A stretch of DNA of 64,000 bases from Phycicoccus sp. (GCA_012927555.1 JABBOX010000232.1:7886-71885), one strand, 5' to 3'; positions 1-64,000 are shown, counted from the stretch's first letter. The notes: generated from the sequence alone by a model not told the origin. Translations and numbers: made by a program.

Positions 1-6
1 CCTGCC

Positions 7-381
7 ATGACGCAATGCCTGACGACGGACGACCTGCTCGTTCTCGCCGAAGAGCTCGGTGGGCTGCAGGTGCGCGATTTCGGCTTGCTCGACTCAGCCG
101 CCCACCGACCGCAGGCGAAGGCGTTCGGCGACGATGCGTACCCGGATCTTGACACCAAAGCGGCTGTCCTGCTCGAGTCGATCGTCCGCAACCACCCACT
201 CGTCGACGGCAACAAGCGCCTCTCGTGGGTGGCCGTCGTGGTCTTCTACGGCCTCAACGGGCGGGTCCTGCGCGCGCCTGAGGATCCGGCATACGACCTG
301 GTCATCGGGGTCGCTGAGGGTCGACTCAACTATGCGGAGGTGGCCGCGCAGCTCGCCAGCTGGGCGGCTCCTCGGACCTAG
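7..381 (+). CDS. doc: Doc (death-on-curing) toxin, Fic/Doc family
   Basis: 124-aa ORF with the Doc-type Fic motif HPLVDGNKR. A Phd-type antitoxin would lie upstream, beyond the window edge. Confidence 0.8.
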   Translation: MTQCLTTDDLLVLAEELGGLQVRDFGLLDSAAHRPQAKAFGDDAYPDLDTKAAVLLESIVRNHPLVDGNKRLSWVAVVVFYGLNGRVLRAPEDPAYDLVIGVAEGRLNYAEVAAQLASWAAPRT

Positions 382-393
382 TGTGTGGGCAGC

Positions 394-3162
394 TCAGGCC
401 TTCTTGCTCGTAGCCTTCTTTGCAGCGGCCTTCTTGGCAGCGGTTTTCTTGGTCGCCGACTTCTTGGCCGTGCTCTTCTTGGCGGCGCGTTTGCGAGTCA
501 CCGGGCCGCGAGCACGTTTCTCCGCCAACAGCTCGGCGCCACGCTCGGGCGTGATGGTCTCGGGCTGGTCATCCTTGCGCAAGGTCGCGTTGGTCTCGCC
601 GTCGGTGACATAGGCGCCGAACCGGCCCTCCTTGACCACCATCGGCTTGCCTGACGCCGGGTCGTCGCCCAGCTCCTTGAGCGGAGCCGCGGCGGCCCGA
701 CCGCGCTGCTTGGGCTGGGCATAGATCGCCAGCGCTTCCTCGAGCGTGATGGTGAACAGCTGCGACTCGGTCTGGATGGAGCGCGAGTCGGTGCCCTTCT
801 TCAGGTAGGGACCGTAGCGACCGTTCTGGGCGGTGATCTCCTCGCCGTCAGCAGGGTCCTTGCCAAGGCTCCGCGGCAGGGTGAGCAGCTTCAGCGCCGC
901 CTCGATGTCGAGGGAGGCGAGGTCCATGTCCGCGAACAGGCTGGCGGTGCGCGGCTTGACCTTGGACTTGCCCTTGAGCGCAGCGACCTCCTCCGGAAGC
1001 ACCTCGGTGACATAGGGGCCGTAACGACCGGCCTTGGCCACGATGTCGCGCCCGGTCTCAGGGTCCTGCCCCAGGATCCGGCCGTCGTCGGCAGCCGCGT
1101 CGAGCAGCTCCCGGGCCTTGGCCGGCGACATCTCGTCGGGGGCGATGTCGTCGTTGATCGTGGCGCGGCGGGACTCACCGGTGGCGTCTTCGGCAGCCTC
1201 GCCGGTGCCAAGGTCGACCCCGGCCGGGGTGATCTCCTCGACGTAAGGGCCGTAACGACCGACCCTCACGACGATTCCCTCGCCGATCGGGATGGTGGAG
1301 ATCTCGCGGGCGTCAATCTCGCCGAGGTCCGCCACGAGGTGGCGCAGGCCTTCGAGCGAGCTGGCGTCGTCGCCGAAGTAGAAGCGCGTGAGCCACCCGA
1401 CCCGCTGCTCCTCGCCGTTGGCAATCCGGTCGAGGCCCTCCTCCATGGAGGCGGTGAAGTCGTAGTCGACCAGGTTGCCGAAGTGCTCCTCGAGCAACCG
1501 GGTCACGGCGAACGCCAGCCAGGTGGGGATCAGCGCGGAGCCGCGACTGTTGACGTAACCGCGATCCTGGATCGTGCCCATGATCGTCGCGTAGGTCGAC
1601 GGACGGCCAATCCCCTTCTCCTCCATGGACTTCACCAGCGTTGCTTCCGTATAGCGGGCCGGAGGCGTCGTCTCGTGCCCGTCCGCCGCCGCCCGGAGCA
1701 CATTGAGGGAGACCCCGACAGAGAGCTTCGGCAGTCGACGCTCCTCGTCGGCAGCCTGCGCGCGCGCAGTCGCATCGTCGTCACGGCCCTCTTCGTAGGC
1801 CGCCAGGAAGCCGCGGAACGTGATGACCGTGCCGCTGGCACTGAACTCAACAACGCGGGAACCCTCAGGGAGGGCAATGGTGGCGCCGAGCTTGACGGTG
1901 GCAGTGGATCCGCGGGCGTCAGCCATCTGCGAGGCAACCGTGCGCTTCCAGATCAGCTCGTAGAGGCCGAACTCCTCGCCACGCAGCTCGCCGGCCACCT
2001 GCGCGGGGGTGCGGAACCGGTCACCTGCCGGGCGGATCGCCTCGTGGGCCTCCTGGGCGTTCTTGACCTTCTTCTCATAGCGGCGAGGGGAGCCGGGGAC
2101 GTACTCCGCGCCATACATGTCTCGAGCCTGGCCGCGGGCCGCGGTCAGGGCGGCCTCCGACAGGGTGGTCGAGTCGGTTCGCATGTAGGTGATGTAGCCG
2201 TTCTCGTACAGACGCTGGGCCACTCGCATGGCGTTCTTGCTCGAGAGGTGCAGCTTGCGGCTTGCCTCCTGCTGCAGCGTCGATGTCGTGAAGGGCGCGT
2301 AGGGACGGCGGGTGTAGGGCTTCTCGGCAACGTCCGTGACCTTGACGTCACTGTTGTCCATGACTGCGTTGGCGATGAGGTTGGCTGTGCCCTCGTCGAG
2401 CCGAATCACGCTGTCGCCCTTGAGCATTCCGTCGTCACCGAAGTCCCGACCGGTGGCCACGCGCTTGCCGTCGACCAGACTCAGCCGGGCTGAGAAGCTT
2501 TGTGCCGCAGCGGCATCCGGAGCGAAGTCGCCCTCGACGTCCCAGTAGGACGCGCGACGGAAAGCCATCCGCTCACGCTCGCGCTCGACCACGATCCGCG
2601 TTGCGACGGACTGCACACGGCCAGCCGACAGGCCTTGACGCACCTTGCGCCACAGCACCGGCGAGACCTCGTACCCAAAGAGGCGGTCGAGGATACGGCG
2701 GGTCTCCTGGGCGTCCACCAGCCTGGTGTCGAGCTCACGAGTTTCGTTGACAGCGCGGACGATGGCCTCTTTGGTGATCTCGTGGAACACCATCCGACGC
2801 ACCGGCACCTTGGGCTTGAGCACCTCGAGCAAGTGCCATGCGATGGCCTCGCCCTCGCGGTCCTCATCAGTGGCCAGCAGGAGCTCGTCGGCATCCTTGA
2901 GCAGTCGCTTGAGCTCGGCCACCTTCTTGCGCTTGCCCGGGTCGACGACGTAGTAGGCCTCGAAACCGTTGTCCACGTCGACCGCGAACCGGCCGTAGGG
3001 ACCCTTCTTCATGTCCGCAGGCAGCTCGCTGGGGTTGGGCAGATCCCGAATATGTCCAACGCTGGCGTCGACGTCGTACCCCTTGCCGAGGAACTCGGCG
3101 ATCTTCTTGGCCTTTGCGGGTGACTCGACGATGACGAGCTTGCGTCCGGAGCTTGGTGCCAC
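394..3162 (-). CDS. topA: DNA topoisomerase I with Lys/Ala-rich C-terminal tail
   Basis: 922-aa ORF. N-terminal Toprim KLVIVESPAKAKKI and a GYITYMRTDS active-site Tyr region. Repeated GRYGPY C-terminal modules and a KKxAAKK tail typical of actinobacterial TopA. Confidence 0.97.
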   Translation of the reverse strand: MAPSSGRKLVIVESPAKAKKIAEFLGKGYDVDASVGHIRDLPNPSELPADMKKGPYGRFAVDVDNGFEAYYVVDPGKRKKVAELKRLLKDADELLLATDEDREGEAIAWHLLEVLKPKVPVRRMVFHEITKEAIVRAVNETRELDTRLVDAQETRRILDRLFGYEVSPVLWRKVRQGLSAGRVQSVATRIVVERERERMAFRRASYWDVEGDFAPDAAAAQSFSARLSLVDGKRVATGRDFGDDGMLKGDSVIRLDEGTANLIANAVMDNSDVKVTDVAEKPYTRRPYAPFTTSTLQQEASRKLHLSSKNAMRVAQRLYENGYITYMRTDSTTLSEAALTAARGQARDMYGAEYVPGSPRRYEKKVKNAQEAHEAIRPAGDRFRTPAQVAGELRGEEFGLYELIWKRTVASQMADARGSTATVKLGATIALPEGSRVVEFSASGTVITFRGFLAAYEEGRDDDATARAQAADEERRLPKLSVGVSLNVLRAAADGHETTPPARYTEATLVKSMEEKGIGRPSTYATIMGTIQDRGYVNSRGSALIPTWLAFAVTRLLEEHFGNLVDYDFTASMEEGLDRIANGEEQRVGWLTRFYFGDDASSLEGLRHLVADLGEIDAREISTIPIGEGIVVRVGRYGPYVEEITPAGVDLGTGEAAEDATGESRRATINDDIAPDEMSPAKARELLDAAADDGRILGQDPETGRDIVAKAGRYGPYVTEVLPEEVAALKGKSKVKPRTASLFADMDLASLDIEAALKLLTLPRSLGKDPADGEEITAQNGRYGPYLKKGTDSRSIQTESQLFTITLEEALAIYAQPKQRGRAAAAPLKELGDDPASGKPMVVKEGRFGAYVTDGETNATLRKDDQPETITPERGAELLAEKRARGPVTRKRAAKKSTAKKSATKKTAAKKAAAKKATSKKA

Positions 3163-3340
3163 GTTTCATCCTCAACTTCCCATCACCACGTGCAGCGGAT
3201 TCGTCGCTGCTCCGACATGGCAATGCGGATAGACGGTAACGCCTCCTGTCAAGTTCGCCCGAACCCGCGACAGCGGATGCGATCTGAATCACGTCAAACC
3301 GGGACAGTCGCCCGACAATGTAGTTGAATGTTGAACTTGT

Positions 3341-4171
3341 TTGTCGTACTGTCGAGCCATGACCTCGAGCGCCGACTCTCCAGCCAGCACCAGCCGGATG
3401 CCAGTCCTGTACCTCAGCCACGGCGCTCCCCCGCTCGCGGACGACAGACGGTGGACCGCAGAGCTCGCAGCCTGGTCAGCCGGCCTGCCCCGCCCGACCA
3501 ACATCTTGATGGTCTCGGCCCACTGGGAGGAAGCCCCTCTCGCTCTGTCGGCGACCACCACAGTCCCCCTCATTTACGACTTCTGGGGCTTCCCTCAGCG
3601 CTACTACGAGGTGACGTATGACGCGCCGGGCGCCCCCGCGCTCGCGGCTGACGTCGCCAAGCTGTTGCGCACGCCAGAGGTCCCCGTGCAGCACGACCCG
3701 GTTCGCGGCCTCGACCACGGCGCCTATGTGCCCCTCGTCGAGATGTTCCCAGAGGCCGACATCCCGGTCCTGCAGATTTCGATGCCGACCCTCGACCCCC
3801 AGAAGCTGTTCGAGATCGGCCGCAAGATCGCCCCTCTGCGGGACCAGGGGACCCTGATCGTCGGATCAGGCTTCACCACCCACAACTTGCGCTGGTTCAA
3901 CCCCTCGGCCAGTGCCGACGCCCATGCGCCCACCGCTTCCACGGAGTTCGACGCCTGGGCTCGCGAGGCCATGGCATCGGCCGACGTCGACTCGATCCTC
4001 GACTTCCTGCGCAAGGCGCCCGGCGCGCGCGAGGCCCACCCACGCACCGAGCACTTCGCCCCGCTGTTCGTCTCTCTCGGCGCTGCCTACGAGTCCGGTG
4101 ACCTCACGAGCCGCAGCGTCATCGACGGTTTCTGGTACGGCCTGTCCAAGCGGTCCTGGCAGTTCAACTGA
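3341..4171 (+). CDS. LigB-family extradiol ring-cleavage dioxygenase (4,5-DOPA dioxygenase-like)
   Basis: 276-aa ORF with LYLSHGAPP, SAHWE and GSGFTTHN motifs typical of YgiD/LigB class III dioxygenases. The start could instead be the ATG at 3359. Confidence 0.75.
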   Translation: MSYCRAMTSSADSPASTSRMPVLYLSHGAPPLADDRRWTAELAAWSAGLPRPTNILMVSAHWEEAPLALSATTTVPLIYDFWGFPQRYYEVTYDAPGAPALAADVAKLLRTPEVPVQHDPVRGLDHGAYVPLVEMFPEADIPVLQISMPTLDPQKLFEIGRKIAPLRDQGTLIVGSGFTTHNLRWFNPSASADAHAPTASTEFDAWAREAMASADVDSILDFLRKAPGAREAHPRTEHFAPLFVSLGAAYESGDLTSRSVIDGFWYGLSKRSWQFN

Positions 4172-4191
4172 CTGTGCTCACTTCAGGCCGG

Positions 4192-4256
4192 TTTGCTCAG
4201 TTGAGGCCGGTTTTCTCGCCCGATTTGTCGCCTGGCAGCGGCCTCAACTGAGCAAA
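4192..4256. repeat. Extragenic palindromic hairpin element, copy 1 (17-bp perfect stem)
   Basis: TTTGCTCAGTTGAGGCC (4192-4208) is the exact reverse complement of 4240-4256. It lies about 20 nt after the stop of the preceding + gene. A half-copy sits at 4175-4194 and a second full copy at 63345-63409. Confidence 0.8.
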
Positions 4257-4310
4257 GGTGCCAGGGAGTTGGGATCACACGCGCGTTGGCCCCGTGACAC
4301 AGTGCGGGTC

Positions 4311-4655
4311 ATGGACATCAAGACGCTGACCGACGAGGTCGAGCACATTTCGCGCGTATACGCCTCGCGTTTTGAGATCAACCGCGACGACACGTGGTTC
4401 CTGCTCAAACTGCAGGAAGAGGTCGGCGAGCTGACCCAGGCCCACCTGATGCGCACCGGTCAGGCCCGCACCAAGGGCATGACCGCCCAAGAGATCGACG
4501 AGGCGTTCCGCTCCGAAGCGGCTGACGTCCTTGCCCACACGCTGCTGCTGGCCCAGCACCACGGGATCGACCTCGAGGCCGAGATCGAACGCAAATGGCT
4601 GGTATGGCGCGACGCCTCACCCCGCCCATCGGACGTCCTGCCCCACGAGCAGTAG
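4311..4655 (+). CDS. MazG-like nucleotide pyrophosphohydrolase
   Basis: 114-aa reading from the internal ATG of track ORF 3912..4655. EEVGEL and EAADVL acidic motifs on a four-helix MazG pattern. The upstream part of the track ORF is Pro/Arg/Ser-rich overlap with the dioxygenase gene. Confidence 0.7.
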   Translation: MDIKTLTDEVEHISRVYASRFEINRDDTWFLLKLQEEVGELTQAHLMRTGQARTKGMTAQEIDEAFRSEAADVLAHTLLLAQHHGIDLEAEIERKWLVWRDASPRPSDVLPHEQ

Positions 4656-4918
4656 ACAGGGCAGGTTGACAGCAGGGCCGGCACGCTGACAGAGGGCCGT
4701 TGGGCGCACGGATCGGACGTCGCTTGGCTGGTTTCCATCACCCGTGGCGCCACATCGACCGCCAAGGGTGATGGAAACCCGCCAGCGGGCAGAAGGCATA
4801 CGGAAGCTGGCGAAAAGGCCGGTGGCCGGCCACCTCCGAGGAGATGACCGGCCACCAGGGCGCTGTCCCGGCGGGTATGCCGGGTGTTTCAGTCTGCTGT
4901 CGCTGTTTCAGTCTGCGG

Positions 4919-7351
<2,433 letters not shown>

Positions 7352-7531
7352 TCAATCCTCCTGAGGACATGGGAAATCGCAGGGCATGGGAAATCGAACT
7401 CGACACGTTGCGACCGACGGAATCACACGGCAGGTAGCCAACTGGCCCCCTCGTGACGCACCTCACACCCGCCGGGGCAGGTGTGGTTGGCCGACATTCT
7501 AGAGCATCAAGATCTGGGGTGTCCCCCGGGC

Positions 7532-7873
7532 TCAGACGGTGGCCGCCAGAGCGTCGTCAACGGACCCGAAGATATGGAACACCTTGTCGAGCCCGGTGAT
7601 CGAGAAGACCTTCAGGATGCGCTCACTCGAGCACACCAGCCGGAGCGTGCCGTTCGTGACCCTCACGAGCTTGAGGCGCCCGACGAGGACACCAAGACCG
7701 GTCGAGTCCATGAACGAGACGTTCTCAAGATCGATCACCAGATGGTGACGGCCCGCCGAGATGTGCTCATCAAGTCGCTCGCGCAGCACTGGCGCGGTGT
7801 AGACGTCGATCTCGCCACCAACGTGAACGACCGTCACGTCATCGCGGACGTCGCTGGAGATCGACAGGTCCAC
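7532..7873 (-). CDS. Anti-sigma factor antagonist (STAS domain)
   Basis: 113-aa ORF with the SpoIIAA/RsbV-like pattern [12 protein letters not shown]...[19 protein letters not shown], including the phosphorylatable Ser context. Confidence 0.85.
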
Positions 7874-7962
7874 CTGGTGCTCCTCATCATTCCGTGGGCC
7901 GAGATCGGCTGCACGAGCACCACACTAAACCGAGCGGGCATCGACGGCATAGCGTTTGGACG

Positions 7963-10347
7963 ATGCACAGCGAGCCTCCCCCCGCAACCGGAAGGGTCTT
8001 CGACCCTGCGGAGGTGTTGTCACGCCTGTCCAGTGGGTCGCACAGGGAACGGCTGGTGCACGTCCACGAGGTGCCCGCTCGCCAGGAACAGGTCGTCCCC
8101 TGGCCCGATTGGGTTGCCCCGGCTGTCTATTCAGCCTTCAGCACGTCCGGGATAACACAACTGTGGTCTCATCAGCGCGAGGCCGCAGACCTGGCCCATG
8201 ATGGGTCGCACGTCGTCATCTCGACAGGCACTGCGTCTGGCAAGAGCATCGGCTTTCTCCTGCCCGTGCTCTCCGCCCTCGTCGATGGTGCCGTTGCCCC
8301 CTCCGGCCGGGGAGCGACCGCGCTCTATCTGAGCCCGACCAAAGCTCTTGCGGCCGACCAGATGGCTCGCCTCACGGCCCTGGCCATCCCCGGCCTTCGA
8401 GCCGCAACCTACGACGGCGACACCCCGACGGACGAACGCCGCTGGATCCGCGACCACAGCCAGTACGTCCTGACCAACCCCGACCTCATACATCACTCGT
8501 TGCTTCCCGGCCACCAGCGATGGGCTCCGTTCCTTCGTGCGCTGAACTACGTCGTGATCGACGAATGTCATGTCTACCGAGGGGTGTTCGGATCGCATCT
8601 GGCGGCATTGATGCGCCGACTTCGGCGAGTGGCAGCGCTCTATGGAGCCTCCCCCACCTTCATCCTCGCCAGCGCCACGGTGGCTGATCCTGAGACCCAG
8701 GCCAGTGCCCTGATCGGTATGCCGGTCCGGCCCGTCACTCTCGACGGCTCGCCACGGGAGTCGATGACGTTTGGTCTGTGGGAGCCAGGCCTCGTCATCG
8801 GTACTAGCGGTGGCGGTTCTGACGGCGGCAGCGGCGGCGATGGCAGCGGCGAGACGGTCGAGGCGCCACATCGGCGCAGCGCCGTTGCCGAGACCGCTGA
8901 CCTGCTGGCCGACCTCGTGGCCGCCGGGGTACAGACCGTGGCGTTCGCCCGGTCCCGGGCCGGGGTCGAGACGGTTGCCGCCAGCGCTCGTCGGTCACTC
9001 AGCCACGTGGACGCCGCCCTGGGACCCACCGTCGCGGCCTACCGCGGCGGATACCTCCCGGAAGAACGGCGTGAGCTGGAGCAACAGCTTCGCTCTGGTG
9101 CTCTGCGCGGCCTGGCGGCGACGAATGCGCTGGAGCTGGGCATCGACGTGAGCGGACTGGACGCGGTCCTGCTTGCGGGCTGGCCGGGGACCCGGGCTTC
9201 TTTGTGGCAACAGGCGGGCCGGGCTGGACGCACAGGGTCTCGCTCACTGGCGATCTTGGTCGCCGGCGACGACCCGTTGGACACGTATCTGGTCCACCAT
9301 CCGGCAGCATTGTTCGACCAGCCGGTGGAGGCCGCGGTCCTCGACCCGCACAACCCCTACGTCCTCGCGCCTCATCTGGCCGCCGCCGCCGCCGAGCTTC
9401 CCCTCACCGAGGCCGACGCGCAGGTCTTCGGACCGACCATGATCGGTCTACTCGAGATCCTTGTGGCCCGAAACGTGCTGCGGCGACGGCGGGGAGGGTG
9501 GTTCTGGACGCGATCCGAACGGGCCACTGACCATGTGCCGCTGCGTGGGACGGGCGAGACCGTGAGCATCGTCGAGCGGTCGACGGGACGCGTGCTCGGC
9601 ACGGTCGATGGGGCGGCCGCCCACTCCGGCGTCCACACCGGGGCCGTCTACGTGCACCAGGGCCAGACGTACGTGGTCGCCCACTTTGACGTTGAGGACT
9701 CGCTCGCGGCCGTCGTGGCCGGCGATCCCGGATGGTCCACGCACGCGCGGTCCCTGAGCGGGTTCGACATCAGCAGTGTCGAGCAGTCGCAGGACTGGGG
9801 GCCGGTCGAACTGTGTTTCGGCAGCGTCGACGTGCGCTCACAGGTGACTTCCTTCCTGCGGATCCGGCCCGGCGGGGAGGTCCTGGGCGAACACCTCCTC
9901 GACCTGCCGGAGCGCACGCTGCACACCAAGGCGGTGTGGTGGACCATGACCGAGGAGATGTTGGACGAGGCGGGAATCGCCGAGCCTGACATCCCGGGGG
10001 CGGCTCACGCTGCCGAACACGCTGCCATCGGCATGTTGCCCCTGGTGGCCACGTCGGATCGCTGGGACATCGGCGGCGTCTCGACGGCGCTTCACCCCGA
10101 CACTGGCCGTCCGACGATCCTGGTCTACGACGGGCATCCGGGTGGGGCGGGGTTCGCCGAACGAGGGTTCCGTGCCGCCACCATCTGGCTCACGGCGACG
10201 CGGGACGCGATCCTGGCGTGCGAGTGCTCGGGCGGGTGCCCGTCGTGCGTGCAGTCGCCGAAATGCGGCAATGGTAACGAGCCCTTGGACAAGGTGGGCG
10301 CTGTCGCGTTGTTGACGGCCGTTCTCGCGGGTTCGCCTGGGGCGTAG
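7963..10347 (+). CDS. DEAD/DEAH (DECH) box helicase with C-terminal DUF1998/MrfA-type Zn-binding domain
   Basis: Walker A STGTASGKS, motif II VIDECH, motif VI QQAGRAGR. C-terminal CECSGGCPSCVQSPKCGNGNEPLDK. Start set at the ATG at 7963 because the track start at 7894 lies only ~20 bp from the start of the divergent STAS gene (7873), leaving almost no promoter space. Confidence 0.9.
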   Translation: MHSEPPPATGRVFDPAEVLSRLSSGSHRERLVHVHEVPARQEQVVPWPDWVAPAVYSAFSTSGITQLWSHQREAADLAHDGSHVVISTGTASGKSIGFLLPVLSALVDGAVAPSGRGATALYLSPTKALAADQMARLTALAIPGLRAATYDGDTPTDERRWIRDHSQYVLTNPDLIHHSLLPGHQRWAPFLRALNYVVIDECHVYRGVFGSHLAALMRRLRRVAALYGASPTFILASATVADPETQASALIGMPVRPVTLDGSPRESMTFGLWEPGLVIGTSGGGSDGGSGGDGSGETVEAPHRRSAVAETADLLADLVAAGVQTVAFARSRAGVETVAASARRSLSHVDAALGPTVAAYRGGYLPEERRELEQQLRSGALRGLAATNALELGIDVSGLDAVLLAGWPGTRASLWQQAGRAGRTGSRSLAILVAGDDPLDTYLVHHPAALFDQPVEAAVLDPHNPYVLAPHLAAAAAELPLTEADAQVFGPTMIGLLEILVARNVLRRRRGGWFWTRSERATDHVPLRGTGETVSIVERSTGRVLGTVDGAAAHSGVHTGAVYVHQGQTYVVAHFDVEDSLAAVVAGDPGWSTHARSLSGFDISSVEQSQDWGPVELCFGSVDVRSQVTSFLRIRPGGEVLGEHLLDLPERTLHTKAVWWTMTEEMLDEAGIAEPDIPGAAHAAEHAAIGMLPLVATSDRWDIGGVSTALHPDTGRPTILVYDGHPGGAGFAERGFRAATIWLTATRDAILACECSGGCPSCVQSPKCGNGNEPLDKVGAVALLTAVLAGSPGA

Positions 10348-10455
10348 CCAGGACGGTCAGACCTCTCGAACCGGGAGAGTTAACCGGGCCTGCGTAGGAT
10401 TGGCGCCGGTGACCACGAGGTCACCAAGAGCTGATGAGTCCTGGAGGCTTCACCC

Positions 10456-10863
10456 ATGATCGTGCTCGGTCTTCTGCTGATCTTGGCCGCTGTGGGCGCC
10501 ACCGTGTTTGCTGTGACGGCCCCGTCGGCCGCCGCTCAGACGATCGAGGTGTCCGCCCTCGGCTTCACGATCTCGGCCTCGCCTCTGGCCATGTTCATTG
10601 CCGGCGCCCTGTCCGTCATCCTGATCGGCCTCGGCTTTGCCCTGATCAACCGTGGCGCGCGTCGCAAGGCAAGCTCGCGCAAAGAGCTCCGTGAGCTGCG
10701 CAAGGGACAAGCCGATGCGGCAGCAAGCCCGGCCGCAGAGGCAGGCCAGCACTCGAGCCGCCATCGTCTTCAGAAGGACGGCGCCACGGGGAGCGACACG
10801 GACACCAAGAACGAGACCGGCACCCACACCAGCAGCGAGAGCGGCACCGAGTCCTCGGACTGA
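10456..10863 (+). CDS. Small membrane protein, unknown function
   Basis: 135-aa ORF with two hydrophobic helices and then a charged, low-complexity Ser/Thr/Asp tail. No recognisable motif. Confidence 0.45.
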   Translation: MIVLGLLLILAAVGATVFAVTAPSAAAQTIEVSALGFTISASPLAMFIAGALSVILIGLGFALINRGARRKASSRKELRELRKGQADAAASPAAEAGQHSSRHRLQKDGATGSDTDTKNETGTHTSSESGTESSD

Positions 10864-10888
10864 AACGCGTGGGGAGCCGGCCCGATGT

Positions 10889-11341
10889 TCACCTACCGCT
10901 CGAGTCAGGGCCGGCTCGTGACCTGGCTGTGGCGACGCCCACGCCCTTGATGCCTGCGTTGACGACAACACTGAGCCGCACGTCCGTTGCGGCTGTGATG
11001 CACTGCTGCAACTTGGCGTGATTGACCGAAGCAACCTCAGCCCCAGCCGCACAGGCCGCCCCGGCTGGTTCGCCCCGCATCAGCATGCCCGAGACGGCGA
11101 GCGCTGCAAGGTCCGCTGCGGCTCGGGCGCGATGACTTGCCAGAACCGCGCTGGCCAGAACGAGCCCTGAGATCGTCAGAAGCAGCACTGCTCCGATGAC
11201 GCCGAGCATGACTACGGTGACCGATCCACGATCGGTCCGGTGGCGTCCAATGCCCGGGGCGGGTGCCGGAACCGGCAGCTCTGTGACCGCAGCACCCCGC
11301 ATCACCACATTGCTGTTCGTCACCACTGCCCTCCGCGTCAC
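10889..11341 (-). CDS. TadE-like protein (Rv3654c-type, helicase/secretion neighbourhood)
   Basis: Hydrophobic N-terminal segment GSVTVVMLGVIGAVLLLTISGLVLASAV followed by an AAADLAALA...GA.AC region typical of this family. A GTGA start/stop overlap with the upstream gene is proposed; the start is uncertain. Confidence 0.65.
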   Translation of the reverse strand: MTRRAVVTNSNVVMRGAAVTELPVPAPAPGIGRHRTDRGSVTVVMLGVIGAVLLLTISGLVLASAVLASHRARAAADLAALAVSGMLMRGEPAGAACAAGAEVASVNHAKLQQCITAATDVRLSVVVNAGIKGVGVATARSRAGPDSSGR

Positions 11342-11676
11342 CCCTGCCCATCTGACGGTTCGAGGACTGCGGTCGCGGTCGAGCTCGCACGAAGCAACGT
11401 GGGGAGCAGAGTCGCAGCCACGTGAGGTCGCGAGACGACCGAGACCCGGACGAGGTCGCCCGTTGCGCTCATGGAGACCTCGGCGCCCGAAGGGGCCGCA
11501 CGACTGGCAACCAGGATCACTGCCTGGGCTGTGTCGCCCCGAGATGCGGCGCGGGCCCCGGCCCGGGCCGCATCGACACATCGGATCTGATCCCAAGCCA
11601 GCCCCAACGCTCCCAACGACAGGGCCAGCACCAGGACGACTGCTGGTAGCACGACGGCGAACTCGGCCGTGGCCAT
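11338..11676 (-). CDS. TadE family pilus-assembly protein
   Basis: 113 codons from an internal ATG. The N-terminus MATAEFAVVLPAVVLVLAL is the TadE/pseudopilin signature. Confidence 0.7.
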   Translation of the reverse strand: MATAEFAVVLPAVVLVLALSLGALGLAWDQIRCVDAARAGARAASRGDTAQAVILVASRAAPSGAEVSMSATGDLVRVSVVSRPHVAATLLPTLLRASSTATAVLEPSDGQG

Positions 11677-11780
11677 GCCGCGCTCTCTGGTTCCCCGTGA
11701 CCGGCTCGCGAAGTGACGCCAGCGGCCGCGATGGGCTCCACGCAGAGGCCGACGACCGGGCGGACGACGCAGCCTCTGCA

Positions 11781-11888
11781 TCAGGCGGCGATCGAGAGTG
11801 CCGAAGTGATCAGCTCGGTCAGGGCGTCCCTGATCGAGCCAGAGCGCACGACCGCCATCAGCACTGCCGCGAAAGCGCAGGCCGCGAG
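11781..11888 (-). pseudogene. 3' fragment of split DUF4244 (Flp-like pilin) gene
   Basis: The minus strand reads LAACAFAAVLMAVVRSGSIRDALTELITSALSIAA-stop with no start codon and a TAA three codons upstream. It continues in frame from the 5' fragment at 49945-50055. Confidence 0.85.
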
Positions 11889-12140
11889 CGTTCCCTGTTA
11901 GTCGCCCACTCGTCCATCGCAAGCGCTATCCCGACCTACCGCGGGATGACCGCCAGCAGTCCCTTGCCGGCCTTTGGGGGGTATGAGCGAATGGCAGAGG
12001 CGACTCCCACAAATTGGCGAGGTGCGGGTTCGGGTGATGTTTCGGGATCACGCGGATCCCAAAGTCCTCACCAAGCTGATCGAAGCCCTGTTGCCCTCCG
12101 AGCAGCGGATTCAGTCACCGAAGGTAGACATCAAGGCCTC

Positions 12141-13745
12141 GTGAGCCGGCAGGTCAGGATCGTTACCTACGCGAGGGTCTCGACAGCCGAGCAGGTCGAG
12201 AAGGGCACATCGTTGTCGGACCAGAGGCGCCGGCTGGCCGCAGCTGTTACGTCCCGAGCCGCAGAGCTGGTTGAACACTTTGACGATGCTGGTGTTTCAG
12301 GCGTACTTGATTCCCGACCGGGCCTTGACAGGCTGCTGGCGAGAGTCGAGGCCGGAGGTGTGGATGCCGTCATGGCCACCAAGATCGATCGGATCTCTCG
12401 GTCGGCGGTTGGCCTCCTCAATCTTGTAGAGAAGCTGCGTGAACACGGGTGTCATGTCGTACTGATTGACGAAGGCCTCGACACCTCCACTCCCGCCGGC
12501 GATCTGACTTCTGGCGTGTTGGGCGTCATTGGGGGGTGGGAGCGGCGCCGCATATCGGAACGCACACAACAGGGCCGCCGCGCCGCTGCCCAGAATGAAG
12601 GACGATTTGTTTCCTCAACGCCACCGTTCGGATATCGAGTCGTATCAGCGCCAGCCAGGCGAGGCAAACTCTTGGTCAGAGACGACGCGCAGGCGGAGAC
12701 CATTCGGACCATCTTCCAACGACTGATCGTGGACGGCTCGAAGGCAAATACCGTTGTCGCAGAACTGAATTCGGCGGGAATGGCGCCAGCCCGTGCGTCT
12801 GCCTGGTCCGCTACCTCTCTGCGTCGCTGGGCTCTCCGGCAGCCGCCTCTGCGAGCGGCCTCCGGAATCTGGATCTTCGACGGCATCTCCGTCTCGATCC
12901 CAGCGATCCTCACCCAGGCGGAGTCGGCGCAATGGTTCGCATGGCAACAAGGCCGCAGGGGGCCGCAACAGCAGTCCCGGGGCCCTTACCTCTTGTCGGG
13001 CGTTCTCCGGATGCCGTGCGGCCGCGGGGCCATGGGGCGAACCGCTGGAACCCAGCGTCCTACCTACTCATGTCGCGACCACTACCTGCCGATCGCAGAT
13101 CCAAGCCGGCACGGGGCCTGCTTGAACGTCCCGGTCGACGTTGTCGACGGTGCCGTCATCGAACACGTGAGACAGGTACTTGCGGCGCCGGAGGTGCTGC
13201 AACAAGCTGCCGAGCGCTACCTGTTGGGTCCAACCCAACCGGAAGGTGGGTCGGTTGCACTCGAAGCCCAACTACTGGACCTTGACGGACAAATCACCGC
13301 CGACTCGGCCGCACTGCGAGCCGAAGGTCTGAGTGGTCGCGCACTCGGCGCCGCTCTGGTGCCTCTCCATCGTCAACAGCAGGACATAGTCCGAGAGCTC
13401 CGCTCGCTTCACCGTCGTGCCGCCACAGCTGCGCACGTTCGCAATGACGTCCAACTCGCCCGGTTCGTCGCTACAGCCCGACAGGCATTGAGCGAAGACA
13501 CTGTCAGCACGTGGCGCCCCTTGCTGAGCATCCTCCACGCAATCGTCACTATTGACGGCTACACCGCATGCACGCATTGTCACGGGACCGGATTTCTGGG
13601 CCTTGGCTCAGGCGATGGTCGGCGTTGGCCGCTTCGTTGTCCCACATGTCTTAAGGGTCAGACCCCCGATCTCACCGTCGAGCTGGACAACGTCACGGCG
13701 TTCGTTATCGCCGACCGGATTGTCAAGGTGACGGGCCCCAAATGA
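12141..13745 (+). CDS. Large serine recombinase (integrase)
   Basis: Resolvase catalytic N-terminus IVTYARVSTAEQ, a recombinase domain (PPFGYRV), a Cys-containing zinc-ribbon-like region and a coiled-coil tail. The GTG at 12141 is preferred; the ATG at 11991 is possible. The track start at 11196 is rejected. Confidence 0.9.
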   Translation: MSRQVRIVTYARVSTAEQVEKGTSLSDQRRRLAAAVTSRAAELVEHFDDAGVSGVLDSRPGLDRLLARVEAGGVDAVMATKIDRISRSAVGLLNLVEKLREHGCHVVLIDEGLDTSTPAGDLTSGVLGVIGGWERRRISERTQQGRRAAAQNEGRFVSSTPPFGYRVVSAPARRGKLLVRDDAQAETIRTIFQRLIVDGSKANTVVAELNSAGMAPARASAWSATSLRRWALRQPPLRAASGIWIFDGISVSIPAILTQAESAQWFAWQQGRRGPQQQSRGPYLLSGVLRMPCGRGAMGRTAGTQRPTYSCRDHYLPIADPSRHGACLNVPVDVVDGAVIEHVRQVLAAPEVLQQAAERYLLGPTQPEGGSVALEAQLLDLDGQITADSAALRAEGLSGRALGAALVPLHRQQQDIVRELRSLHRRAATAAHVRNDVQLARFVATARQALSEDTVSTWRPLLSILHAIVTIDGYTACTHCHGTGFLGLGSGDGRRWPLRCPTCLKGQTPDLTVELDNVTAFVIADRIVKVTGPK

Positions 13746-14076
13746 CGCCATCTTGCGACCCTTGCGTTGGGGGCGCCAAGGGCCGGTGTCGCTTTCTCAC
13801 CGAACGGCAGCCGTGAGGTTGACCCCGAGGGGCCCCCGGGGTGCAGTTGGCAACTGGAGATTGCGATCTAGGCTGGCGGCGGACATCCCTTTGGTTGGCT
13901 GCGGGGGCCGCGGCGCGGCTGGCGGTGATCAGGGCGCGGCGCCCCATGGGGCTTGGATGAGGATGATCCGGTTGGCCAAGGCGCGGGGTTGAGATCCACG
14001 GTGGGTCGAGACTGGACACGCCCGCTAGCCCGGCGTCGCGGGTCGCACGCTCCTGTGGGGCGCGCGCTGGTCCGGT

Positions 14077-14316
14077 GAGGGCCCCCCGTTCCTGACATCT
14101 CGCGGGCAGCAGGTGTGACCAGTCCACCCCCAGATGCTGGGCCAGCGCTGAAGCGATGGTGTCGGCGTGCGCCGGGGCAGCCGTGGCCACGCGATGGCCC
14201 GGCTGCTCAGCTTCGCCCGCGGCGCGATCAGTTCGGGGCCCCTCGCAGAGCGTCCCCCGCTCACAGGCCCTCTCCGGGCACCGCCGGACTCGCGCGCGCC
14301 ACCGGATCACACTCAT
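14077..14316 (-). pseudogene. ISL3-family transposase N-terminal fragment
   Basis: RWRARVRRCPERACERGT (zf-ISL3-like) and TIASALAQHLGVDWSHL (HTH-like) are followed by out-of-frame-looking Pro/Arg-rich sequence. There is no DDE domain. Confidence 0.4.
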
Positions 14317-14659
14317 TCGGCAGCCGAAGCACGGCGGGTCGATAGCTCATGCGGCCGGCATCGTGGGCGACCGCTCAATTCGATTGATTCCCAACATGTT
14401 TCGCGCACGACTCTCAGCACGGGGCGCATGAGAGCGCTTGCGCGGCGGCCGCCATGGCAATTGCTGTGTCGCCGTCTATGAGCCAGCCGATGCCGACGAA
14501 GACCCTGCTTCTGACAATGAGCGTGATCTCTTCGTCGCCGAAGTCACAAGTACTGGGCTGCGCCAGTGGCGACGGAGAGGAAAGTTGGGTCCTTGCACAC
14601 GAAGCGCAGGCAAGGCAGCAGGCATCGCGCGCGCTTCGCTCGAGACCGCCCAATGAGGA

Positions 14660-15088
14660 TCACCGTCCCATCCGAGTCGGCCCGGGGGCGAGAGCGAGCG
14701 CCCTTCGAGCAAGGGCGGCCACTCGCTCCACCAAACCATCGCTATCAAGATTGTGGAGCTCCTGGGTGACGACGGCGAGAGTGTGGGCCGCCTGCTCGAG
14801 TGCGGCCGCGACGTCGATTCCGGGCAGGGCTGCGGTGGGCGCTGCGCTTTGACCGAGCGCGTGGAGGATGTCGCGCTGGGCGAGATATGCCTCGGTGCCT
14901 ATGCGGTGCAAATCCCACCTTGCCGGTGATGGGATGTCGTTTGTCCACGCGGCCTCGGCGACGGAGTTGAGCAAGTTTGCCGTCTCCCTCAACAGTCGAC
15001 TGCTCTGTGTTTCGGGGCTGATCATCGCCATTTCACCTTCCGTCTCTTCGGCCGAGCAGCTTGTACTGCTCGTCCTTGCCATCGCCAA
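14660..15088 (-). CDS. Hypothetical helical protein
   Basis: 142-aa ORF (alternative start at 15031), last gene of a three-gene minus-strand block. No recognisable motif. Confidence 0.4.
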   Translation of the reverse strand: MAMARTSSTSCSAEETEGEMAMISPETQSSRLLRETANLLNSVAEAAWTNDIPSPARWDLHRIGTEAYLAQRDILHALGQSAAPTAALPGIDVAAALEQAAHTLAVVTQELHNLDSDGLVERVAALARRALALAPGPTRMGR

Positions 15089-15133
15089 GGAGCGGGCAGG
15101 CTCTCTTGGCGGTCATTGAGGTGTGACGTAGCG

Positions 15134-16591
15134 CTATGGCCGGGCAACCCGGGGTGAAACCTGAGCCATGGGCGTGAGGGCCTCGTGTCGGCGGCTGCGA
15201 GGTGCGGTCGCTTCCTGCCCGGATCCGGTGGGTCTGTCTTGGGTGGCTCGGTCGAGACAGGAGGCAGCTGACATGGCGTTGCTGGCGGTCTGCACGAGGG
15301 TGTCGGTGGCATCAACGAGTCCGGCGCGGACCGGTTCGGGGATGGTCACGGTGCGGTTGGCGTAGACATCGCCGGGGGTAACCCAAACAACGTCTTCGCC
15401 GCGGTGACCGCGCTCGGTAGCGCGGTCGATGTCGGCGTTGGCCCGGTGGGACATCGCGCGGGCCGGGCCGGTGAGGTTGGCGTCCTGGGCGGCGACGTCG
15501 CGGATCACGCAGGCGACGTCGACGGCGGCGGACAGGGCCTGTTGGAGGTGCTGGGCGGCTTCGCCCAGGTCGACGCGGCCGGCCATGACATCTGGCCGAG
15601 CCCAGGTGGTCTTGTCGTGGGCGACCTCGCGGACAGCGGCGCGCAGCTCGCCTGCTGCGTGGACCAGGTCCAGGTCGGTGCGGTCGGCGGGGCTGGTCAT
15701 CTCGGCCCACCGGTCGGCGACGTGGGTCCAGGCCTCCTGCGTGGCGTCGAGGCTGGGGGCAAGGCGGTGCTGGTAGGCGTGCGTGTCGACGTGGCCGGTG
15801 CGGGCGCCGGCGTGCAGGATCGCGCCTGCGGCGGTGGCGATGCCAGCCTGGGTCCGTGCGGTCAGCAGCAGGTTGGGAGCGGTGGGGGTGGCGGCCAGCG
15901 TGCGGTGGGCTTGGATGTCCCAGCCGATGAGGGCCTGCTGGAGCCGTTCACTGCCGTAGGGTCCGCGCACATGTTCGCCCTGGGCGGCACGGGCGAACCG
16001 GTTACCGACGTAGGCGCCCGCGAGCTGCTCGAACGCGGCCAGCCTGCTGATGGCGTCCTGCCCTCGGGGCACGCCGCGGCTCTCCCTACTGGATTTCCCG
16101 CGAGTGGACAGTTCCACGTCGGCCACGTGCTCTCGTGCCGCGACACCGACGCCGTGGGCGCCGACGTAGAGGGTGTGCATGATCCGCATGCGGGCGGCGT
16201 CAAGGTCTGCGCGGACCGCAGTGTCCGTCGGTCGGATGTGGCCACCTCGGCGGCCGATGAGGTCAGCTGCTCGGGTGAGCGTCTCGGCGACGTGGAGCAG
16301 CCGCTCGTCGGCGGGGCCGTCGCCAGGCCAGCCCCGCCGGACCTGGGTGCGGTGCATCCCCAAGCTCATCGCCTCGAGTCGCGCCATGGTGACACCGTCG
16401 ATAGGGCCTGTGCCTCCATGGACGGGCTGCGGGAGGGAAGCCCAGAGTTCGGAGGCGGACTGGACGACCTCGCCCCAGGTGCGCAGCATCGCCGGCGCGT
16501 CCTGCCCGGTGACGTCCATGAGGACCTGGCGGGTGCTGAAGTCGGCATCCAGCAGCAGCTCGCCGACGCTGCGCTCGTCCTGGGCGTTCAC
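15134..16591 (-). CDS. Hypothetical 485-aa protein, predicted all-helical
   Basis: Long ORF with balanced composition, unlike the Gly/Val/Asp-rich antisense ORF 15404..17062. GTGA start/stop overlap with the upstream gene. No recognisable domain. Confidence 0.55.
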   Translation of the reverse strand: MNAQDERSVGELLLDADFSTRQVLMDVTGQDAPAMLRTWGEVVQSASELWASLPQPVHGGTGPIDGVTMARLEAMSLGMHRTQVRRGWPGDGPADERLLHVAETLTRAADLIGRRGGHIRPTDTAVRADLDAARMRIMHTLYVGAHGVGVAAREHVADVELSTRGKSSRESRGVPRGQDAISRLAAFEQLAGAYVGNRFARAAQGEHVRGPYGSERLQQALIGWDIQAHRTLAATPTAPNLLLTARTQAGIATAAGAILHAGARTGHVDTHAYQHRLAPSLDATQEAWTHVADRWAEMTSPADRTDLDLVHAAGELRAAVREVAHDKTTWARPDVMAGRVDLGEAAQHLQQALSAAVDVACVIRDVAAQDANLTGPARAMSHRANADIDRATERGHRGEDVVWVTPGDVYANRTVTIPEPVRAGLVDATDTLVQTASNAMSAASCLDRATQDRPTGSGQEATAPRSRRHEALTPMAQVSPRVARP

Positions 16592-16932
16592 GGCGTCGCC
16601 TCACGCACGAGGTCGCAGATGGCCACGACCAGCGGCGAGATCCCGGCCGTCTGGTCCAGGACTGGGATGCTTCGGGTCAGTTCCTCGGCGGCGCGCAGCA
16701 GTTGCGCGACGTCGTCCTGCGCCGGGGGGTGCCCCTTCAGGTCGGCGTCGGCCGGCAGCATGGCCACCGCTTGGCATGAAGCGGTGTGGATCCCAAGGCC
16801 CAGCAGATGCAGATGCGACCGGGGCCCGTCGGCCTCGGCCTGCGCCCACGCGCGGACCGCTGCGTGGCGCAGCAGCCGCGCGACCGCGGCCAGGGTGTCA
16901 CTCGCGTCCTGGTCGATCGTGTCGTTCGCCAT
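16588..16932 (-). CDS. Hypothetical protein
   Basis: 114-aa reading from the ATG at 16932 (MANDTIDQ...), translationally coupled to the 485-aa ORF. Confidence 0.45.
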   Translation of the reverse strand: MANDTIDQDASDTLAAVARLLRHAAVRAWAQAEADGPRSHLHLLGLGIHTASCQAVAMLPADADLKGHPPAQDDVAQLLRAAEELTRSIPVLDQTAGISPLVVAICDLVREATP

Positions 16933-17160
16933 CACAGGTCCAGCTCCTTGTCTCGTGCGGGTCGTTCCTGCCCATCCAGCCATCCGCGCCGGTCTTGGTG
17001 CCGGCCTCGGTCGGCGGCTGTGGATAACTCGCCGCCGTGTCAGAGGTTGGGGCCAGACTTGACCTCGAAGCCCCTAAGGTCGGGTCCGGCCGCTGGCGGC
17101 CACCAGCCGCCCTAATCGAGACAATCGCACTAGTGGCTTCACTGAAGGAGGTGGAGGGCG

Positions 17161-18027
17161 ATGGCACGTTCACCGGGTATGGCGCAGGCGCTGGCCCGGT
17201 CGCCGGGTCTGCTCATTAGCACCGTGCTGACGTGCATGGTCGGTGCCCTGCTCCCGCCGTTGCCGGGCTTGACGCTCTTCGTCGGCGGCCTGGCACTGAC
17301 GGCCGTGCTGTGCGCGGGCGGCCTGGAGCGGCCGGCGGTCCGGCTGCTGGGCGGTGCTCGGGTCTTGAGCGAGGAGGAGGCTGCGGAGCTGGCGCCGGCG
17401 ATCGCACTGCTGTGCCAGAAGGGCCTCGGCCCGCCAGCGGTCGAGCTCTACGCGCGCGACGGCGAGGTGGGGATCAGCGCCGGCGCAGCAGGGCGGCGCA
17501 GCGTCGTGGTGTCTGCCGGGCTCCTGCAGGCCGCCCAGATGGGGCAGCTGCCGGCCGACCAGGCGGCCGGCGTGATCGCCGCGGCGGTCGGATGGATTCG
17601 CCTGGGCCAGACCAGATTCGACGTCGCAGTCGAGCTCTGGACGATTCCGTGGCATCTGGTGCGCGCGGTTGCCCTGGCGATCGCAAAGACGGTCGGCTGG
17701 CTCCCGCTGACCCAATTCGCCTGGCAGATCCGGTTCGTAGTGGCCGCGGTCGCGGTGGCGCAGTCCGTCGCCGACGGCCGGATCGCGGCAGGAGCGGTGG
17801 TGGCCGCCTTCATCGCCCTGACGTACCTGGCCCCACGTTGGCAGAGCCAGTGGGACATGCGCTCACAAGACGACTCCGACCGATTCGTGACCGACCACGA
17901 GCTCGGGGACCCGCTCGCCCGGTTCCTTCGCCGGTGCCCGCCCGAGCCGCGGACACTCCAGCGCATCCACCGCCTGACCGGTCCCCTCGCCCGCCCGTCT
18001 CTTGCTCTGGTGGTCAGCGAACCGTGA
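17161..18027 (+). CDS. Membrane protein, M48-peptidase-like with catalytic motif lost
   Basis: Several TM helices. VVVSAGLL...AAGVIAAAVGWIRLG aligns by eye with the M48 pattern VVtdGLL...aVlAHElgHi, but H, E and H are replaced by A, A and W. Confidence 0.45.
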   Translation: MARSPGMAQALARSPGLLISTVLTCMVGALLPPLPGLTLFVGGLALTAVLCAGGLERPAVRLLGGARVLSEEEAAELAPAIALLCQKGLGPPAVELYARDGEVGISAGAAGRRSVVVSAGLLQAAQMGQLPADQAAGVIAAAVGWIRLGQTRFDVAVELWTIPWHLVRAVALAIAKTVGWLPLTQFAWQIRFVVAAVAVAQSVADGRIAAGAVVAAFIALTYLAPRWQSQWDMRSQDDSDRFVTDHELGDPLARFLRRCPPEPRTLQRIHRLTGPLARPSLALVVSEP

Positions 18028-18061
18028 GCCTGGTGCGCTCACCTTCCCCCAGAATGGGGTC

Positions 18062-18307
18062 ATGGCCTATCCGTCTCGGCCCGTCCTTGAGGTGCTGCCA
18101 CAGTTCCGCGGCACCGCGTTGGTGCGCCAGAATACGGATCAGAGGCGGCGGCTGATCGAGTTCGTGGCTCTCGAGTACCAGCGCGGCCGGTCGTTGAGGG
18201 AGCTGGCTGAGCTGACAGGGCGGACCCAGGCTGCGGTGCGGCGGGCTCTCGACCAGGCGGGCGTGGCCCGTCGAGGCCGAGGGGCGCAGCCCATCAGATA
18301 TTCGTGA
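18062..18307 (+). CDS. Small helix-turn-helix protein
   Basis: 81-aa reading from an internal ATG. RSLRELAELTGRTQAAVRRAL resembles a sigma-70 region 4 / HTH motif. Confidence 0.5.
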   Translation: MAYPSRPVLEVLPQFRGTALVRQNTDQRRRLIEFVALEYQRGRSLRELAELTGRTQAAVRRALDQAGVARRGRGAQPIRYS

Positions 18308-18687
18308 GGCAACCGGTTGCGCGGCGCAGCCTCTAGATCGGTTAGGCGATCCGTCGGCACGACCGCGTCTGACCAGCCGTGAGGAGGCTCAGCGCATGGG
18401 CTCGAACCAGGACTTCAATCCTTCTGGCCGGTAACTGCCTGCCAGATTGCGTTCGGCCCCCGGGTGCTTCACGCGCCGACCGATGATGAGCGCAACTCGT
18501 GCAGCCACCCTTCCTCAAGCAACAGGTCGTCACGACGACCACGGGCCGGCGGCTCATGCTCACCGGCACGGCCTCCCGCCACCGTGTGGTATCAAGAGCA
18601 CCTGATCAACCACACCGCCCTGCACCGGTCGCCATTTCCAGTGCCGCCGCGGCCAGGGCCAGCCCTCCCGGAATGGCGGCGGGTGAA

Positions 18688-19896
18688 TCACAAGACGACT
18701 TCGGCAGACTCAGGTTGGAGGATCTTGTCGAGCAGCGCGGCCACCTGCGACTCGATGTCTGTCACGTCCTGCCCCAGGTCGATACGGTGAATCACGAGGC
18801 TCACCTGAGTCCCGGTGATGTCGAACGGCTCCGGACGGGGCTCTCCCGCCGCGTAGATGAGATGCCCCCTCGACAGGCCCAGCCGCCCGCAGTAGGTCAC
18901 GAGTTGGTAGGCGTCGTCGTTGGAGATCTTGCCCCGGTCGCCGAGCAGCTTGTACTTGGTGTCCGCGACCGCGATCGGGTCGCCGTCAAGGTCGTTGAAG
19001 ACGAGGTCAGGCTTGATCGACAAAAGGCCGCCAAGTCCGTCCAGGTCGAAGGTCTTCTGTGAGACCAGGTCTGGGTACCTCTCCCAGAGCAGCCGGGCCA
19101 CGAGCTTCTCGAACAGCCATGCCAGGTTGATGACGAAACCGTGGGTCTGTGTCGGGCCGGCCGCATGTTCGACGCTGGTGTGTGCGATCACCAGGTCGGC
19201 CAGGTGCAGCAGCCGATGAAGGCGGACGTTGAGCCGGGTGGGCGTCCACCCGGCAAGAGGAGCCCCGCGCGGGCCCACCCACACCTCGGAGAGCAGCCGG
19301 TCGAGGCGCATCAAGCCGACGCGAGCTCGCAGCGGCACCTCGGACAGCTCCAGTAGACGCTGGGAAGCGGCGCGGATGCGACGGTTCTCGTCGGTGTCCA
19401 GCGTCCACTCATCGAAGGTCACCTCGAGGGGTGAGAGCACGCCGTGCCGGCGCAGGTACTGGTCCCGCAAACGCAGCCGACCACGCAGTACGGGAAGGGT
19501 CTGGTCCTCGGTGCGGTATCCACGCAGCGGACCGCCGGCCATCGCACGGTCGACCTCAAGCGCGAACAGCACCGCCAGCACGGCCGACAGATCCGCGTCG
19601 TGTCCGAGCTCGACTGTGCTTGGGTCGATCGTCAACCCCGCCACCCCGTACGCCCGGGCCAGCAGCGTCAGGACCTTGACCACCCCAACCTTGGGAGTGA
19701 CCCGTACGACGAAGTCGCCGATCCGAACGACGCCCACGGTGTACGCCGCGGTGACGCGCCATCCATCGCCCTCCGGCTGAGCCGTGACAAGCTTGCTCCG
19801 GTTTAGCTCTGCGGCCTGGGCCAGCGTCAGCGCGACGGGGTAGACGCTTTGCCCCTCGTCGAGGGCATCTAGCTCACTCCGAGACACCGGCGTCAC
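18688..19896 (-). CDS. mcrC: McrC-like restriction endonuclease subunit
   Basis: 402-aa ORF with the PD-(D/E)xK-like segment IKPDLVFNDLDGDPIAVADTKYK. It overlaps the McrB stop by 23 bp. Confidence 0.85.
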   Translation of the reverse strand: MTPVSRSELDALDEGQSVYPVALTLAQAAELNRSKLVTAQPEGDGWRVTAAYTVGVVRIGDFVVRVTPKVGVVKVLTLLARAYGVAGLTIDPSTVELGHDADLSAVLAVLFALEVDRAMAGGPLRGYRTEDQTLPVLRGRLRLRDQYLRRHGVLSPLEVTFDEWTLDTDENRRIRAASQRLLELSEVPLRARVGLMRLDRLLSEVWVGPRGAPLAGWTPTRLNVRLHRLLHLADLVIAHTSVEHAAGPTQTHGFVINLAWLFEKLVARLLWERYPDLVSQKTFDLDGLGGLLSIKPDLVFNDLDGDPIAVADTKYKLLGDRGKISNDDAYQLVTYCGRLGLSRGHLIYAAGEPRPEPFDITGTQVSLVIHRIDLGQDVTDIESQVAALLDKILQPESAEVVL

Positions 19897-22546
19897 CCGG
19901 CGCAGCGATCAGGTCGAACTCCATGCACCACTTCTGGAACGGATACCAGCCGTCCACCTTGTCGTGGTCGCCATAGTGATGCTCAAGCAGCATGGGGCGA
20001 AGTTCCCTCCGCCACAGCCGCCCGAGGGCGTCGGGTTCGTTCAGCCCGGCGCGCATGAAGTACGACGGCCCGAAGGCCAGAGCTACTTCCAGTCCACGAT
20101 CGTCCATCTCCCTGTTGATGCGGTCCCGCAGCTGGGCCAGACCCGCGGGTTGCCCATTGGCATCACTCCAAGCCTTCAGTACCCCGGTCAGCGACGGTTC
20201 GGCGGTGTCCATGGACAGGAACACGAAGCGCCGGCGTAGCGCGGCGTCCAGCAGCGCGATGGACCGGTCGGCCGTGTTCATCGTTCCGATGATGAACAGG
20301 TTCTCGGGCAGGCTGAACCGCTCGCCGGCGCTGTAGAGGAGCTCGATCTCGTTCTTTCGGTACTCCAGGAGGAAGTACAGCTCCCCGAACACCTTTGCAA
20401 TGTTGGCTCTGTTGATCTCGTCGATGACCAGTACGAACGGCTTGCTGGGCGCGTTCCTGGCCTCGTCTGCGAGGCGCTTCAGTGGCCCGGGCACGACGGT
20501 CAACGCTACGCCGGATCCACTGTCGATGGCGGTCGGCCGGAAGCCCTCGACGAAGTCCTCGTAGGAGTAGGTGGGGTGGAACTGCACGAGTGCGGACTGG
20601 CTCTCGACCACCCCGCAGGCCTCCAGCAGTTTCAGGACCAGGTAGGTCTTGCCGGTTCCCGGCGGGCCTTCCAGCACGACCTGTTTGCGCTCGTTGAGGC
20701 TGATCAACAGCTCGTGCAACCAGACCGCGTCGCCGTGGAACAGCTCTGTGGCGAGCTTCCGTTCGTCGCAGGACAGGACTGCCGGAGGAACCGGGACGAC
20801 GAGGACCTCTGTCTCTGCCTGGATCAACCTGTCCACGTTGACGGCCTTGACATCCTCACCGTCGTAGATTTCCCCGTCGACCTCCTGGAGTGGCTCCAGC
20901 GCAGCAAGGATGTCGGTGAGGTCGACGACGTCCTCGCCCTTGAACCGCACCCTCGGGCGCACATCCGGCGGAAGGTCCTTCACGGCCGGAGCGGCATCCG
21001 CCACCCAGGCGACGGGACGAGTCAGAAGCGTCAATCCGCCGATGTGTTCGAGGACCGCCGGCTCGTCCTTCAACCGGCCCAGGCGTAGTTCGTCACCATC
21101 GACGGTGACAACCAGGTCATCGGGCTGCATGCCCAAGACGAAGGCGAGCACGTCGCGCCTTTTCGCCTCCCGCTTGACCACCTGCAGATCGGCGTAACGG
21201 TCGTCGACCATGCTGCTGAGCGCGTCCTGCGTTAGGTGGGCTGGCAGTTGCGTGAACCGACCGACGGTCAAAGTGACCCGGCCTTGCTGTACCCAGAGGG
21301 GCACGCGGTTTTGCTGGTCAAGCTCGCCACGTACCAGCCACGCCCGCGCGGACCCGGGGTCCTGGCTCCATTGTTGAAGGAGCGGCGCGGCGTCGTATCG
21401 GACCGCCTTGCCGCCCTGCTCTTGCTGCAGAGCGACCGTGATCGCCTTCAGGTCCTTTTCAACATCTGAGGTCGTCGCCGGCGCCGTGTTCTGGAACGCC
21501 TCGACGACCCGCTCACGATCCGCCCTACGCAGCAGCGTGGTGAACGAGCCTGGATGGGCGAGGACGCACATAAGGGACGCCACCCGGTCATCAACGCCGT
21601 CGGCCCCGGAGACCAGGTCCCGGAACAGCCAGGGGTCTTCCCACGCCTGGGCCCGTTGCTCGGCCGGTTGCGCCCACCAGTGCTGCAGCATTGTTGCGAA
21701 CCAGCGCAGCAACGACGGAGGGTCGGCGATGAGCGCCCTCCCGCCGTGGACGAAACCCTGTTCAAGGTCCGCCGAGAGCAACCATGGCAGCCCAGGGGGT
21801 TCCTCCCCCAACATCAACGGGCTGCGCACCCTGCTCCGCTTGGTGGAGCCGTTCATGTCGCTGAACGGTCCGACCAGCAGCACGAAGGCCTCTGCAGCGA
21901 GAAGCCGGGCAGGCTGGTTGTCAAGACCAGGCAGCGTCCCGGGCGTGGGTTGCGGGGCGGTGGCCAGGTAGTCGACGAGGTGCGTCGTCGACTCGGCGTT
22001 CCAGACGGAGGTGCCGGGCAGGAATGCCGAGTCACCCGAGCGCCAGGCTTGGAGCACAGGCGCCACGGCCCGTATTGCATGAGCCGCCCCGGAGCCGGCG
22101 TGCAACACCTCGTGAGCGGGGTCGAGCGTGAGGTCAGCAAGCTGCTCTTTGCGAGCGGCGTCCCACGTCCAGTACGCCGCCACACCCTCGTCGTACATCT
22201 TCATCGGATCCGGGTAGGTGGCCAGGGCAGCCCGCCCCTCCTTCGTGAGCCGGTACCCACCCTCTGACGTGATGTGCACCCAGCCGGCGTGCTCGTACGT
22301 GGTCGTCAGGTTCCAACCGAGGTTCGTCCAGGCGCGCACCGCGCCGCTTGACGTGGTGGAAGCGTCATAGTCGTTGAGCGGCACCCGTTGCGCGGTGAGC
22401 TCCTGCAGTTCCGCAGTTAGTGGCACGTCGTGCTCAGAGAGCACCTCCAGGGCGGCGCGAAGGCGCGCGCGGTACCGGGCGGTCCATTCCGCGTCTTGCA
22501 CCGGGCCGGGAGTGACGCTTGCATCCATCGTGGTGTCGACGCTCAC
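19874..22546 (-). CDS. mcrB: McrB-like AAA+ GTPase with ~550-aa N-terminal extension
   Basis: Walker A LEGPPGTGKT, VIDEINRANIAKVFGELYFLLEYR and IIGTMNTADRS...RRRF McrB signatures. The N-terminus contains a winged-helix-like segment, GWVHITSEGGYRLTKEGRAAL. Confidence 0.9.
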   Translation of the reverse strand: MSVDTTMDASVTPGPVQDAEWTARYRARLRAALEVLSEHDVPLTAELQELTAQRVPLNDYDASTTSSGAVRAWTNLGWNLTTTYEHAGWVHITSEGGYRLTKEGRAALATYPDPMKMYDEGVAAYWTWDAARKEQLADLTLDPAHEVLHAGSGAAHAIRAVAPVLQAWRSGDSAFLPGTSVWNAESTTHLVDYLATAPQPTPGTLPGLDNQPARLLAAEAFVLLVGPFSDMNGSTKRSRVRSPLMLGEEPPGLPWLLSADLEQGFVHGGRALIADPPSLLRWFATMLQHWWAQPAEQRAQAWEDPWLFRDLVSGADGVDDRVASLMCVLAHPGSFTTLLRRADRERVVEAFQNTAPATTSDVEKDLKAITVALQQEQGGKAVRYDAAPLLQQWSQDPGSARAWLVRGELDQQNRVPLWVQQGRVTLTVGRFTQLPAHLTQDALSSMVDDRYADLQVVKREAKRRDVLAFVLGMQPDDLVVTVDGDELRLGRLKDEPAVLEHIGGLTLLTRPVAWVADAAPAVKDLPPDVRPRVRFKGEDVVDLTDILAALEPLQEVDGEIYDGEDVKAVNVDRLIQAETEVLVVPVPPAVLSCDERKLATELFHGDAVWLHELLISLNERKQVVLEGPPGTGKTYLVLKLLEACGVVESQSALVQFHPTYSYEDFVEGFRPTAIDSGSGVALTVVPGPLKRLADEARNAPSKPFVLVIDEINRANIAKVFGELYFLLEYRKNEIELLYSAGERFSLPENLFIIGTMNTADRSIALLDAALRRRFVFLSMDTAEPSLTGVLKAWSDANGQPAGLAQLRDRINREMDDRGLEVALAFGPSYFMRAGLNEPDALGRLWRRELRPMLLEHHYGDHDKVDGWYPFQKWCMEFDLIAAPGDAGVSE

Positions 22547-25500
22547 GGCGTCCTCTCCTCATGGCGGGGACCTTGGCCTGGCGGCGGGTCCAGCGGGCTG
22601 ACGAACGGGACGCCGGTGGCCGCGGCAGTTGTCATGGCGTCGTAGGCAGCGAGGACGAGGCGCTTGCTGCGGAAGTCACCGTCGCGGTCTCGCTCCTCGT
22701 ACTGCTTGAGCAGCCGGAAGCCATCAAACGCAAAAACAACGTCCGCGCGGGTAAACCCGTAGAGGTGGAAGAAAGCTCCATCAAGTTCGGCGCGTATTTC
22801 CGCGCGACGTGCGTCGTCCCAGATGTAGGGGCGTCCATCTGCCGTGAAATCCTTCGCCAAGCTACCCATGACATTGGATGTGGCGCACAACTCGACGACT
22901 CGATCCGTCACCCAGGACCGGAGGGATCGACCAGGCATCCAGGCCGGAACGTTCGAATCGAAGAACTGCGGTGACGGCACCGGAAGTTGTTTCACCACAA
23001 AGAAATTCAGGTGCGCGGACGTGATCTTCTGCCGACTCACGTAGTCGCAAGCGAGACTGTTCCAAGATGCGATGAGCAGCGGCGCGTCGTGCCAATCGGT
23101 CGGCAGCGCGAGCGGATAACTATTCGCGGCTCCGACCTTTGGGATAGCTGATGCGATCATCGTTCGCTCGCTCGTCGCGTTGCTGACATCTCGCCAGCCA
23201 ACCAGCCAGTCACGGTCCCAGCGACCGTCTAGAGCCTCCTCCACCAATGACATCCGCACCCAGTACCGGGGAACTACTTCAACCGCAGCGTCAGCGTGCG
23301 CCTGTGCCGAGACTCGAGGTAGGTTCCCCTCCGCGACGTTGCCAGCATTGGCCTCGCGATATGTCGTGTACCGATGGTCATAGATGTGGGTGAAACGCGC
23401 CTCGAACACCGCGACGTGCTCTTTGCCATCGAGTGATCGCGCGAGTGGCTGGTCGTCGCCGGCGGCGTTTCCCCAAGCCGGAGCTTCGACGAAGTGCCTT
23501 GCGTCGTTGGTCATATCTAGCATCCTCAGGAACGACAAGCCATACGGGTTCAGCCCCTCTCGTTCATTTACGAGAACTGAATGTGCGGCGTAGGCGCGGA
23601 GAGTCAGTTGAGCCGCTTCAGGGGTCGTGAAGGTGGGACAGGTCCCAGTATTCGGATTCACACGAAGCAGATCAGCAGCAGCCAGGCGGGACTTCTTGGC
23701 GGGGAGGTCCTTGATGTGCCGGACGCTGAAGGCCGTCTCAAACCACCTCGTCGAGCGGGAGCTTCCGTGTACGGCGACAACGGCAAAGTGCAACTGGTCG
23801 GGAACGCCGTCAAAGATGCGCGCACCATTCGTGAAATCGAAGAGGGCGGCCAACCGTCCTGTCTCGACGAGAGACCGGAAGAAGGCTGATGTTGTGTCTG
23901 ACGTAGCAAGGCTTGTGGGTACGACGAAGCCCGCTACCCCAGTTGGCGCGATGTGCGTTGACATCAGGTCCGCGAACAACGCGAAGGTGTTCACGTCACC
24001 GCGCGCGCTTAGTGGGAATCGCCCGGACGACCGAACGAACGCCGCCTGCTCCTCTGCGTATCGCGCGACAGTCTGATACTCAGCGAAGAGGACCGGCTCA
24101 GTCACAGCAAGCGCTTGGACTGCGCGTGCACGCGAAGCGGCGTTGGCGATTGCTGCGACATGTGGCGCACGACTCTCGAACCACTCACGCTCAACCAACT
24201 TGATGCGACCCCACGGCGGGTTGCCAAGGATCACGCTGAAGCCTCCGGTCCAACCGGTGGCGGTGTTGGCGGGTCCGTGGTCCGGAACGTGGAAGACCTC
24301 GGGGAACTCCAGGTGCCAGTGGAAGAGCCGGTATCGGTTTGCCAGTGTGTCGATGTGATCGAGGATGGGGAGCAGTTGGAGGTCTGTCGTTCCCGCCGTG
24401 ATCTGTTCAAGCAGTGCCTGCGTGATGGGTTCCTCGTTCGGCGTTTTGGGGCCAAGGAAAGCTGCGCACCAAGCGTCGGCCACCCGGCGACGGCGGACGG
24501 CATGCTCGCTAGCTACCGATGTGGCGTAGCGTTGGGCAGCCCAAGCTACGTCGGCGAGAGTCTGTGCTGACGCAGCGCGGGCGCCGATCTCCTCGGCAGC
24601 AAGCCGCTGCTCGGCGTTGCCCATCTCCAGCCCGCCTTCGTCGAACAGGGACGTCTGTCCAGAGCGCTGCATCTCGTTGAGCCGCTTCCAGGCGGTGGCG
24701 ACCTTCCTGTCGTCACCGGTGAGGGCGACGTAGGCCTCATCGGGGATGCCGGCGTGCAGCAACGCAGGGGTCGTGCCGAGCAGCGAGTTGCCGACCTTGA
24801 TGTGGTGGTCCAAAAAAGACAGCGGCCGACCAGGGCTCATAGCCTCGAGCCAGAGACTGACCTTGGCAAGGTCGGCGGCCATCGGGCCGATGTCCACGCC
24901 ATAGATGCAACGGGCCACGACGTCGTGCATGGCGTCCTGCGCGTCGGTAGGCGTGGGGTCGATCTCCCCGCTTCGGACGGTCGCGAGCCGCGCGGCGATT
25001 CGGCGGGCCGCCGCGACCATGAAGTGCCCGCTGCCGATCGCCGGATCGCAAACGGTGAGAGCCAAGAGAGCCTGCTCAGGATCCGACTCCTTCTCAGCGT
25101 CGTCCAGGACGGGGTCAAGGGCGGTGTCCAGGACCAGCTCGACGAGGTCGCTGGGGGTGTAGTAGCTCCCCGAGGTCTTTCGGTCGTTCCCAGCGAGGTT
25201 CTCGAGGGTGAACGTATGCCGGATGGGGTCACGCCGAGGGACCAGCTCGAGAAGTGACTCGTAAATCGAGCCCAACTCGTCCGCTCCGAGGTTGCGGAAA
25301 TCGACGAGTCGGCGCGGCTGGGTTGCACGATCGACAGCGACCGGATGGCGGCCAGCAGTGGCTGGTTGCCGAGTTTGGCGCTGGTCAGGACGTCGGCCTC
25401 GGTGGTGCTGAATAGGCCGCCGAGGCCGGGAAGTCCGAGGCGGGGTTCACCGTCTGCTCGGCCGAGCGCAGTCATGACAAGGCTGACGGCGTCCCACAGG

Positions 25501-26522
25501 TCGTGGTGGGCGCTGCCCTGTCGCCGCAGCGCGAGGTGACGCAGTCGGGTGGAGGAGAAGTGGTCGCGGTAGCGCTGGCGAACGTCCGCGGTCGCTACAG
25601 GGCCGTGCAGGGCGTCGCGGTCCTCGGCGACGGACCAGAACAGCAGCCGGTAGACCGTCCGCAAGAGGCTGGCGTGGAGTTCATCGACGCTGATTTTGTC
25701 CGCGTCGAGGTCGTCGCGCAGACCGGCGTTGGCGGGGTGTTGCAGGAAGCCGGTGCCGAGGATTTCGAGCGCCTGTTGGACGCCGTCGCGCAGCAGGTTG
25801 AGGGCGCGGACTCCTTGGCTGACGGCGGTGGTGCGCCACTGCTCGAGCCAGCAATCTGACGGCTGCCCGTCCTCGGGGACCTCGACGCGGGACTGGTGGG
25901 TGAGCAGGTAGAGCGTCGCGAACTCGGCGAACAGTTCGCCGTCGAACATGGCCTCAAGGTCGAACTCGACGTATGCCTGTCCGGTGAGGGTGGTGGAGTC
26001 GCGCAGCAGCCGCAGGGCCCGGCCGTTGGACAGCAGCGCCCACAGGTGTTGGTCGGTGCGGTTGAGCAGTTCCTGCAGCATGGCGTGGGGGGCTCGGTGC
26101 GCGGCGCCGGGCACGCCTGGGCTTCGTTTGTCGAGTGGGACACCCCAGCCGAGCAGGTGGATCGGGGTGGCGCCCCACAGGTGGCTGACGGGGTACTGCC
26201 GGTCTTCGACGGTGATTCCGCCCGGGCCAGTCGCGCTCACCCGGCCGTAGCCGAGATCGGACAGCAGCACGGTGAGCCAGCGCTCACGGGTGACGCCGAC
26301 GGCAGGGTCGTTGTCGGGCAACCTGGCAAGGTCGTCCCGGAATCGGCGGTAGACGCCGAGCAGATGTGTCCAGACCCGGGCGGAGGCTTCGCGGGGGTTC
26401 TCGCCGCCCAGGTGGTAGTCGGCGGGTTTGAGCCCGTCGAGACTGCCGGCGAGCACTGCGGAAAGGACGTCGGTGGGGAGCAGGCCGCCGGCGACGTGGA
26501 CGGAGGTGAGGGAGCCGGTCAT
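22543..26522 (-). pseudogene. Large N6-adenine DNA methyltransferase (DrmMI/PglX-like), split by a frameshift near 25.31-25.32 kb
   Basis: Track ORFs 24837..26522 and 22543..25275 overlap. Motif I DPAIGSGHF and motif IV NPPWGRIK lie in the 3' ORF. The conserved RRLVDFRNLGADELGSIYESLLEL reads in the 3' frame directly after ...SLSIVQP of the 5' frame. Confidence 0.8.
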
Positions 26523-29380
26523 TCTCCGGCTCCGGTCGGGAGCAGGATCTGCATGCTGAGCAGGTCAACTGGGCGCTGTGCGGTGACGGTCAGCCCTCGG
26601 CGTACGGCGCCTGCACCGGTGCGGACCCTTCGGTGGGCGCCGAGCAGCCGGTCGGCGTGTTCGTCAGCGACGTACTCCAGGTGGGGCATGAGCTGTGGGA
26701 GGCCCTCGATGACGCGCTGGGCGGCAAGGCGGGCGGCTTCCTCAGGGATGTTGCCGCTGGGGTCGGCCGCAAGCAGTGCTTCGGCCTGTTGGTCTGGCAG
26801 CCACACGGCGTTGCCTGGGGCGCCTTCGAATGCGAGGACTCGGGCGTCTTCGGCGACCCGTTGCTGGGTGCCGTCGCCCACGGGGAGGGCGAGCTGGAAG
26901 CGGAAGCGGACGAGCAGCAAGGTGGTGCGGGTGGTGACGGCGTCGGTGCGCATCACGCCGGCGCGTCGGGCGGGTCGTTCTTTTACGGGGACGGCCGCGG
27001 CAAGGGCGCTCTCCAGGACGTAGCGGGCGATGGCCTGCACTGCCGGGTCGGTGCGGGCGATCACTGCCTGGCCGCGCGGGGCCGGAGGTTGGGTGCAGAA
27101 AAGCGCGGGGTCACGTAGCCCGACGGGCAGGCTGTGCCTCAGACCGAGAGGCAGCGTTGCGAGCACGGCGCTGAACCCGTCCTCGAGGGTGGTGACGGTG
27201 GAGCCCAGCGCGCGTAGGGTGCTGGTGAGGAAGTGCTGCAGATCGGCGTGGGCGCCGAGGGCGGCTCGGATCTCCTCGACTTCGGCGACGACGTCCTCGG
27301 GCTTGATGGCGTGCTGGGCGAAGCGGGTTCGGGAGGTCTTTTCCTTGGCCGCGGCGGACTGCCAGGCCGTGTCGAGGGCAATGGTGCGCTCGTCGAGTCC
27401 GAGGTCGAGGGTGAGCGCTTGTACGTCACGGCCGCGCAGCAGCAGGCCTTCGGCGAGGGCCTCAATGAGTGCTTGGCCGTCGCCGGGGATGGGCACTGCG
27501 ACGCCGGTCGCTTTGGCGATGGCGCGGTGTTTGCGGATGAGGACGTCCAGCACGATGCCGTCAATGCCGTTGTCTTCGCCGTAGAGGGTGACGGCGCGCA
27601 CGATGTCGTGGCGCTGCCCAAAACGGTCCACCCTTCCTTCACGTTGTTCGTGTCTCGTGGGATTCCAGGCGAGGTCGTAGTGCAGAACGGCAGAGAACGC
27701 CTCTTGCAGGTTGACGCCTTCGGACAGGCAGTCCGTGGCGACCAGCACGTGGCGTCCCTCGTGGTCGGTGAGTTCCCCGATGCGGCGCTCTCGTTCGGCC
27801 GGGGGCAGGAGCCCGGTGACGGTGTCGACGTTGATCGGCTCGCCGCGCTTGCCCGAGAGGGTTGCGGTGAGGTGCTCCCCTACGTAGTTGGCGGTGTCGA
27901 TGAAGCGGCAGAACACGATCGGCGTGTAGCCGTCTTCGAGGAGCTTCTTGACCTGGATGGTGAGCAGGCCAAGCTTGCGGTCCTGGTCGGGGCCTTCGAG
28001 TTCGGCGGCACGCCGGGCGAACGTGAGCAGTCGGCGGCGCAGAGCTCCGCCCTCGGTCCCGTCTGGCGCCTCTGGGTCGTGCAGGAGCGCCCCGGGGGTC
28101 ATGTCGATGCCTTCGAGCATCTCGTCGTCGGAGTTGTCGAGCACTCCGGCGCGGCCGAGGGCATCAACCTCGGCGATGTCGGTGAGGTCGGCGTTGGCGG
28201 CCCGTGTGCGCAGCGTTGCGGCGGCTGCGCGGGGGCTGGAGGCGAGCGCGCGCAACAGCGCCAGGGCGGACCACCAGCGCACCCGGCCACGGGATCCGGT
28301 GACACCGTCACGGACCTGTTCACGGGCGTAGGTCAGGACGTCCTCGAACAGGTCTCGGTAGGCCGTGCTGAGTTTGTAGGGCACGTCGAGGGTCTGCCGG
28401 TCGCTGGGGAAGGGCGTGTCCTCGTCGATGTAGTGGCGGATGTCGGCCCGGCGGCGTTGCACGAAGTGGCGGGCCAGCATGGCCCGGCCGCTGTCACTGC
28501 CGAGGTCGGCATGCTCAAAGTCGGGGTTGCACAGCGCGATGAGGTTGACGAACGCGGCGTCATCACCGGAGTGCGGGGTTGCGGTGGCCAGGACGAGGTG
28601 CCGGGTCGGGTCGGCGGCGAGCGAGCGCAGCAGCTCGTAGCGCTGATGGCGGGACCGCTGACCAACGCCTCCCCCGGCGACCGAGTTGTGAGCCTCGTCC
28701 ACGATGACAAGCTCGGGGCAACGGAGCAGGAACTCATGCCGGCGCCGGTCGGACTTGATGAAGTCGCTGGAGACGACAACGTGGGGGTGACGCTCAAACA
28801 GCGACTCGTTGAACATCAGCCCGCGCTCGAGCCGCTTGACGGTGCTGGTGAGCACGAGGGTCGCGTCGATACCGAACTTGTCGCGGAGCTCTCGCTGCCA
28901 CTGCTCGGCCAGCGCCGGCGAGCACAGCACGGCAAGGCGTTTGACCGTGCCTTGGGCGAGCAGTTCGGAGGCGATGAGCGCAGCTTCGATCGTCTTGCCG
29001 ATGCCGACATCGTCAGCGATGAGCAGCCGAACGGTGTCCTGGCGAAGCGCCATCATGAGCGGGACGTACTGGTAGTTGCGGGGGCTGACGCTGATCCCGG
29101 CCAGGGACCGGAATGGACCGGCGGAGGACTGGAAGCCCACCCTCAGCGCAGTGCGCAACAGATCCGTCGACGCGGCGTCGCCGAGGTCGTCCGCGGACGG
29201 CGCCGGGAAGGTGGCAGGTTCGACACCTTCGTCGGGAAAGACGCCGACGACGTCGTCGGAGCTTCCGCCGAGCGGTTGCAGGAGCAGAAACTCAGGCGTG
29301 GTGCCGGGCAGGACAACCCACTCACGCCCTCGGGCCTTCACTAGACCGCCGACGACCGTGTCCAGAATCGTGTCGGTCAA
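26519..29380 (-). CDS. SNF2-family helicase (DrmD-like)
   Basis: 953-aa ORF with [35 protein letters not shown] and [16 protein letters not shown] overlap with the upstream gene and ATGA overlap with the methyltransferase. Confidence 0.9.
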
Positions 29381-32300
29381 CGCGAGGTCCTTCCGGGTCC
29401 GAACAGCCAGCCGTGCCGGTCGGCCATAGCCTGCCAGTCCTCGTCGTGGTGGACGCGAACCACGGCCCAGCCAAGGTTTTCGAGACGCTCGGCGGCACGG
29501 TCATCGCGCAGTTTCTGGGTGGCGTCGTCATGGTGCGGTCCGTCGACGAACAGGGCTACGGGGTTGCCGGGGAGGTCGTAGACGAGGTCGGGCCGGGCTT
29601 GGGCCGGGCTGACGGTGCGCTGGGCGTCGTCGGGCAGCCGGTACCCATGCTCGCTGAGCCAGTCGACGAACTTGCGTTCGAGGCCGGAGTCGGACAGCGC
29701 GTTGAGCCAGGTCCGCTGCTCGGCGCGGACCTTGCCGCCGGCACCACTTTGTACGACTGAGGTCATCAGCTGCCGGAGCAGGGGGACGATGGTGTGCCGG
29801 TCGATGGCGCGGTGCTCGTACTGGTTGCTGTAGGACAGAAGGCAGTCGTAGCAGCCCTTTTCGCACCGTTCCTGCGCGCCGGGGGCGTTGCCTAGGTCCT
29901 CGCCAGTGTCCGGGTCGTAGTGGATGAGCTCGAGTGCGGTGCGCGCGACTTGAGCCAGCGCCGTCGGCTCGTCGACGAGTCGGCTCAGGACGCCGGCCCC
30001 GCCTTCGGCCGATTCGGTGAGCAGCATCCTGCCGCGGTGGTCGAGGTCGGGCAGGGCTTTGCCGTCGAGTTCGGAGTCCTCGAGCTGGAAGGTCGCCTCG
30101 GCGGCACGCTCCAAAGCCGCACGAAGGGTCACCGTGACCTCATCAGGGGCGGCGTCGCACAGCCGCAGGATGAGCATGTTGCGACGGTCTTCGACGTACG
30201 GGGTGACCTTCTCCTTGACGGCGACGTCGTCAGAGGCGGTGAGGGCGTCGGTATCCACGGTGGCGTCGGCGGCTTTCTTGTCCGACAGCCAGTTGCCTTC
30301 GTGCAGGTCGAGCCAGTACCCGCGGTCGTGGAGGTCCTTGCGGCGGCGGCGACCGACATTGGAGATGCGCATGACCGCGGCATCGGCATGGACAAGTTCC
30401 AGGACAGGTCGGCCGTCGACAACCGCTTCCGCCTTGGTGAAGCCGGCGCGATCACCTCGGTCGGCGAAGCGGAACGACACCTCGAGCTCGTAGCCGGACT
30501 TACGGCGTTCTTCCTCATCACTACTGATCCGTTCGCGGCGTCGGGTGAAGACCGTGTGCAGCCGCAGGAGCCCGTACTGGGTTACTCCCAGCGGAACCCC
30601 GCAGTGCTCGCACGTGTCGGTACCCACCACGACGGGGTGGTGGTAGCCACAGCTGTCGCAGCGTTTCGCGGTCTCGGTGACCGCGCCGCTGCCGGTGGAG
30701 TCACCGGGGTCGCGGGGCAGTTGGACCCGGACCACCTCATAGCGGGCGCCCTCGTGGTAGATCAGCGAACCGGGACCGAACTCGCTGATCGCCACGAACC
30801 GAGGTCGCTGCAGGAAGTCGCCGTCGACCTTGGCGCCGCGCCGTGCCGGGATGTAGGCGGCGAGCGGCAGACGGGGGAAGGAGTAGCCGGGCAGGAACCC
30901 CTCACTGGCCAGGTAACGGTAGGAGTAGAAGTCGGTGGCCCCGGCCTCGCGGTCGTCGTTGCGCAGCAAGATGAGCTGGTTGCGGGCGTCGGCGCGGCGG
31001 CGCTCGGCGAGCTGGCGGTCCCACCTGCCGGCCTTGGTGTTGATGGCGAGCTTGTTCTGCTCGTTGTACTCGTCCAGGGCTGCCCGGAACAGGTGACGCC
31101 AGCGCTCGAAGGACTCGTCAAGTAGGCGGGCGGCGGTCTGGACCTGCTCGTGGACCCAGGTGTCGCTCCACCAGATCGGCTCCTTTCCGCTGGCCTGCCA
31201 GGTGCGGCGCAGGTCGGCCAGGACGCGTTCGGCGGTGCGTTGTGCCTTCAGGGTGACGTCAGGGTCGGTGAAGGCACGCCAGAGGTTCGGGAGCAGCCGC
31301 AGGCTGGGTGTGTCGCCGTCGGCTTCGAGCAGGTCGGTGATGGACGAGCTCATCGACTGTTCGGTCTCGGCGAGCCAGATCGCGTGGACGTGGGACCGGA
31401 CGAGGTCCTCGTTGGTCAGGTCCAGGCGGGGGGCGACGACCGAGCCGGCGACCATGTCGCGGGAGCGCCGGAACCAGTAGCTGTCGTGGGCGTTGCCTGC
31501 CGAGCAGTAGGTCAGGACCAGGGCGGGCTGGCCGCTGCGGCCGGCTCGGCCAGACCGCTGGGCGTAGTTCGCGGGGGTCGGGGGGACGTTGCGCAGGCCG
31601 ACGGCGTTGAGGTCGGAGATGTCGACGCCGAGCTCCATGGTCGGTGAGCAGTACAGCAGCGGCAGGTCACCACCGCGGAAGCTTTCCTCGCGCTCGAGAC
31701 GGAGTTGCTGCGGGACTTGGGCGGTGTGCTCGCTGGCGTGCATGCCAGCGAAGCTGCCAGCCAGGTCGCGGTACAGGTCGCGGAAGAACGGGTTGACCCT
31801 GGCGGTGGCTTCACCTTGGAAGGCGCGGCGAAGCGGGTCGGGGGCTCCGAACTCACCGTCGCCGACTTGCCAGAGCAGCGCCGCTGCCCGGAGCCGGTAC
31901 TCGGGGCCGTCCGGGCTTTGGGTCGCCACGAGCAGCCCAGCCTCAGTGAGTACCCGGAAGAGGTCCTCGATGACACGGGTCGCATCGTCGGTCTTCAGCA
32001 CCCCGGGCAGGCCGGCGGCATCGGTCCTGAGGTAGCGACCGAAGGCACCCCGGCCGCTGACGGCGAGCATGCTGCGCCGGCCTCCGGACCTCGCCGGTCG
32101 CGGCGCGGCCATCCCGACGTCAACCATGCGTTCGTCCTGGTTCATCGACCAGGGGTCCACAAGCTGCTGTCGGGACTGCTTGCTCAGCCGTTCGAAACCC
32201 TCGTCGGTCAGGCAGTCGGCGTCGATCGCGCGGACGCGCCGGAACTCGTCCAGCAGGATGCGGCACAGCTCCGCGCGCTGCTCGGCCGAGGCTTGGTCGA

Positions 32301-34602
32301 GCAGGTAGGTCCTCTTCCAGAAGTCCTCTCCGGCGGCGAGCTCGTTCAGGTCTCGATAGCCGACCTTCAGCAGGCCGGTCTGTTCAAGGTTGGGCATCGT
32401 CACGCGCCAGCCACGCTGCAGGTCGACATAGAGCTGGTATTCGACAACGGCCCTCAGTGCCCGCTGTGCTTCGGCCCGGGCCCCGCTGAGCAGCGTCTTG
32501 GAGCTGGCGGCAAAGTCCGAGAAGTCAAGACCCAACGCTTCGGTCACCGCACCCGCGATGGTCTCGTGGGACAGACCAGCATCGCCGGCCTTGGCCAGGG
32601 CCGCGAACAGCGCACCGCGCAGCTGGCTGACCTGGACGAAGTCGTTGAAGTGTCCTGCCTGCAGGCTCGCGTCCTGTCTGTTGTCCACGAACGTGAGCAG
32701 CTTGCGAGCGTTGGGGCTGAGGTCTTCTGCCGGGACGGCGCGCAAGTTGCGGACGATCGACGCGCTCACGAGCGTGACCGCGCTCGAGCGGCCCTCGGCG
32801 TCAAGGGTGGCCAGTTTGCCGAAGTCCTGGCCTCGGACCTGCTCGTAGGACACCCCGCATCGCATGCAGAAGGCGAACGGTGTCGAGACGAACCAGGCGG
32901 GCAAGCCAGCGCCGGTCTCGTCCAAGGTGCCGTCCGCTAGGACGAAGACCTTGTTCGGCAGGTACTTCTTCTTGCTGTCGAGAACTTCAGTCTGGTCGGT
33001 GTCGGGGTCGGTGACGATCCAGGAGTCGGGAAGGCGGCCGCTGGCGAGCGGGTCGGCTGGCCACGGCAGGTCGGCCGAGACATAGAGGTAGCCGTTGATG
33101 TTGTCGCCGCCGCTGGCGTCGATGTCGCGCCGCGACACGAAGACGCTCTGGTCACCCTTGGTGATCTTGGCAACGACGAGGTACTCCTGGCCGCACTCTC
33201 GGCAGAAGCCCAGCGGCAGCAGGGCCTTGTCGGGGTGGTCTGGGACGGCGACCTGGTAGGTGCCGGTGATGTGGCGGGTGGACTCCGGCTCCAACGAGAC
33301 GTAGATGGTGTCGCCCTTGGACAGGAACTGGTGGAGCCGGAAGGCGAAGACAGGGCGGCCCGTGTCGGGGTGTTTGACCCGGGAGCCCTCCTCCAGGACG
33401 TACCGCAGCGCCCGCTCGCATTCTTCAACGTCGAGACCGGTCAGCGATGCCAAGGACTTGGCTGCTTCGGGCACCTTCGTGGGGGTCCGGCGGATCAGCC
33501 GGCCGCTGCTCGGCTCGACGTCGAGCCCGAACGTCGTCTCGACCCAGATGGCCAGCGGGTCGGACCTGAAGACGTCGTGCGCCCTGACCTGCCGCGCGCC
33601 CGAGGCCGCCGAGACCGCCTGGGTGAGCTCACCATCGGTGGGGGTGCGGTCACCGGTAGCCCGGCTCAAGGTCTCGCCGATGACGCGCTCGGGGGTGACC
33701 TCGGAGCCGAACAGGCGGGTGGCGACGTCCGCCACGACTACGCCGCGCGCTTCCAGTGTTCCGGCGCTGGCCATGGTGGCGCTGGTGCCGACGATCTGCA
33801 GGTCGTCGGCGGCGCACTGGTCGCGCAGTCTCCGGACCAGCATGGCAACGTCCGCGCCTTGCCTGCCGCGGTAGGTGTGCAGCTCGTCGAGCACCAGAAA
33901 GCGCAAGCCTTGGGCTGCGCGTACCAGGTGCTTGCGCTCGTCCGGGCGGGTCAGGACCAGCTCGAGCATGACGTAGTTGGTGAGCAAGATGTCCGGCGGT
34001 TCGGCGAGGATCCTCCGGCGTTCATCCGAGCTTTCCTGGCCGGTGTAGCGGGCGAAGGTGACCGGTTCGCCGCCCTGGGGGTAGCCGAAGCTCAGGAATT
34101 TCTCGAGCTCCTTGACCTGGGAGTTGGCCAACGCGTTCATCGGGTAAACGTCGATCGCCTTGACCCCCGGCTGGCGTTGCCCCCCGTGCTGCTGCCGGTC
34201 CCGCAGGACGGCGTCAACGATGGGCACGATGTAGGCCAAGGACTTGCCGGACCCGGTCCCGGTGGTGAGCACGTAGCTCTTGCCGGTCCGGGCGACTTCG
34301 ATGGCCTCGCGCTGGTGCTGGTGCAGCACGATGGGCTCGAGGCCTGCGTCCTGCGGACCGCTTTTGCGCCGGAAGATGCGCTCGCACTCAGGGACCAGTA
34401 GCCCTTGCTGAACCAGTTCAGGGACCGACCCGCCCGAGGCAAAGGAAGGGTTGAGGCTCAGCCAAGGGTCAGGCCACTGGACCCCGTCCGCGAACTGTTT
34501 GTCCACGAATGCTGAGATGAGCTCATCTCGTACGGAGACGAACCCGGAGGTGAACGCGCGGTAGTCCTCGATGACCTGCTCGTGGACCTTGAAGACGTCC
34601 AT
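29377..34602 (-). CDS. Giant DEAD/DEAH helicase fused to DUF1998 and a C-terminal DUF559/Vsr-like endonuclease domain (DrmA+DrmB-like)
   Basis: [25 protein letters not shown] and [10 protein letters not shown]. Zn ribbon CDSCGYHH...CEHCG and DUF1998-like [15 protein letters not shown]. The tail ERKFVDWL...RPDLVY...LFVDGPHHD...D..R...L...GW.VVR is DUF559-like. Start set at the ATG at 34602, because the track start at 34692 lies inside the IS. Confidence 0.85.
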
Positions 34603-34682
34603 TGCATCCTGTCTCTTGTGCGGCCTTGCCAACCTAGTAGTCCCGACACGCCAGAGTCGGGATTTGGCCGGATTTGCCCTAG

Positions 34683-36342
34683 CCCCGGTCATTCATGGGA
34701 TCCCTGGTTCGGGTCGTTGAGCTCGTCGGACTGGTGATGGTGACGAAACCGGTTGGTGGGTATGACGACGGCCCGGGTGGCGCTTCCGGGTGGCGGTTCT
34801 CCGTGGGTCCTTGGTCGGTCGGGTGGGACTGATTTTGGTGGCTCAGCCGGGTGCCGGTATTGCGGCGACCTTCGCGAATACGCTGGCGATCGCTGCGGCC
34901 CAAGGCCAGTTCGAGGGGATCCGCAGCCGCCGTCTTCGCCCGCCGGTGGTGAGTTTGGCGGGGACGTGCAGGAGCCGGTAGCGCAGCGCTTTGGGTTCGC
35001 ACTTGGCCAGCTGCGGTGTCAGTGCCAGCAGCCGCAGCCAGGCGATGAGGTCGGCGCTGATCGCGACGAGCTGGGCCCAAGCGGTGTTGATCGCGAAGTC
35101 GCGGGAGGGAAACCGTCCCAGGCCGGAGTCCTTCGCGTTGCGGATCCGGTCCTCGACCCGGGCGTGGGCGCGGTGGCGGGCCTCCAGGAACGCCAACTGC
35201 CCGACCGCGGTGTTGGTCGCTACGACTTGGTAGCGCCACCCGTCGGCCTCTTCGAACAGGGATAGTTGCGCGCCGGGGTGGGGTCGTTCCCGGCGCACGA
35301 TCAGGCGCATCCCGGCCGGCCACCCGGTCAGGTCCAACAGGTTGGTGATCTCGGCGACGTCCCCGCCCTCGCGCACCTCGCCGTCGGCGTTGGTGGCCGG
35401 CGTCCACACCTTCTTGGGCACCTTGGCGATGGCATCACGGACCTTGGCGTTGGTGGCGTATCCGACCGAATACTCAACGGTGCGACCGCGTTTGGCCCCT
35501 TGGGCGGTGAGCCAGTCCAACAATCCATGGGAGGAGCCGGCGCCGTCGGCACGGATCAGCAGGTGCTTGCGGTGGGCGCCGGGGACCTGGGCGATGGCAC
35601 GGGTCAGGACCTCGATGTGGTCAGTGACGGTGTTGGAGCCGGCGTTACCGGCACGCATGAGCACGGCGAGCATCTCCTGGGTGTTATCGCACCAGACCGC
35701 CAGCGGGTGGTAGCCGAAACCGCCCTTGAACGTCGGTGCAGCCTGACTTTTCTCGCTGTGCGCGGTGACCAGGGTCGCGTCCACATCCAGGACCACGACC
35801 CCACCCAGGTCGGTGTCGGCGACCTCGGAGGCGGGCAGCGTGGGCAGCTGGGCCCACACGTGCCGGCGGACCCTGGCCCGGGCCACCTCGATCCGCTTCA
35901 ACGCCGCCGGAGTCAGCTCATCCAAGGCCCGCCACACCGTCGGCGCCGACGCCACCGGCCCCAGCACCTGGCCCTGGTGGCGCAGCACGTTGATGTCACC
36001 GATCGCCTCACCACCATCGGCCAGCATCACCGCGACGTCGACCAGCACCTGGCCCCGGTCATGAACCGGGACAAACGACCGCCGCCTGGTGGCCTTGCCC
36101 AGCTCCTTGGTCAACCCGGTCCGGTCGGCCAACAACCGCACCGCGATGCTCCCGGCATGGGCCACCACACCTGTTCCATCAGCAGACACGGACAACCCGG
36201 ACGACCACGTCGTATGCTTCACCTGCGAAGTGCCTCTCTCGTTGGGTCATTTGAACTCTCGCAAGTCCAAGTTTCCCTTACGCGGCAGGCACTTTCGCGT
36301 GTCCAGGCCCAGTGTCAGGTCACAACCCGTGAACGATCCGGG
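34683..36342. mobile_element. IS1380-family insertion sequence (1660 bp)
   Basis: Imperfect terminal inverted repeats CCCCGGTCATTCATGGG and CCCGGATCGTTCACGGG (reverse complement). Flanked by CTAG at 34679-34682 and 36343-36346. A single transposase ORF lies inside. Confidence 0.8.
34843..36222 (-). CDS. IS1380-family DDE transposase
   Basis: 459-aa ORF whose N-terminus SADGTGVVAHAGSIAVRLLADRTGLT and overall pattern are typical of IS1380 transposases. Confidence 0.85.
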   Translation of the reverse strand: MKHTTWSSGLSVSADGTGVVAHAGSIAVRLLADRTGLTKELGKATRRRSFVPVHDRGQVLVDVAVMLADGGEAIGDINVLRHQGQVLGPVASAPTVWRALDELTPAALKRIEVARARVRRHVWAQLPTLPASEVADTDLGGVVVLDVDATLVTAHSEKSQAAPTFKGGFGYHPLAVWCDNTQEMLAVLMRAGNAGSNTVTDHIEVLTRAIAQVPGAHRKHLLIRADGAGSSHGLLDWLTAQGAKRGRTVEYSVGYATNAKVRDAIAKVPKKVWTPATNADGEVREGGDVAEITNLLDLTGWPAGMRLIVRRERPHPGAQLSLFEEADGWRYQVVATNTAVGQLAFLEARHRAHARVEDRIRNAKDSGLGRFPSRDFAINTAWAQLVAISADLIAWLRLLALTPQLAKCEPKALRYRLLHVPAKLTTGGRRRRLRIPSNWPWAAAIASVFAKVAAIPAPG

Positions 36343-37114
36343 CTAGCAGTCCAGAAATCAGTCCCTTGGGCTTAATGATGCGGGCCCGATCTTCAACAGC
36401 GATGGCGAGCTGACGCCCCACGGCTGACTCCTCGGCCTTCGCCATGTCGAGGAACTCCTGCAGCCGCCGGCGCGCATCCCGTCTATGGGAGCCCAGCCCG
36501 AGTAATGCTGACTCTGGCATCCCCACGAGGCTAGGGACGTTGAATCCGTACAAAGAGGTCCGCACCTTCCGGGCGGCGCTCCGTCGGGCCTGGCTGATGA
36601 ACTCATAGGCCGCGAGCCAGACGGATTCATTTCCCACCGGGAGGTGTCTGCCGCGTTTGAACCCCCTCCATCGCTCCTGCTCCTCTTGCTCCGGAACCAG
36701 GTCACGTAGGTGGGAAAGAGCCGTCGTCATCTCTGCAGCAATTTGCTTGATGGCAGGCTCGACCTCGCTGTCAGCAAAACCGTCGAGGTCTGTTAGCTCT
36801 CGGAGAATGGTCATCGCCACGTGGGCTCGCGGGTTCTCAGATTGGTCTTCGTTGTAGCTTCGGATGAGCGCTTCATAGACAACTTCGTCATCAAGCGCGT
36901 AGTCAAGGTCATGGTCAAGGAGCTGCCTCGCGGCAACCTGGGCATCGCCGGTCGCATGCTCAAGTCGTGTCTCTAGCTCCGCCACTCGGCGATCGGCACC
37001 CTCCTGCGCGCTGTCCAGTGTGACGAAACGCGCGACAAGAAGGCCGCCGACTATAGCGACGATGGCAGCGCCGACCACAGCACAAGTTGTGAGGAGCGTG
37101 CCCGAATCAATCAC
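36320..37114 (-). CDS. N-terminally anchored coiled-coil protein of unknown function, 3' end replaced by the IS
   Basis: 264-aa ORF with one N-terminal TM helix and a long charged helical region. The last 8 codons and the stop lie inside the IS1380 right end. Confidence 0.5.
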   Translation of the reverse strand: MIDSGTLLTTCAVVGAAIVAIVGGLLVARFVTLDSAQEGADRRVAELETRLEHATGDAQVAARQLLDHDLDYALDDEVVYEALIRSYNEDQSENPRAHVAMTILRELTDLDGFADSEVEPAIKQIAAEMTTALSHLRDLVPEQEEQERWRGFKRGRHLPVGNESVWLAAYEFISQARRSAARKVRTSLYGFNVPSLVGMPESALLGLGSHRRDARRRLQEFLDMAKAEESAVGRQLAIAVEDRARIIKPKGLISGLLARIVHGL

Positions 37115-37391
37115 ACAAGCGAGGTTAGCCTCGATGGGCTGGCTCCAAGTGGCGCCGCCACGTGGCCTTGGCCAAGCGCCTTCTCGAGCGCCGCGGGGGA
37201 GGGAGGAGTCCTTGTCCCCAGTTGCGAGGCTCGCCCGAGTCAGCGTTGGCCTCTATGGGATCAAGGCGCGCCTCCGGCGCGCTGGCTGCCTGCGGACGGC
37301 GCTGGCGTGCTGTCCTCCGACAGCTTTCCAATGTCGCTGGCGAATTGAGCCGTCTCGCCGCGACCGTGAGAGACCACGATAGGTTGCCAGC

Positions 37392-38507
37392 ATGCCTGAA
37401 GACGATGCAGTCGATGTCACGGACAGTCAGCTACTTAGTGATGATGAGCTTGCTGAACTCGAGGAGGCAGATCCAAAAGCGCATCAGGTCGTTTACGCCG
37501 GCCAAGACTTCGATGTCGAAGGGCTAGTCCGTCGACTCGACCGACGGGACATCCTTATCCCGCGGTTTGGTCATGCTGACGAGGACATCGTCACTCCCGG
37601 GTTCCAGCGCAGCTTCGTCTGGAAGCGACCGCAGATGGATCGGTTCATCGAGTCGATGCTTTTGGGCTACCCCATACCCGGGATTCTCCTCGTCCGCCAA
37701 CAAGACAAGCGATACCTCGTCCTCGACGGTCAACAGCGTCTCAGGACGCTCCAGCATTTCTACAGCGGCATCCACGGAGATCGAGTCTTTGATCTAAAGA
37801 ATGTGTCGGAAGAGTTCCGTGGCCTCTCCTACTCAACCCTAACGCCCGCGCAAAAGCGCGCCCTAGACAACACCTACCTCCAGGCCACGATCCTCGACAC
37901 GGACGGATCAGCGGAGTCGTTGGACGCGATCTATCAGATCTTCGAGCGCCTTAACTCCGGTGGAACTCAACTCACTCCCCATGAGATCCGGGTGGCGCTG
38001 TTTGCCGGTGGATTGATCGACCTCCTTCACGAACTGAATACACACCCTGCGTGGCGAAGCCTCTACGGAGCACCATCCCCGCGGCTTCGGGATCAAGAAC
38101 TGGTGCTCCGTATCTTGGCGCTCTATTGTATGCATGACATTTATACAAGGCCCCTTAAGGGCTTCCTCAATCACTTCGCGAACGTCCATCGTGACGCCAG
38201 CGATGAACAAGTCAAGAAGGCGGCGGAACTGTTCAAGAGGTCCTCAGATCTACTCGCGAAAGCTGTAGGCCGAGACGCCCTTAGGCGCCGATCGAAACAG
38301 ATCAATGCCGCACAAACCGATGCGATGTTCGTAGGTCTGATGACTGCCCTCGAGACTCGCGATCTCGTTGACCGGCAGGTCTTAGCTGCCTTTCAGAACC
38401 TCCAGAGCTCCATGGCTTTCGACAAAGCGACGATCACAGGAACCTCTGACGAGGAAGTTGTGAATGCGCGCATTGAGGCGTCCGTGACGGCATTCAGCGC
38501 CGCGTGA
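37392..38507 (+). CDS. DUF262 (ParB/Srx-like, GmrSD N-terminal-type) protein
   Basis: 371-aa ORF with FQRSFVW...GYPIPGILL...YLVLDGQQRLRTL, the DGQQR signature of DUF262. No DUF1524 HNH-like C-terminal domain was seen. Confidence 0.85.
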   Translation: MPEDDAVDVTDSQLLSDDELAELEEADPKAHQVVYAGQDFDVEGLVRRLDRRDILIPRFGHADEDIVTPGFQRSFVWKRPQMDRFIESMLLGYPIPGILLVRQQDKRYLVLDGQQRLRTLQHFYSGIHGDRVFDLKNVSEEFRGLSYSTLTPAQKRALDNTYLQATILDTDGSAESLDAIYQIFERLNSGGTQLTPHEIRVALFAGGLIDLLHELNTHPAWRSLYGAPSPRLRDQELVLRILALYCMHDIYTRPLKGFLNHFANVHRDASDEQVKKAAELFKRSSDLLAKAVGRDALRRRSKQINAAQTDAMFVGLMTALETRDLVDRQVLAAFQNLQSSMAFDKATITGTSDEEVVNARIEASVTAFSAA

Positions 38508-39010
38508 TGGCTTGGGCGGGAGCATGGCCACCTCAACAGGTTCAAGTCAGTAGAAAGCGACTCCTCGCGCTCAAGACGGACTTGGAACGTCTGGACGATG
38601 AAATCTCTGACAACGTTCGCAATGCCCTAGCGAGATTCCTCGCGGTTCGCGCCTGCGGACACATTGAGTTCCTCTTCGACGAGTGCCTTGCCACGTATGT
38701 TGAAAGTCATTCTCACCCGAACGTCGCTGCATACGTTCGAAGCGGACTCTTCACCGGCAGAAATCCCTGGCCAAACGACCTCGCCAGACGCATGTCACGG
38801 ATCAATATCCTGTGGAGTCAGGAACTCGATGAACTGTTTGACGAGAATGATGAATTGCTACGCCGCGAGGTCAGCTTCCTCGTCGACCGCCGTAACAAGA
38901 TCGCCCATGGCCAGAATGAGGGGATGCAAATTCGCAAGTCTCTGGATCTAGCGGACCACGCGCTGAGTATTGGCGACTGGATCTCCGAACGTCTGGATCC
39001 TCGGCACTAA
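38504..39010 (+). CDS. HEPN-like protein (Rx4H motif)
   Basis: 168-aa helical ORF with the start overlapping the DUF262 stop (GTGATG). RRNKIAHG provides an R-x4-H HEPN motif near the C-terminal third. Confidence 0.6.
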   Translation: MMAWAGAWPPQQVQVSRKRLLALKTDLERLDDEISDNVRNALARFLAVRACGHIEFLFDECLATYVESHSHPNVAAYVRSGLFTGRNPWPNDLARRMSRINILWSQELDELFDENDELLRREVSFLVDRRNKIAHGQNEGMQIRKSLDLADHALSIGDWISERLDPRH

Positions 39011-39124
39011 CCATCACGGGCCCGACCATCACGCGGACGACCCGATTCGCCCCACCCGTCGCGGCGCGCAATCCGAGCAAACCCGCTGTGGTCGATCTGG
39101 GGTGATGACAGGGGCTCACAGGAT

Positions 39125-39267
39125 CTGGGGACGAGGGGAAGGGGTCCGCGCCGCCACCGTGCGCACAGCCCCCAGGTGAAAAGCTTGCTACGGCACAGGG
39201 CCCATGACGGACTCGGTACCTGGAGCGCGTGATTGCTCGCCCCTAGAGATGCCGGACTACAACCAGC
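39125..39267. repeat. Direct repeat, copy A (flanks the TA cassette)
   Basis: Two blocks match 40934-41092: a 52-nt block with 6 mismatches (CTGGGGACGAGGGG...GCCCCCAGG) and a block of about 70 nt at roughly three-quarters identity. Confidence 0.75.
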
Positions 39268-39422
39268 ATGGCCTATGCGGCTGGACCGGCCACGATGGTG
39301 GGGCTTGCCGGGCTCCTAGGTGCTGGAGCCCTTGCGAGAACTGGGGGAGCTCAGCAGGCCCCCAGCCTGTGGACAACTTGTCAAGGGATTCCCTAGTCGC
39401 AAGGAACGTAAGCATGTACGAT

Positions 39423-39457
39423 TAGATCGTCTAGATACCACTAGATACCACTAGACA
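39423..39457. repeat. Tandem 10-bp repeats CTAGATACCA (about 3.5 copies)
   Basis: TAGATCGT CTAGATACCA CTAGATACCA CTAGACA, about 100 bp upstream of the HTH antitoxin start. A conspicuous AT-rich motif in GC-rich DNA. Confidence 0.8.
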
Positions 39458-39553
39458 AGCACGAGGACCCAGCAAGATCGAGCAAAGATCCAGAAGAGCC
39501 ACTCAGACTCAGAAGGAACTCAGATCCCGCCGGACTAGTAGCAGGAGCAAGCC

Positions 39554-40096
39554 ATGAGTACTGCGACAGCCACAATGACCCAAGAAACGTACCTTCCGGA
39601 GCACGACTCCGAGACTTTCGCGGTCGTTCACAACTTCCTCGCCGCCAACGAAGCAAAAAGGGGCGAACGGCCCGCGCCGCGATACTTTTTGGCTGGGGCT
39701 GAGGCGGGCGACCAAGTCGAGCTCCCTGCTGAGGTCTACAACGTTGTGTACCAGGTGGTCGAGGCGATGACGGCCGGACTCGCAGTCACGGTCGCGCCCC
39801 AATCGCAGAAGCTCACAACTCAGCAGGCCGCTGACCTGCTGGGCATCAGCCGGCCGACCCTGATCAAGATGCTGGATGCGCAACGCATCCCCTACGACAG
39901 AATCGGGTCACACCGCCGCATCCTTCTCAGGGACGTGCTTGCGTTCAGGAACCAGCGACGTGAGGAGCAGTACGCGGCGCTTGAAGAGACAGCGGTCGAC
40001 ATTGACGACGAGGGTGACTTGGAGGCGACGCTGTCCGCCCTACGCAACGCTCGTCGCGTGGCCGCCGAGCGACGGCGTCCTCAGCGCAAAATCTGA
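39554..40096 (+). CDS. Excisionase-type HTH DNA-binding protein (putative antitoxin)
   Basis: 180-aa ORF. LTTQQAADLLGISRPTLIKMLDAQRIPYDRIGSHRRI is an HTH_17/MerR-excisionase pattern. It is followed 12 bp later by a PIN gene. Confidence 0.75.
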   Translation: MSTATATMTQETYLPEHDSETFAVVHNFLAANEAKRGERPAPRYFLAGAEAGDQVELPAEVYNVVYQVVEAMTAGLAVTVAPQSQKLTTQQAADLLGISRPTLIKMLDAQRIPYDRIGSHRRILLRDVLAFRNQRREEQYAALEETAVDIDDEGDLEATLSALRNARRVAAERRRPQRKI

Positions 40097-40108
40097 CAAG
40101 ATGCGCAT

Positions 40109-40690
40109 GTGTTCACAGCCCTCCTCGATACCTGCGTGCTGTGGCCCAGCACGCAGCGAGACTTCCTGCTCTCCTTAGCCATCGAGGGCATGTACCGCCC
40201 GATCTGGAGCAGTGCGATCCTCGTTGAACTGGAAATCTGCGAAACTGCCAAACTGATTGACAGGGTCGGCGTGAACGCCGGAGAGGCTGAACTTCGGGCA
40301 AGACATCTCGTCGAACAAATGCGGACCGCGTTCGACGATGCGGAGGTTGTCGGCTGGGAGGGACTGGAGGGCACTTACAGCCTCCCCGACCCTGACGACG
40401 AACACGTCCTCGCGGCCGCAGTGGTTGGTGGTGCCGCAGCGATCGTGACCAACAACCTCAGGGACTTCCCGAAGGCCAAAATGCCTCATGGTTTGGAGAT
40501 TCTCAGCCCAGCCGCTTTCGCGCTGTCCACGGTTTCCCTCAAGCCTGACCTGGCTTGGCAGGCGGTGCAGAAGATGGTGGCCCGTTACGGCAAAAGAGGA
40601 CCAGTGCGAACGACGGACGAAGTCCTGACCGTCCTTGCCGGCAGGTACGGAATGACCGACGCGGTCGACCTACTCCGAGAGTTCAGCTAG
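40109..40690 (+). CDS. PIN-domain toxin
   Basis: 193-aa ORF with LLDTCVLW (first acidic residue), DPDDEHVLAAAV and IVTNNLRDF, typical of PIN_3-like nucleases. Confidence 0.8.
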   Translation: MFTALLDTCVLWPSTQRDFLLSLAIEGMYRPIWSSAILVELEICETAKLIDRVGVNAGEAELRARHLVEQMRTAFDDAEVVGWEGLEGTYSLPDPDDEHVLAAAVVGGAAAIVTNNLRDFPKAKMPHGLEILSPAAFALSTVSLKPDLAWQAVQKMVARYGKRGPVRTTDEVLTVLAGRYGMTDAVDLLREFS

Positions 40691-40933
40691 CTGCACTAAC
40701 CACGGATGTATCAGCAAGGCTGCTGCGTCTCATCGCACCTCAGTACGGCTGCGCTGCCGTTCGCCTCAGACACGACGGCGAGAAGCGCGGACCCAGCCCG
40801 ACGCGCGCCTCAGAAGCCACCCGTTGACGCGGGCGCGGTGGAACCATCGTCGACACGCTGGACCTCAGCCGACAGTCTCGCTTGGGTTGCACGTATCCGC
40901 GCTGACACCCGGTCGCCGGCTGGCTTACAAGCG

Positions 40934-41092
40934 CTGGGGACGAGGGGGAGGGGAACGCGCAGCCACCTTGCGCACGGCCCCCAGGCCCCCAGCTCGGAGT
41001 TGGTGCATGGCTAGAACCCGCGCAGGGTCCATGACGGATTGGGTAGCTGGAGTGTGCCCGCTTGCCTTTAGAGATGCTGGGCTACGGCCAGC
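40934..41092. repeat. Direct repeat, copy B
   Basis: See copy A. Same orientation, with a longer spacer between the two conserved blocks. Confidence 0.75.
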
Positions 41093-41242
41093 CGCGAGAC
41101 TTGCGCGTTCACGGTGGGCAGCGCGCTCGGCGTGCAGTCCCCGTGCAACTAGCCGGGGTCAACACAGGTCAATGGGTAACACGTGGGAGAAGGTCCCAGG
41201 AGCACGGGCCACGGGCGGAGGCAGGTTTCCCAAACTGACAGC

Positions 41243-41267
41243 GCGGGTTCGATTCCCGTCACCATTC
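41243..41267 (+). other. tRNA 3'-end-like fragment (T-arm plus acceptor strand)
   Basis: GCGGG-TTCGATT-CCCGT forms a canonical T stem-loop and is followed by CACCATT-C. No matching 5' acceptor strand, D arm or anticodon arm could be built upstream. Confidence 0.3.
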
Positions 41268-41696
41268 CATACGCGAACAACGTTGCAGCACTTGCGAATC
41301 GGACGCTATCTCCCCTGCGGGTCAGCGCTCGTCGGCATCAGAAATCGGCACTCGTGCCATTACTGCGTGCCATTAACCATCTTGGCAAGTGCCCCTGCCC
41401 CGTCCTCATCGGCGTTCGGCTCGTGTTCGTCGAAGTCCGCTGCTGGCGCGTTAGCCAGCGCTGTTCAGACGCCAGCTACTACAAGTACACCGTCATGTGT
41501 CATGACCGGACCCGCCCGGTAACGGATTGGCCTGAGCGGCTGAGTCGCGGATCGCGACGTCCGTCATCTCATCGACCCATACAGACAAGGCCCGCTCATC
41601 GGCTATAGCGGTCCTATTCTATCGATCGTCCTGCGGACACCGAGGCTTGGCTCCGATGCGTCCGGTCGTCGTTCCGCGTCTGGTTCAAGACTCCCC

Positions 41697-41729
41697 CTAT
41701 GCCGTGGACAATGCTGTCGCTGGGGCTAG
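41697..41729 (-). pseudogene. Displaced 3' end of the FtsX-type permease gene
   Basis: The minus strand reads (L)APATALSTA-stop, completing ...GIYPAVRAALLA from 43925 upward. 1198 nt plus 29 nt gives 409 codons once one CTAG copy is removed. Confidence 0.75.
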
Positions 41730-41789
41730 CCGGGTATTCCGCACATGCGCGGGTGTGGGGGGTCTTGGGTGTCTGGTGGTCTTCCATTT

Positions 41790-43412
41790 TTATCGTGGTT
41801 GGGTGGGGTCGACGCCGAGCAGTCGCAGGATGTTGGCTTGTAGCGGTGGTGGTTCGGGGATGACGGGTGGGGTCTGGTGCGTGGCGGGGATTAGCCGGAG
41901 CCGGGACAGGGCCGTGAAGATGAGTCTGCCGGTGGGTTTGGCTGGTCGTCCTGCGTAGAGCCCGGCCAGGACGTGTGCGGGGGCGATGGCTAGGCGGAGT
42001 GCTCGTTCGACGAGGCAGAAGATGAGTAGTGCCAGGCAGATGACGGTGATGAGGGCTTCGATGCGCCGGTTGTTCTTCAGGAACATGGGGGCGACCGCGA
42101 GGGGTCCTTTGATGCTGCTGTAGCGGCGTTCGACGGCTTCTTGGCCTTTGTAGCGGCGCAGTACCTCGGCGGCGTCGGCGGTTTCGGGGTCCAGGTTGGT
42201 CAGTAGCGCGTACCAGCCGTCGGTGGCTGCTTCGGCGGTGAGCGCGCCGTCGTCGAAGTGCCAGCTCAGGGTGGGTTTGCCGGTAGCGGGGTCGGTGGCG
42301 ATGTCGGCTTGTAGGTAGCCGGTCACGCGGCGCGCGGTGCCGATGGCGCTGACGCGTTGTTGGACGGTTTGGGCGTCGGGGTAGTGGCGACCGCCGAGGC
42401 CGCGTTCCAGCCGGGCGAGGTCATCGCTGGCCCGGGCGAGTTTCTTGGTCCGGGCGAGTTGGGCGGCGCCGGTGCGAGTGGAGGACCAGACGAAAACCCG
42501 GCGCAGGACCAGGGTTGGTCCTTTGGTGGCCTTGGGCGGGGCCATCGCCATGGTGTCTTCGCGGACCCGCCAGCGGCCACGGAGCTCGGGTGCCCTGCCG
42601 AGGTCCCGCTCGGCCACGTGATGCACCTGCGTGGTGGGCTGGAGGTGTTGGGCGGCCAAGGTGGGGGCCTTGACGTAGGTCTTGGACGCCGGCGCGATGA
42701 ACTGGACGCCGGCGTCGTCCATGGCGCGCAGGTTCGGGTAGGAGACGAGTTTGGAGTCGCCCACCATCAGGAACTTGCGTGGTCCGGCGAGCTTGCGCAG
42801 CGACTCCATCGCGGCGGTGACCTGGGAGACCTCGCCGGCTCCGCCGTGGTAGGCCCGGTGGAATACCGGCACCCCACCGTCGCCGGTCACCGCGAGCCCG
42901 GCCTGGATTTGTTTGAGGTCTGTTCGCCGGTCCTTGGGGTGGCCGAATCGTGGCGTGGCGAAACCTTCCTGGGCATCCCGATAGTCGCCATAGAGGCTGA
43001 TCGAGGTCATGTCCCAGTGGAGCCGGGCCACGTCGAGCCCGAAGGCTGCGATGGCCGTTGCCCCGACCGAACCGACGATGTGCTCCAGTTCGGGGGCGAT
43101 CGCGTCCAGGGCCCGGCCGATCCGGTCGTCATTGAGCGCAGCCGGGTCGATACCGAAGATCTCCTCGGTCGCCCACGCCGCCGCCCAGTGCGCAACATGC
43201 ACCAGCGGTGTCGGCGAGGTCAGCCGGTTAGCTACCAGGGCCTCGATCACCTGCCCGTGGGTGAGCAATGCCAGGTCCCGGACCGGGCAGGCCCGGTCCA
43301 CGATGGCGGCGATATCCAGGCGCCGGGCGAACTCCGCGACCACCGGCAACGCCCCCAGAGCCTTGTCCACCACCACCGTCGGCGGTCCGTAGCTGATCCG
43401 GTTTCGTGACAC
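41790..43412 (-). CDS. IS1634-family DDE transposase
   Basis: 540-aa ORF with VHVAHWAA, LHWDMTSISLYGDY and IAPASK patterns typical of actinobacterial IS1634 transposases. Confidence 0.85.
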   Translation of the reverse strand: MSRNRISYGPPTVVVDKALGALPVVAEFARRLDIAAIVDRACPVRDLALLTHGQVIEALVANRLTSPTPLVHVAHWAAAWATEEIFGIDPAALNDDRIGRALDAIAPELEHIVGSVGATAIAAFGLDVARLHWDMTSISLYGDYRDAQEGFATPRFGHPKDRRTDLKQIQAGLAVTGDGGVPVFHRAYHGGAGEVSQVTAAMESLRKLAGPRKFLMVGDSKLVSYPNLRAMDDAGVQFIAPASKTYVKAPTLAAQHLQPTTQVHHVAERDLGRAPELRGRWRVREDTMAMAPPKATKGPTLVLRRVFVWSSTRTGAAQLARTKKLARASDDLARLERGLGGRHYPDAQTVQQRVSAIGTARRVTGYLQADIATDPATGKPTLSWHFDDGALTAEAATDGWYALLTNLDPETADAAEVLRRYKGQEAVERRYSSIKGPLAVAPMFLKNNRRIEALITVICLALLIFCLVERALRLAIAPAHVLAGLYAGRPAKPTGRLIFTALSRLRLIPATHQTPPVIPEPPPLQANILRLLGVDPTQPR

Positions 43413-43512
43413 GTGAAACCTCCTGCGCTCGGTGGCTACCCATCAGTTCTTGAAGCGTATACGCTTCAAGAATGATCGTGATGTGGCGACACGCAGACAC
43501 CAGGTGGCGTTG

Positions 43513-43857
43513 ATGGCTGAGCCCGGCCGGCGCCAACGCCGAACCCAGGCCCGGCTCGCCCGTGAACTCGCCGTGATCGGGTTCGCGCTACCCGGAAGCC
43601 TCGTATGGCGCAGTACAGCCTGCGGGAAGACCGGCTGTCGCTGCCAAGGCGACCCGCCGGACCTGCACGGCCCCTACCTCACCTGGACCCGGGCTGCGGC
43701 CGGTAAGACCATCACCCGAAGAATCACCCCCGAGCAGCAGCAGCGCTACCAGGACTGGTTCGACAACGCCCGCCGGCTCCACCAGCTCGTCACCGAACTC
43801 CAGGCCCTGTCCCTACAAGCATTCGACGAAGCCGAGGACTCTCCCCGACGCCGCTGA
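43513..43857 (+). CDS. Small Cys-containing protein carried by the IS (DUF6788-like)
   Basis: GSLVWRSTACGKTGCRCQGDPPDLHGPYLTWTR pattern. It lies inside the IS boundaries. Start taken at an internal ATG. Confidence 0.5.
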   Translation: MAEPGRRQRRTQARLARELAVIGFALPGSLVWRSTACGKTGCRCQGDPPDLHGPYLTWTRAAAGKTITRRITPEQQQRYQDWFDNARRLHQLVTELQALSLQAFDEAEDSPRRR

Positions 43858-43924
43858 CCTACCTGCTGAGCGACGCCAGGCCACACCCAGCCAGCCCACC
43901 GACATCCATGTGCGGAATACCCGG

Positions 43925-45122
43925 CTAGCAGTGCGGCTCTTACAGCTGGGTAGATGCCGGCGGCGACCCCGATCGGGACGGTCGCGAGCACACCGCCGAA
44001 GGTCACCCACGGTGGGACGACTACTGGCCAGTTCTGGTAGCCCGAGTAGGCGGCTGTCACTGCCGCGCCCAGGAGCGCTCCCGCCGTACCGCCCAACAGC
44101 GAAAGCAGGAGCGACTCCGTCAGGAACTGGACTCGGATCTGGCCCCGGGTGGCGCCCAGGGCTCGGCGAAGGCCGATCTCGGAGCGCCGCTCCAGGACGG
44201 AGATGACCATGGTGTTCGCCACCCCGACGCCACCCACGACGAGAGCGACCAGACCCAGACCCAGCAGCATCCCGCTAAGGGCAGCCTGGGTCTCCCGTTG
44301 TGCGGTAAGCGCATCTGAGGGTCTGGAAATCTTCACCTCATACGGGCTCTGCGGGTTCGCGGTGGCGCCCAGAACGGATCGAACGTCCTCCACTCGCGCG
44401 GGGACCGACCTGGAGTACACCGTCGTCGGGTGTCCGTCGAAGCCCAGATATGTCTTCGCCGCGGGCCATCCGACCAACGCTGCCGAGTCGAGCTCAGGTG
44501 CCAGCGCAACCGCGTCCAAGGTGCCGACGACGCTAAACCACTGACCTCCCAACCACACCCGGCCGCCGGGCCTGTCGACGCCCAGACGCTCCGCGGCGCT
44601 TGCGCCCAGAACCACCCCGGGGTACGTAGCGGTGGCCTGGTTGAGCCACTTTCCGGTGCTCATGTGCCCGCCGACCGTCGGCAGCAGGTCAAGCTGTGCG
44701 GCCAGCACGGCGAGGCTGCTGGTTCGCGCCGAAGGGATGTGGGCGTTGCGGTAGACGTTCGCGTTCACCTTGCCGGTCGCAGTGGCTGACTGGACCGGGG
44801 CGATCCTGCGGACCATGGGGACTGCCTCAACGGGGAGCTTCGCCCGCTCGCCAAACAGGGTGCTTCCGGGGCTAACGGTGAGCAGGTTCGTGCCAAGGCG
44901 GTCGAGTCGGGCGTCGATGTCGGCCCTGCTCGATGCGGAGATTCCCACGACCGCGACCATGGCGCCGATACCGATCGCGATCCCTAACGCGGCCAGTGCC
45001 ACCCGCAGCGGGCGGGCACGCAGACCGGACACCCCCACCCGCCATACGTCCACCAGTCTCAACCGGGATGGGCGACTGTTGCATCGGCGTGCGCCGTTCC
45101 AGCGGTCGACGACAGCTGTCAT
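43925..45122 (-). CDS. MacB/FtsX-type ABC transporter permease, 3' end interrupted by IS1634
   Basis: N-terminal TM helix LAALGIAIGIGAMVAV, a large extracytoplasmic loop, and a C-terminal FtsX region ending GIYPAVRAALLA at the IS boundary. The tail of the track ORF (43746-43924) is IS-derived. Confidence 0.8.
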
Positions 45123-45856
45123 GGCGCGCTCAATTGTGAGGCGCCTGCAACGATCCGACCGTCACGCATGGCCACTTGTCTGGGCAAGCTTGCCGCAATC
45201 TGGGGGTCGTGCGTGATCACCAGCACCGTTGTCCCGGCTCGGTTCAGCTCGCGAAGGATCGCCATGACTGCGGCCCCGGACTTGCTGTCCAGGTTCCCTG
45301 TCGGCTCGTCTGCGAGAATCAGTTTGGGCCCCCCCACGATGGCGCGGGCGATCGCGACGCGTTGTCGCTCACCGCCGGACAGCTCGTGCGGTCGATGGTG
45401 GATGCGGCGGCCGAGTCCGACCCCTTCCAGCGCGGACGCCGCGCGAGCCCGGCGTTCAGCCCGTGGCACGCCCGCGTACAGCAGGCCGTCGGCGACGTTG
45501 TCGATTGCCGACACCCCGGTCGCCAAATGGAACTGCTGAAAGACGAACCCGATTGTGGTTGACCGCAGCGCCGACAGTGCCCGGTCGGACAGGCCGGAGA
45601 CGTCCACACCGTCGATTTCCACGCGGCCTGTGGTTGGCCGGTCTAGGGTCCCGACGATGTTCAGCATCGTCGACTTACCCGATCCCGAGGCGCCGACGAT
45701 CCCCAGCATCTCCCCGGGCTCGACGGTCAAGGTGACGTCGCTCAGGGCGCGGACCATGCCCGGGTACTCCTTGGACACCCCGGACAGGTGAACTACACGG
45801 GTCCGTTCTGCCGCGCTCGCGCGCCTCCCGCGGTCAGGGCGAACGTCGGTTGTCAC
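45119..45856 (-). CDS. ABC transporter ATP-binding protein (MacB-type)
   Basis: Walker A GASGSGKST, signature LSGGERQRVAIARA and Walker B ILADEPTGNLD. Confidence 0.92.
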   Translation of the reverse strand: MTTDVRPDRGRRASAAERTRVVHLSGVSKEYPGMVRALSDVTLTVEPGEMLGIVGASGSGKSTMLNIVGTLDRPTTGRVEIDGVDVSGLSDRALSALRSTTIGFVFQQFHLATGVSAIDNVADGLLYAGVPRAERRARAASALEGVGLGRRIHHRPHELSGGERQRVAIARAIVGGPKLILADEPTGNLDSKSGAAVMAILRELNRAGTTVLVITHDPQIAASLPRQVAMRDGRIVAGASQLSAP

Positions 45857-46932
45857 GACGCCACCCGAACGACCAGTCCGGGGCGCAGCCCGGTCCCGGT
45901 GACTTCGACGCGCCCCTCGGAGAACAGGCCCGTCTTTACGGCGACGAGCTGGCTGTGGCCGTGGTCGACCAGTTCCACCCCGTATCCGCCCTCCGCGAGC
46001 GCGAGGAGTGCCGCCACAGGGACGGTCAGCACCCCCTTGCGCTCCCGCGTGGTGTGTCGCACCTGCACGGGGGCTTGACCTGAGGCGCCCAGGGCGCGCG
46101 CGTCGCTCAAGGCCACCGTGACCGTGATGGTTGGTGGGACGCCTGAGGTGAACGATTCCGCCCCAGAGGAAACCTGAGGCCCGGGTACCGGGGCCCCGAC
46201 CGTCAAGACTGACCCGGGAGTGGTTTTCCCATCTGGGCCAACCACCAGCACCTTGGTCCCCGGAACGGCCCAGGTCGCGTTTTCAACAGGAACGTCTGCC
46301 GTGACCATCTGTGACCGGCCTGTCACGCCCAGGATCTGGGCGGGCGAGGTGGCGCCAACGCTCACCGCTTGCGACGACACCCGTAGGGGCCCGCTTGTGA
46401 ACACCACCCGACCTAGGTCGACAGCCCCGGTGCTGTCCAGCCCGACCTCCTTCTGCCAACGTTTGACCGCATCTGCTGTGTACCTTGTGTAGCTGCTGTC
46501 GACCGTGAATCCCGTGTACCCCAAGGTGTGAAGGTTCTCCTCGAACTGCCGCACATCGTTGCCCTTGACCCCAACGCTCAGGGCTCTGTACATGGGCAGG
46601 GCCCCTGACATGAGGATGATCGGTTTGTCGTCGACCTTGGCGAGCACCCCACCCTGGGTGACAGTGGCGCCTGGCGCCGCCAGCCAGGTGATCGTGCCGG
46701 GAACCTTCGAGTCGACCTGCCATGGGGTCCCGTAGTTCAGCGAACCCGTCACCGTCTCGGCCTCCACCAGCGTTTCCTGGGTGACGGTCGCGGTGACCAG
46801 TCGCGGACCGCTGGGGACGGCCGTTCTTGTCTCGTGCCGCGAGGACACGATTGCAGTTGCGCCCACCAGGAGGGCTACCCCAACCGCCGAGACGACGCCG
46901 ACAGCGCCCCGGCGTGAAGTGAGAGGACTCAT
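45853..46932 (-). CDS. Periplasmic-adaptor-like protein with peptidoglycan-binding domain
   Basis: N-terminal TM helix. PG_binding_1-like segment VRQFEENLHTLGY...AVKRWQKEVGL and a beta-rich HlyD-like remainder. Overlaps the ABC ATPase start. Confidence 0.65.
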   Translation of the reverse strand: MSPLTSRRGAVGVVSAVGVALLVGATAIVSSRHETRTAVPSGPRLVTATVTQETLVEAETVTGSLNYGTPWQVDSKVPGTITWLAAPGATVTQGGVLAKVDDKPIILMSGALPMYRALSVGVKGNDVRQFEENLHTLGYTGFTVDSSYTRYTADAVKRWQKEVGLDSTGAVDLGRVVFTSGPLRVSSQAVSVGATSPAQILGVTGRSQMVTADVPVENATWAVPGTKVLVVGPDGKTTPGSVLTVGAPVPGPQVSSGAESFTSGVPPTITVTVALSDARALGASGQAPVQVRHTTRERKGVLTVPVAALLALAEGGYGVELVDHGHSQLVAVKTGLFSEGRVEVTGTGLRPGLVVRVAS

Positions 46933-47471
46933 CCGCCCACCACCCCCTTGCCGGGTGTTATGGGTGCAATGTTCTGGCAGGCCTGCATCGCGGACGTCAG
47001 ATGCGGATCAGCCTTGAGGCGTCGCGCAAGATCATCGCTCATCTTCGGGTCGCCAGTGTCCGGGTCCGGGTCCGGGTAGTCAGAAACCCCATGACTGCGG
47101 ATGCACATGGAGTACTGGCGTCTCTTCTCGATGTCCTGAGCTGCCGGTCGTGGTGACTCTTGGGCGCTTGAGAGGAACCCCTTGCATGCGGCCATGGCGC
47201 CCCCGACCCTGTCCAGTGGCGTCCTACCCTTATCGACTTGTGGGATGCCCTCGCTGGTGAGCTCATCCACCATGACGACGCCGTGACCGCGCATGCAATC
47301 GATGTACTGCTGGGCCTGGCGTGCCCGGTCCGGGCTGGATGACGAAGCGGTGGCGCCGGGTCGGGAGGCGGTCGCCACGCCGGGTGCGTCTTGGTGGGCG
47401 CAGCCGGTCAGGAAAGTGACGGCTGCCAACACAGCGGCCGGACCGAAGAATCGTGCGGAGGGTGTGCGCAT
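46929..47471 (-). CDS. Secreted lipoprotein, unknown function
   Basis: Signal peptide with lipobox LTGC. Paired Cys-containing repeats (CMRGHG / CIRSHG). Confidence 0.6.
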   Translation of the reverse strand: MRTPSARFFGPAAVLAAVTFLTGCAHQDAPGVATASRPGATASSSSPDRARQAQQYIDCMRGHGVVMVDELTSEGIPQVDKGRTPLDRVGGAMAACKGFLSSAQESPRPAAQDIEKRRQYSMCIRSHGVSDYPDPDPDTGDPKMSDDLARRLKADPHLTSAMQACQNIAPITPGKGVVGG

Positions 47472-47632
47472 CGGGAATACTCCTCTCAGGTATGGCACTA
47501 GGGAACCTGAGAGCCGATAAACCAGCCGTAAGCGTTCTCCCTTATCCGCCCCTTATGCAGCGTTTGGGAACATTGCCAGAAGTACTGTCAGTTGCGGTCG
47601 CAAGGGCCACACGTCCCGAAAAGGAGAGGCCG

Positions 47633-48289
47633 ATGCGCGTCCTCGTGGTCGAAGATGAAGTCCTGCTCGCCGACGCCGTCGCCACCGGCCTACGCCGCGA
47701 GGCCCTGGCGGTTGACGTCGTCCACGATGGGTTGACAGCGCTACAACAGATCGGCGTCAACGACTATGACGTCATCATCTTGGACCGCGACTTGCCTGGG
47801 ATGCACGGGGACGACGTATGCCGTGCTGTCACCAGTTCCACCACGCCGGCCATGGTGTTGATGCTCACCGCCGCAGCTGAGCTCGCCGACAGGGTGGCTG
47901 GTCTGTCCCTGGGAGCCGACGACTACCTGGCCAAGCCGTTCGCCTTCACCGAACTCGTTGCCCGGGTCCGAGCGTTGGGCCGTCGTGCCCGACCAAACGC
48001 GTCTCCAGTGATCGAGCGTGCGGGCCTCACCGTCAATCCTTCGCGCAGAGAAGTCTTCCGCGACGGCGCATACATCCCGTTGTCGCTGAAGGAGTTCGCC
48101 GTCCTTGAGGAACTGCTCCGAGCAGACGGCGCCATCGTCAGCGCCGAACAGCTACTCGAACGGGCGTGGGACGAGAACATCGACCCGTTCACAAACGTCG
48201 TCCGAGTCGCCATGCACAGCCTTCGACGCAAACTCGGCGATCCGCCGCTCATCCGCACCGTGCGCGGTGCGGGGTACCAGATCCCATGA
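47633..48289 (+). CDS. OmpR-family response regulator
   Basis: MRVLVVEDE...DVIILDRDLPG receiver domain and a winged-helix C-terminus ending RGAGYQI. RBS AAGGAGAGG upstream of the ATG at 47633. Confidence 0.92.
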   Translation: MRVLVVEDEVLLADAVATGLRREALAVDVVHDGLTALQQIGVNDYDVIILDRDLPGMHGDDVCRAVTSSTTPAMVLMLTAAAELADRVAGLSLGADDYLAKPFAFTELVARVRALGRRARPNASPVIERAGLTVNPSRREVFRDGAYIPLSLKEFAVLEELLRADGAIVSAEQLLERAWDENIDPFTNVVRVAMHSLRRKLGDPPLIRTVRGAGYQIP

Positions 48290-49479
48290 GACCCCGCCGG
48301 TGGACCGTCCGAATACGGCTAACCATGCTGTACGGCGGGTTGGTATTGGTCGCCGGCGCGGCTGTGCTCGCTGGCGTGCTGATCATGCTCGATCGGGTCA
48401 TCGCCACCCAGCCCATCGTCCTCGACTCGGCCTACGTCGAGCGACTCACCGCCGCTTCGACGTTCCCCGGAGCCAACCAAGACACCGACCAACGCCGCGC
48501 AAAGGAGGAAGTCCTTAAGGCCACCGAGGACCTCCGCGCCGACCTGCGAAACCGAACGCTGACCCCACTGATCGGCCCGAGCCTGGTCGGACTGTCCATC
48601 CTCGGTGTCGCCAGCTTGGCGACCGGCTGGTTCGTCGCAGGCCGTGCGCTGCGCCCGATCCAGCAGATAACGGCAACCGCGCAAGCCGTGGCAACGGGCC
48701 GACTGGACTCGCGCATCGCGCTGACCGGGCCAAGGGACGAACTGCGCAAGCTCGCGGACACCTTCGACGCCATGCTGGACCGACTCCACGAGGCATCGGC
48801 CAGTCAGCGAGCGTTCATCGGGAACGCCTCGCACGAACTCAAGACCCCCGTGGCGATCAACCGCACCCTGGTTGACGTGGCCTTGACCGACCCCGACGCC
48901 TCCCCCGACCTGATACGGCTGGGCCACTCCCTGCAAGAAGTGAACATGCGTCAGCAGCGACTCATCGATGGCCTGCTAGCCCTAGCCCAAGCCGGCAACA
49001 TGCTCACCAAACACCAGGAGGCGAGCCTTGATGACATCGCCCGCACCACCATCGACCGGTACCAGGGCGAGGCAGAACAACGAAGAATTCTCGTCAAGTC
49101 AAGCCTGCACCCTGCACCACTGACCGGAGACCCGGTCCTGTTGGAGCGCCTAGTCGAGAACCTCATCCAGAACGCAGTCGTACACAACACCAACAGCGGC
49201 GGCTGGATCACCGTCCGGACCTGCCAGGCTGGTGACGCCGTGCAACTCCTGGTGGCCAATAGTGGGCCCGTCGTTCCAACAGCCAGCATTGCCAACCTCT
49301 TCGAGCCCTTCCGTCGACCGACCGACCGGGTCGACTCGGCCGCAGGCTCGGGGCTTGGCCTGTCCATCGTGCGAACCGTGGCCGAGGCACACGGGGGAAC
49401 AGCAGAAGCCATGGCCCCACGAAGCGGTGGCCTCTCCGTCGAAGTCGTCTTGCCAGGATCCGAACGAACCACGGACTGA
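48286..49479 (+). CDS. Sensor histidine kinase
   Basis: ATGA overlap with the regulator. Two TM helices, a HAMP region, the H-box FIGNASHELKTP, and N and G boxes (HNT...GSGLGLSIV). Confidence 0.9.
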   Translation: MRPRRWTVRIRLTMLYGGLVLVAGAAVLAGVLIMLDRVIATQPIVLDSAYVERLTAASTFPGANQDTDQRRAKEEVLKATEDLRADLRNRTLTPLIGPSLVGLSILGVASLATGWFVAGRALRPIQQITATAQAVATGRLDSRIALTGPRDELRKLADTFDAMLDRLHEASASQRAFIGNASHELKTPVAINRTLVDVALTDPDASPDLIRLGHSLQEVNMRQQRLIDGLLALAQAGNMLTKHQEASLDDIARTTIDRYQGEAEQRRILVKSSLHPAPLTGDPVLLERLVENLIQNAVVHNTNSGGWITVRTCQAGDAVQLLVANSGPVVPTASIANLFEPFRRPTDRVDSAAGSGLGLSIVRTVAEAHGGTAEAMAPRSGGLSVEVVLPGSERTTD

Positions 49480-49944
49480 CTAGCGCTGCGGGAGGGCTCC
49501 TTTTGCGGGTGGCGCCGGACGCGGGCTTTGATGACTTCTACGAAGCCGTTGCTGTGTACACCTGGCTCGGCAAACACATCGAGATTGGGTCCGTCCCGCG
49601 CGTTTGTGCGAGATTGCCGAGATCCTGGAACGGTATTTGTCTATGGAGAAGCCGCAAGAACATCATGGATGATGATCGATCGAGGGGAGCCGCCGGAGCA
49701 GGTCCCACTTGTAGGCCCGGCCGCTGTCTCGGCCGCGGGCCATTGCCCCGCGCGGGCAGCTTGTTCGCCAGGTCGCCTTTGGAGCCGGTGTGGCCAGGCG
49801 TCGATATCGCGGCGCCACCGGGCTTCGGCATCTTTGGCCAGTTTGGCCCCGTCGCGGTCGCCACAGGCAACGATCACCTAGAGACAAGTCCACTTGAGCG
49901 CGCGGCTGGCCGGGTCACGACGGGGAAGTATGCTGCGAACATGA

Positions 49945-50055
49945 CGCGAGGGTGCCCACTGCATACTCCGCGGTGGTCATCCCCGCCTGTGCTCTTCCCA
50001 CCAGCTGCTCGCACCGGCCCATCAGTGTCTGCCAAAGACGTCGATAGATCTTCAT
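49945..50055 (-). pseudogene. 5' fragment of split DUF4244 (Flp-like pilin) gene
   Basis: RBS AAAGGAGA, then MKIYRRLWQTLMGRCEQLVGRAQAGMTTAEYAVGTLA up to the core. Beyond the core the ORF runs into island DNA (SCSQHTSPS-stop at 49915). Confidence 0.85.
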
Positions 50056-50116
50056 GGCGAAATCTCCTTTGTTGAGAGTGCCGAATCCGGCGTTGACTGC
50101 GATTACTGCGGTTGGG

Positions 50117-50749
50117 TCACTGGCTGACGAGGACTTGCTTGGCGAGGGCAAGAACGATCGGCACGACGGTGGTCAGGACGAACGCGGGCAGGAACGCCAG
50201 CCCCAGGGGCAGCACGATGCGGATACCCAAGGTCGCGGTGGCCACCTCGAGCCGTTGTTGCTCGGCGCGACGCATCTCTTCGGCGGCCCGGGCCAGGACG
50301 TCCGCTGGGGGCACGCCTGCGGTGGCTGCCATGCGTAGGGCTCGCGCCGCCGGTTGCCAGGCCGACGGCACGCTTGCCCACGCCGTCGCGTCATCGACAC
50401 CCCAACGACGCGCAGCGGCGACAGTCTGGAGATGCCGTCCCAACAGTCCGCCAACACGATCGGCCACGGCCTCCAACGCCTCCACGAGACCAACCCCTCC
50501 GCGCAAGGTCAGAGCGAGTAGGTCGATCACACCTGCCACCTCGGCAGCCTGCACCGAGGTCTGCAAGGAGGTCTGCAAGGAACTCGTGCCGGCGCTTCTT
50601 CCGGCGCCCGTCGCGCCGCCGTCGAACGGGTCGTCACCTGTCGGAACCGGACGCTGGACAACACGGCTGACGGGATAGGAACGGGGCCAGGCGAGCACAG
50701 CCGCCGCGGTCAGCATCATCACCAGGACGGTCATTCGATCAGCGGTCAT
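50117..50749 (-). CDS. Type II secretion system F-domain protein (TadC-like)
   Basis: Polytopic ORF with the T2SSF-like segment LTLRGGVGLVEALEAV. ATGA overlap with the upstream TadB-like gene. Confidence 0.75.
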   Translation of the reverse strand: MTADRMTVLVMMLTAAAVLAWPRSYPVSRVVQRPVPTGDDPFDGGATGAGRSAGTSSLQTSLQTSVQAAEVAGVIDLLALTLRGGVGLVEALEAVADRVGGLLGRHLQTVAAARRWGVDDATAWASVPSAWQPAARALRMAATAGVPPADVLARAAEEMRRAEQQRLEVATATLGIRIVLPLGLAFLPAFVLTTVVPIVLALAKQVLVSQ

Positions 50750-51495
50750 GCGATCACCGGTCCGCGGGCGACGGCACGAACCATGCAACGCACCCACCAG
50801 CGGCCGACGCCGGCCAGACAGAACCCCAGCAGGAGGCTGCCCTGTGTCAGCCGGGAGCCTCCAAAGAGCTCAGCCGGCCCGATCCCCAGAACCAGCGCCA
50901 ACAAGGGGCCGGCGATCGGCAGCACGGTGAGGAGGTTCACGGTCGCCTTGGCTCCTGCCACCGCGGCCGCCAAGCGTCGCTCATGGGCGATGCGCGCCTG
51001 GAGCAGCGCTGCAGTCGTGCGAACCGCCTGGGCAAGCGGAGCTCCAAGGTCCGCCGTCAGGGACCAGGCCTGCGCCAACAGCAGCAGCTCAGGGGATCCG
51101 GCCGTTTCGGCTGCCGCACGCCACAGGGGACCCAGCGTGGCTCCGTCGGCCGCGGCTGACGCCATGTCTTTCGCCAGGGCGGCCAGGGGGTCAGCGCGAC
51201 CGGAGCCGGACCGAGAGTCGGCCGCGATGCGCAGCGCCGACGCCGGCACCACCCCTGCCTCCAAGGCCGGCGAGATGGCGTCGAGCAGACTGAGCAGGTC
51301 TTGCGGGCTGACCTGCTCAGCATCGAGACCCCGTCTCCACCGCAGTCCTCGCTCCCACACCGACACGGTCCAGGAACTCGGGACCAACGCGGCGGTCGAA
51401 GTCAGCCGCGGCAAAATCGCCAATCGGCGCGCGCCGGAGTGGTCCGGCCAGAACAGGACCCCGACTGCTACGAGCAGGGCCACTACCAGGCTCAC
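50746..51495 (-). CDS. Type II secretion system F-domain protein (TadB-like)
   Basis: 249-aa membrane ORF. Position and topology match TadB in Tad-like loci. Confidence 0.7.
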   Translation of the reverse strand: MSLVVALLVAVGVLFWPDHSGARRLAILPRLTSTAALVPSSWTVSVWERGLRWRRGLDAEQVSPQDLLSLLDAISPALEAGVVPASALRIAADSRSGSGRADPLAALAKDMASAAADGATLGPLWRAAAETAGSPELLLLAQAWSLTADLGAPLAQAVRTTAALLQARIAHERRLAAAVAGAKATVNLLTVLPIAGPLLALVLGIGPAELFGGSRLTQGSLLLGFCLAGVGRWWVRCMVRAVARGPVIA

Positions 51496-52673
51496 GGGAA
51501 CACGCCTGGGTCAAGGTTCAACAGCAGGGCGAGGGCAGGCCAGCCAGGCCCGATCACCGTCTCCCCTGCTGCACCTCTCCCAAGAGCGGACTCCACCTGC
51601 GGTCGGCCCTCTGCCCCCCGGGCAAGGACGGCCACAGTGTCCACGACACGACGGCCAGAGCTGCGGCGCACATGCACGACCACCTGAACCGCGCTCAGCA
51701 GCTGGGCATGCACCGCCGCCGGGGCAAGATCGGCCAGCGCGCCCAGAGCCTCAAACCGGGCCACCACATCAGCAGCGGTGTTGGCGTGCACGGTGCCGCA
51801 CCCGCCCTCGTGCCCGGTATTGAGGGCGGCGAGCATCTCGCGGACCTCTGCGCCGCGGACTTCACCCACCACGAGTCGGTCGGGGCGCATACGCAGCGAC
51901 TGGCGCACCAGTGAGGTGAGCCCGATCTCACCTCGACCCTCGACGTTGGCCGGACGGGACTGCAGCCGGACGACGTGCGGGTGGTTGATGGCGAGCTCAC
52001 GGACGTCCTCGACAATGACGAGCCGCTCGCCGGCATCGACCTCGCCCAGAAGGGCGCCCAACAGGGTGGTTTTGCCACTGCCGGTGCCACCGCTGACCAC
52101 GAAGGAACTTCGTCGGCTCACGAGAGCCTCGAGCACGCGCAGCCATCCCGTGCTGAAGGTCCCCCATCGCGAGAGCTCGACGAGGCTTGGCGCCACTCGT
52201 CTCGGCACCCGCAAGCTGATGTGGGACCCCTCGACGGCGATGGGCGGAAGGATCGCGTGCAGCCGGACGCCGCCTGGAAGCAACCCGTCGACATAGGGGC
52301 TGGTGTCATCGAGGCGACGACCGGCGATACCGGCCAGACGTACCGCGAGTCGACGAACAGCCGGCTCGTCGCCAACCTCGCAGTCGGCGCGGCTGAGCCC
52401 GTCGCCCCGATCGACCCACACCCCCGACCCTGCATTGACCAGGACATCGGTGACCTGTGGATCGGCGAGCAACGGCTCGAGCGGACCAGCGCCGAGGACG
52501 AGAGCGGCCAGCTCGGTACGAGCTCTGAGGACACCTGCCTCCCCCAGAACGACGGCCTCACCATCGAGCACCTGCGCGACCAGGATTGGTGTGGGGGACC
52601 GACCCTGCCTGATCTGCGCCCACACCGTGGGGGACACACTCACGAGGCCCTCCGGCGCGACCCGGCGACGCAT
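51492..52673 (-). CDS. CpaF/TadA-family secretion ATPase (helicase/secretion-neighbourhood type)
   Basis: Walker A SGGTGSGKTTLL, Walker B LVIVEDVRE and His-box TGHEGGCGTVHAN. Confidence 0.9.
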   Translation of the reverse strand: MRRRVAPEGLVSVSPTVWAQIRQGRSPTPILVAQVLDGEAVVLGEAGVLRARTELAALVLGAGPLEPLLADPQVTDVLVNAGSGVWVDRGDGLSRADCEVGDEPAVRRLAVRLAGIAGRRLDDTSPYVDGLLPGGVRLHAILPPIAVEGSHISLRVPRRVAPSLVELSRWGTFSTGWLRVLEALVSRRSSFVVSGGTGSGKTTLLGALLGEVDAGERLVIVEDVRELAINHPHVVRLQSRPANVEGRGEIGLTSLVRQSLRMRPDRLVVGEVRGAEVREMLAALNTGHEGGCGTVHANTAADVVARFEALGALADLAPAAVHAQLLSAVQVVVHVRRSSGRRVVDTVAVLARGAEGRPQVESALGRGAAGETVIGPGWPALALLLNLDPGVFP

Positions 52674-53368
52674 TGCGCCAGCACCTGGTCGGCAGCGGCG
52701 GCCAACGCGCCCTTCGCGGAGCTTCCTGGCGGTATGCCGTGCAACAGGGCTGCGGCCAGCGACGGCTCTTCGCGGACCACCGCGAGCATCGGCAGGTCCA
52801 GCGCCCCGGCAACGGTGTCCGCAAGATGGCTGCCTCGGCCGCTGGTGCGCAGGCAGAGCCAGACATCAGGACAGGTGCGGACGAGGTGCTCGGCGATCGC
52901 GCTGGCACCAGCCAGATCACAGATGCCCGATCCTGCGAGCAGCACGATCGCATCGACGGAAGGCGCTAGCGCCGCAAAGACCTCGTGATCAGGACGCGGC
53001 AGGTCGACCACGACCAGATCCACCGCTGTGCTGAGCGCACGGAGCACCTCCTCAACGGTCCCCGCCTCCAGCTGCACGTCACGTGCGCGATCGAAGGAGA
53101 GCACGCTCACGTCGTCCACGGACGGCAGGCGCCGCAGTAGCTCACCCCCGTCGACGCGGCCCCTGACCCCGGCCAGGTCCGGCCAGCGCACCCCAGGCTC
53201 CTGCTCGACTCCCAGAGTGACATCGAGTCCCCCTCCCAGCCGGTCCCCGTCCAGACAGACCGGGCGCAGACCCGCGAGCGCCGCCCGCACGGCGATGGCC
53301 ACGGTGAGCACAGAGGCACCGACTCCGCCGGACCCGCCGACCACTCCGATGACCTGTGACGTCTTCAT
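52640..53368 (-). CDS. CpaE-like / Ssd-like ParA-MinD family protein
   Basis: From the internal ATG, MKTSQVIGVVGGSGGVGASVLTVAIA is a deviant Walker A. The upstream part of the track ORF is Pro/Arg-rich and was rejected. Confidence 0.75.
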   Translation of the reverse strand: MKTSQVIGVVGGSGGVGASVLTVAIAVRAALAGLRPVCLDGDRLGGGLDVTLGVEQEPGVRWPDLAGVRGRVDGGELLRRLPSVDDVSVLSFDRARDVQLEAGTVEEVLRALSTAVDLVVVDLPRPDHEVFAALAPSVDAIVLLAGSGICDLAGASAIAEHLVRTCPDVWLCLRTSGRGSHLADTVAGALDLPMLAVVREEPSLAAALLHGIPPGSSAKGALAAAADQVLAQCVAGSRRRAS

Positions 53369-53719
53369 GCGACAACGGTGGTCCGCGGGCAGCCGTCCTG
53401 CCAGAGCGTTCGTCGGACTGTGGACGGTGGGGCGAACGGTGGGTGGGCTGTGGATGGAGAGTGGGCCGCGGATGGACGAACCCGGCCCGGAACAGGGGAC
53501 GGCCCCCGACGGGGGGACATCGGGGGCCGTCGGCGCACCAACCTCCGGGGGGGAGGAACTGGTACGCCGGCACACTCGACCCCTAAGGGGAGTGCGCATG
53601 TCCAATCATGAGCGATTTGGCCCATCAGCGCAAACGGCTGAGCCGATCCGCCCGGCTGCCCGCAAAGATGGGCTGTCCGAGGGGGTTGGCGGGGGTCTTG
53701 CGAGGTGCTTTGCGAATAA

Positions 53720-53749
53720 GGATGGCACCCCGCGAACGAGGTGCCATCC
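53720..53749 (-). terminator. Strong hairpin (10-bp perfect stem), terminator-like on the minus strand
   Basis: GGATGGCACC-N10-GGTGCCATCC, followed on the minus strand by TTATTC. It lies between the Fic-like gene and the CpaE-like gene. Confidence 0.4.
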
Positions 53750-53988
53750 GACCGTGAGACTTGCGAGTTACCAAGCGTGAATCTACAAAGTCGCAGTGGG
53801 ACAAGCCCGCCACGATCGGTCCATCAGTGGACTGCCCGCGCGTGGGTGCCCGTTCGTCTCACGGTGCCGTCGGACTCTCGCCCATCGGCTTACATCCTTT
53901 TCTACTCGCCTTTGGCAGCAAACGTAAGTCTTGACTTTCCAGACAAATCAGAGACGTGATCTCGCCGCTGGGGCAGTCGGATTCAACC

Positions 53989-54831
53989 TCAGGTGAGGCG
54001 GCCGACGAGGACGGCGTCCGCGATACGGCCGCCTTCCTGCGCCCCTGCAACGATCGCCTTCGCGCAATGTTTGATCCACAGCGCGACCCCCTGTGGTGAG
54101 CCGGATCCGTATGCCGCGAGCGCTCCCACATAGGCCGCGACACCACCGGCACCATGGCCCACCTCGGTCACTGCGACCCCTGTCGGGTCCAAGCCGCTGG
54201 CCTGGATAACGGCTCGCTCGATCGCCCGAGCAACCAGTCCGTTGCCGCGGACGAAGGGCCGGACGGTCGCGATCTCCGCGTGCACCAACGCCGCCACCAC
54301 AACCGCGGGAGCATCCTTCGCACACAGCAAGAGCTCAACGATCCCTGAAAGTCGCTGTCTCACAACGTCTTCGTCGGGGGCAGGGCCAAGATCTGAGAAC
54401 TCTCGCGAGGTCTCGCCCGCCCGTCTGGGTCGCCCCACCTGAGCCTCCGGCAGCAGATGACCCGCGGCGCCGAGATGGACCCGCGCCAATGCCTGGGACG
54501 GTGCGGCGACGACCATCGCCAGGATGTGCTCGGTCTCCGCCGTGGCCTGCACCGCACCCTTGAGCACGGCCTCGACCGGGTCCGGGTTCTGGGACCAGGC
54601 CGCGGCGCCACGCATGAGGTCGCGAACGACGGCCACGTCCATCTCGGCGCCGTCGAGCGCGGCGCTCGCGCGGGCACCCCGGACCCGCGACTCCGCAGCG
54701 GCAGCAGGGATTCGGCGTCTCAGTGCCTGATGCCACCGCAGTTGGGTGCAGGCCTCCCGCGCGGCATCGGTGGCCTCGGACACGCCTGGCAACGCCGACA
54801 GCTGGACGAGGGAATAAGCAGTGGTGGACAC
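53989..54831 (-). CDS. Fic-fold protein with degenerate active-site motif
   Basis: VHAEIATVRPFVRGNGLVAR aligns with the Fic core HPFxDGNGRxxR, but the catalytic His is Arg and Asp/Glu is Arg. Confidence 0.55.
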   Translation of the reverse strand: MSTTAYSLVQLSALPGVSEATDAAREACTQLRWHQALRRRIPAAAAESRVRGARASAALDGAEMDVAVVRDLMRGAAAWSQNPDPVEAVLKGAVQATAETEHILAMVVAAPSQALARVHLGAAGHLLPEAQVGRPRRAGETSREFSDLGPAPDEDVVRQRLSGIVELLLCAKDAPAVVVAALVHAEIATVRPFVRGNGLVARAIERAVIQASGLDPTGVAVTEVGHGAGGVAAYVGALAAYGSGSPQGVALWIKHCAKAIVAGAQEGGRIADAVLVGRLT

Positions 54832-54854
54832 GCCCTGAGCCTAGAGTTCCCCAC

Positions 54855-56057
54855 GTGCCCCCAGCCACGGACCTCACCACGCTGGTGATCGTCGTCTCCA
54901 CGGCGATCGCCCTGATGACGCTGGCCTGGGCGCTCGCGAGAGCCGTGCGGCGGCGGGGCGAGTTCGGTTCACCGGTCGACCGCGCAACGTACGACACGCT
55001 CCATACGGCGTCGCTGGCCTCGCAGCACCTTCACGAGGGGCTCACCCCGCAGGGTGCGTCCAGGGCGGCCAAACATCTCCGTGCCTTGTTGGGCACCCAG
55101 GCAATCGCCCTGTGCGACACCGCTTCCACACTCGCATGGGACGGGACGGGGGCACACCACCGGGAGCAGGTATGGCGGCACGCCAGGGAGGTGCTCGCCA
55201 CCGGCCACACGGTGGTCCTCGGGGCCAAGGACGTGGCGTGCGGGGACCCGGACTGCACCATCCGGACCTCGGTCCTGGCACCGGTGATCTCCGAAGAGCG
55301 CGTCGTCGCCGCGCTGGCTGCCTACGGACCGAGCGCCTCCGCCGGCCTGGTCCGGGCGACCGAGGAAGTGGCCACCTGGGTGTCAACGCAGATCGAGCTT
55401 GCCGAGCTGGGGCGTCAGAGGTCTCGTGCCACGGAAGCCGAGCTGCGAGCACTCCGGGCCCAGATCAGCCCGCATTTCATCTACAACTCGTTGGCCGCCA
55501 TCGCTTCGTTCGTCCGCACCGACCCTGACCGGGCCCGAGAGCTCCTCCTCGAGTTCGCCGACTTCACCCGCTATGCGTTCCGTCGCGGCGGGGCGTTCAC
55601 CACGCTGGCGGAGGAGCTGGGCAACATCGAGCACTATCTGGCGCTTGAACAGGCTCGCTTCGGGGATCGGCTGCAGATTTCGCTCCTCGTCGCGCCCGAG
55701 GTCCTGCCGGTCGCCGTGCCCTATCTGGCGATCCAGCCCTTGGTGGAGAACGCGGTCCGTCACGGCCTCGAGTCCAAGGAGGGCATCGGACATGTCACCA
55801 TCACGGCGACCGACGAGGGCGCCGAGGCCGAGATCGTGGTCGAGGACGACGGTGTCGGAACCGACCCTGAAGTGATGCGCCGCGTCCTGGCCGGGGATCA
55901 GGACAGCGACAGCGTCGGCCTCGGCAACGTGGACGCCCGCTTGCGCCAGGTCTATGGCGACGAGTACGGCCTCGTGGTCGAGACGGCGCTCGGTGCCGGA
56001 ACACGGGTCAGCTTCCGGGTTCCCAAGTACGCACCTGGCGTTCACCCGTCGCCGTAA
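54855..56057 (+). CDS. LytS-type sensor histidine kinase (His_kinase/HATPase)
   Basis: ISPHFIYNSLAAIASFV H-box of the LytS/YehU family and the ATPase region PLVENAVRHG...GLGNV. The GTG at 54855 was chosen to avoid overlap with the divergent gene. Confidence 0.85.
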   Translation: MPPATDLTTLVIVVSTAIALMTLAWALARAVRRRGEFGSPVDRATYDTLHTASLASQHLHEGLTPQGASRAAKHLRALLGTQAIALCDTASTLAWDGTGAHHREQVWRHAREVLATGHTVVLGAKDVACGDPDCTIRTSVLAPVISEERVVAALAAYGPSASAGLVRATEEVATWVSTQIELAELGRQRSRATEAELRALRAQISPHFIYNSLAAIASFVRTDPDRARELLLEFADFTRYAFRRGGAFTTLAEELGNIEHYLALEQARFGDRLQISLLVAPEVLPVAVPYLAIQPLVENAVRHGLESKEGIGHVTITATDEGAEAEIVVEDDGVGTDPEVMRRVLAGDQDSDSVGLGNVDARLRQVYGDEYGLVVETALGAGTRVSFRVPKYAPGVHPSP

Positions 56058-56067
56058 TCTGTAGCCC

Positions 56068-56895
56068 ATGCCCGTCAAGCCTTCTCCTTCTCCCGACCCC
56101 GCGGTCGTGCCGACCCAGCCGCCGTCGGGCCTGCGAGCGCTGCTGGTCGACGACGAGGCACCTGCCCTGTCCGAGCTGGCCTTCCTGTTGCGCCAGGACC
56201 ACCGGATCGGCGAGATCCGCACCGCGACCAGCGGGGCCGATGCCCTTCGGGCTCTGGAGACCCACTCGGTCGACGTCGTCTTCTGCGACATCAAGATGCC
56301 GGGTCTGGACGGGATGGAGTTCGCGCGCGTGCTGGCCCGGTTTGCCGAGCGCCCACAGATCGTCTTCGTCACCGCCTATGACGAGCATGCCGTCGACGCG
56401 TTCGAGGTCCGAGCCGCCGACTACGTGATGAAGCCGGTCCGCGCCGACCGCCTCACTGAGGCGGTACGCCGAGTGATGGCCGCGCACGACCGCGACAGCG
56501 CCTCGTCCGGGCCGTCCTCCGGCCATGAGCCTTCGGTCGGTCCCGATACCGCGGACGAGACCATTCCCATCGAGCTCGGTGGCGTCACCACATTCATCCA
56601 GCGCTCCAAGGTGCTGTACGCCCAGGCACACGGCGACTACGCGCGCCTTCACACGGCGACCGGCTCCCATCTCGTGCGAATCTCGCTCACCACTCTCGAA
56701 GACCGTTGGGGCGCATCAGGATTCGTCCGGATCCACCGCAGCACGCTGGTCTCGCTCCCCCAGGTGACGGAAGTTCGTATGGACCGCGGCCGGTGCTCGG
56801 TCCGACTGGAGGGGGTCGAGCTCCAGGTGAGTCGGCGGCATACGCGTGATCTGCGCGAGCGTCTGTTGCGCTGGGACAAGGCCAGCGACACCTGA
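56068..56895 (+). CDS. LytTR-family response regulator
   Basis: Receiver domain LLVDDEAPAL...VVFCDIKMPG and a C-terminal LytTR DNA-binding pattern (YAQAHGDYARLHT...SRRH). Confidence 0.9.
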   Translation: MPVKPSPSPDPAVVPTQPPSGLRALLVDDEAPALSELAFLLRQDHRIGEIRTATSGADALRALETHSVDVVFCDIKMPGLDGMEFARVLARFAERPQIVFVTAYDEHAVDAFEVRAADYVMKPVRADRLTEAVRRVMAAHDRDSASSGPSSGHEPSVGPDTADETIPIELGGVTTFIQRSKVLYAQAHGDYARLHTATGSHLVRISLTTLEDRWGASGFVRIHRSTLVSLPQVTEVRMDRGRCSVRLEGVELQVSRRHTRDLRERLLRWDKASDT

Positions 56896-57284
56896 TGCCG
56901 GGCGCCAGCGACCAGGAGCCGTCCAAACGGGTTCGCATCACCTCACCACGACGTGCGGCGGCCCGGCGCAGCCCCACCAGGCCCGCCACCACGGAGATCG
57001 AGGAACAGACCGGTCTCGGCAAGGTCTACATGGCTGCTTTGCTGCGAGCGCAGCTACGGCTGACCGTGTCCGTGCTGGTGGCGGCCGCCGCCGGTCTCGG
57101 CGTACTGCCGCTCCTGTTCCTTGTCGTCCCTGCCACCCACGAGATCCGCGTGTGGCTGATCCCCCTCCCCTGGATCATTCTCGGCGTGCTGGTCTATCCG
57201 GTCGTCGCCCTCGCAGCCCTCTACTACGTGCGGCATGCAGAGGCCATCGAACGCGACTTCGCAGACCTCGTGGATCGCCGGTGA
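56895..57284 (+). CDS. Small two-TM membrane protein (DUF485-like)
   Basis: 129-aa ORF immediately upstream of the solute:sodium symporter gene, with two hydrophobic helices. The arrangement resembles yjcH-actP. Confidence 0.5.
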   Translation: MPGASDQEPSKRVRITSPRRAAARRSPTRPATTEIEEQTGLGKVYMAALLRAQLRLTVSVLVAAAAGLGVLPLLFLVVPATHEIRVWLIPLPWIILGVLVYPVVALAALYYVRHAEAIERDFADLVDRR

Positions 57285-57291
57285 GCGGGCA

Positions 57292-58848
57292 GTGAACGCC
57301 GGGCTCGGCATCTCGGCCGTCACTTTCGTCTGCGTCATCACCCTGGGCATCGGAGCGTTCGGTCTCCGGTTGTCCCGCACCACCAGTGACTTCTACGTCG
57401 CAAGTCGAGTCGTCAGCCCCGGATGGAACGCCTCTGCCATCGGCGGCGAGTACCTCTCCGCCGCTTCGTTTCTTGGGGTTGCCGGCCTCGTCTACACGCT
57501 GGGTGCCGACATGCTCTGGTTCCCCGTCGGTTACACCGTGGGCTATCTCGTGCTGCTGGTTCTGGTGGCGGCCCCCTTGCGGCGGTCCGGCGCCTACACC
57601 CTCCCCGACTTCGCAGAGGACCGGCTGGAGAGTGTCCCGGTCCGACGGCTCTGCTCCCTGCTTGTCGTCGGTATCGGCTGGCTGTATCTGCTGCCTCAGT
57701 TCAAGGGAGCCGGCCTCGCCCTCAGCACGGTCACCGGCGCGCCCAGCTGGGTCGGCGGCCTCATCGTCGCGGTCGTCGTCATGGCCAATGTCGTTGCGGG
57801 CGGCATGCGCTCCATCACCCTGGTCCAGGCCGTGCAGTACTGGCTGAAGCTCACGGCAATCAGCATCCCGGTGTTTGTCCTGCTCTGGATCTGGCTACGC
57901 CATGGAGCGCCGCAACCGCACATTGCGCCGACCCCACCGGGACATGAATGGACCCGTCCACTCAGCGGGTTCGGGGGACGCGACCACCCGGTCTACGCCA
58001 CGTACAGCATGCTCTTGGCGCTGTGTTTCGGAACCATGGGTCTGCCCCACGTGCTGGTCCGGTTCTACACGAACCCCGATGGCCGGACGGCACGGCGCAC
58101 CACGTTGATCGTGATCGGGCTGCTCGGGCTGTTCTATGTGTTCACTCCCGTCTACGGCGTACTGGGACGGGTCTACCTCCCGACTCTTCCGCACGGGGTG
58201 CAGGCCGACTCCGTGGTCCTCATGCTCCCGATGGCGATCAGCCCCGGGCTGCTCGGCGAGCTGCTCTCGGCGCTGCTCGCCGGCGGTGCCTTCGCCGCCT
58301 TCCTCTCGACCGCCTCCGGGCTGACGATCTCCGTCGCCGGCGTCATCGACCAGGATCTCTTGCGTCCGCGGATCATCGCCCGGACGGGCGGCGATTCCGT
58401 TGCTGTGCAAGGCTTTCGGATAGCCGCCGTGGTTGCAGTAGTACTCCCCTTCGCTTTCTCGCTCCTCTCTGTCAGGGTCGGCCTGGCCGACACCGTCGGC
58501 TTGGCCTTCGCCGTCGCAGCGTCCACGTTCTGCCCTTTGCTCGTGCTCGGGGTCTGGTGGCGAGGCCTGTCCACGACGGGTGCCGCTGCTGGGTTGGTCA
58601 CCGGAGGCGTGCTGGCGATCTCGGCGGTTCTGGTCACCATGGTCGGCGGTGTGCACAGCGGTTGGTCCGGCGCGCTGCTCGCACAACCGGCCGCGTGGAC
58701 CATGCCCATAGCGTTCCTCGTCACGGTGGTGGTGTCGTTGAAGACGCCCTCACGGATCCCCAAGGGCACCGCCCGCACCATGGTCCGTCTGCATGCCCCC
58801 GAAACCCTCAACGCCGGCCTCCCCGAACCCACCACCTCGAGCTACTGA
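57292..58848 (+). CDS. Solute:sodium symporter family, cation/acetate symporter-like
   Basis: Polytopic ORF with the SSS-family N-terminal pattern SDFYVASR...GWNASAIGGEYLSAASFLGVAG. The GTG at 57292 is proposed as the start. Confidence 0.8.
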   Translation: MNAGLGISAVTFVCVITLGIGAFGLRLSRTTSDFYVASRVVSPGWNASAIGGEYLSAASFLGVAGLVYTLGADMLWFPVGYTVGYLVLLVLVAAPLRRSGAYTLPDFAEDRLESVPVRRLCSLLVVGIGWLYLLPQFKGAGLALSTVTGAPSWVGGLIVAVVVMANVVAGGMRSITLVQAVQYWLKLTAISIPVFVLLWIWLRHGAPQPHIAPTPPGHEWTRPLSGFGGRDHPVYATYSMLLALCFGTMGLPHVLVRFYTNPDGRTARRTTLIVIGLLGLFYVFTPVYGVLGRVYLPTLPHGVQADSVVLMLPMAISPGLLGELLSALLAGGAFAAFLSTASGLTISVAGVIDQDLLRPRIIARTGGDSVAVQGFRIAAVVAVVLPFAFSLLSVRVGLADTVGLAFAVAASTFCPLLVLGVWWRGLSTTGAAAGLVTGGVLAISAVLVTMVGGVHSGWSGALLAQPAAWTMPIAFLVTVVVSLKTPSRIPKGTARTMVRLHAPETLNAGLPEPTTSSY

Positions 58849-59034
58849 CTCCTGGGTCATCGACCGCCGCTACCGCTGAACCGGGCAAACGCACCGTTGG
58901 GCGCGACCACCACAGCCACACGTCGAGCCGGGTGCCCGGTGAACGCTTGACGCCGCGCGGGTACTGACGGCGGACAACTCACACTCCTTACCTTGGGATT
59001 CCCGGGCGGCGTGCGCCCTCGCGAAAGGACTGTC

Positions 59035-59658
59035 ATGACACAGGTATCGACCCCAACACAAACCCCGCAGACAGGGTCGGCGCCGTCGTTCGGTGCCCAC
59101 CTCGCCGACCCCGGGCCGCTTGGCCTCGCAGCGTTTGCCCTCACCACGTTCATGCTCAGCTCGTTCAACTCTGGGCTGGCGCCCAAGTCCGCCGAGGTCG
59201 TCGTCCTCGGTGTGGCGCTGTTCTATGGCGGCCTCGCGCAGCTGTTCGCCGGAATGTGGGAGTTCGCCAAGGGCAACACGTTTGGCGCCCTGGCGTTCAG
59301 CTCCTACGGCGCGTTCTGGATGTCGTTCTGGTATCTGGTCTCGCACGGCAAGGACCTTCCCACGACAGGAAACGACGCGGCCCAGGGCATCGGCGTGTTC
59401 CTGCTCGCGTGGACCATCTTCACGCTCTACATGACGTTCGTCGCATCGAAGCTGTCCGGAATTCTCTTCGTGCTGTTCTCGGTTCTGTCCGTCACCTTCA
59501 TCTTCCTGACGATGGGCGAGTTCGCCGGCTCCTCCACCATGACCCACATCGGTGGCTATCTGGGCCTGCTCACCGCCTTCGTGGCGTGGTACGCCTCCTT
59601 CGCCGGAGTTCTCAACGGCAGCGTCAAGCGCGTCGTCATGCCCACCTGGCCGCGCTGA
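59035..59658 (+). CDS. GPR1/FUN34/YaaH-family acetate/succinate channel
   Basis: ADPGPLGLAAFALTTF and GNTFGALAFSSYGAFW signatures of SatP/YaaH. Confidence 0.88.
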   Translation: MTQVSTPTQTPQTGSAPSFGAHLADPGPLGLAAFALTTFMLSSFNSGLAPKSAEVVVLGVALFYGGLAQLFAGMWEFAKGNTFGALAFSSYGAFWMSFWYLVSHGKDLPTTGNDAAQGIGVFLLAWTIFTLYMTFVASKLSGILFVLFSVLSVTFIFLTMGEFAGSSTMTHIGGYLGLLTAFVAWYASFAGVLNGSVKRVVMPTWPR

Positions 59659-59792
59659 CGTCGGCAGAGCCTGGGCACTAGGCACTACCGACACGTCGGG
59701 TGATCGACGTGAACCGCCCGGTTGCGTTCTCAGCCAACGCAACCGGGCGGTTCTGTCGCGTCTGGGGAAAGACGCCACATCGGCCAGGGCGG

Positions 59793-60689
59793 TCAGTCGA
59801 CGTGAACCGCCGAGCGAGCCCGACGCCACACGTACGGGCCTGCGACAACGAGCCCCGCGACGACAGCCGCCGGCCAGAAGGTGTTCCAGCTGATTTCCAG
59901 GAGCACTCGCCAAGCCGACCGTGCGACCGACAGCATCGAGTCCGCGACGTCCGCCACGGAGGTGCCACCGCCACGGTGACGCAGGATCTGAGCGCCGTTG
60001 TCGACCGCGGTCATGGCGAGGGCGAGCAACCAGTACAGCGCGAGGAAAGCCGGCCAGAGCAGGACACCTGACCACCGCCGCCACGCGATCATCACGAGCA
60101 AGGCCACGAGGATCGGCCGGGTCAACCATCGCTGGTCCGCGCGAGGGTCCAGGAAGAGCGCCGCGATGAGCGACACCACCGGGGATGCGGCAAGCAGACC
60201 GAGAAACCCGAAGCGCCGCAACGACCCGACCGCGACGGCACCGATCGCCACCCCGGCCAGGGCCGTGATGACACAGATGCCGAGCATGGTCGTGCGCTCG
60301 CTCGCGTTGACGTAGAAGGGCGCGGATGACCAGTTGCCCGCGGTCGAACGCCCCTGGCCCAGCGTCACCGCCACGGAGCCTACGTAACCCAGGAGGACCG
60401 ACCCGAGCGCCAGCTCCCATCGCCGCAGGACTGCGACCACCACGATGGATGCTCCCAGCGGCCCGAAGACGGCGAACCCGAGGTCCCCGAGCACTACGGG
60501 CAGGGTGGGCAGCCAGCCCCCGGACGTCGGGGGAAAGCCGGCACGCTTCCACGGCAGAAACGCCAGAGCCCACCAGCCCAGGGCCATGACAGGCACGCCG
60601 ATCACTTGCAGGACCTTCGTCATACCGGTTGACGGTTGGGGGGTCCAGGCTCTTTCGGGCGCGGCCCAGTCGGACCTTGGTGCAGTCAT
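59793..60689 (-). CDS. Polytopic membrane protein, unknown function
   Basis: 298-aa reading from the internal ATG at 60689, with about 8 hydrophobic helices. The track N-terminal extension is Arg-rich and overlaps the GNAT gene. Confidence 0.5.
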   Translation of the reverse strand: MTAPRSDWAAPERAWTPQPSTGMTKVLQVIGVPVMALGWWALAFLPWKRAGFPPTSGGWLPTLPVVLGDLGFAVFGPLGASIVVVAVLRRWELALGSVLLGYVGSVAVTLGQGRSTAGNWSSAPFYVNASERTTMLGICVITALAGVAIGAVAVGSLRRFGFLGLLAASPVVSLIAALFLDPRADQRWLTRPILVALLVMIAWRRWSGVLLWPAFLALYWLLALAMTAVDNGAQILRHRGGGTSVADVADSMLSVARSAWRVLLEISWNTFWPAAVVAGLVVAGPYVWRRARSAVHVD

Positions 60690-60775
60690 GACGCGCAGCG
60701 TAGTCAGGAACTGCACGGTGACCGAACGGAAGTGCACCAGGGCAGCAAGCCGACGGACCGGCATACAGTCCTCGC

Positions 60776-61258
60776 GTGGAACTGATCCCCTGCCCCTACG
60801 GCCACCCCGACGTCGTCGCCCTGACCGGCGAGGTGCAGGCGCACTATCGCGAGCTCTACGGCGGACCCGGCGACGAGAGCACGGTGGAGGCAGCCGACTT
60901 TGAGCCACCCACCGGGCATTTCGTCGTGGGCTACGTCGATGGCGAACCGGTCGCGATGGGTGGGTGGCGACGGTTGGGAGACCGCCCCGGCCTGCCTTCC
61001 CCGAATACGGCAGAGATCAAGCGCATGTATGTCGCCCCCTCCGTCCGCGGGCGCGGTCTGTCCCGAGTCGTTCTGACCGAGCTTGAAACCAGTGCCCGAG
61101 CTGCCGGCATCGACTGGCTGGTGCTCGAGACCGGGCAGCCGCAGACCAGCGCGATCGCCCTCTACCGCTCATCCGGCTACACGGATATCGATGGCACGCC
61201 CTATGGCCACTACGTCCACCACGTCAACGCCATCCATCTCGGCAAGTCGCTCGGTTGA
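60776..61258 (+). CDS. GNAT-family N-acetyltransferase
   Basis: 160-aa ORF with the acetyl-CoA-binding motif A pattern MYVAPSVRGRGLSRVVL. Confidence 0.85.
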   Translation: MELIPCPYGHPDVVALTGEVQAHYRELYGGPGDESTVEAADFEPPTGHFVVGYVDGEPVAMGGWRRLGDRPGLPSPNTAEIKRMYVAPSVRGRGLSRVVLTELETSARAAGIDWLVLETGQPQTSAIALYRSSGYTDIDGTPYGHYVHHVNAIHLGKSLG

Positions 61259-61380
61259 GCGGTCCGACCGCTCAACGCCGCAACTGCCCGCCCGTCGCCC
61301 GAGCGGGCAGAGGGTCTTGATGCCCGAGCGGATACCCGGTTGAGTGAGGCTGTAACCCCGCCTGTGACCTGGAGGATGTT

Positions 61381-63339
61381 GTGACCCACGAAACCCTGGA
61401 AAACCTGTCCCAGGAAAATCGCAAGTTCCCGCCGAGCGCCGAGTTCACCAATGCCGCGAACGGCAAGGCCGAGCTGTATGGCGCGGCCGCCGCCGACCAC
61501 GAGGGGTTCTGGGCCGAGCAGGCGCGGTCCTACCTGACGTGGAGCAAGGACTTCGACCAGACCCTCGACTGGAGCGATGCCCCGTTCGCCAAGTGGTTCG
61601 TCGGGGGCGAGCTGAACGCGTCATACAACTGCGTCGACCGTCACGTCGAGGCGGGACGCGGCGACAAGGTCGCGATCCACTGGGTGGGCGAGCCCGGGGA
61701 CACACGGGACATCACCTACTCGGACCTGCTCTCCGAGGTCCAGCGAGCGGCAAATGCGTTACAGAACCTCGGCGTCGTCAAGGGCGACCGGGTCGCGGTC
61801 TATCTGCCGATGATCCCCGAGGCCGTCATCACGATGCTCGCCTGCGCGCGCATCGGCGCCCCGCACTCGGTCGTGTTCGGTGGTTTCTCCGCGGACGCGC
61901 TGCGCACCAGGATCAGTGACGCCCAGGCCAAGGTCGTGGTGACCGCCGATGGCGGCTATCGCCGTGGCAGCGCGGTGGCGCTCAAGCCGGCGGTCGACGA
62001 TGCCGTCAGCGGTGAGACCACGGTCGAGAAGGTCCTGGTCGTCAAGCGCACCGGCGGCGAGGTGGTCTGGGACGACAACCGCGACGTCTGGTGGCATGAG
62101 GCACTGGCGGCCGCGGACGGGACCCACCCGGTCGTGGGGCACGACTCCGAGCACCCGCTGTTCATCCTCTACACCTCGGGCACCACAGGTAAGCCCAAAG
62201 GCATCTATCACACCACCGGCGGCTACCTGACACAGAGCGCCTACACGAACTCCGTGGTGCACGACGTCCACCCCGAAACCGATGTGTTCTGGTGCACCGC
62301 CGATGTGGGCTGGGTGACCGGCCACAGCTACATCGTCTACGGGCCGCTGGCCCTCGGCGCTACCCAGGTGATGTTCGAAGGCACTCCTGACAGCCCTCAC
62401 CAGGGCCGCTGGTGGGAGGTCATCGAGAAGTACGGCGTCACCGTCTTCTACACCGCGCCCACCGCGATCCGAACCTTCATGAAGTGGGGTGAGGAGATCC
62501 CCGCCAAGTTCGACCTGTCGTCGCTGCGGCTTCTGGGCTCGGTCGGTGAGCCGATCAACCCTGAGGCGTGGATGTGGTACCGCCGGGTGATCGGCCGCGA
62601 CCAGTGCCCGATCGTGGACACCTGGTGGCAGACCGAGACCGGCGCCATCATGATCAGCCCCCTGCCCGGAGTGACCCACACCAAGCCGGGCTCGGCGACC
62701 ATTGCGGTGCCAGGCATCTCCATGGATGTCGTCGACGACCTGGGCAAGTCGGTGCCCAACGGCTCGGGCGGCTATCTCGTCCTGACCAAACCGTGGCCGG
62801 CCATGCTGAGAGGTATCTGGGGCGACCCGGAGCGCTACCAGGAGACGTACTGGTCGCGCTTCCCCGGCCTGTACTTCGCCGGTGATGGAGCCAAGAAGGA
62901 CGAAGACGGCAACATCTGGCTGCTCGGCCGGGTGGACGACGTCATGATCGTGGCGGGCCACAACCTGTCCACCACCGAGATCGAGTCCGCGCTGGTGTCC
63001 CACCCCAAGGTGGCAGAAGCCGCCGTGGTCGGCGCCAAGGACGACACGACGGGCCAGGCTGTGTGCGCGTTCGTCATCTTGCGTGGCAACGCGGATGCGG
63101 GCGAAGACATCGTGACCGAGCTGCGCAACCACGTGGCCAAGGAGATCGGCCCGATCGCCAAGCCGAGCAAGATCATGATCGTCGACGAGCTGCCCAAGAC
63201 ACGCTCCGGCAAGATCATGCGCCGTCTGCTCAAGGACGTCGCCGAGAACCGCGAGGTCGGTGACGTCACCACCTTGGCCGACTCGCACGTCATGGACCTG
63301 ATCAAGACCGGCCTCACTGCGACCGGCTCCGAGGAGTAG
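61381..63339 (+). CDS. acs: Acetyl-CoA synthetase (AMP-forming)
   Basis: 652-aa ORF with [18 protein letters not shown] and the C-terminal [13 protein letters not shown], which contains the conserved regulatory/catalytic Lys. Confidence 0.97.
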
Positions 63340-63344
63340 CGCAG

Positions 63345-63409
63345 TTTGCTCAGTTCAGGCCGGTTTCGACGGCTTTCAGAAGCCTCGGGACCGGCCTGAA
63401 CTGAGTAAA
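63345..63409. repeat. Extragenic palindromic hairpin element, copy 2
   Basis: TTTGCTCAGTTCAGGCCGG pairs with CCGGCCTGAACTGAGTAAA (19 bp, one G-T pair), starting 6 nt after the acs stop. Same arm sequence as 4192-4256. Confidence 0.8.
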
Positions 63410-63469
63410 GCCTCGGCGCGCGGCCGGCACTGGGTAGGGTCGTAGGACAGACCACCGAGCGGAGGGCCG

Positions 63470-63871
63470 ATGAACGAACAGAACGGCGCGGCCGAGCGCA
63501 CCCTCGGGCAGCTGGTCGCTGATGCGACCCATGACCTCTCATCGATCATCCGCAACGAGATCGCGTTGGCCAAGGCGGAGATCGGGGCCGACGTGAAGAA
63601 GGCCGGTGCCGGCGCGGGGTTGTTCGCGGCGGCAGCGTTGCTCGTGTTCCTTGCCCTGCTCCTGCTGCCGATCGCCGCGGCTTACGGGTTGGTGGCGGCG
63701 GGGCTTGCTCCCTGGCTCTCGTTCCTCGTCGTGTCCGGCCTCTTCCTCGTGCTCGGGGCGATCCTGGCAGTCGTCGGCAAGAACAGCGTCAGCAAGGTCA
63801 AGGGCAAGCCCGAGCGCGCCATCAAGAACGCACAGGACACCATTGCGGCCATCAGACCCAAGAACAGCTGA
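63470..63871 (+). CDS. Holin-X-like (actinobacterial holin superfamily III) membrane protein
   Basis: 133-aa ORF with the amphipathic N-terminus LVADATHDLSSIIRNEIALAKAE followed by two TM helices. Confidence 0.6.
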   Translation: MNEQNGAAERTLGQLVADATHDLSSIIRNEIALAKAEIGADVKKAGAGAGLFAAAALLVFLALLLLPIAAAYGLVAAGLAPWLSFLVVSGLFLVLGAILAVVGKNSVSKVKGKPERAIKNAQDTIAAIRPKNS

Positions 63872-64000
63872 AGAACTACAGCCACCTCACCCACCCCAAT
63901 CTGCATCGAAGCGAGATCTGCGCACATGAGGAACGACGCGTCGTCTGTGCTCATCGACGGACCCTGGGAACACAAGTTCGTCTCCGCCAACGGAGCTCGC

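Follow-up and report, generated by a model that had tools for sequence, protein, structure and literature searches.

Within the window, the whole 64,000-nt stretch of Phycicoccus sp. DNA analysed here, a helicase-linked Tad locus contains two incomplete pieces of a gene for a DUF4244/Flp-type prepilin that lie about 38 kb apart. This arrangement raises the question of whether the pieces are halves of one gene, what separates them, and whether the gene could be rebuilt. The first-pass annotation had proposed that an island bordered by a gene for a large serine recombinase (LSR) splits the prepilin gene, that excision would restore a 70-aa ORF in frame, and that the island might act as a reversible switch.

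A 38,056-bp island splits the flp gene of a Tad locus

Read on the minus strand from position 50055, the 5' half of flp translates as MKIYRRLWQTLMGRCEQLVGRAQAGMTTAEYAVGTLA and has an RBS, AAAGGAGA, 7 nt 5' of its ATG; as it stands, this ORF extends to 49915 and encodes 46 aa, ending with SCSQHTSPS and a stop codon. The 3' half (minus strand, 11888..11781) translates as LAACAFAAVLMAVVRSGSIRDALTELITSALSIAA followed by a stop codon. Because an in-frame stop lies three codons 5' of the crossover (…D(stop)QGT/LAACAF) and no start codon occurs between this stop and the junction, the 3' half is startless. Both hybrid junctions are bounded by stop codons, i.e. flp is destroyed and not regenerated by the insertion. 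The rebuilt 70-aa ORF matches the DUF4244 profile PF14029 with 79.5 bits (cut-off 27), and this match, in which residues 21-67 align to profile positions 8-54 of 54, crosses the junction. The rebuilt Flp has the processing motif G25-MTTAEY and a hydrophobic helix that is whole only once the halves are joined. Using published descriptors of Flp-type prepilins, i.e. size, G/xxxxEY motif, hydrophobic helix and gene position (PMC4322843), we found that it falls in the range of 50-80 aa and has the motif, a helix of ~20 residues and a tadC/tadE-like gene position. Coordinates, translations and RBS reproduce the earlier reading, and the profile match bears out its assignment of the rebuilt ORF to DUF4244.

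An uninterrupted allele, which the first-pass annotation had predicted for related genomes, was present in a Phycicoccus MAG exactly as expected; its product (P0001, on contig L001) is 100% identical to the predicted fusion over 70 aa. L001 is collinear with both window flanks and lacks the island, differs by 2 mismatches in 6,848 nt from window 11895..5048 and by 4 mismatches in 1,339 nt from window 51283..49945, and contains the predicted attB in the junction alignment. We note that occupied (window) and empty (L001) sites co-exist at 99.97% flank identity. Given an uninterrupted allele identical to the fusion, on a contig that is collinear with both flanks and contains attB, the split gene is not a product of chance. 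Since attB and the 70-aa fusion both exist as predicted in a near-identical genome, precise excision would restore flp in frame, in silico to the natural intact allele, as had been claimed. The site in L001 may be empty by ancestry and not through excision. In four more distant relatives (L002-L005; ~92% nt), flp is also uninterrupted and synteny is unchanged, and all five empty sites have the gene order tadB-tadC-flp-tadE.

Profile matches support the earlier description of the flanks, with the helicase/DUF1998 and TadE-like genes on the left, one of the latter belonging to the Rv3654c family (TIGR03816, 69.8 bits), and genes for TadC, TadB, CpaF and a ParA-like protein on the right (Table 1). 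The island lies between them and parts the tadE-like genes from tadZ-cpaF-tadB-tadC, so that the two TadE-like genes are indeed cut off from the upstream operon.

Table 1. Features of the split Tad locus and of the island, in window coordinates
Feature	Position	Strand	Basis or remark
MrfA/HRQ1-type DEAD-box helicase with DUF1998 (MZB), conserved on the left side of the Tad locus	7894..10347	+	
TadE-like (~11338-11676) and Rv3654c-family TadE-like (~10889-11323) genes, 3' of flp	10889..11676	-	
flp 3' half: residues 36-70 and stop, startless	11781..11888	-	translated minus strand
attL common core CGCGAG	11883..11888		inferred crossover dinucleotide AG at 11887-11888
Inserted island, 38,056 bp	11889..49944		missing from otherwise near-identical contig L001
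LSR, 534 aa, intact: YARVS catalytic motif, recombinase domain, zinc ribbon	12141..13745	+	profile matches and clade alignment
Conserved 4-ORF module, function unassigned	15134..18307		Pfam/NCBIfam/PHROG, relatives
Type IV restriction module: McrC-like (402 aa) and McrB-like AAA_5 with Mrr_N (890 aa)	18688..22546	-	
DISARM/Druantia/Dpd-like defence cluster	22543..34692	-	
DDE transposase (DDE_Tnp_1_4), IS element within island	34843..36222	-	
GmrSD/NsnA-like nuclease, RiboL-PSP HEPN protein, HTH_17 and PIN pair	37392..40690	+	
IS element: DUF4277 and DDE transposase, 44-nt terminal inverted repeats	41725..43929	-	
MacB-type ABC transporter (FtsX permease, ATPase), PG_binding protein, response regulator and histidine kinase	43746..49479		
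attR common core CGCGAG	49945..49950		inferred crossover dinucleotide AG at 49949-49950
flp 5' half: leader, G/xxxxEY motif, first helix residues	49945..50055	-	residues 1-37 of intact P0001
TadC, TadB, CpaF/TadA ATPase, ParA/TadZ-like gene, 5' of flp	50117..53605	-	

The recombinase, its att sites and the cargo

The LSR gene starts 252 bp inside the left junction, in an attP-adjacent position, which agrees with the distance of ~250 bp and the length of 534 aa noted before. Its product contains a Resolvase domain (PF00239, 129.6 bits over residues 7-153) in which Y10, R12 and S14 do not vary across the aligned clade, a recombinase domain (PF07508, 23.8 bits; cut-off 21.1) and a zinc ribbon (Zn_ribbon_recom, PF13408) that at 19.3 bits scores under the cut-off of 25.3 and has invariant C293, C311 and C327, with an additional CxxC...CxxC at the C-terminus. 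It also matches the integrase family phrog_95 (243 bits over residues 3-433) as well as resolvases and integrases in the PDB and, as in serine integrases, the recombinase and zinc-ribbon domains lie in a C-terminal extension of >300 aa. Other sequencing runs contain a 99%-identical copy (P0121, with 36 member sequences). No close relative was found in the phage, plasmid and IMG/VR collections searched, with a best phage/plasmid identity of ~28-30%. Judged by its sequence, the LSR is probably active at present.

As had been observed, both junctions have CGCGAG in common and differ in the bases outside it. The reconstructed attP contains …GCGAACATGACGCGAGCGTTCCCTGTTAG…, and attB contains …GCGCAGGCCGCGAGGGTGCCCACTGC…. 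The attB and attP arms differ outside the 6-bp core and the central dinucleotide of the core is non-palindromic, as is characteristic of serine integrase sites; neither att junction has mutations relative to attB. The best dyad axis lies on AG in both attB and attP with modest symmetry (10-11 of 20 positions), and at the K. locipacati junction the shared sequence is only ..AG/CGTTCCC. From these comparisons, we infer that AG is the crossover dinucleotide. The crossover lies inside residues 25-43, a block with at least 90% conservation among the top 120 prepilin homologues, and the DNA for the most conserved prepilin stretch, …AEYAVGTLAACAFAA…, is probably the target of the LSRs. A search of public metagenomes for the circle junction suggested by the first-pass annotation was negative, with 0 matches to an attP 24-mer in JGI metagenomes, which is a weak result because this collection is also without this species' attB and attR.

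The cargo of the window island is rich in defence genes. The defence cluster includes a DpdE/DrmD-like SNF2 helicase (953 aa), a DruE-like DEAD+DUF1998 protein (1771 aa) and a DrmMI-like N6 methylase that is probably frameshifted against ORF 24837-26522. The four-ORF module has two minus-strand ORFs (485 aa and 131 aa) and, on the plus strand, a membrane ORF of 288 aa and the gene for an HTH_58 protein, and recurs at 40-50% aa identity in Knoellia islands headed by second LSR copies. The integrase aside, no prophage structural, packaging or lysis genes were detected in the tested island ORFs using Pfam and PHROGs, and IMG/VR contigs contained no LSRs of this clade. Using Pfam and NCBIfam, we found no conjugation genes (FtsK/Tra-type translocase, T4SS, relaxase or Rep) in the window island; likewise, neither transfer machinery for conjugation or packaging nor a recombination directionality factor (RDF) was recognised in it. 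An ImmR/ImmA-type element regulator occurs in some relatives of the island, and the ImmR/ImmA pair is absent from the window island.

Related islands use the same codon of flp in other genera

In ten other loci (L007, L008/L015, L010, L012, L013, L014, L016, L017, L103 and L104), a DUF4244 3' half adjoins an LSR of this clade (43-93% identity), and relatives of the window LSR occupy this spot in at least 10 other actinobacterial genomes. The hosts of these loci are Knoellia, Segeticoccus, Ornithinimicrobium and MAGs, with complete genomes among the assemblies. In all ten, the DUF4244 3' half begins at residue 34-36, ~250 bp 5' of the LSR; with the window included, the same flp codon is struck in 11 loci. 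The N-terminal extension of P0122, too, reads as a DUF4244 3' half in antisense. Most of the ten loci are helicase-linked Tad loci like that of the window, with a syntenic helicase in eight and a syntenic H+-PPase in six. The related islands were compared at their attL end; since their attR ends were out of reach, a matching flp 5' half was seen in the window only. The LSRs of the window and K. locipacati are 88-89% identical, compared to 66% between the helicases and 77% between the H+-PPases, i.e. the LSR is by far more alike between genera than host genes. The cargo differs by island, with defence systems in the window, type I R-M in L103, aromatic catabolism in L007, Xre and an M78 peptidase in L008, and SIR2, AEP primase and DprA-like genes in L006. 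These comparisons support that the island family moves horizontally between genera and that DUF4244 flp is a recurrent integration target of this LSR clade, which by sequence is new and phylogenetically coherent, while the kind of element itself is familiar. Our literature searches returned no description of a DUF4244 flp as attB, consistent with the earlier claim that such a target is undescribed.

Altogether, we consider it very likely that the island in the window belongs to a family of LSR islands that spreads horizontally, takes conserved flp codons as its attB, inactivates the pilin and carries accessory cargo. In this scheme, attP x attB recombination by the LSR would have placed the island at codons 36-37 of flp, a gene of 70 codons, and recognition of the DNA for the best-conserved prepilin segment would allow the family to move between genera of Micrococcales with accessory cargo that varies between islands and in the window is mainly for anti-phage defence. 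The insertion cuts the pilin short just inside its hydrophobic helix, of which the first residues are left, and parts the tadE-like genes 3' of flp from the promoter of the tad operon, suggesting polarity on these genes. Because of both effects, the pilus is most likely absent while the island is in place. Recombination of attL x attR by the LSR and a putative directionality factor would restore flp exactly.

Alternatives to a mobile island and comparison with known systems

Could the split be an assembly artefact or chimeric join? This is next to inconceivable; nothing specific speaks for it other than that the exact LSR, FtsX and truncated Flp proteins are absent from the assembly collection, while the breakpoints lie on a 6-bp common core adjoining the LSR gene and the same architecture is found in ten independent assemblies, including complete genomes. 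A dead insertion, with an island that is now immobile and flp as a plain pseudogene in this lineage, is very unlikely. The two IS elements and the probable methylase frameshift suggest some decay, and neither an RDF nor transfer genes were recognised; however, the LSR has an undamaged ORF in which every invariant residue is present, the att junctions are unmutated, and the insertion is very recent, as no more than 6 substitutions in 8.2 kb separate the flanks from those of the empty site. We consider equally improbable a regulated reversible switch, in which LSR/RDF excision timed by the host or the island rebuilds flp and turns on Tad piliation, possibly with re-integration afterwards or with excision in a sub-population (cf. 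skin/sigK, SPbeta/spsM, gin/gerE and Listeria phi10403S/comK). Such a switch would agree with the perfect ORF restored by excision, the intact LSR adjoining attL and the co-existing occupied and empty sites, and gin/gerE provides a proven precedent, in which a small gene is split by an LSR element that is not a phage and carries restriction genes (PMC5595907). By contrast, the island is wholly absent from the close relatives L001-L005, and its family is rare, horizontally transferred and variable in cargo; together with an LSR that is more conserved than host genes, this patchy distribution argues against stable vertical retention. Moreover, regulation in some relatives is of the element type (ImmR/ImmA-like), no RDF was recognised in the island and the attP junction was not found in JGI metagenomes. 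To our knowledge, the host genera are non-sporulating and have no terminal cell types, and excision would therefore risk loss of the island.

That the target serves the island is an unlikely proposal: without an Flp pilus, Tad-pilus-dependent DNA uptake would be blocked and the island spared deletion by transformation, or a pilus-dependent phage receptor might be removed, complementing the defence cargo. By analogy, it is favoured by the need for Flp/Tad pili in natural transformation of Micrococcus luteus (PMC4322843) and by the recurrent disruption of competence genes by mobile elements (PMC4774983, PMC11441513, PMC12378983), and the same codon is struck in 11 loci with the gene destroyed and stop codons at both hybrid junctions. 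On the other hand, a role of this helicase-linked Tad locus or of DUF4244 pilins in DNA uptake in these genera is an analogy with M. luteus, and integrases often choose conserved sequences merely for their conservation. We note that this proposal is compatible with a mobile LSR island and adds a selective reason for the target. An extension of it, in which the island is specialised on flp for its own benefit and cycling by LSR and RDF makes Tad piliation/competence phase-variable in non-sporulating actinobacteria, is unlikely. There, the benefit would be blocked pilus-dependent DNA uptake and/or a lost phage receptor. If true, gene-intervening elements that act as switches, so far of endospore formers and heterocystous cyanobacteria, would have a first case elsewhere and a first case in a pilin gene; if excision is regulated, the idea of gene-intervening elements would extend beyond spore formers.

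Under the preferred reading, a mobile LSR island, defence islands of Micrococcales can enter a pilus gene on LSRs, which ties mobile elements in a testable way to what the Tad pilus does (adhesion, DNA uptake or phage reception) in bacteria in which this pilus is poorly understood. The analysis yields one full reconstructed set of attB, attP, attL and attR as well as ten further attL junctions in an unreported target; these sites are directly usable for integrase tools in high-GC actinobacteria.

Serine-integrase elements within host genes include Bxb1 in groEL1, phiC31/phiBT1 in Streptomyces ORFs, A118/phi10403S in comK and SCCmec (Ccr). The window island has in common with gene-disrupting elements of this kind the LSR architecture, an int-adjacent attP, a short core that is not palindromic and an attB within the conserved coding sequence of a gene, whereas its LSR is at most ~28-30% identical to phage/plasmid LSRs in the collections searched. 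As in the intervening elements skin, SPbeta, gin, vfbin and cyanobacterial fdxN/nifD, it splits a gene whose ORF is restored by excision, here in silico. The skin/SpoIVCA (sigK) and SPbeta/SprA-SprB (spsM) elements of Bacillus subtilis are also LSR-bounded inside a coding gene, and recombination of attL with attR brings the gene back into frame (in silico for the window) (PMC4191935, PMC5499854). These elements are prophages or descend from prophages, and sporulation sigma factors govern their excision in the mother cell, a terminal cell (PMC4191935, PMC5499854), whereas the window island has no phage genes (PHROGs). AbaR in comM and prophages in comK/comYC inactivate competence genes (PMC4774983, PMC11441513, PMC12378983) and resemble the window family in that accessory islands repeatedly disrupt, at a specific site, a gene for a function related to type IV filaments, while a DNA-uptake role of the window Tad locus is an analogy with M. 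luteus (PMC4322843); a 2025 review on elements inactivating competence genes expressly omits the Flp/Tad pilus. Another close parallel is gin in gerE of Bacillus cereus ATCC 10987, with the LSR GirC and the RDF GirX (PMC5595907). Both gin and the window island are non-prophage elements of ~29-38 kb with restriction/defence cargo and without conjugation genes, are att-bounded with an LSR, split a very small gene (225 bp for gerE and 213 bp for flp) and leave a rebuilt ORF on precise excision, in silico for the window. They differ in that the gin target is a sporulation regulator and its sporulation-specific excision has been proven experimentally, whereas the window target is a pilin gene in a non-sporulating actinobacterial host.

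An intact allele of the split pilin gene

The 70-codon Flp prepilin (DUF4244) gene of the helicase-linked Tad locus is split by an island that also encodes a large serine recombinase (LSR). The coordinates and sequences of the two gene halves, the RBS and the core hexamer were all found where the first-pass annotation had placed them, and the LSR gene, described there as lying about 250 bp inside the left junction, starts 252 bp inside it. The ORF rebuilt across the core, which had been predicted to encode a DUF4244 protein, scored 79.5 bits against Pfam DUF4244 (cut-off 27) in a profile search, with a match to residues 21-67 that is continuous through the junction.

Features of the interrupted locus in the window
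Feature	Position	Strand	Description
Left flank			H+-PPase, MrfA/DUF1998 helicase, Rv3654c-family TadE-like protein (TIGR03816, 69.8 bits), TadE
flp 3' half	11888..11781	minus	reads LAACAFAAVLMAVVRSGSIRDALTELITSALSIAA-stop
Common core CGCGAG	11883-11888 and 49945-49950		outer bases different at the two junctions
Inserted island	11889-49944		38,056 bp
LSR gene	12141-13745	plus	534 aa; Resolvase (129.6 bits), Recombinase and zinc-ribbon domains
Four-gene conserved module	15134-18307		485-aa and 131-aa ORFs, 288-aa multi-pass membrane ORF, HTH_58 protein
flp 5' half ORF	start 50055	minus	reads MKIYRRLWQTLMGRCEQLVGRAQAGMTTAEYAVGTLA, then SCSQHTSPS-stop
flp 5' half RBS	7 nt upstream of ATG	minus	AAAGGAGA
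Right flank			TadC, TadB, CpaF, ParA-like gene

A search of related genomes identified the uninterrupted allele. P0001, a 70-aa DUF4244 protein of Phycicoccus sp. MAG GCA_012927545.1, is 100% identical to the rebuilt ORF over its full length. Its contig (L001, 8,177 bp) aligns to window 11895..5048 with 2 mismatches in 6,848 nt and to window 51283..49945 with 4 mismatches in 1,339 nt, and the two matches meet on the shared core. In a three-way alignment, each window junction tracks L001 as far as the core and then differs, and the gene strand of L001 reads …GCAGTGGGCACC-CTCGCG-GCCTGCGC…, which is exactly the predicted empty host site, attB. The earlier claim that excision would restore the frame is borne out in that removing the island at the core gives a naturally occurring allele. 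A second contig of the same MAG matches window 62699..51109 at 99.67%. Judged from these alignments, the insertion is recent relative to this near-identical genome. In four more distant relatives (L002-L005, about 92% nucleotide identity), flp is also uninterrupted, in the gene order tadZ-cpaF-tadB-tadC-flp-tadE-x, an oppositely oriented ORF, helicase, STAS and H+-PPase. These matches place the host of the window in Phycicoccus (Intrasporangiaceae, Micrococcales).

The pilin is regenerated at neither hybrid junction. At the right junction (attR), the truncated Flp is 46 aa long and the fusion stops after nine foreign codons (SCSQHTSPS*). At the left junction (attL), an in-frame stop precedes the crossover by three codons, and the stretch from there to the junction contains no start codon. 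These two observations rule out that the island supplies a replacement gene end. An annotated 68-aa "DUF4244" gene beside the LSR of Ornithinimicrobium humiphilum was likewise rejected as a pilin, being an ORF that exits the island and lacks a G/xxxxEY leader.

Related recombinases at the same target

Relatives of the window LSR were followed to their contigs and to one genome per species. At ten further loci, a DUF4244 3' half that starts from residue 34-36 precedes the LSR gene by about 250 bp: Knoellia sp. S7-12 (L007), MAG MFD01721 (L008/L015), K. locipacati (L010), K. aerolata (L012), an Actinomycetales MAG (L013), Segeticoccus rhizosphaerae (L014), a Dermatophilaceae MAG (L016), O. cavernae (L017), O. 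humiphilum (L103) and a JGI metagenome contig (L104). Their LSRs are 43% to 89% identical to that of the window. An MrfA-type helicase is positioned as in the window in 8 of the 10 loci, six of which also have the H+-PPase in the corresponding position. Aligned junctions share a conserved host arm, …GCGAAGGCGCAGGCNGCNAG, followed in most members by the island arm CGYTCCCTGT. In P0122, an LSR with 93% identity, the over-extended N terminus is the antisense of a DUF4244 3' half. The contig with a 99%-identical LSR (L021) ends 107 bp upstream of the LSR gene, before the junction. TadC was not found within 10 kb downstream of the LSRs of these loci, so that all related islands are larger than 10 kb, their far ends being beyond reach. 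These data confirm the LSR-island structure and the in-frame restoration, and extend them to a family whose target is conserved.

The window LSR is intact, and both junctions are without mutation. The best dyad symmetry of the reconstructed attB (GCAGGCCGCGAGGGTGCCCACTGC) and of the reconstructed circle junction, attP (GAACATGACGCGAGCGTTCCCTGTTA), is centered on one AG, the final two bases of CGCGAG, with 10 and 11 of 20 arm positions, respectively. The K. locipacati host side (…GCCAG|CGTTCCC) has only this AG (or CAG) in common. LSR sites need a non-palindromic central dinucleotide, and from the site alignments we infer that AG would be the crossover dinucleotide. Prepilin residues 25-43 are at least 90% conserved among the 120 best homologues; because the crossover falls in the middle of this most conserved block, the same site is usable across genera. 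The attP circle junction (GAACATGACGCGAGCGTTCCCTGT) had 0 matches in JGI metagenomes, a negative that says little since the pattern common to attB and attR (CGCGAGGGTGCCCACTGCATACTC) also had 0, and the population is thus not in that collection. An exact-protein look-up returned no identical record for the window LSR, the FtsX permease or the 46-aa truncated Flp.

In each of two Knoellia sequences, K. locipacati CP087730.1 (L010/L011) and K. aerolata contig18 (L012/L018), two clade LSR genes point the same way. They are separated by 71 kb and about 19 kb, respectively, and only the first copy adjoins a flp 3' half. We rejected the second copies as preserved attP sites, as their upstream arm resembles neither the window P arm nor attB. 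The second K. aerolata copy is a truncated gene joined to a tyrosine-integrase (PF00589) ORF (P0147). The same-orientation copies, the unmatched second arm and the P0147 fusion suggest tandem or nested island accretion.

Flanking genes and island cargo

Domain matches on the left and right agree with the earlier assignment of both flanks to one Tad/helicase neighborhood. In the window, the tadE-like genes now lie downstream of the divergently oriented LSR gene, making polarity on them likely. With the pilin not regenerated, no second Flp-like ORF within the window and polarity likely, the expected phenotype is loss of this Tad pilus. Within the right flank, an Rfam 6C RNA match (RF01066, window 53494-53568, minus strand; 51.8 bits, gathering score 47) sits within the 5' part of the presumed ParA/TadZ-like ORF (52640-53605), and the true start of this ORF may therefore be downstream of the longest-ORF start. 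MAG GCA_012927545.1 has a contig break inside tadB (window about 51100-51300); the N-terminal part of its TadB shares only 94.8% identity with that of the window while CpaF is 100% identical, pointing to a local patch of strain variation beside the pilin gene.

The cargo comprises McrBC-like genes, a DrmMI-like methylase, a DpdE/DrmD-like SNF2 helicase (995 bits against a DpdE model), a 1,771-aa DruE-like DEAD+DUF1998 protein, a GmrSD/NsnA-like nuclease with a HEPN protein, an HTH plus PIN pair, two insertion sequence (IS) elements and a MacB-type ABC transporter with a two-component system. Related islands carry type I R-M (L103), catechol and muconate catabolism (L007), Xre plus M78 peptidase, ADH and TetR (L008), and SIR2, AEP primase and DprA-like genes (L006, a further clade-LSR contig). 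At 40-50% amino acid identity, the four-gene module also occurs in the Knoellia islands that have the second LSR copies at their head. Apart from the HTH, nothing in it matched Pfam, NCBIfam, PHROGs, PADLOC or PDB sequences, and the module may have a part in excision control or transfer.

Several local features of the island were also observed. On the minus strand of window 22543-26522, the methylase ORF (22543-25275) shares about 440 nt with a 561-aa ORF (24837-26522), the C-terminal third of which resembles out-of-frame low-complexity sequence. The N6_Mtase domain begins at residue 22 of the methylase ORF, the downstream one of the two, and the pair is probably one frameshifted DrmMI/PglX-like gene of about 1,300 aa, the frameshift being either genuine or introduced by assembly. 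The HTH_17 plus PIN pair is flanked by two copies of a 64-nt direct repeat (84% identical; 39113-39176 and 40922-40985), as if the pair were a small inserted cassette. The DUF4277/DDE IS has 44-nt terminal inverted repeats (41725-41768 and 43886-43929), and because the right repeat falls within the 3' end of the FtsX permease ORF (43746-45122), the IS may have altered the end of that ORF. Downstream of the LSR gene, about 200 nt (14302-14503) are 78% identical to L011 11671-11871, which belongs to the island with the second K. locipacati LSR at its head. This segment has no shared ORF and no Rfam match, includes the unusually AT-rich stretch GCTCAATTCGATTGATTCCCAACA, and may be a regulatory site or non-coding RNA.

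Mobility and comparison with known elements

Between Phycicoccus and K. locipacati, the LSRs are 88-89% identical, compared with 66% for the helicase, 77% for the H+-PPase and 70% for the flp 3' half; the Ornithinimicrobium comparison runs the other way, with 43% for the LSR and 63-69% for the helicase. Because LSR and host-gene identities diverge both ways, the LSR has its own history and therefore a record of horizontal transfer. Clade LSRs occur in seven species (nine loci) among 185,579 species representatives, the island is absent from the closest relatives of the window, and the LSR reaches at most about 30% identity in phage, plasmid and IMG/VR collections. Neither phage nor conjugation genes were found in the window island; a prophage was ruled out on the lack of phage genes together with the distance of the LSR from phage and IMG/VR sequences, and transfer genes, looked for with an ICE in mind, were likewise not found there. 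Taken together, the separate LSR history, the rarity, the empty closest relatives and the lack of a close phage or plasmid LSR describe an accessory, horizontally mobile island family rather than a vertically maintained developmental element.

Alternatively, excision could act as a regulated switch of flp. An intact LSR and unmutated junctions would be compatible with such a role, but these hosts have, to our knowledge, no terminal cell type. A precedent comes from Bacillus cereus, where gin, an LSR element that is not a phage and carries restriction cargo, interrupts the 225-bp gene gerE and acts as a regulated switch (PMC5595907). We regard the regulatory-switch interpretation as unsupported and improbable for flp. 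For the mobile island family, analogy makes it conceivable that selection favors this target, since natural transformation in Micrococcus luteus requires Flp/Tad pili (PMC4322843) and competence genes are often disrupted by mobile elements (PMC4774983, PMC11441513, PMC12378983).

Within the literature searched, flp (DUF4244) appears to be undescribed as an integration target, in line with the first-pass annotation, which had known of no such element: no report was found, the three papers naming "DUF4244" do not concern integration, and none joins serine recombinase, attB, pilin and Tad. The phiBT1 attB in SCO4848, considered as a possible precedent, is not known to encode an AEY/Flp motif. All that the reviews say of SCO4848 is that it is targeted by phiBT1 and co-transcribed with SCO4849, and a survey of Mycobacterium prophage attB sites mentions no pilin site. 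The single paper found with attB, integrase and "Flp pilin", on Vibrio harveyi, was set aside, as its Flp is prophage encoded and no integration into flp is involved. LSR-borne integrative islands that split host genes are of a known kind, which the window island joins.
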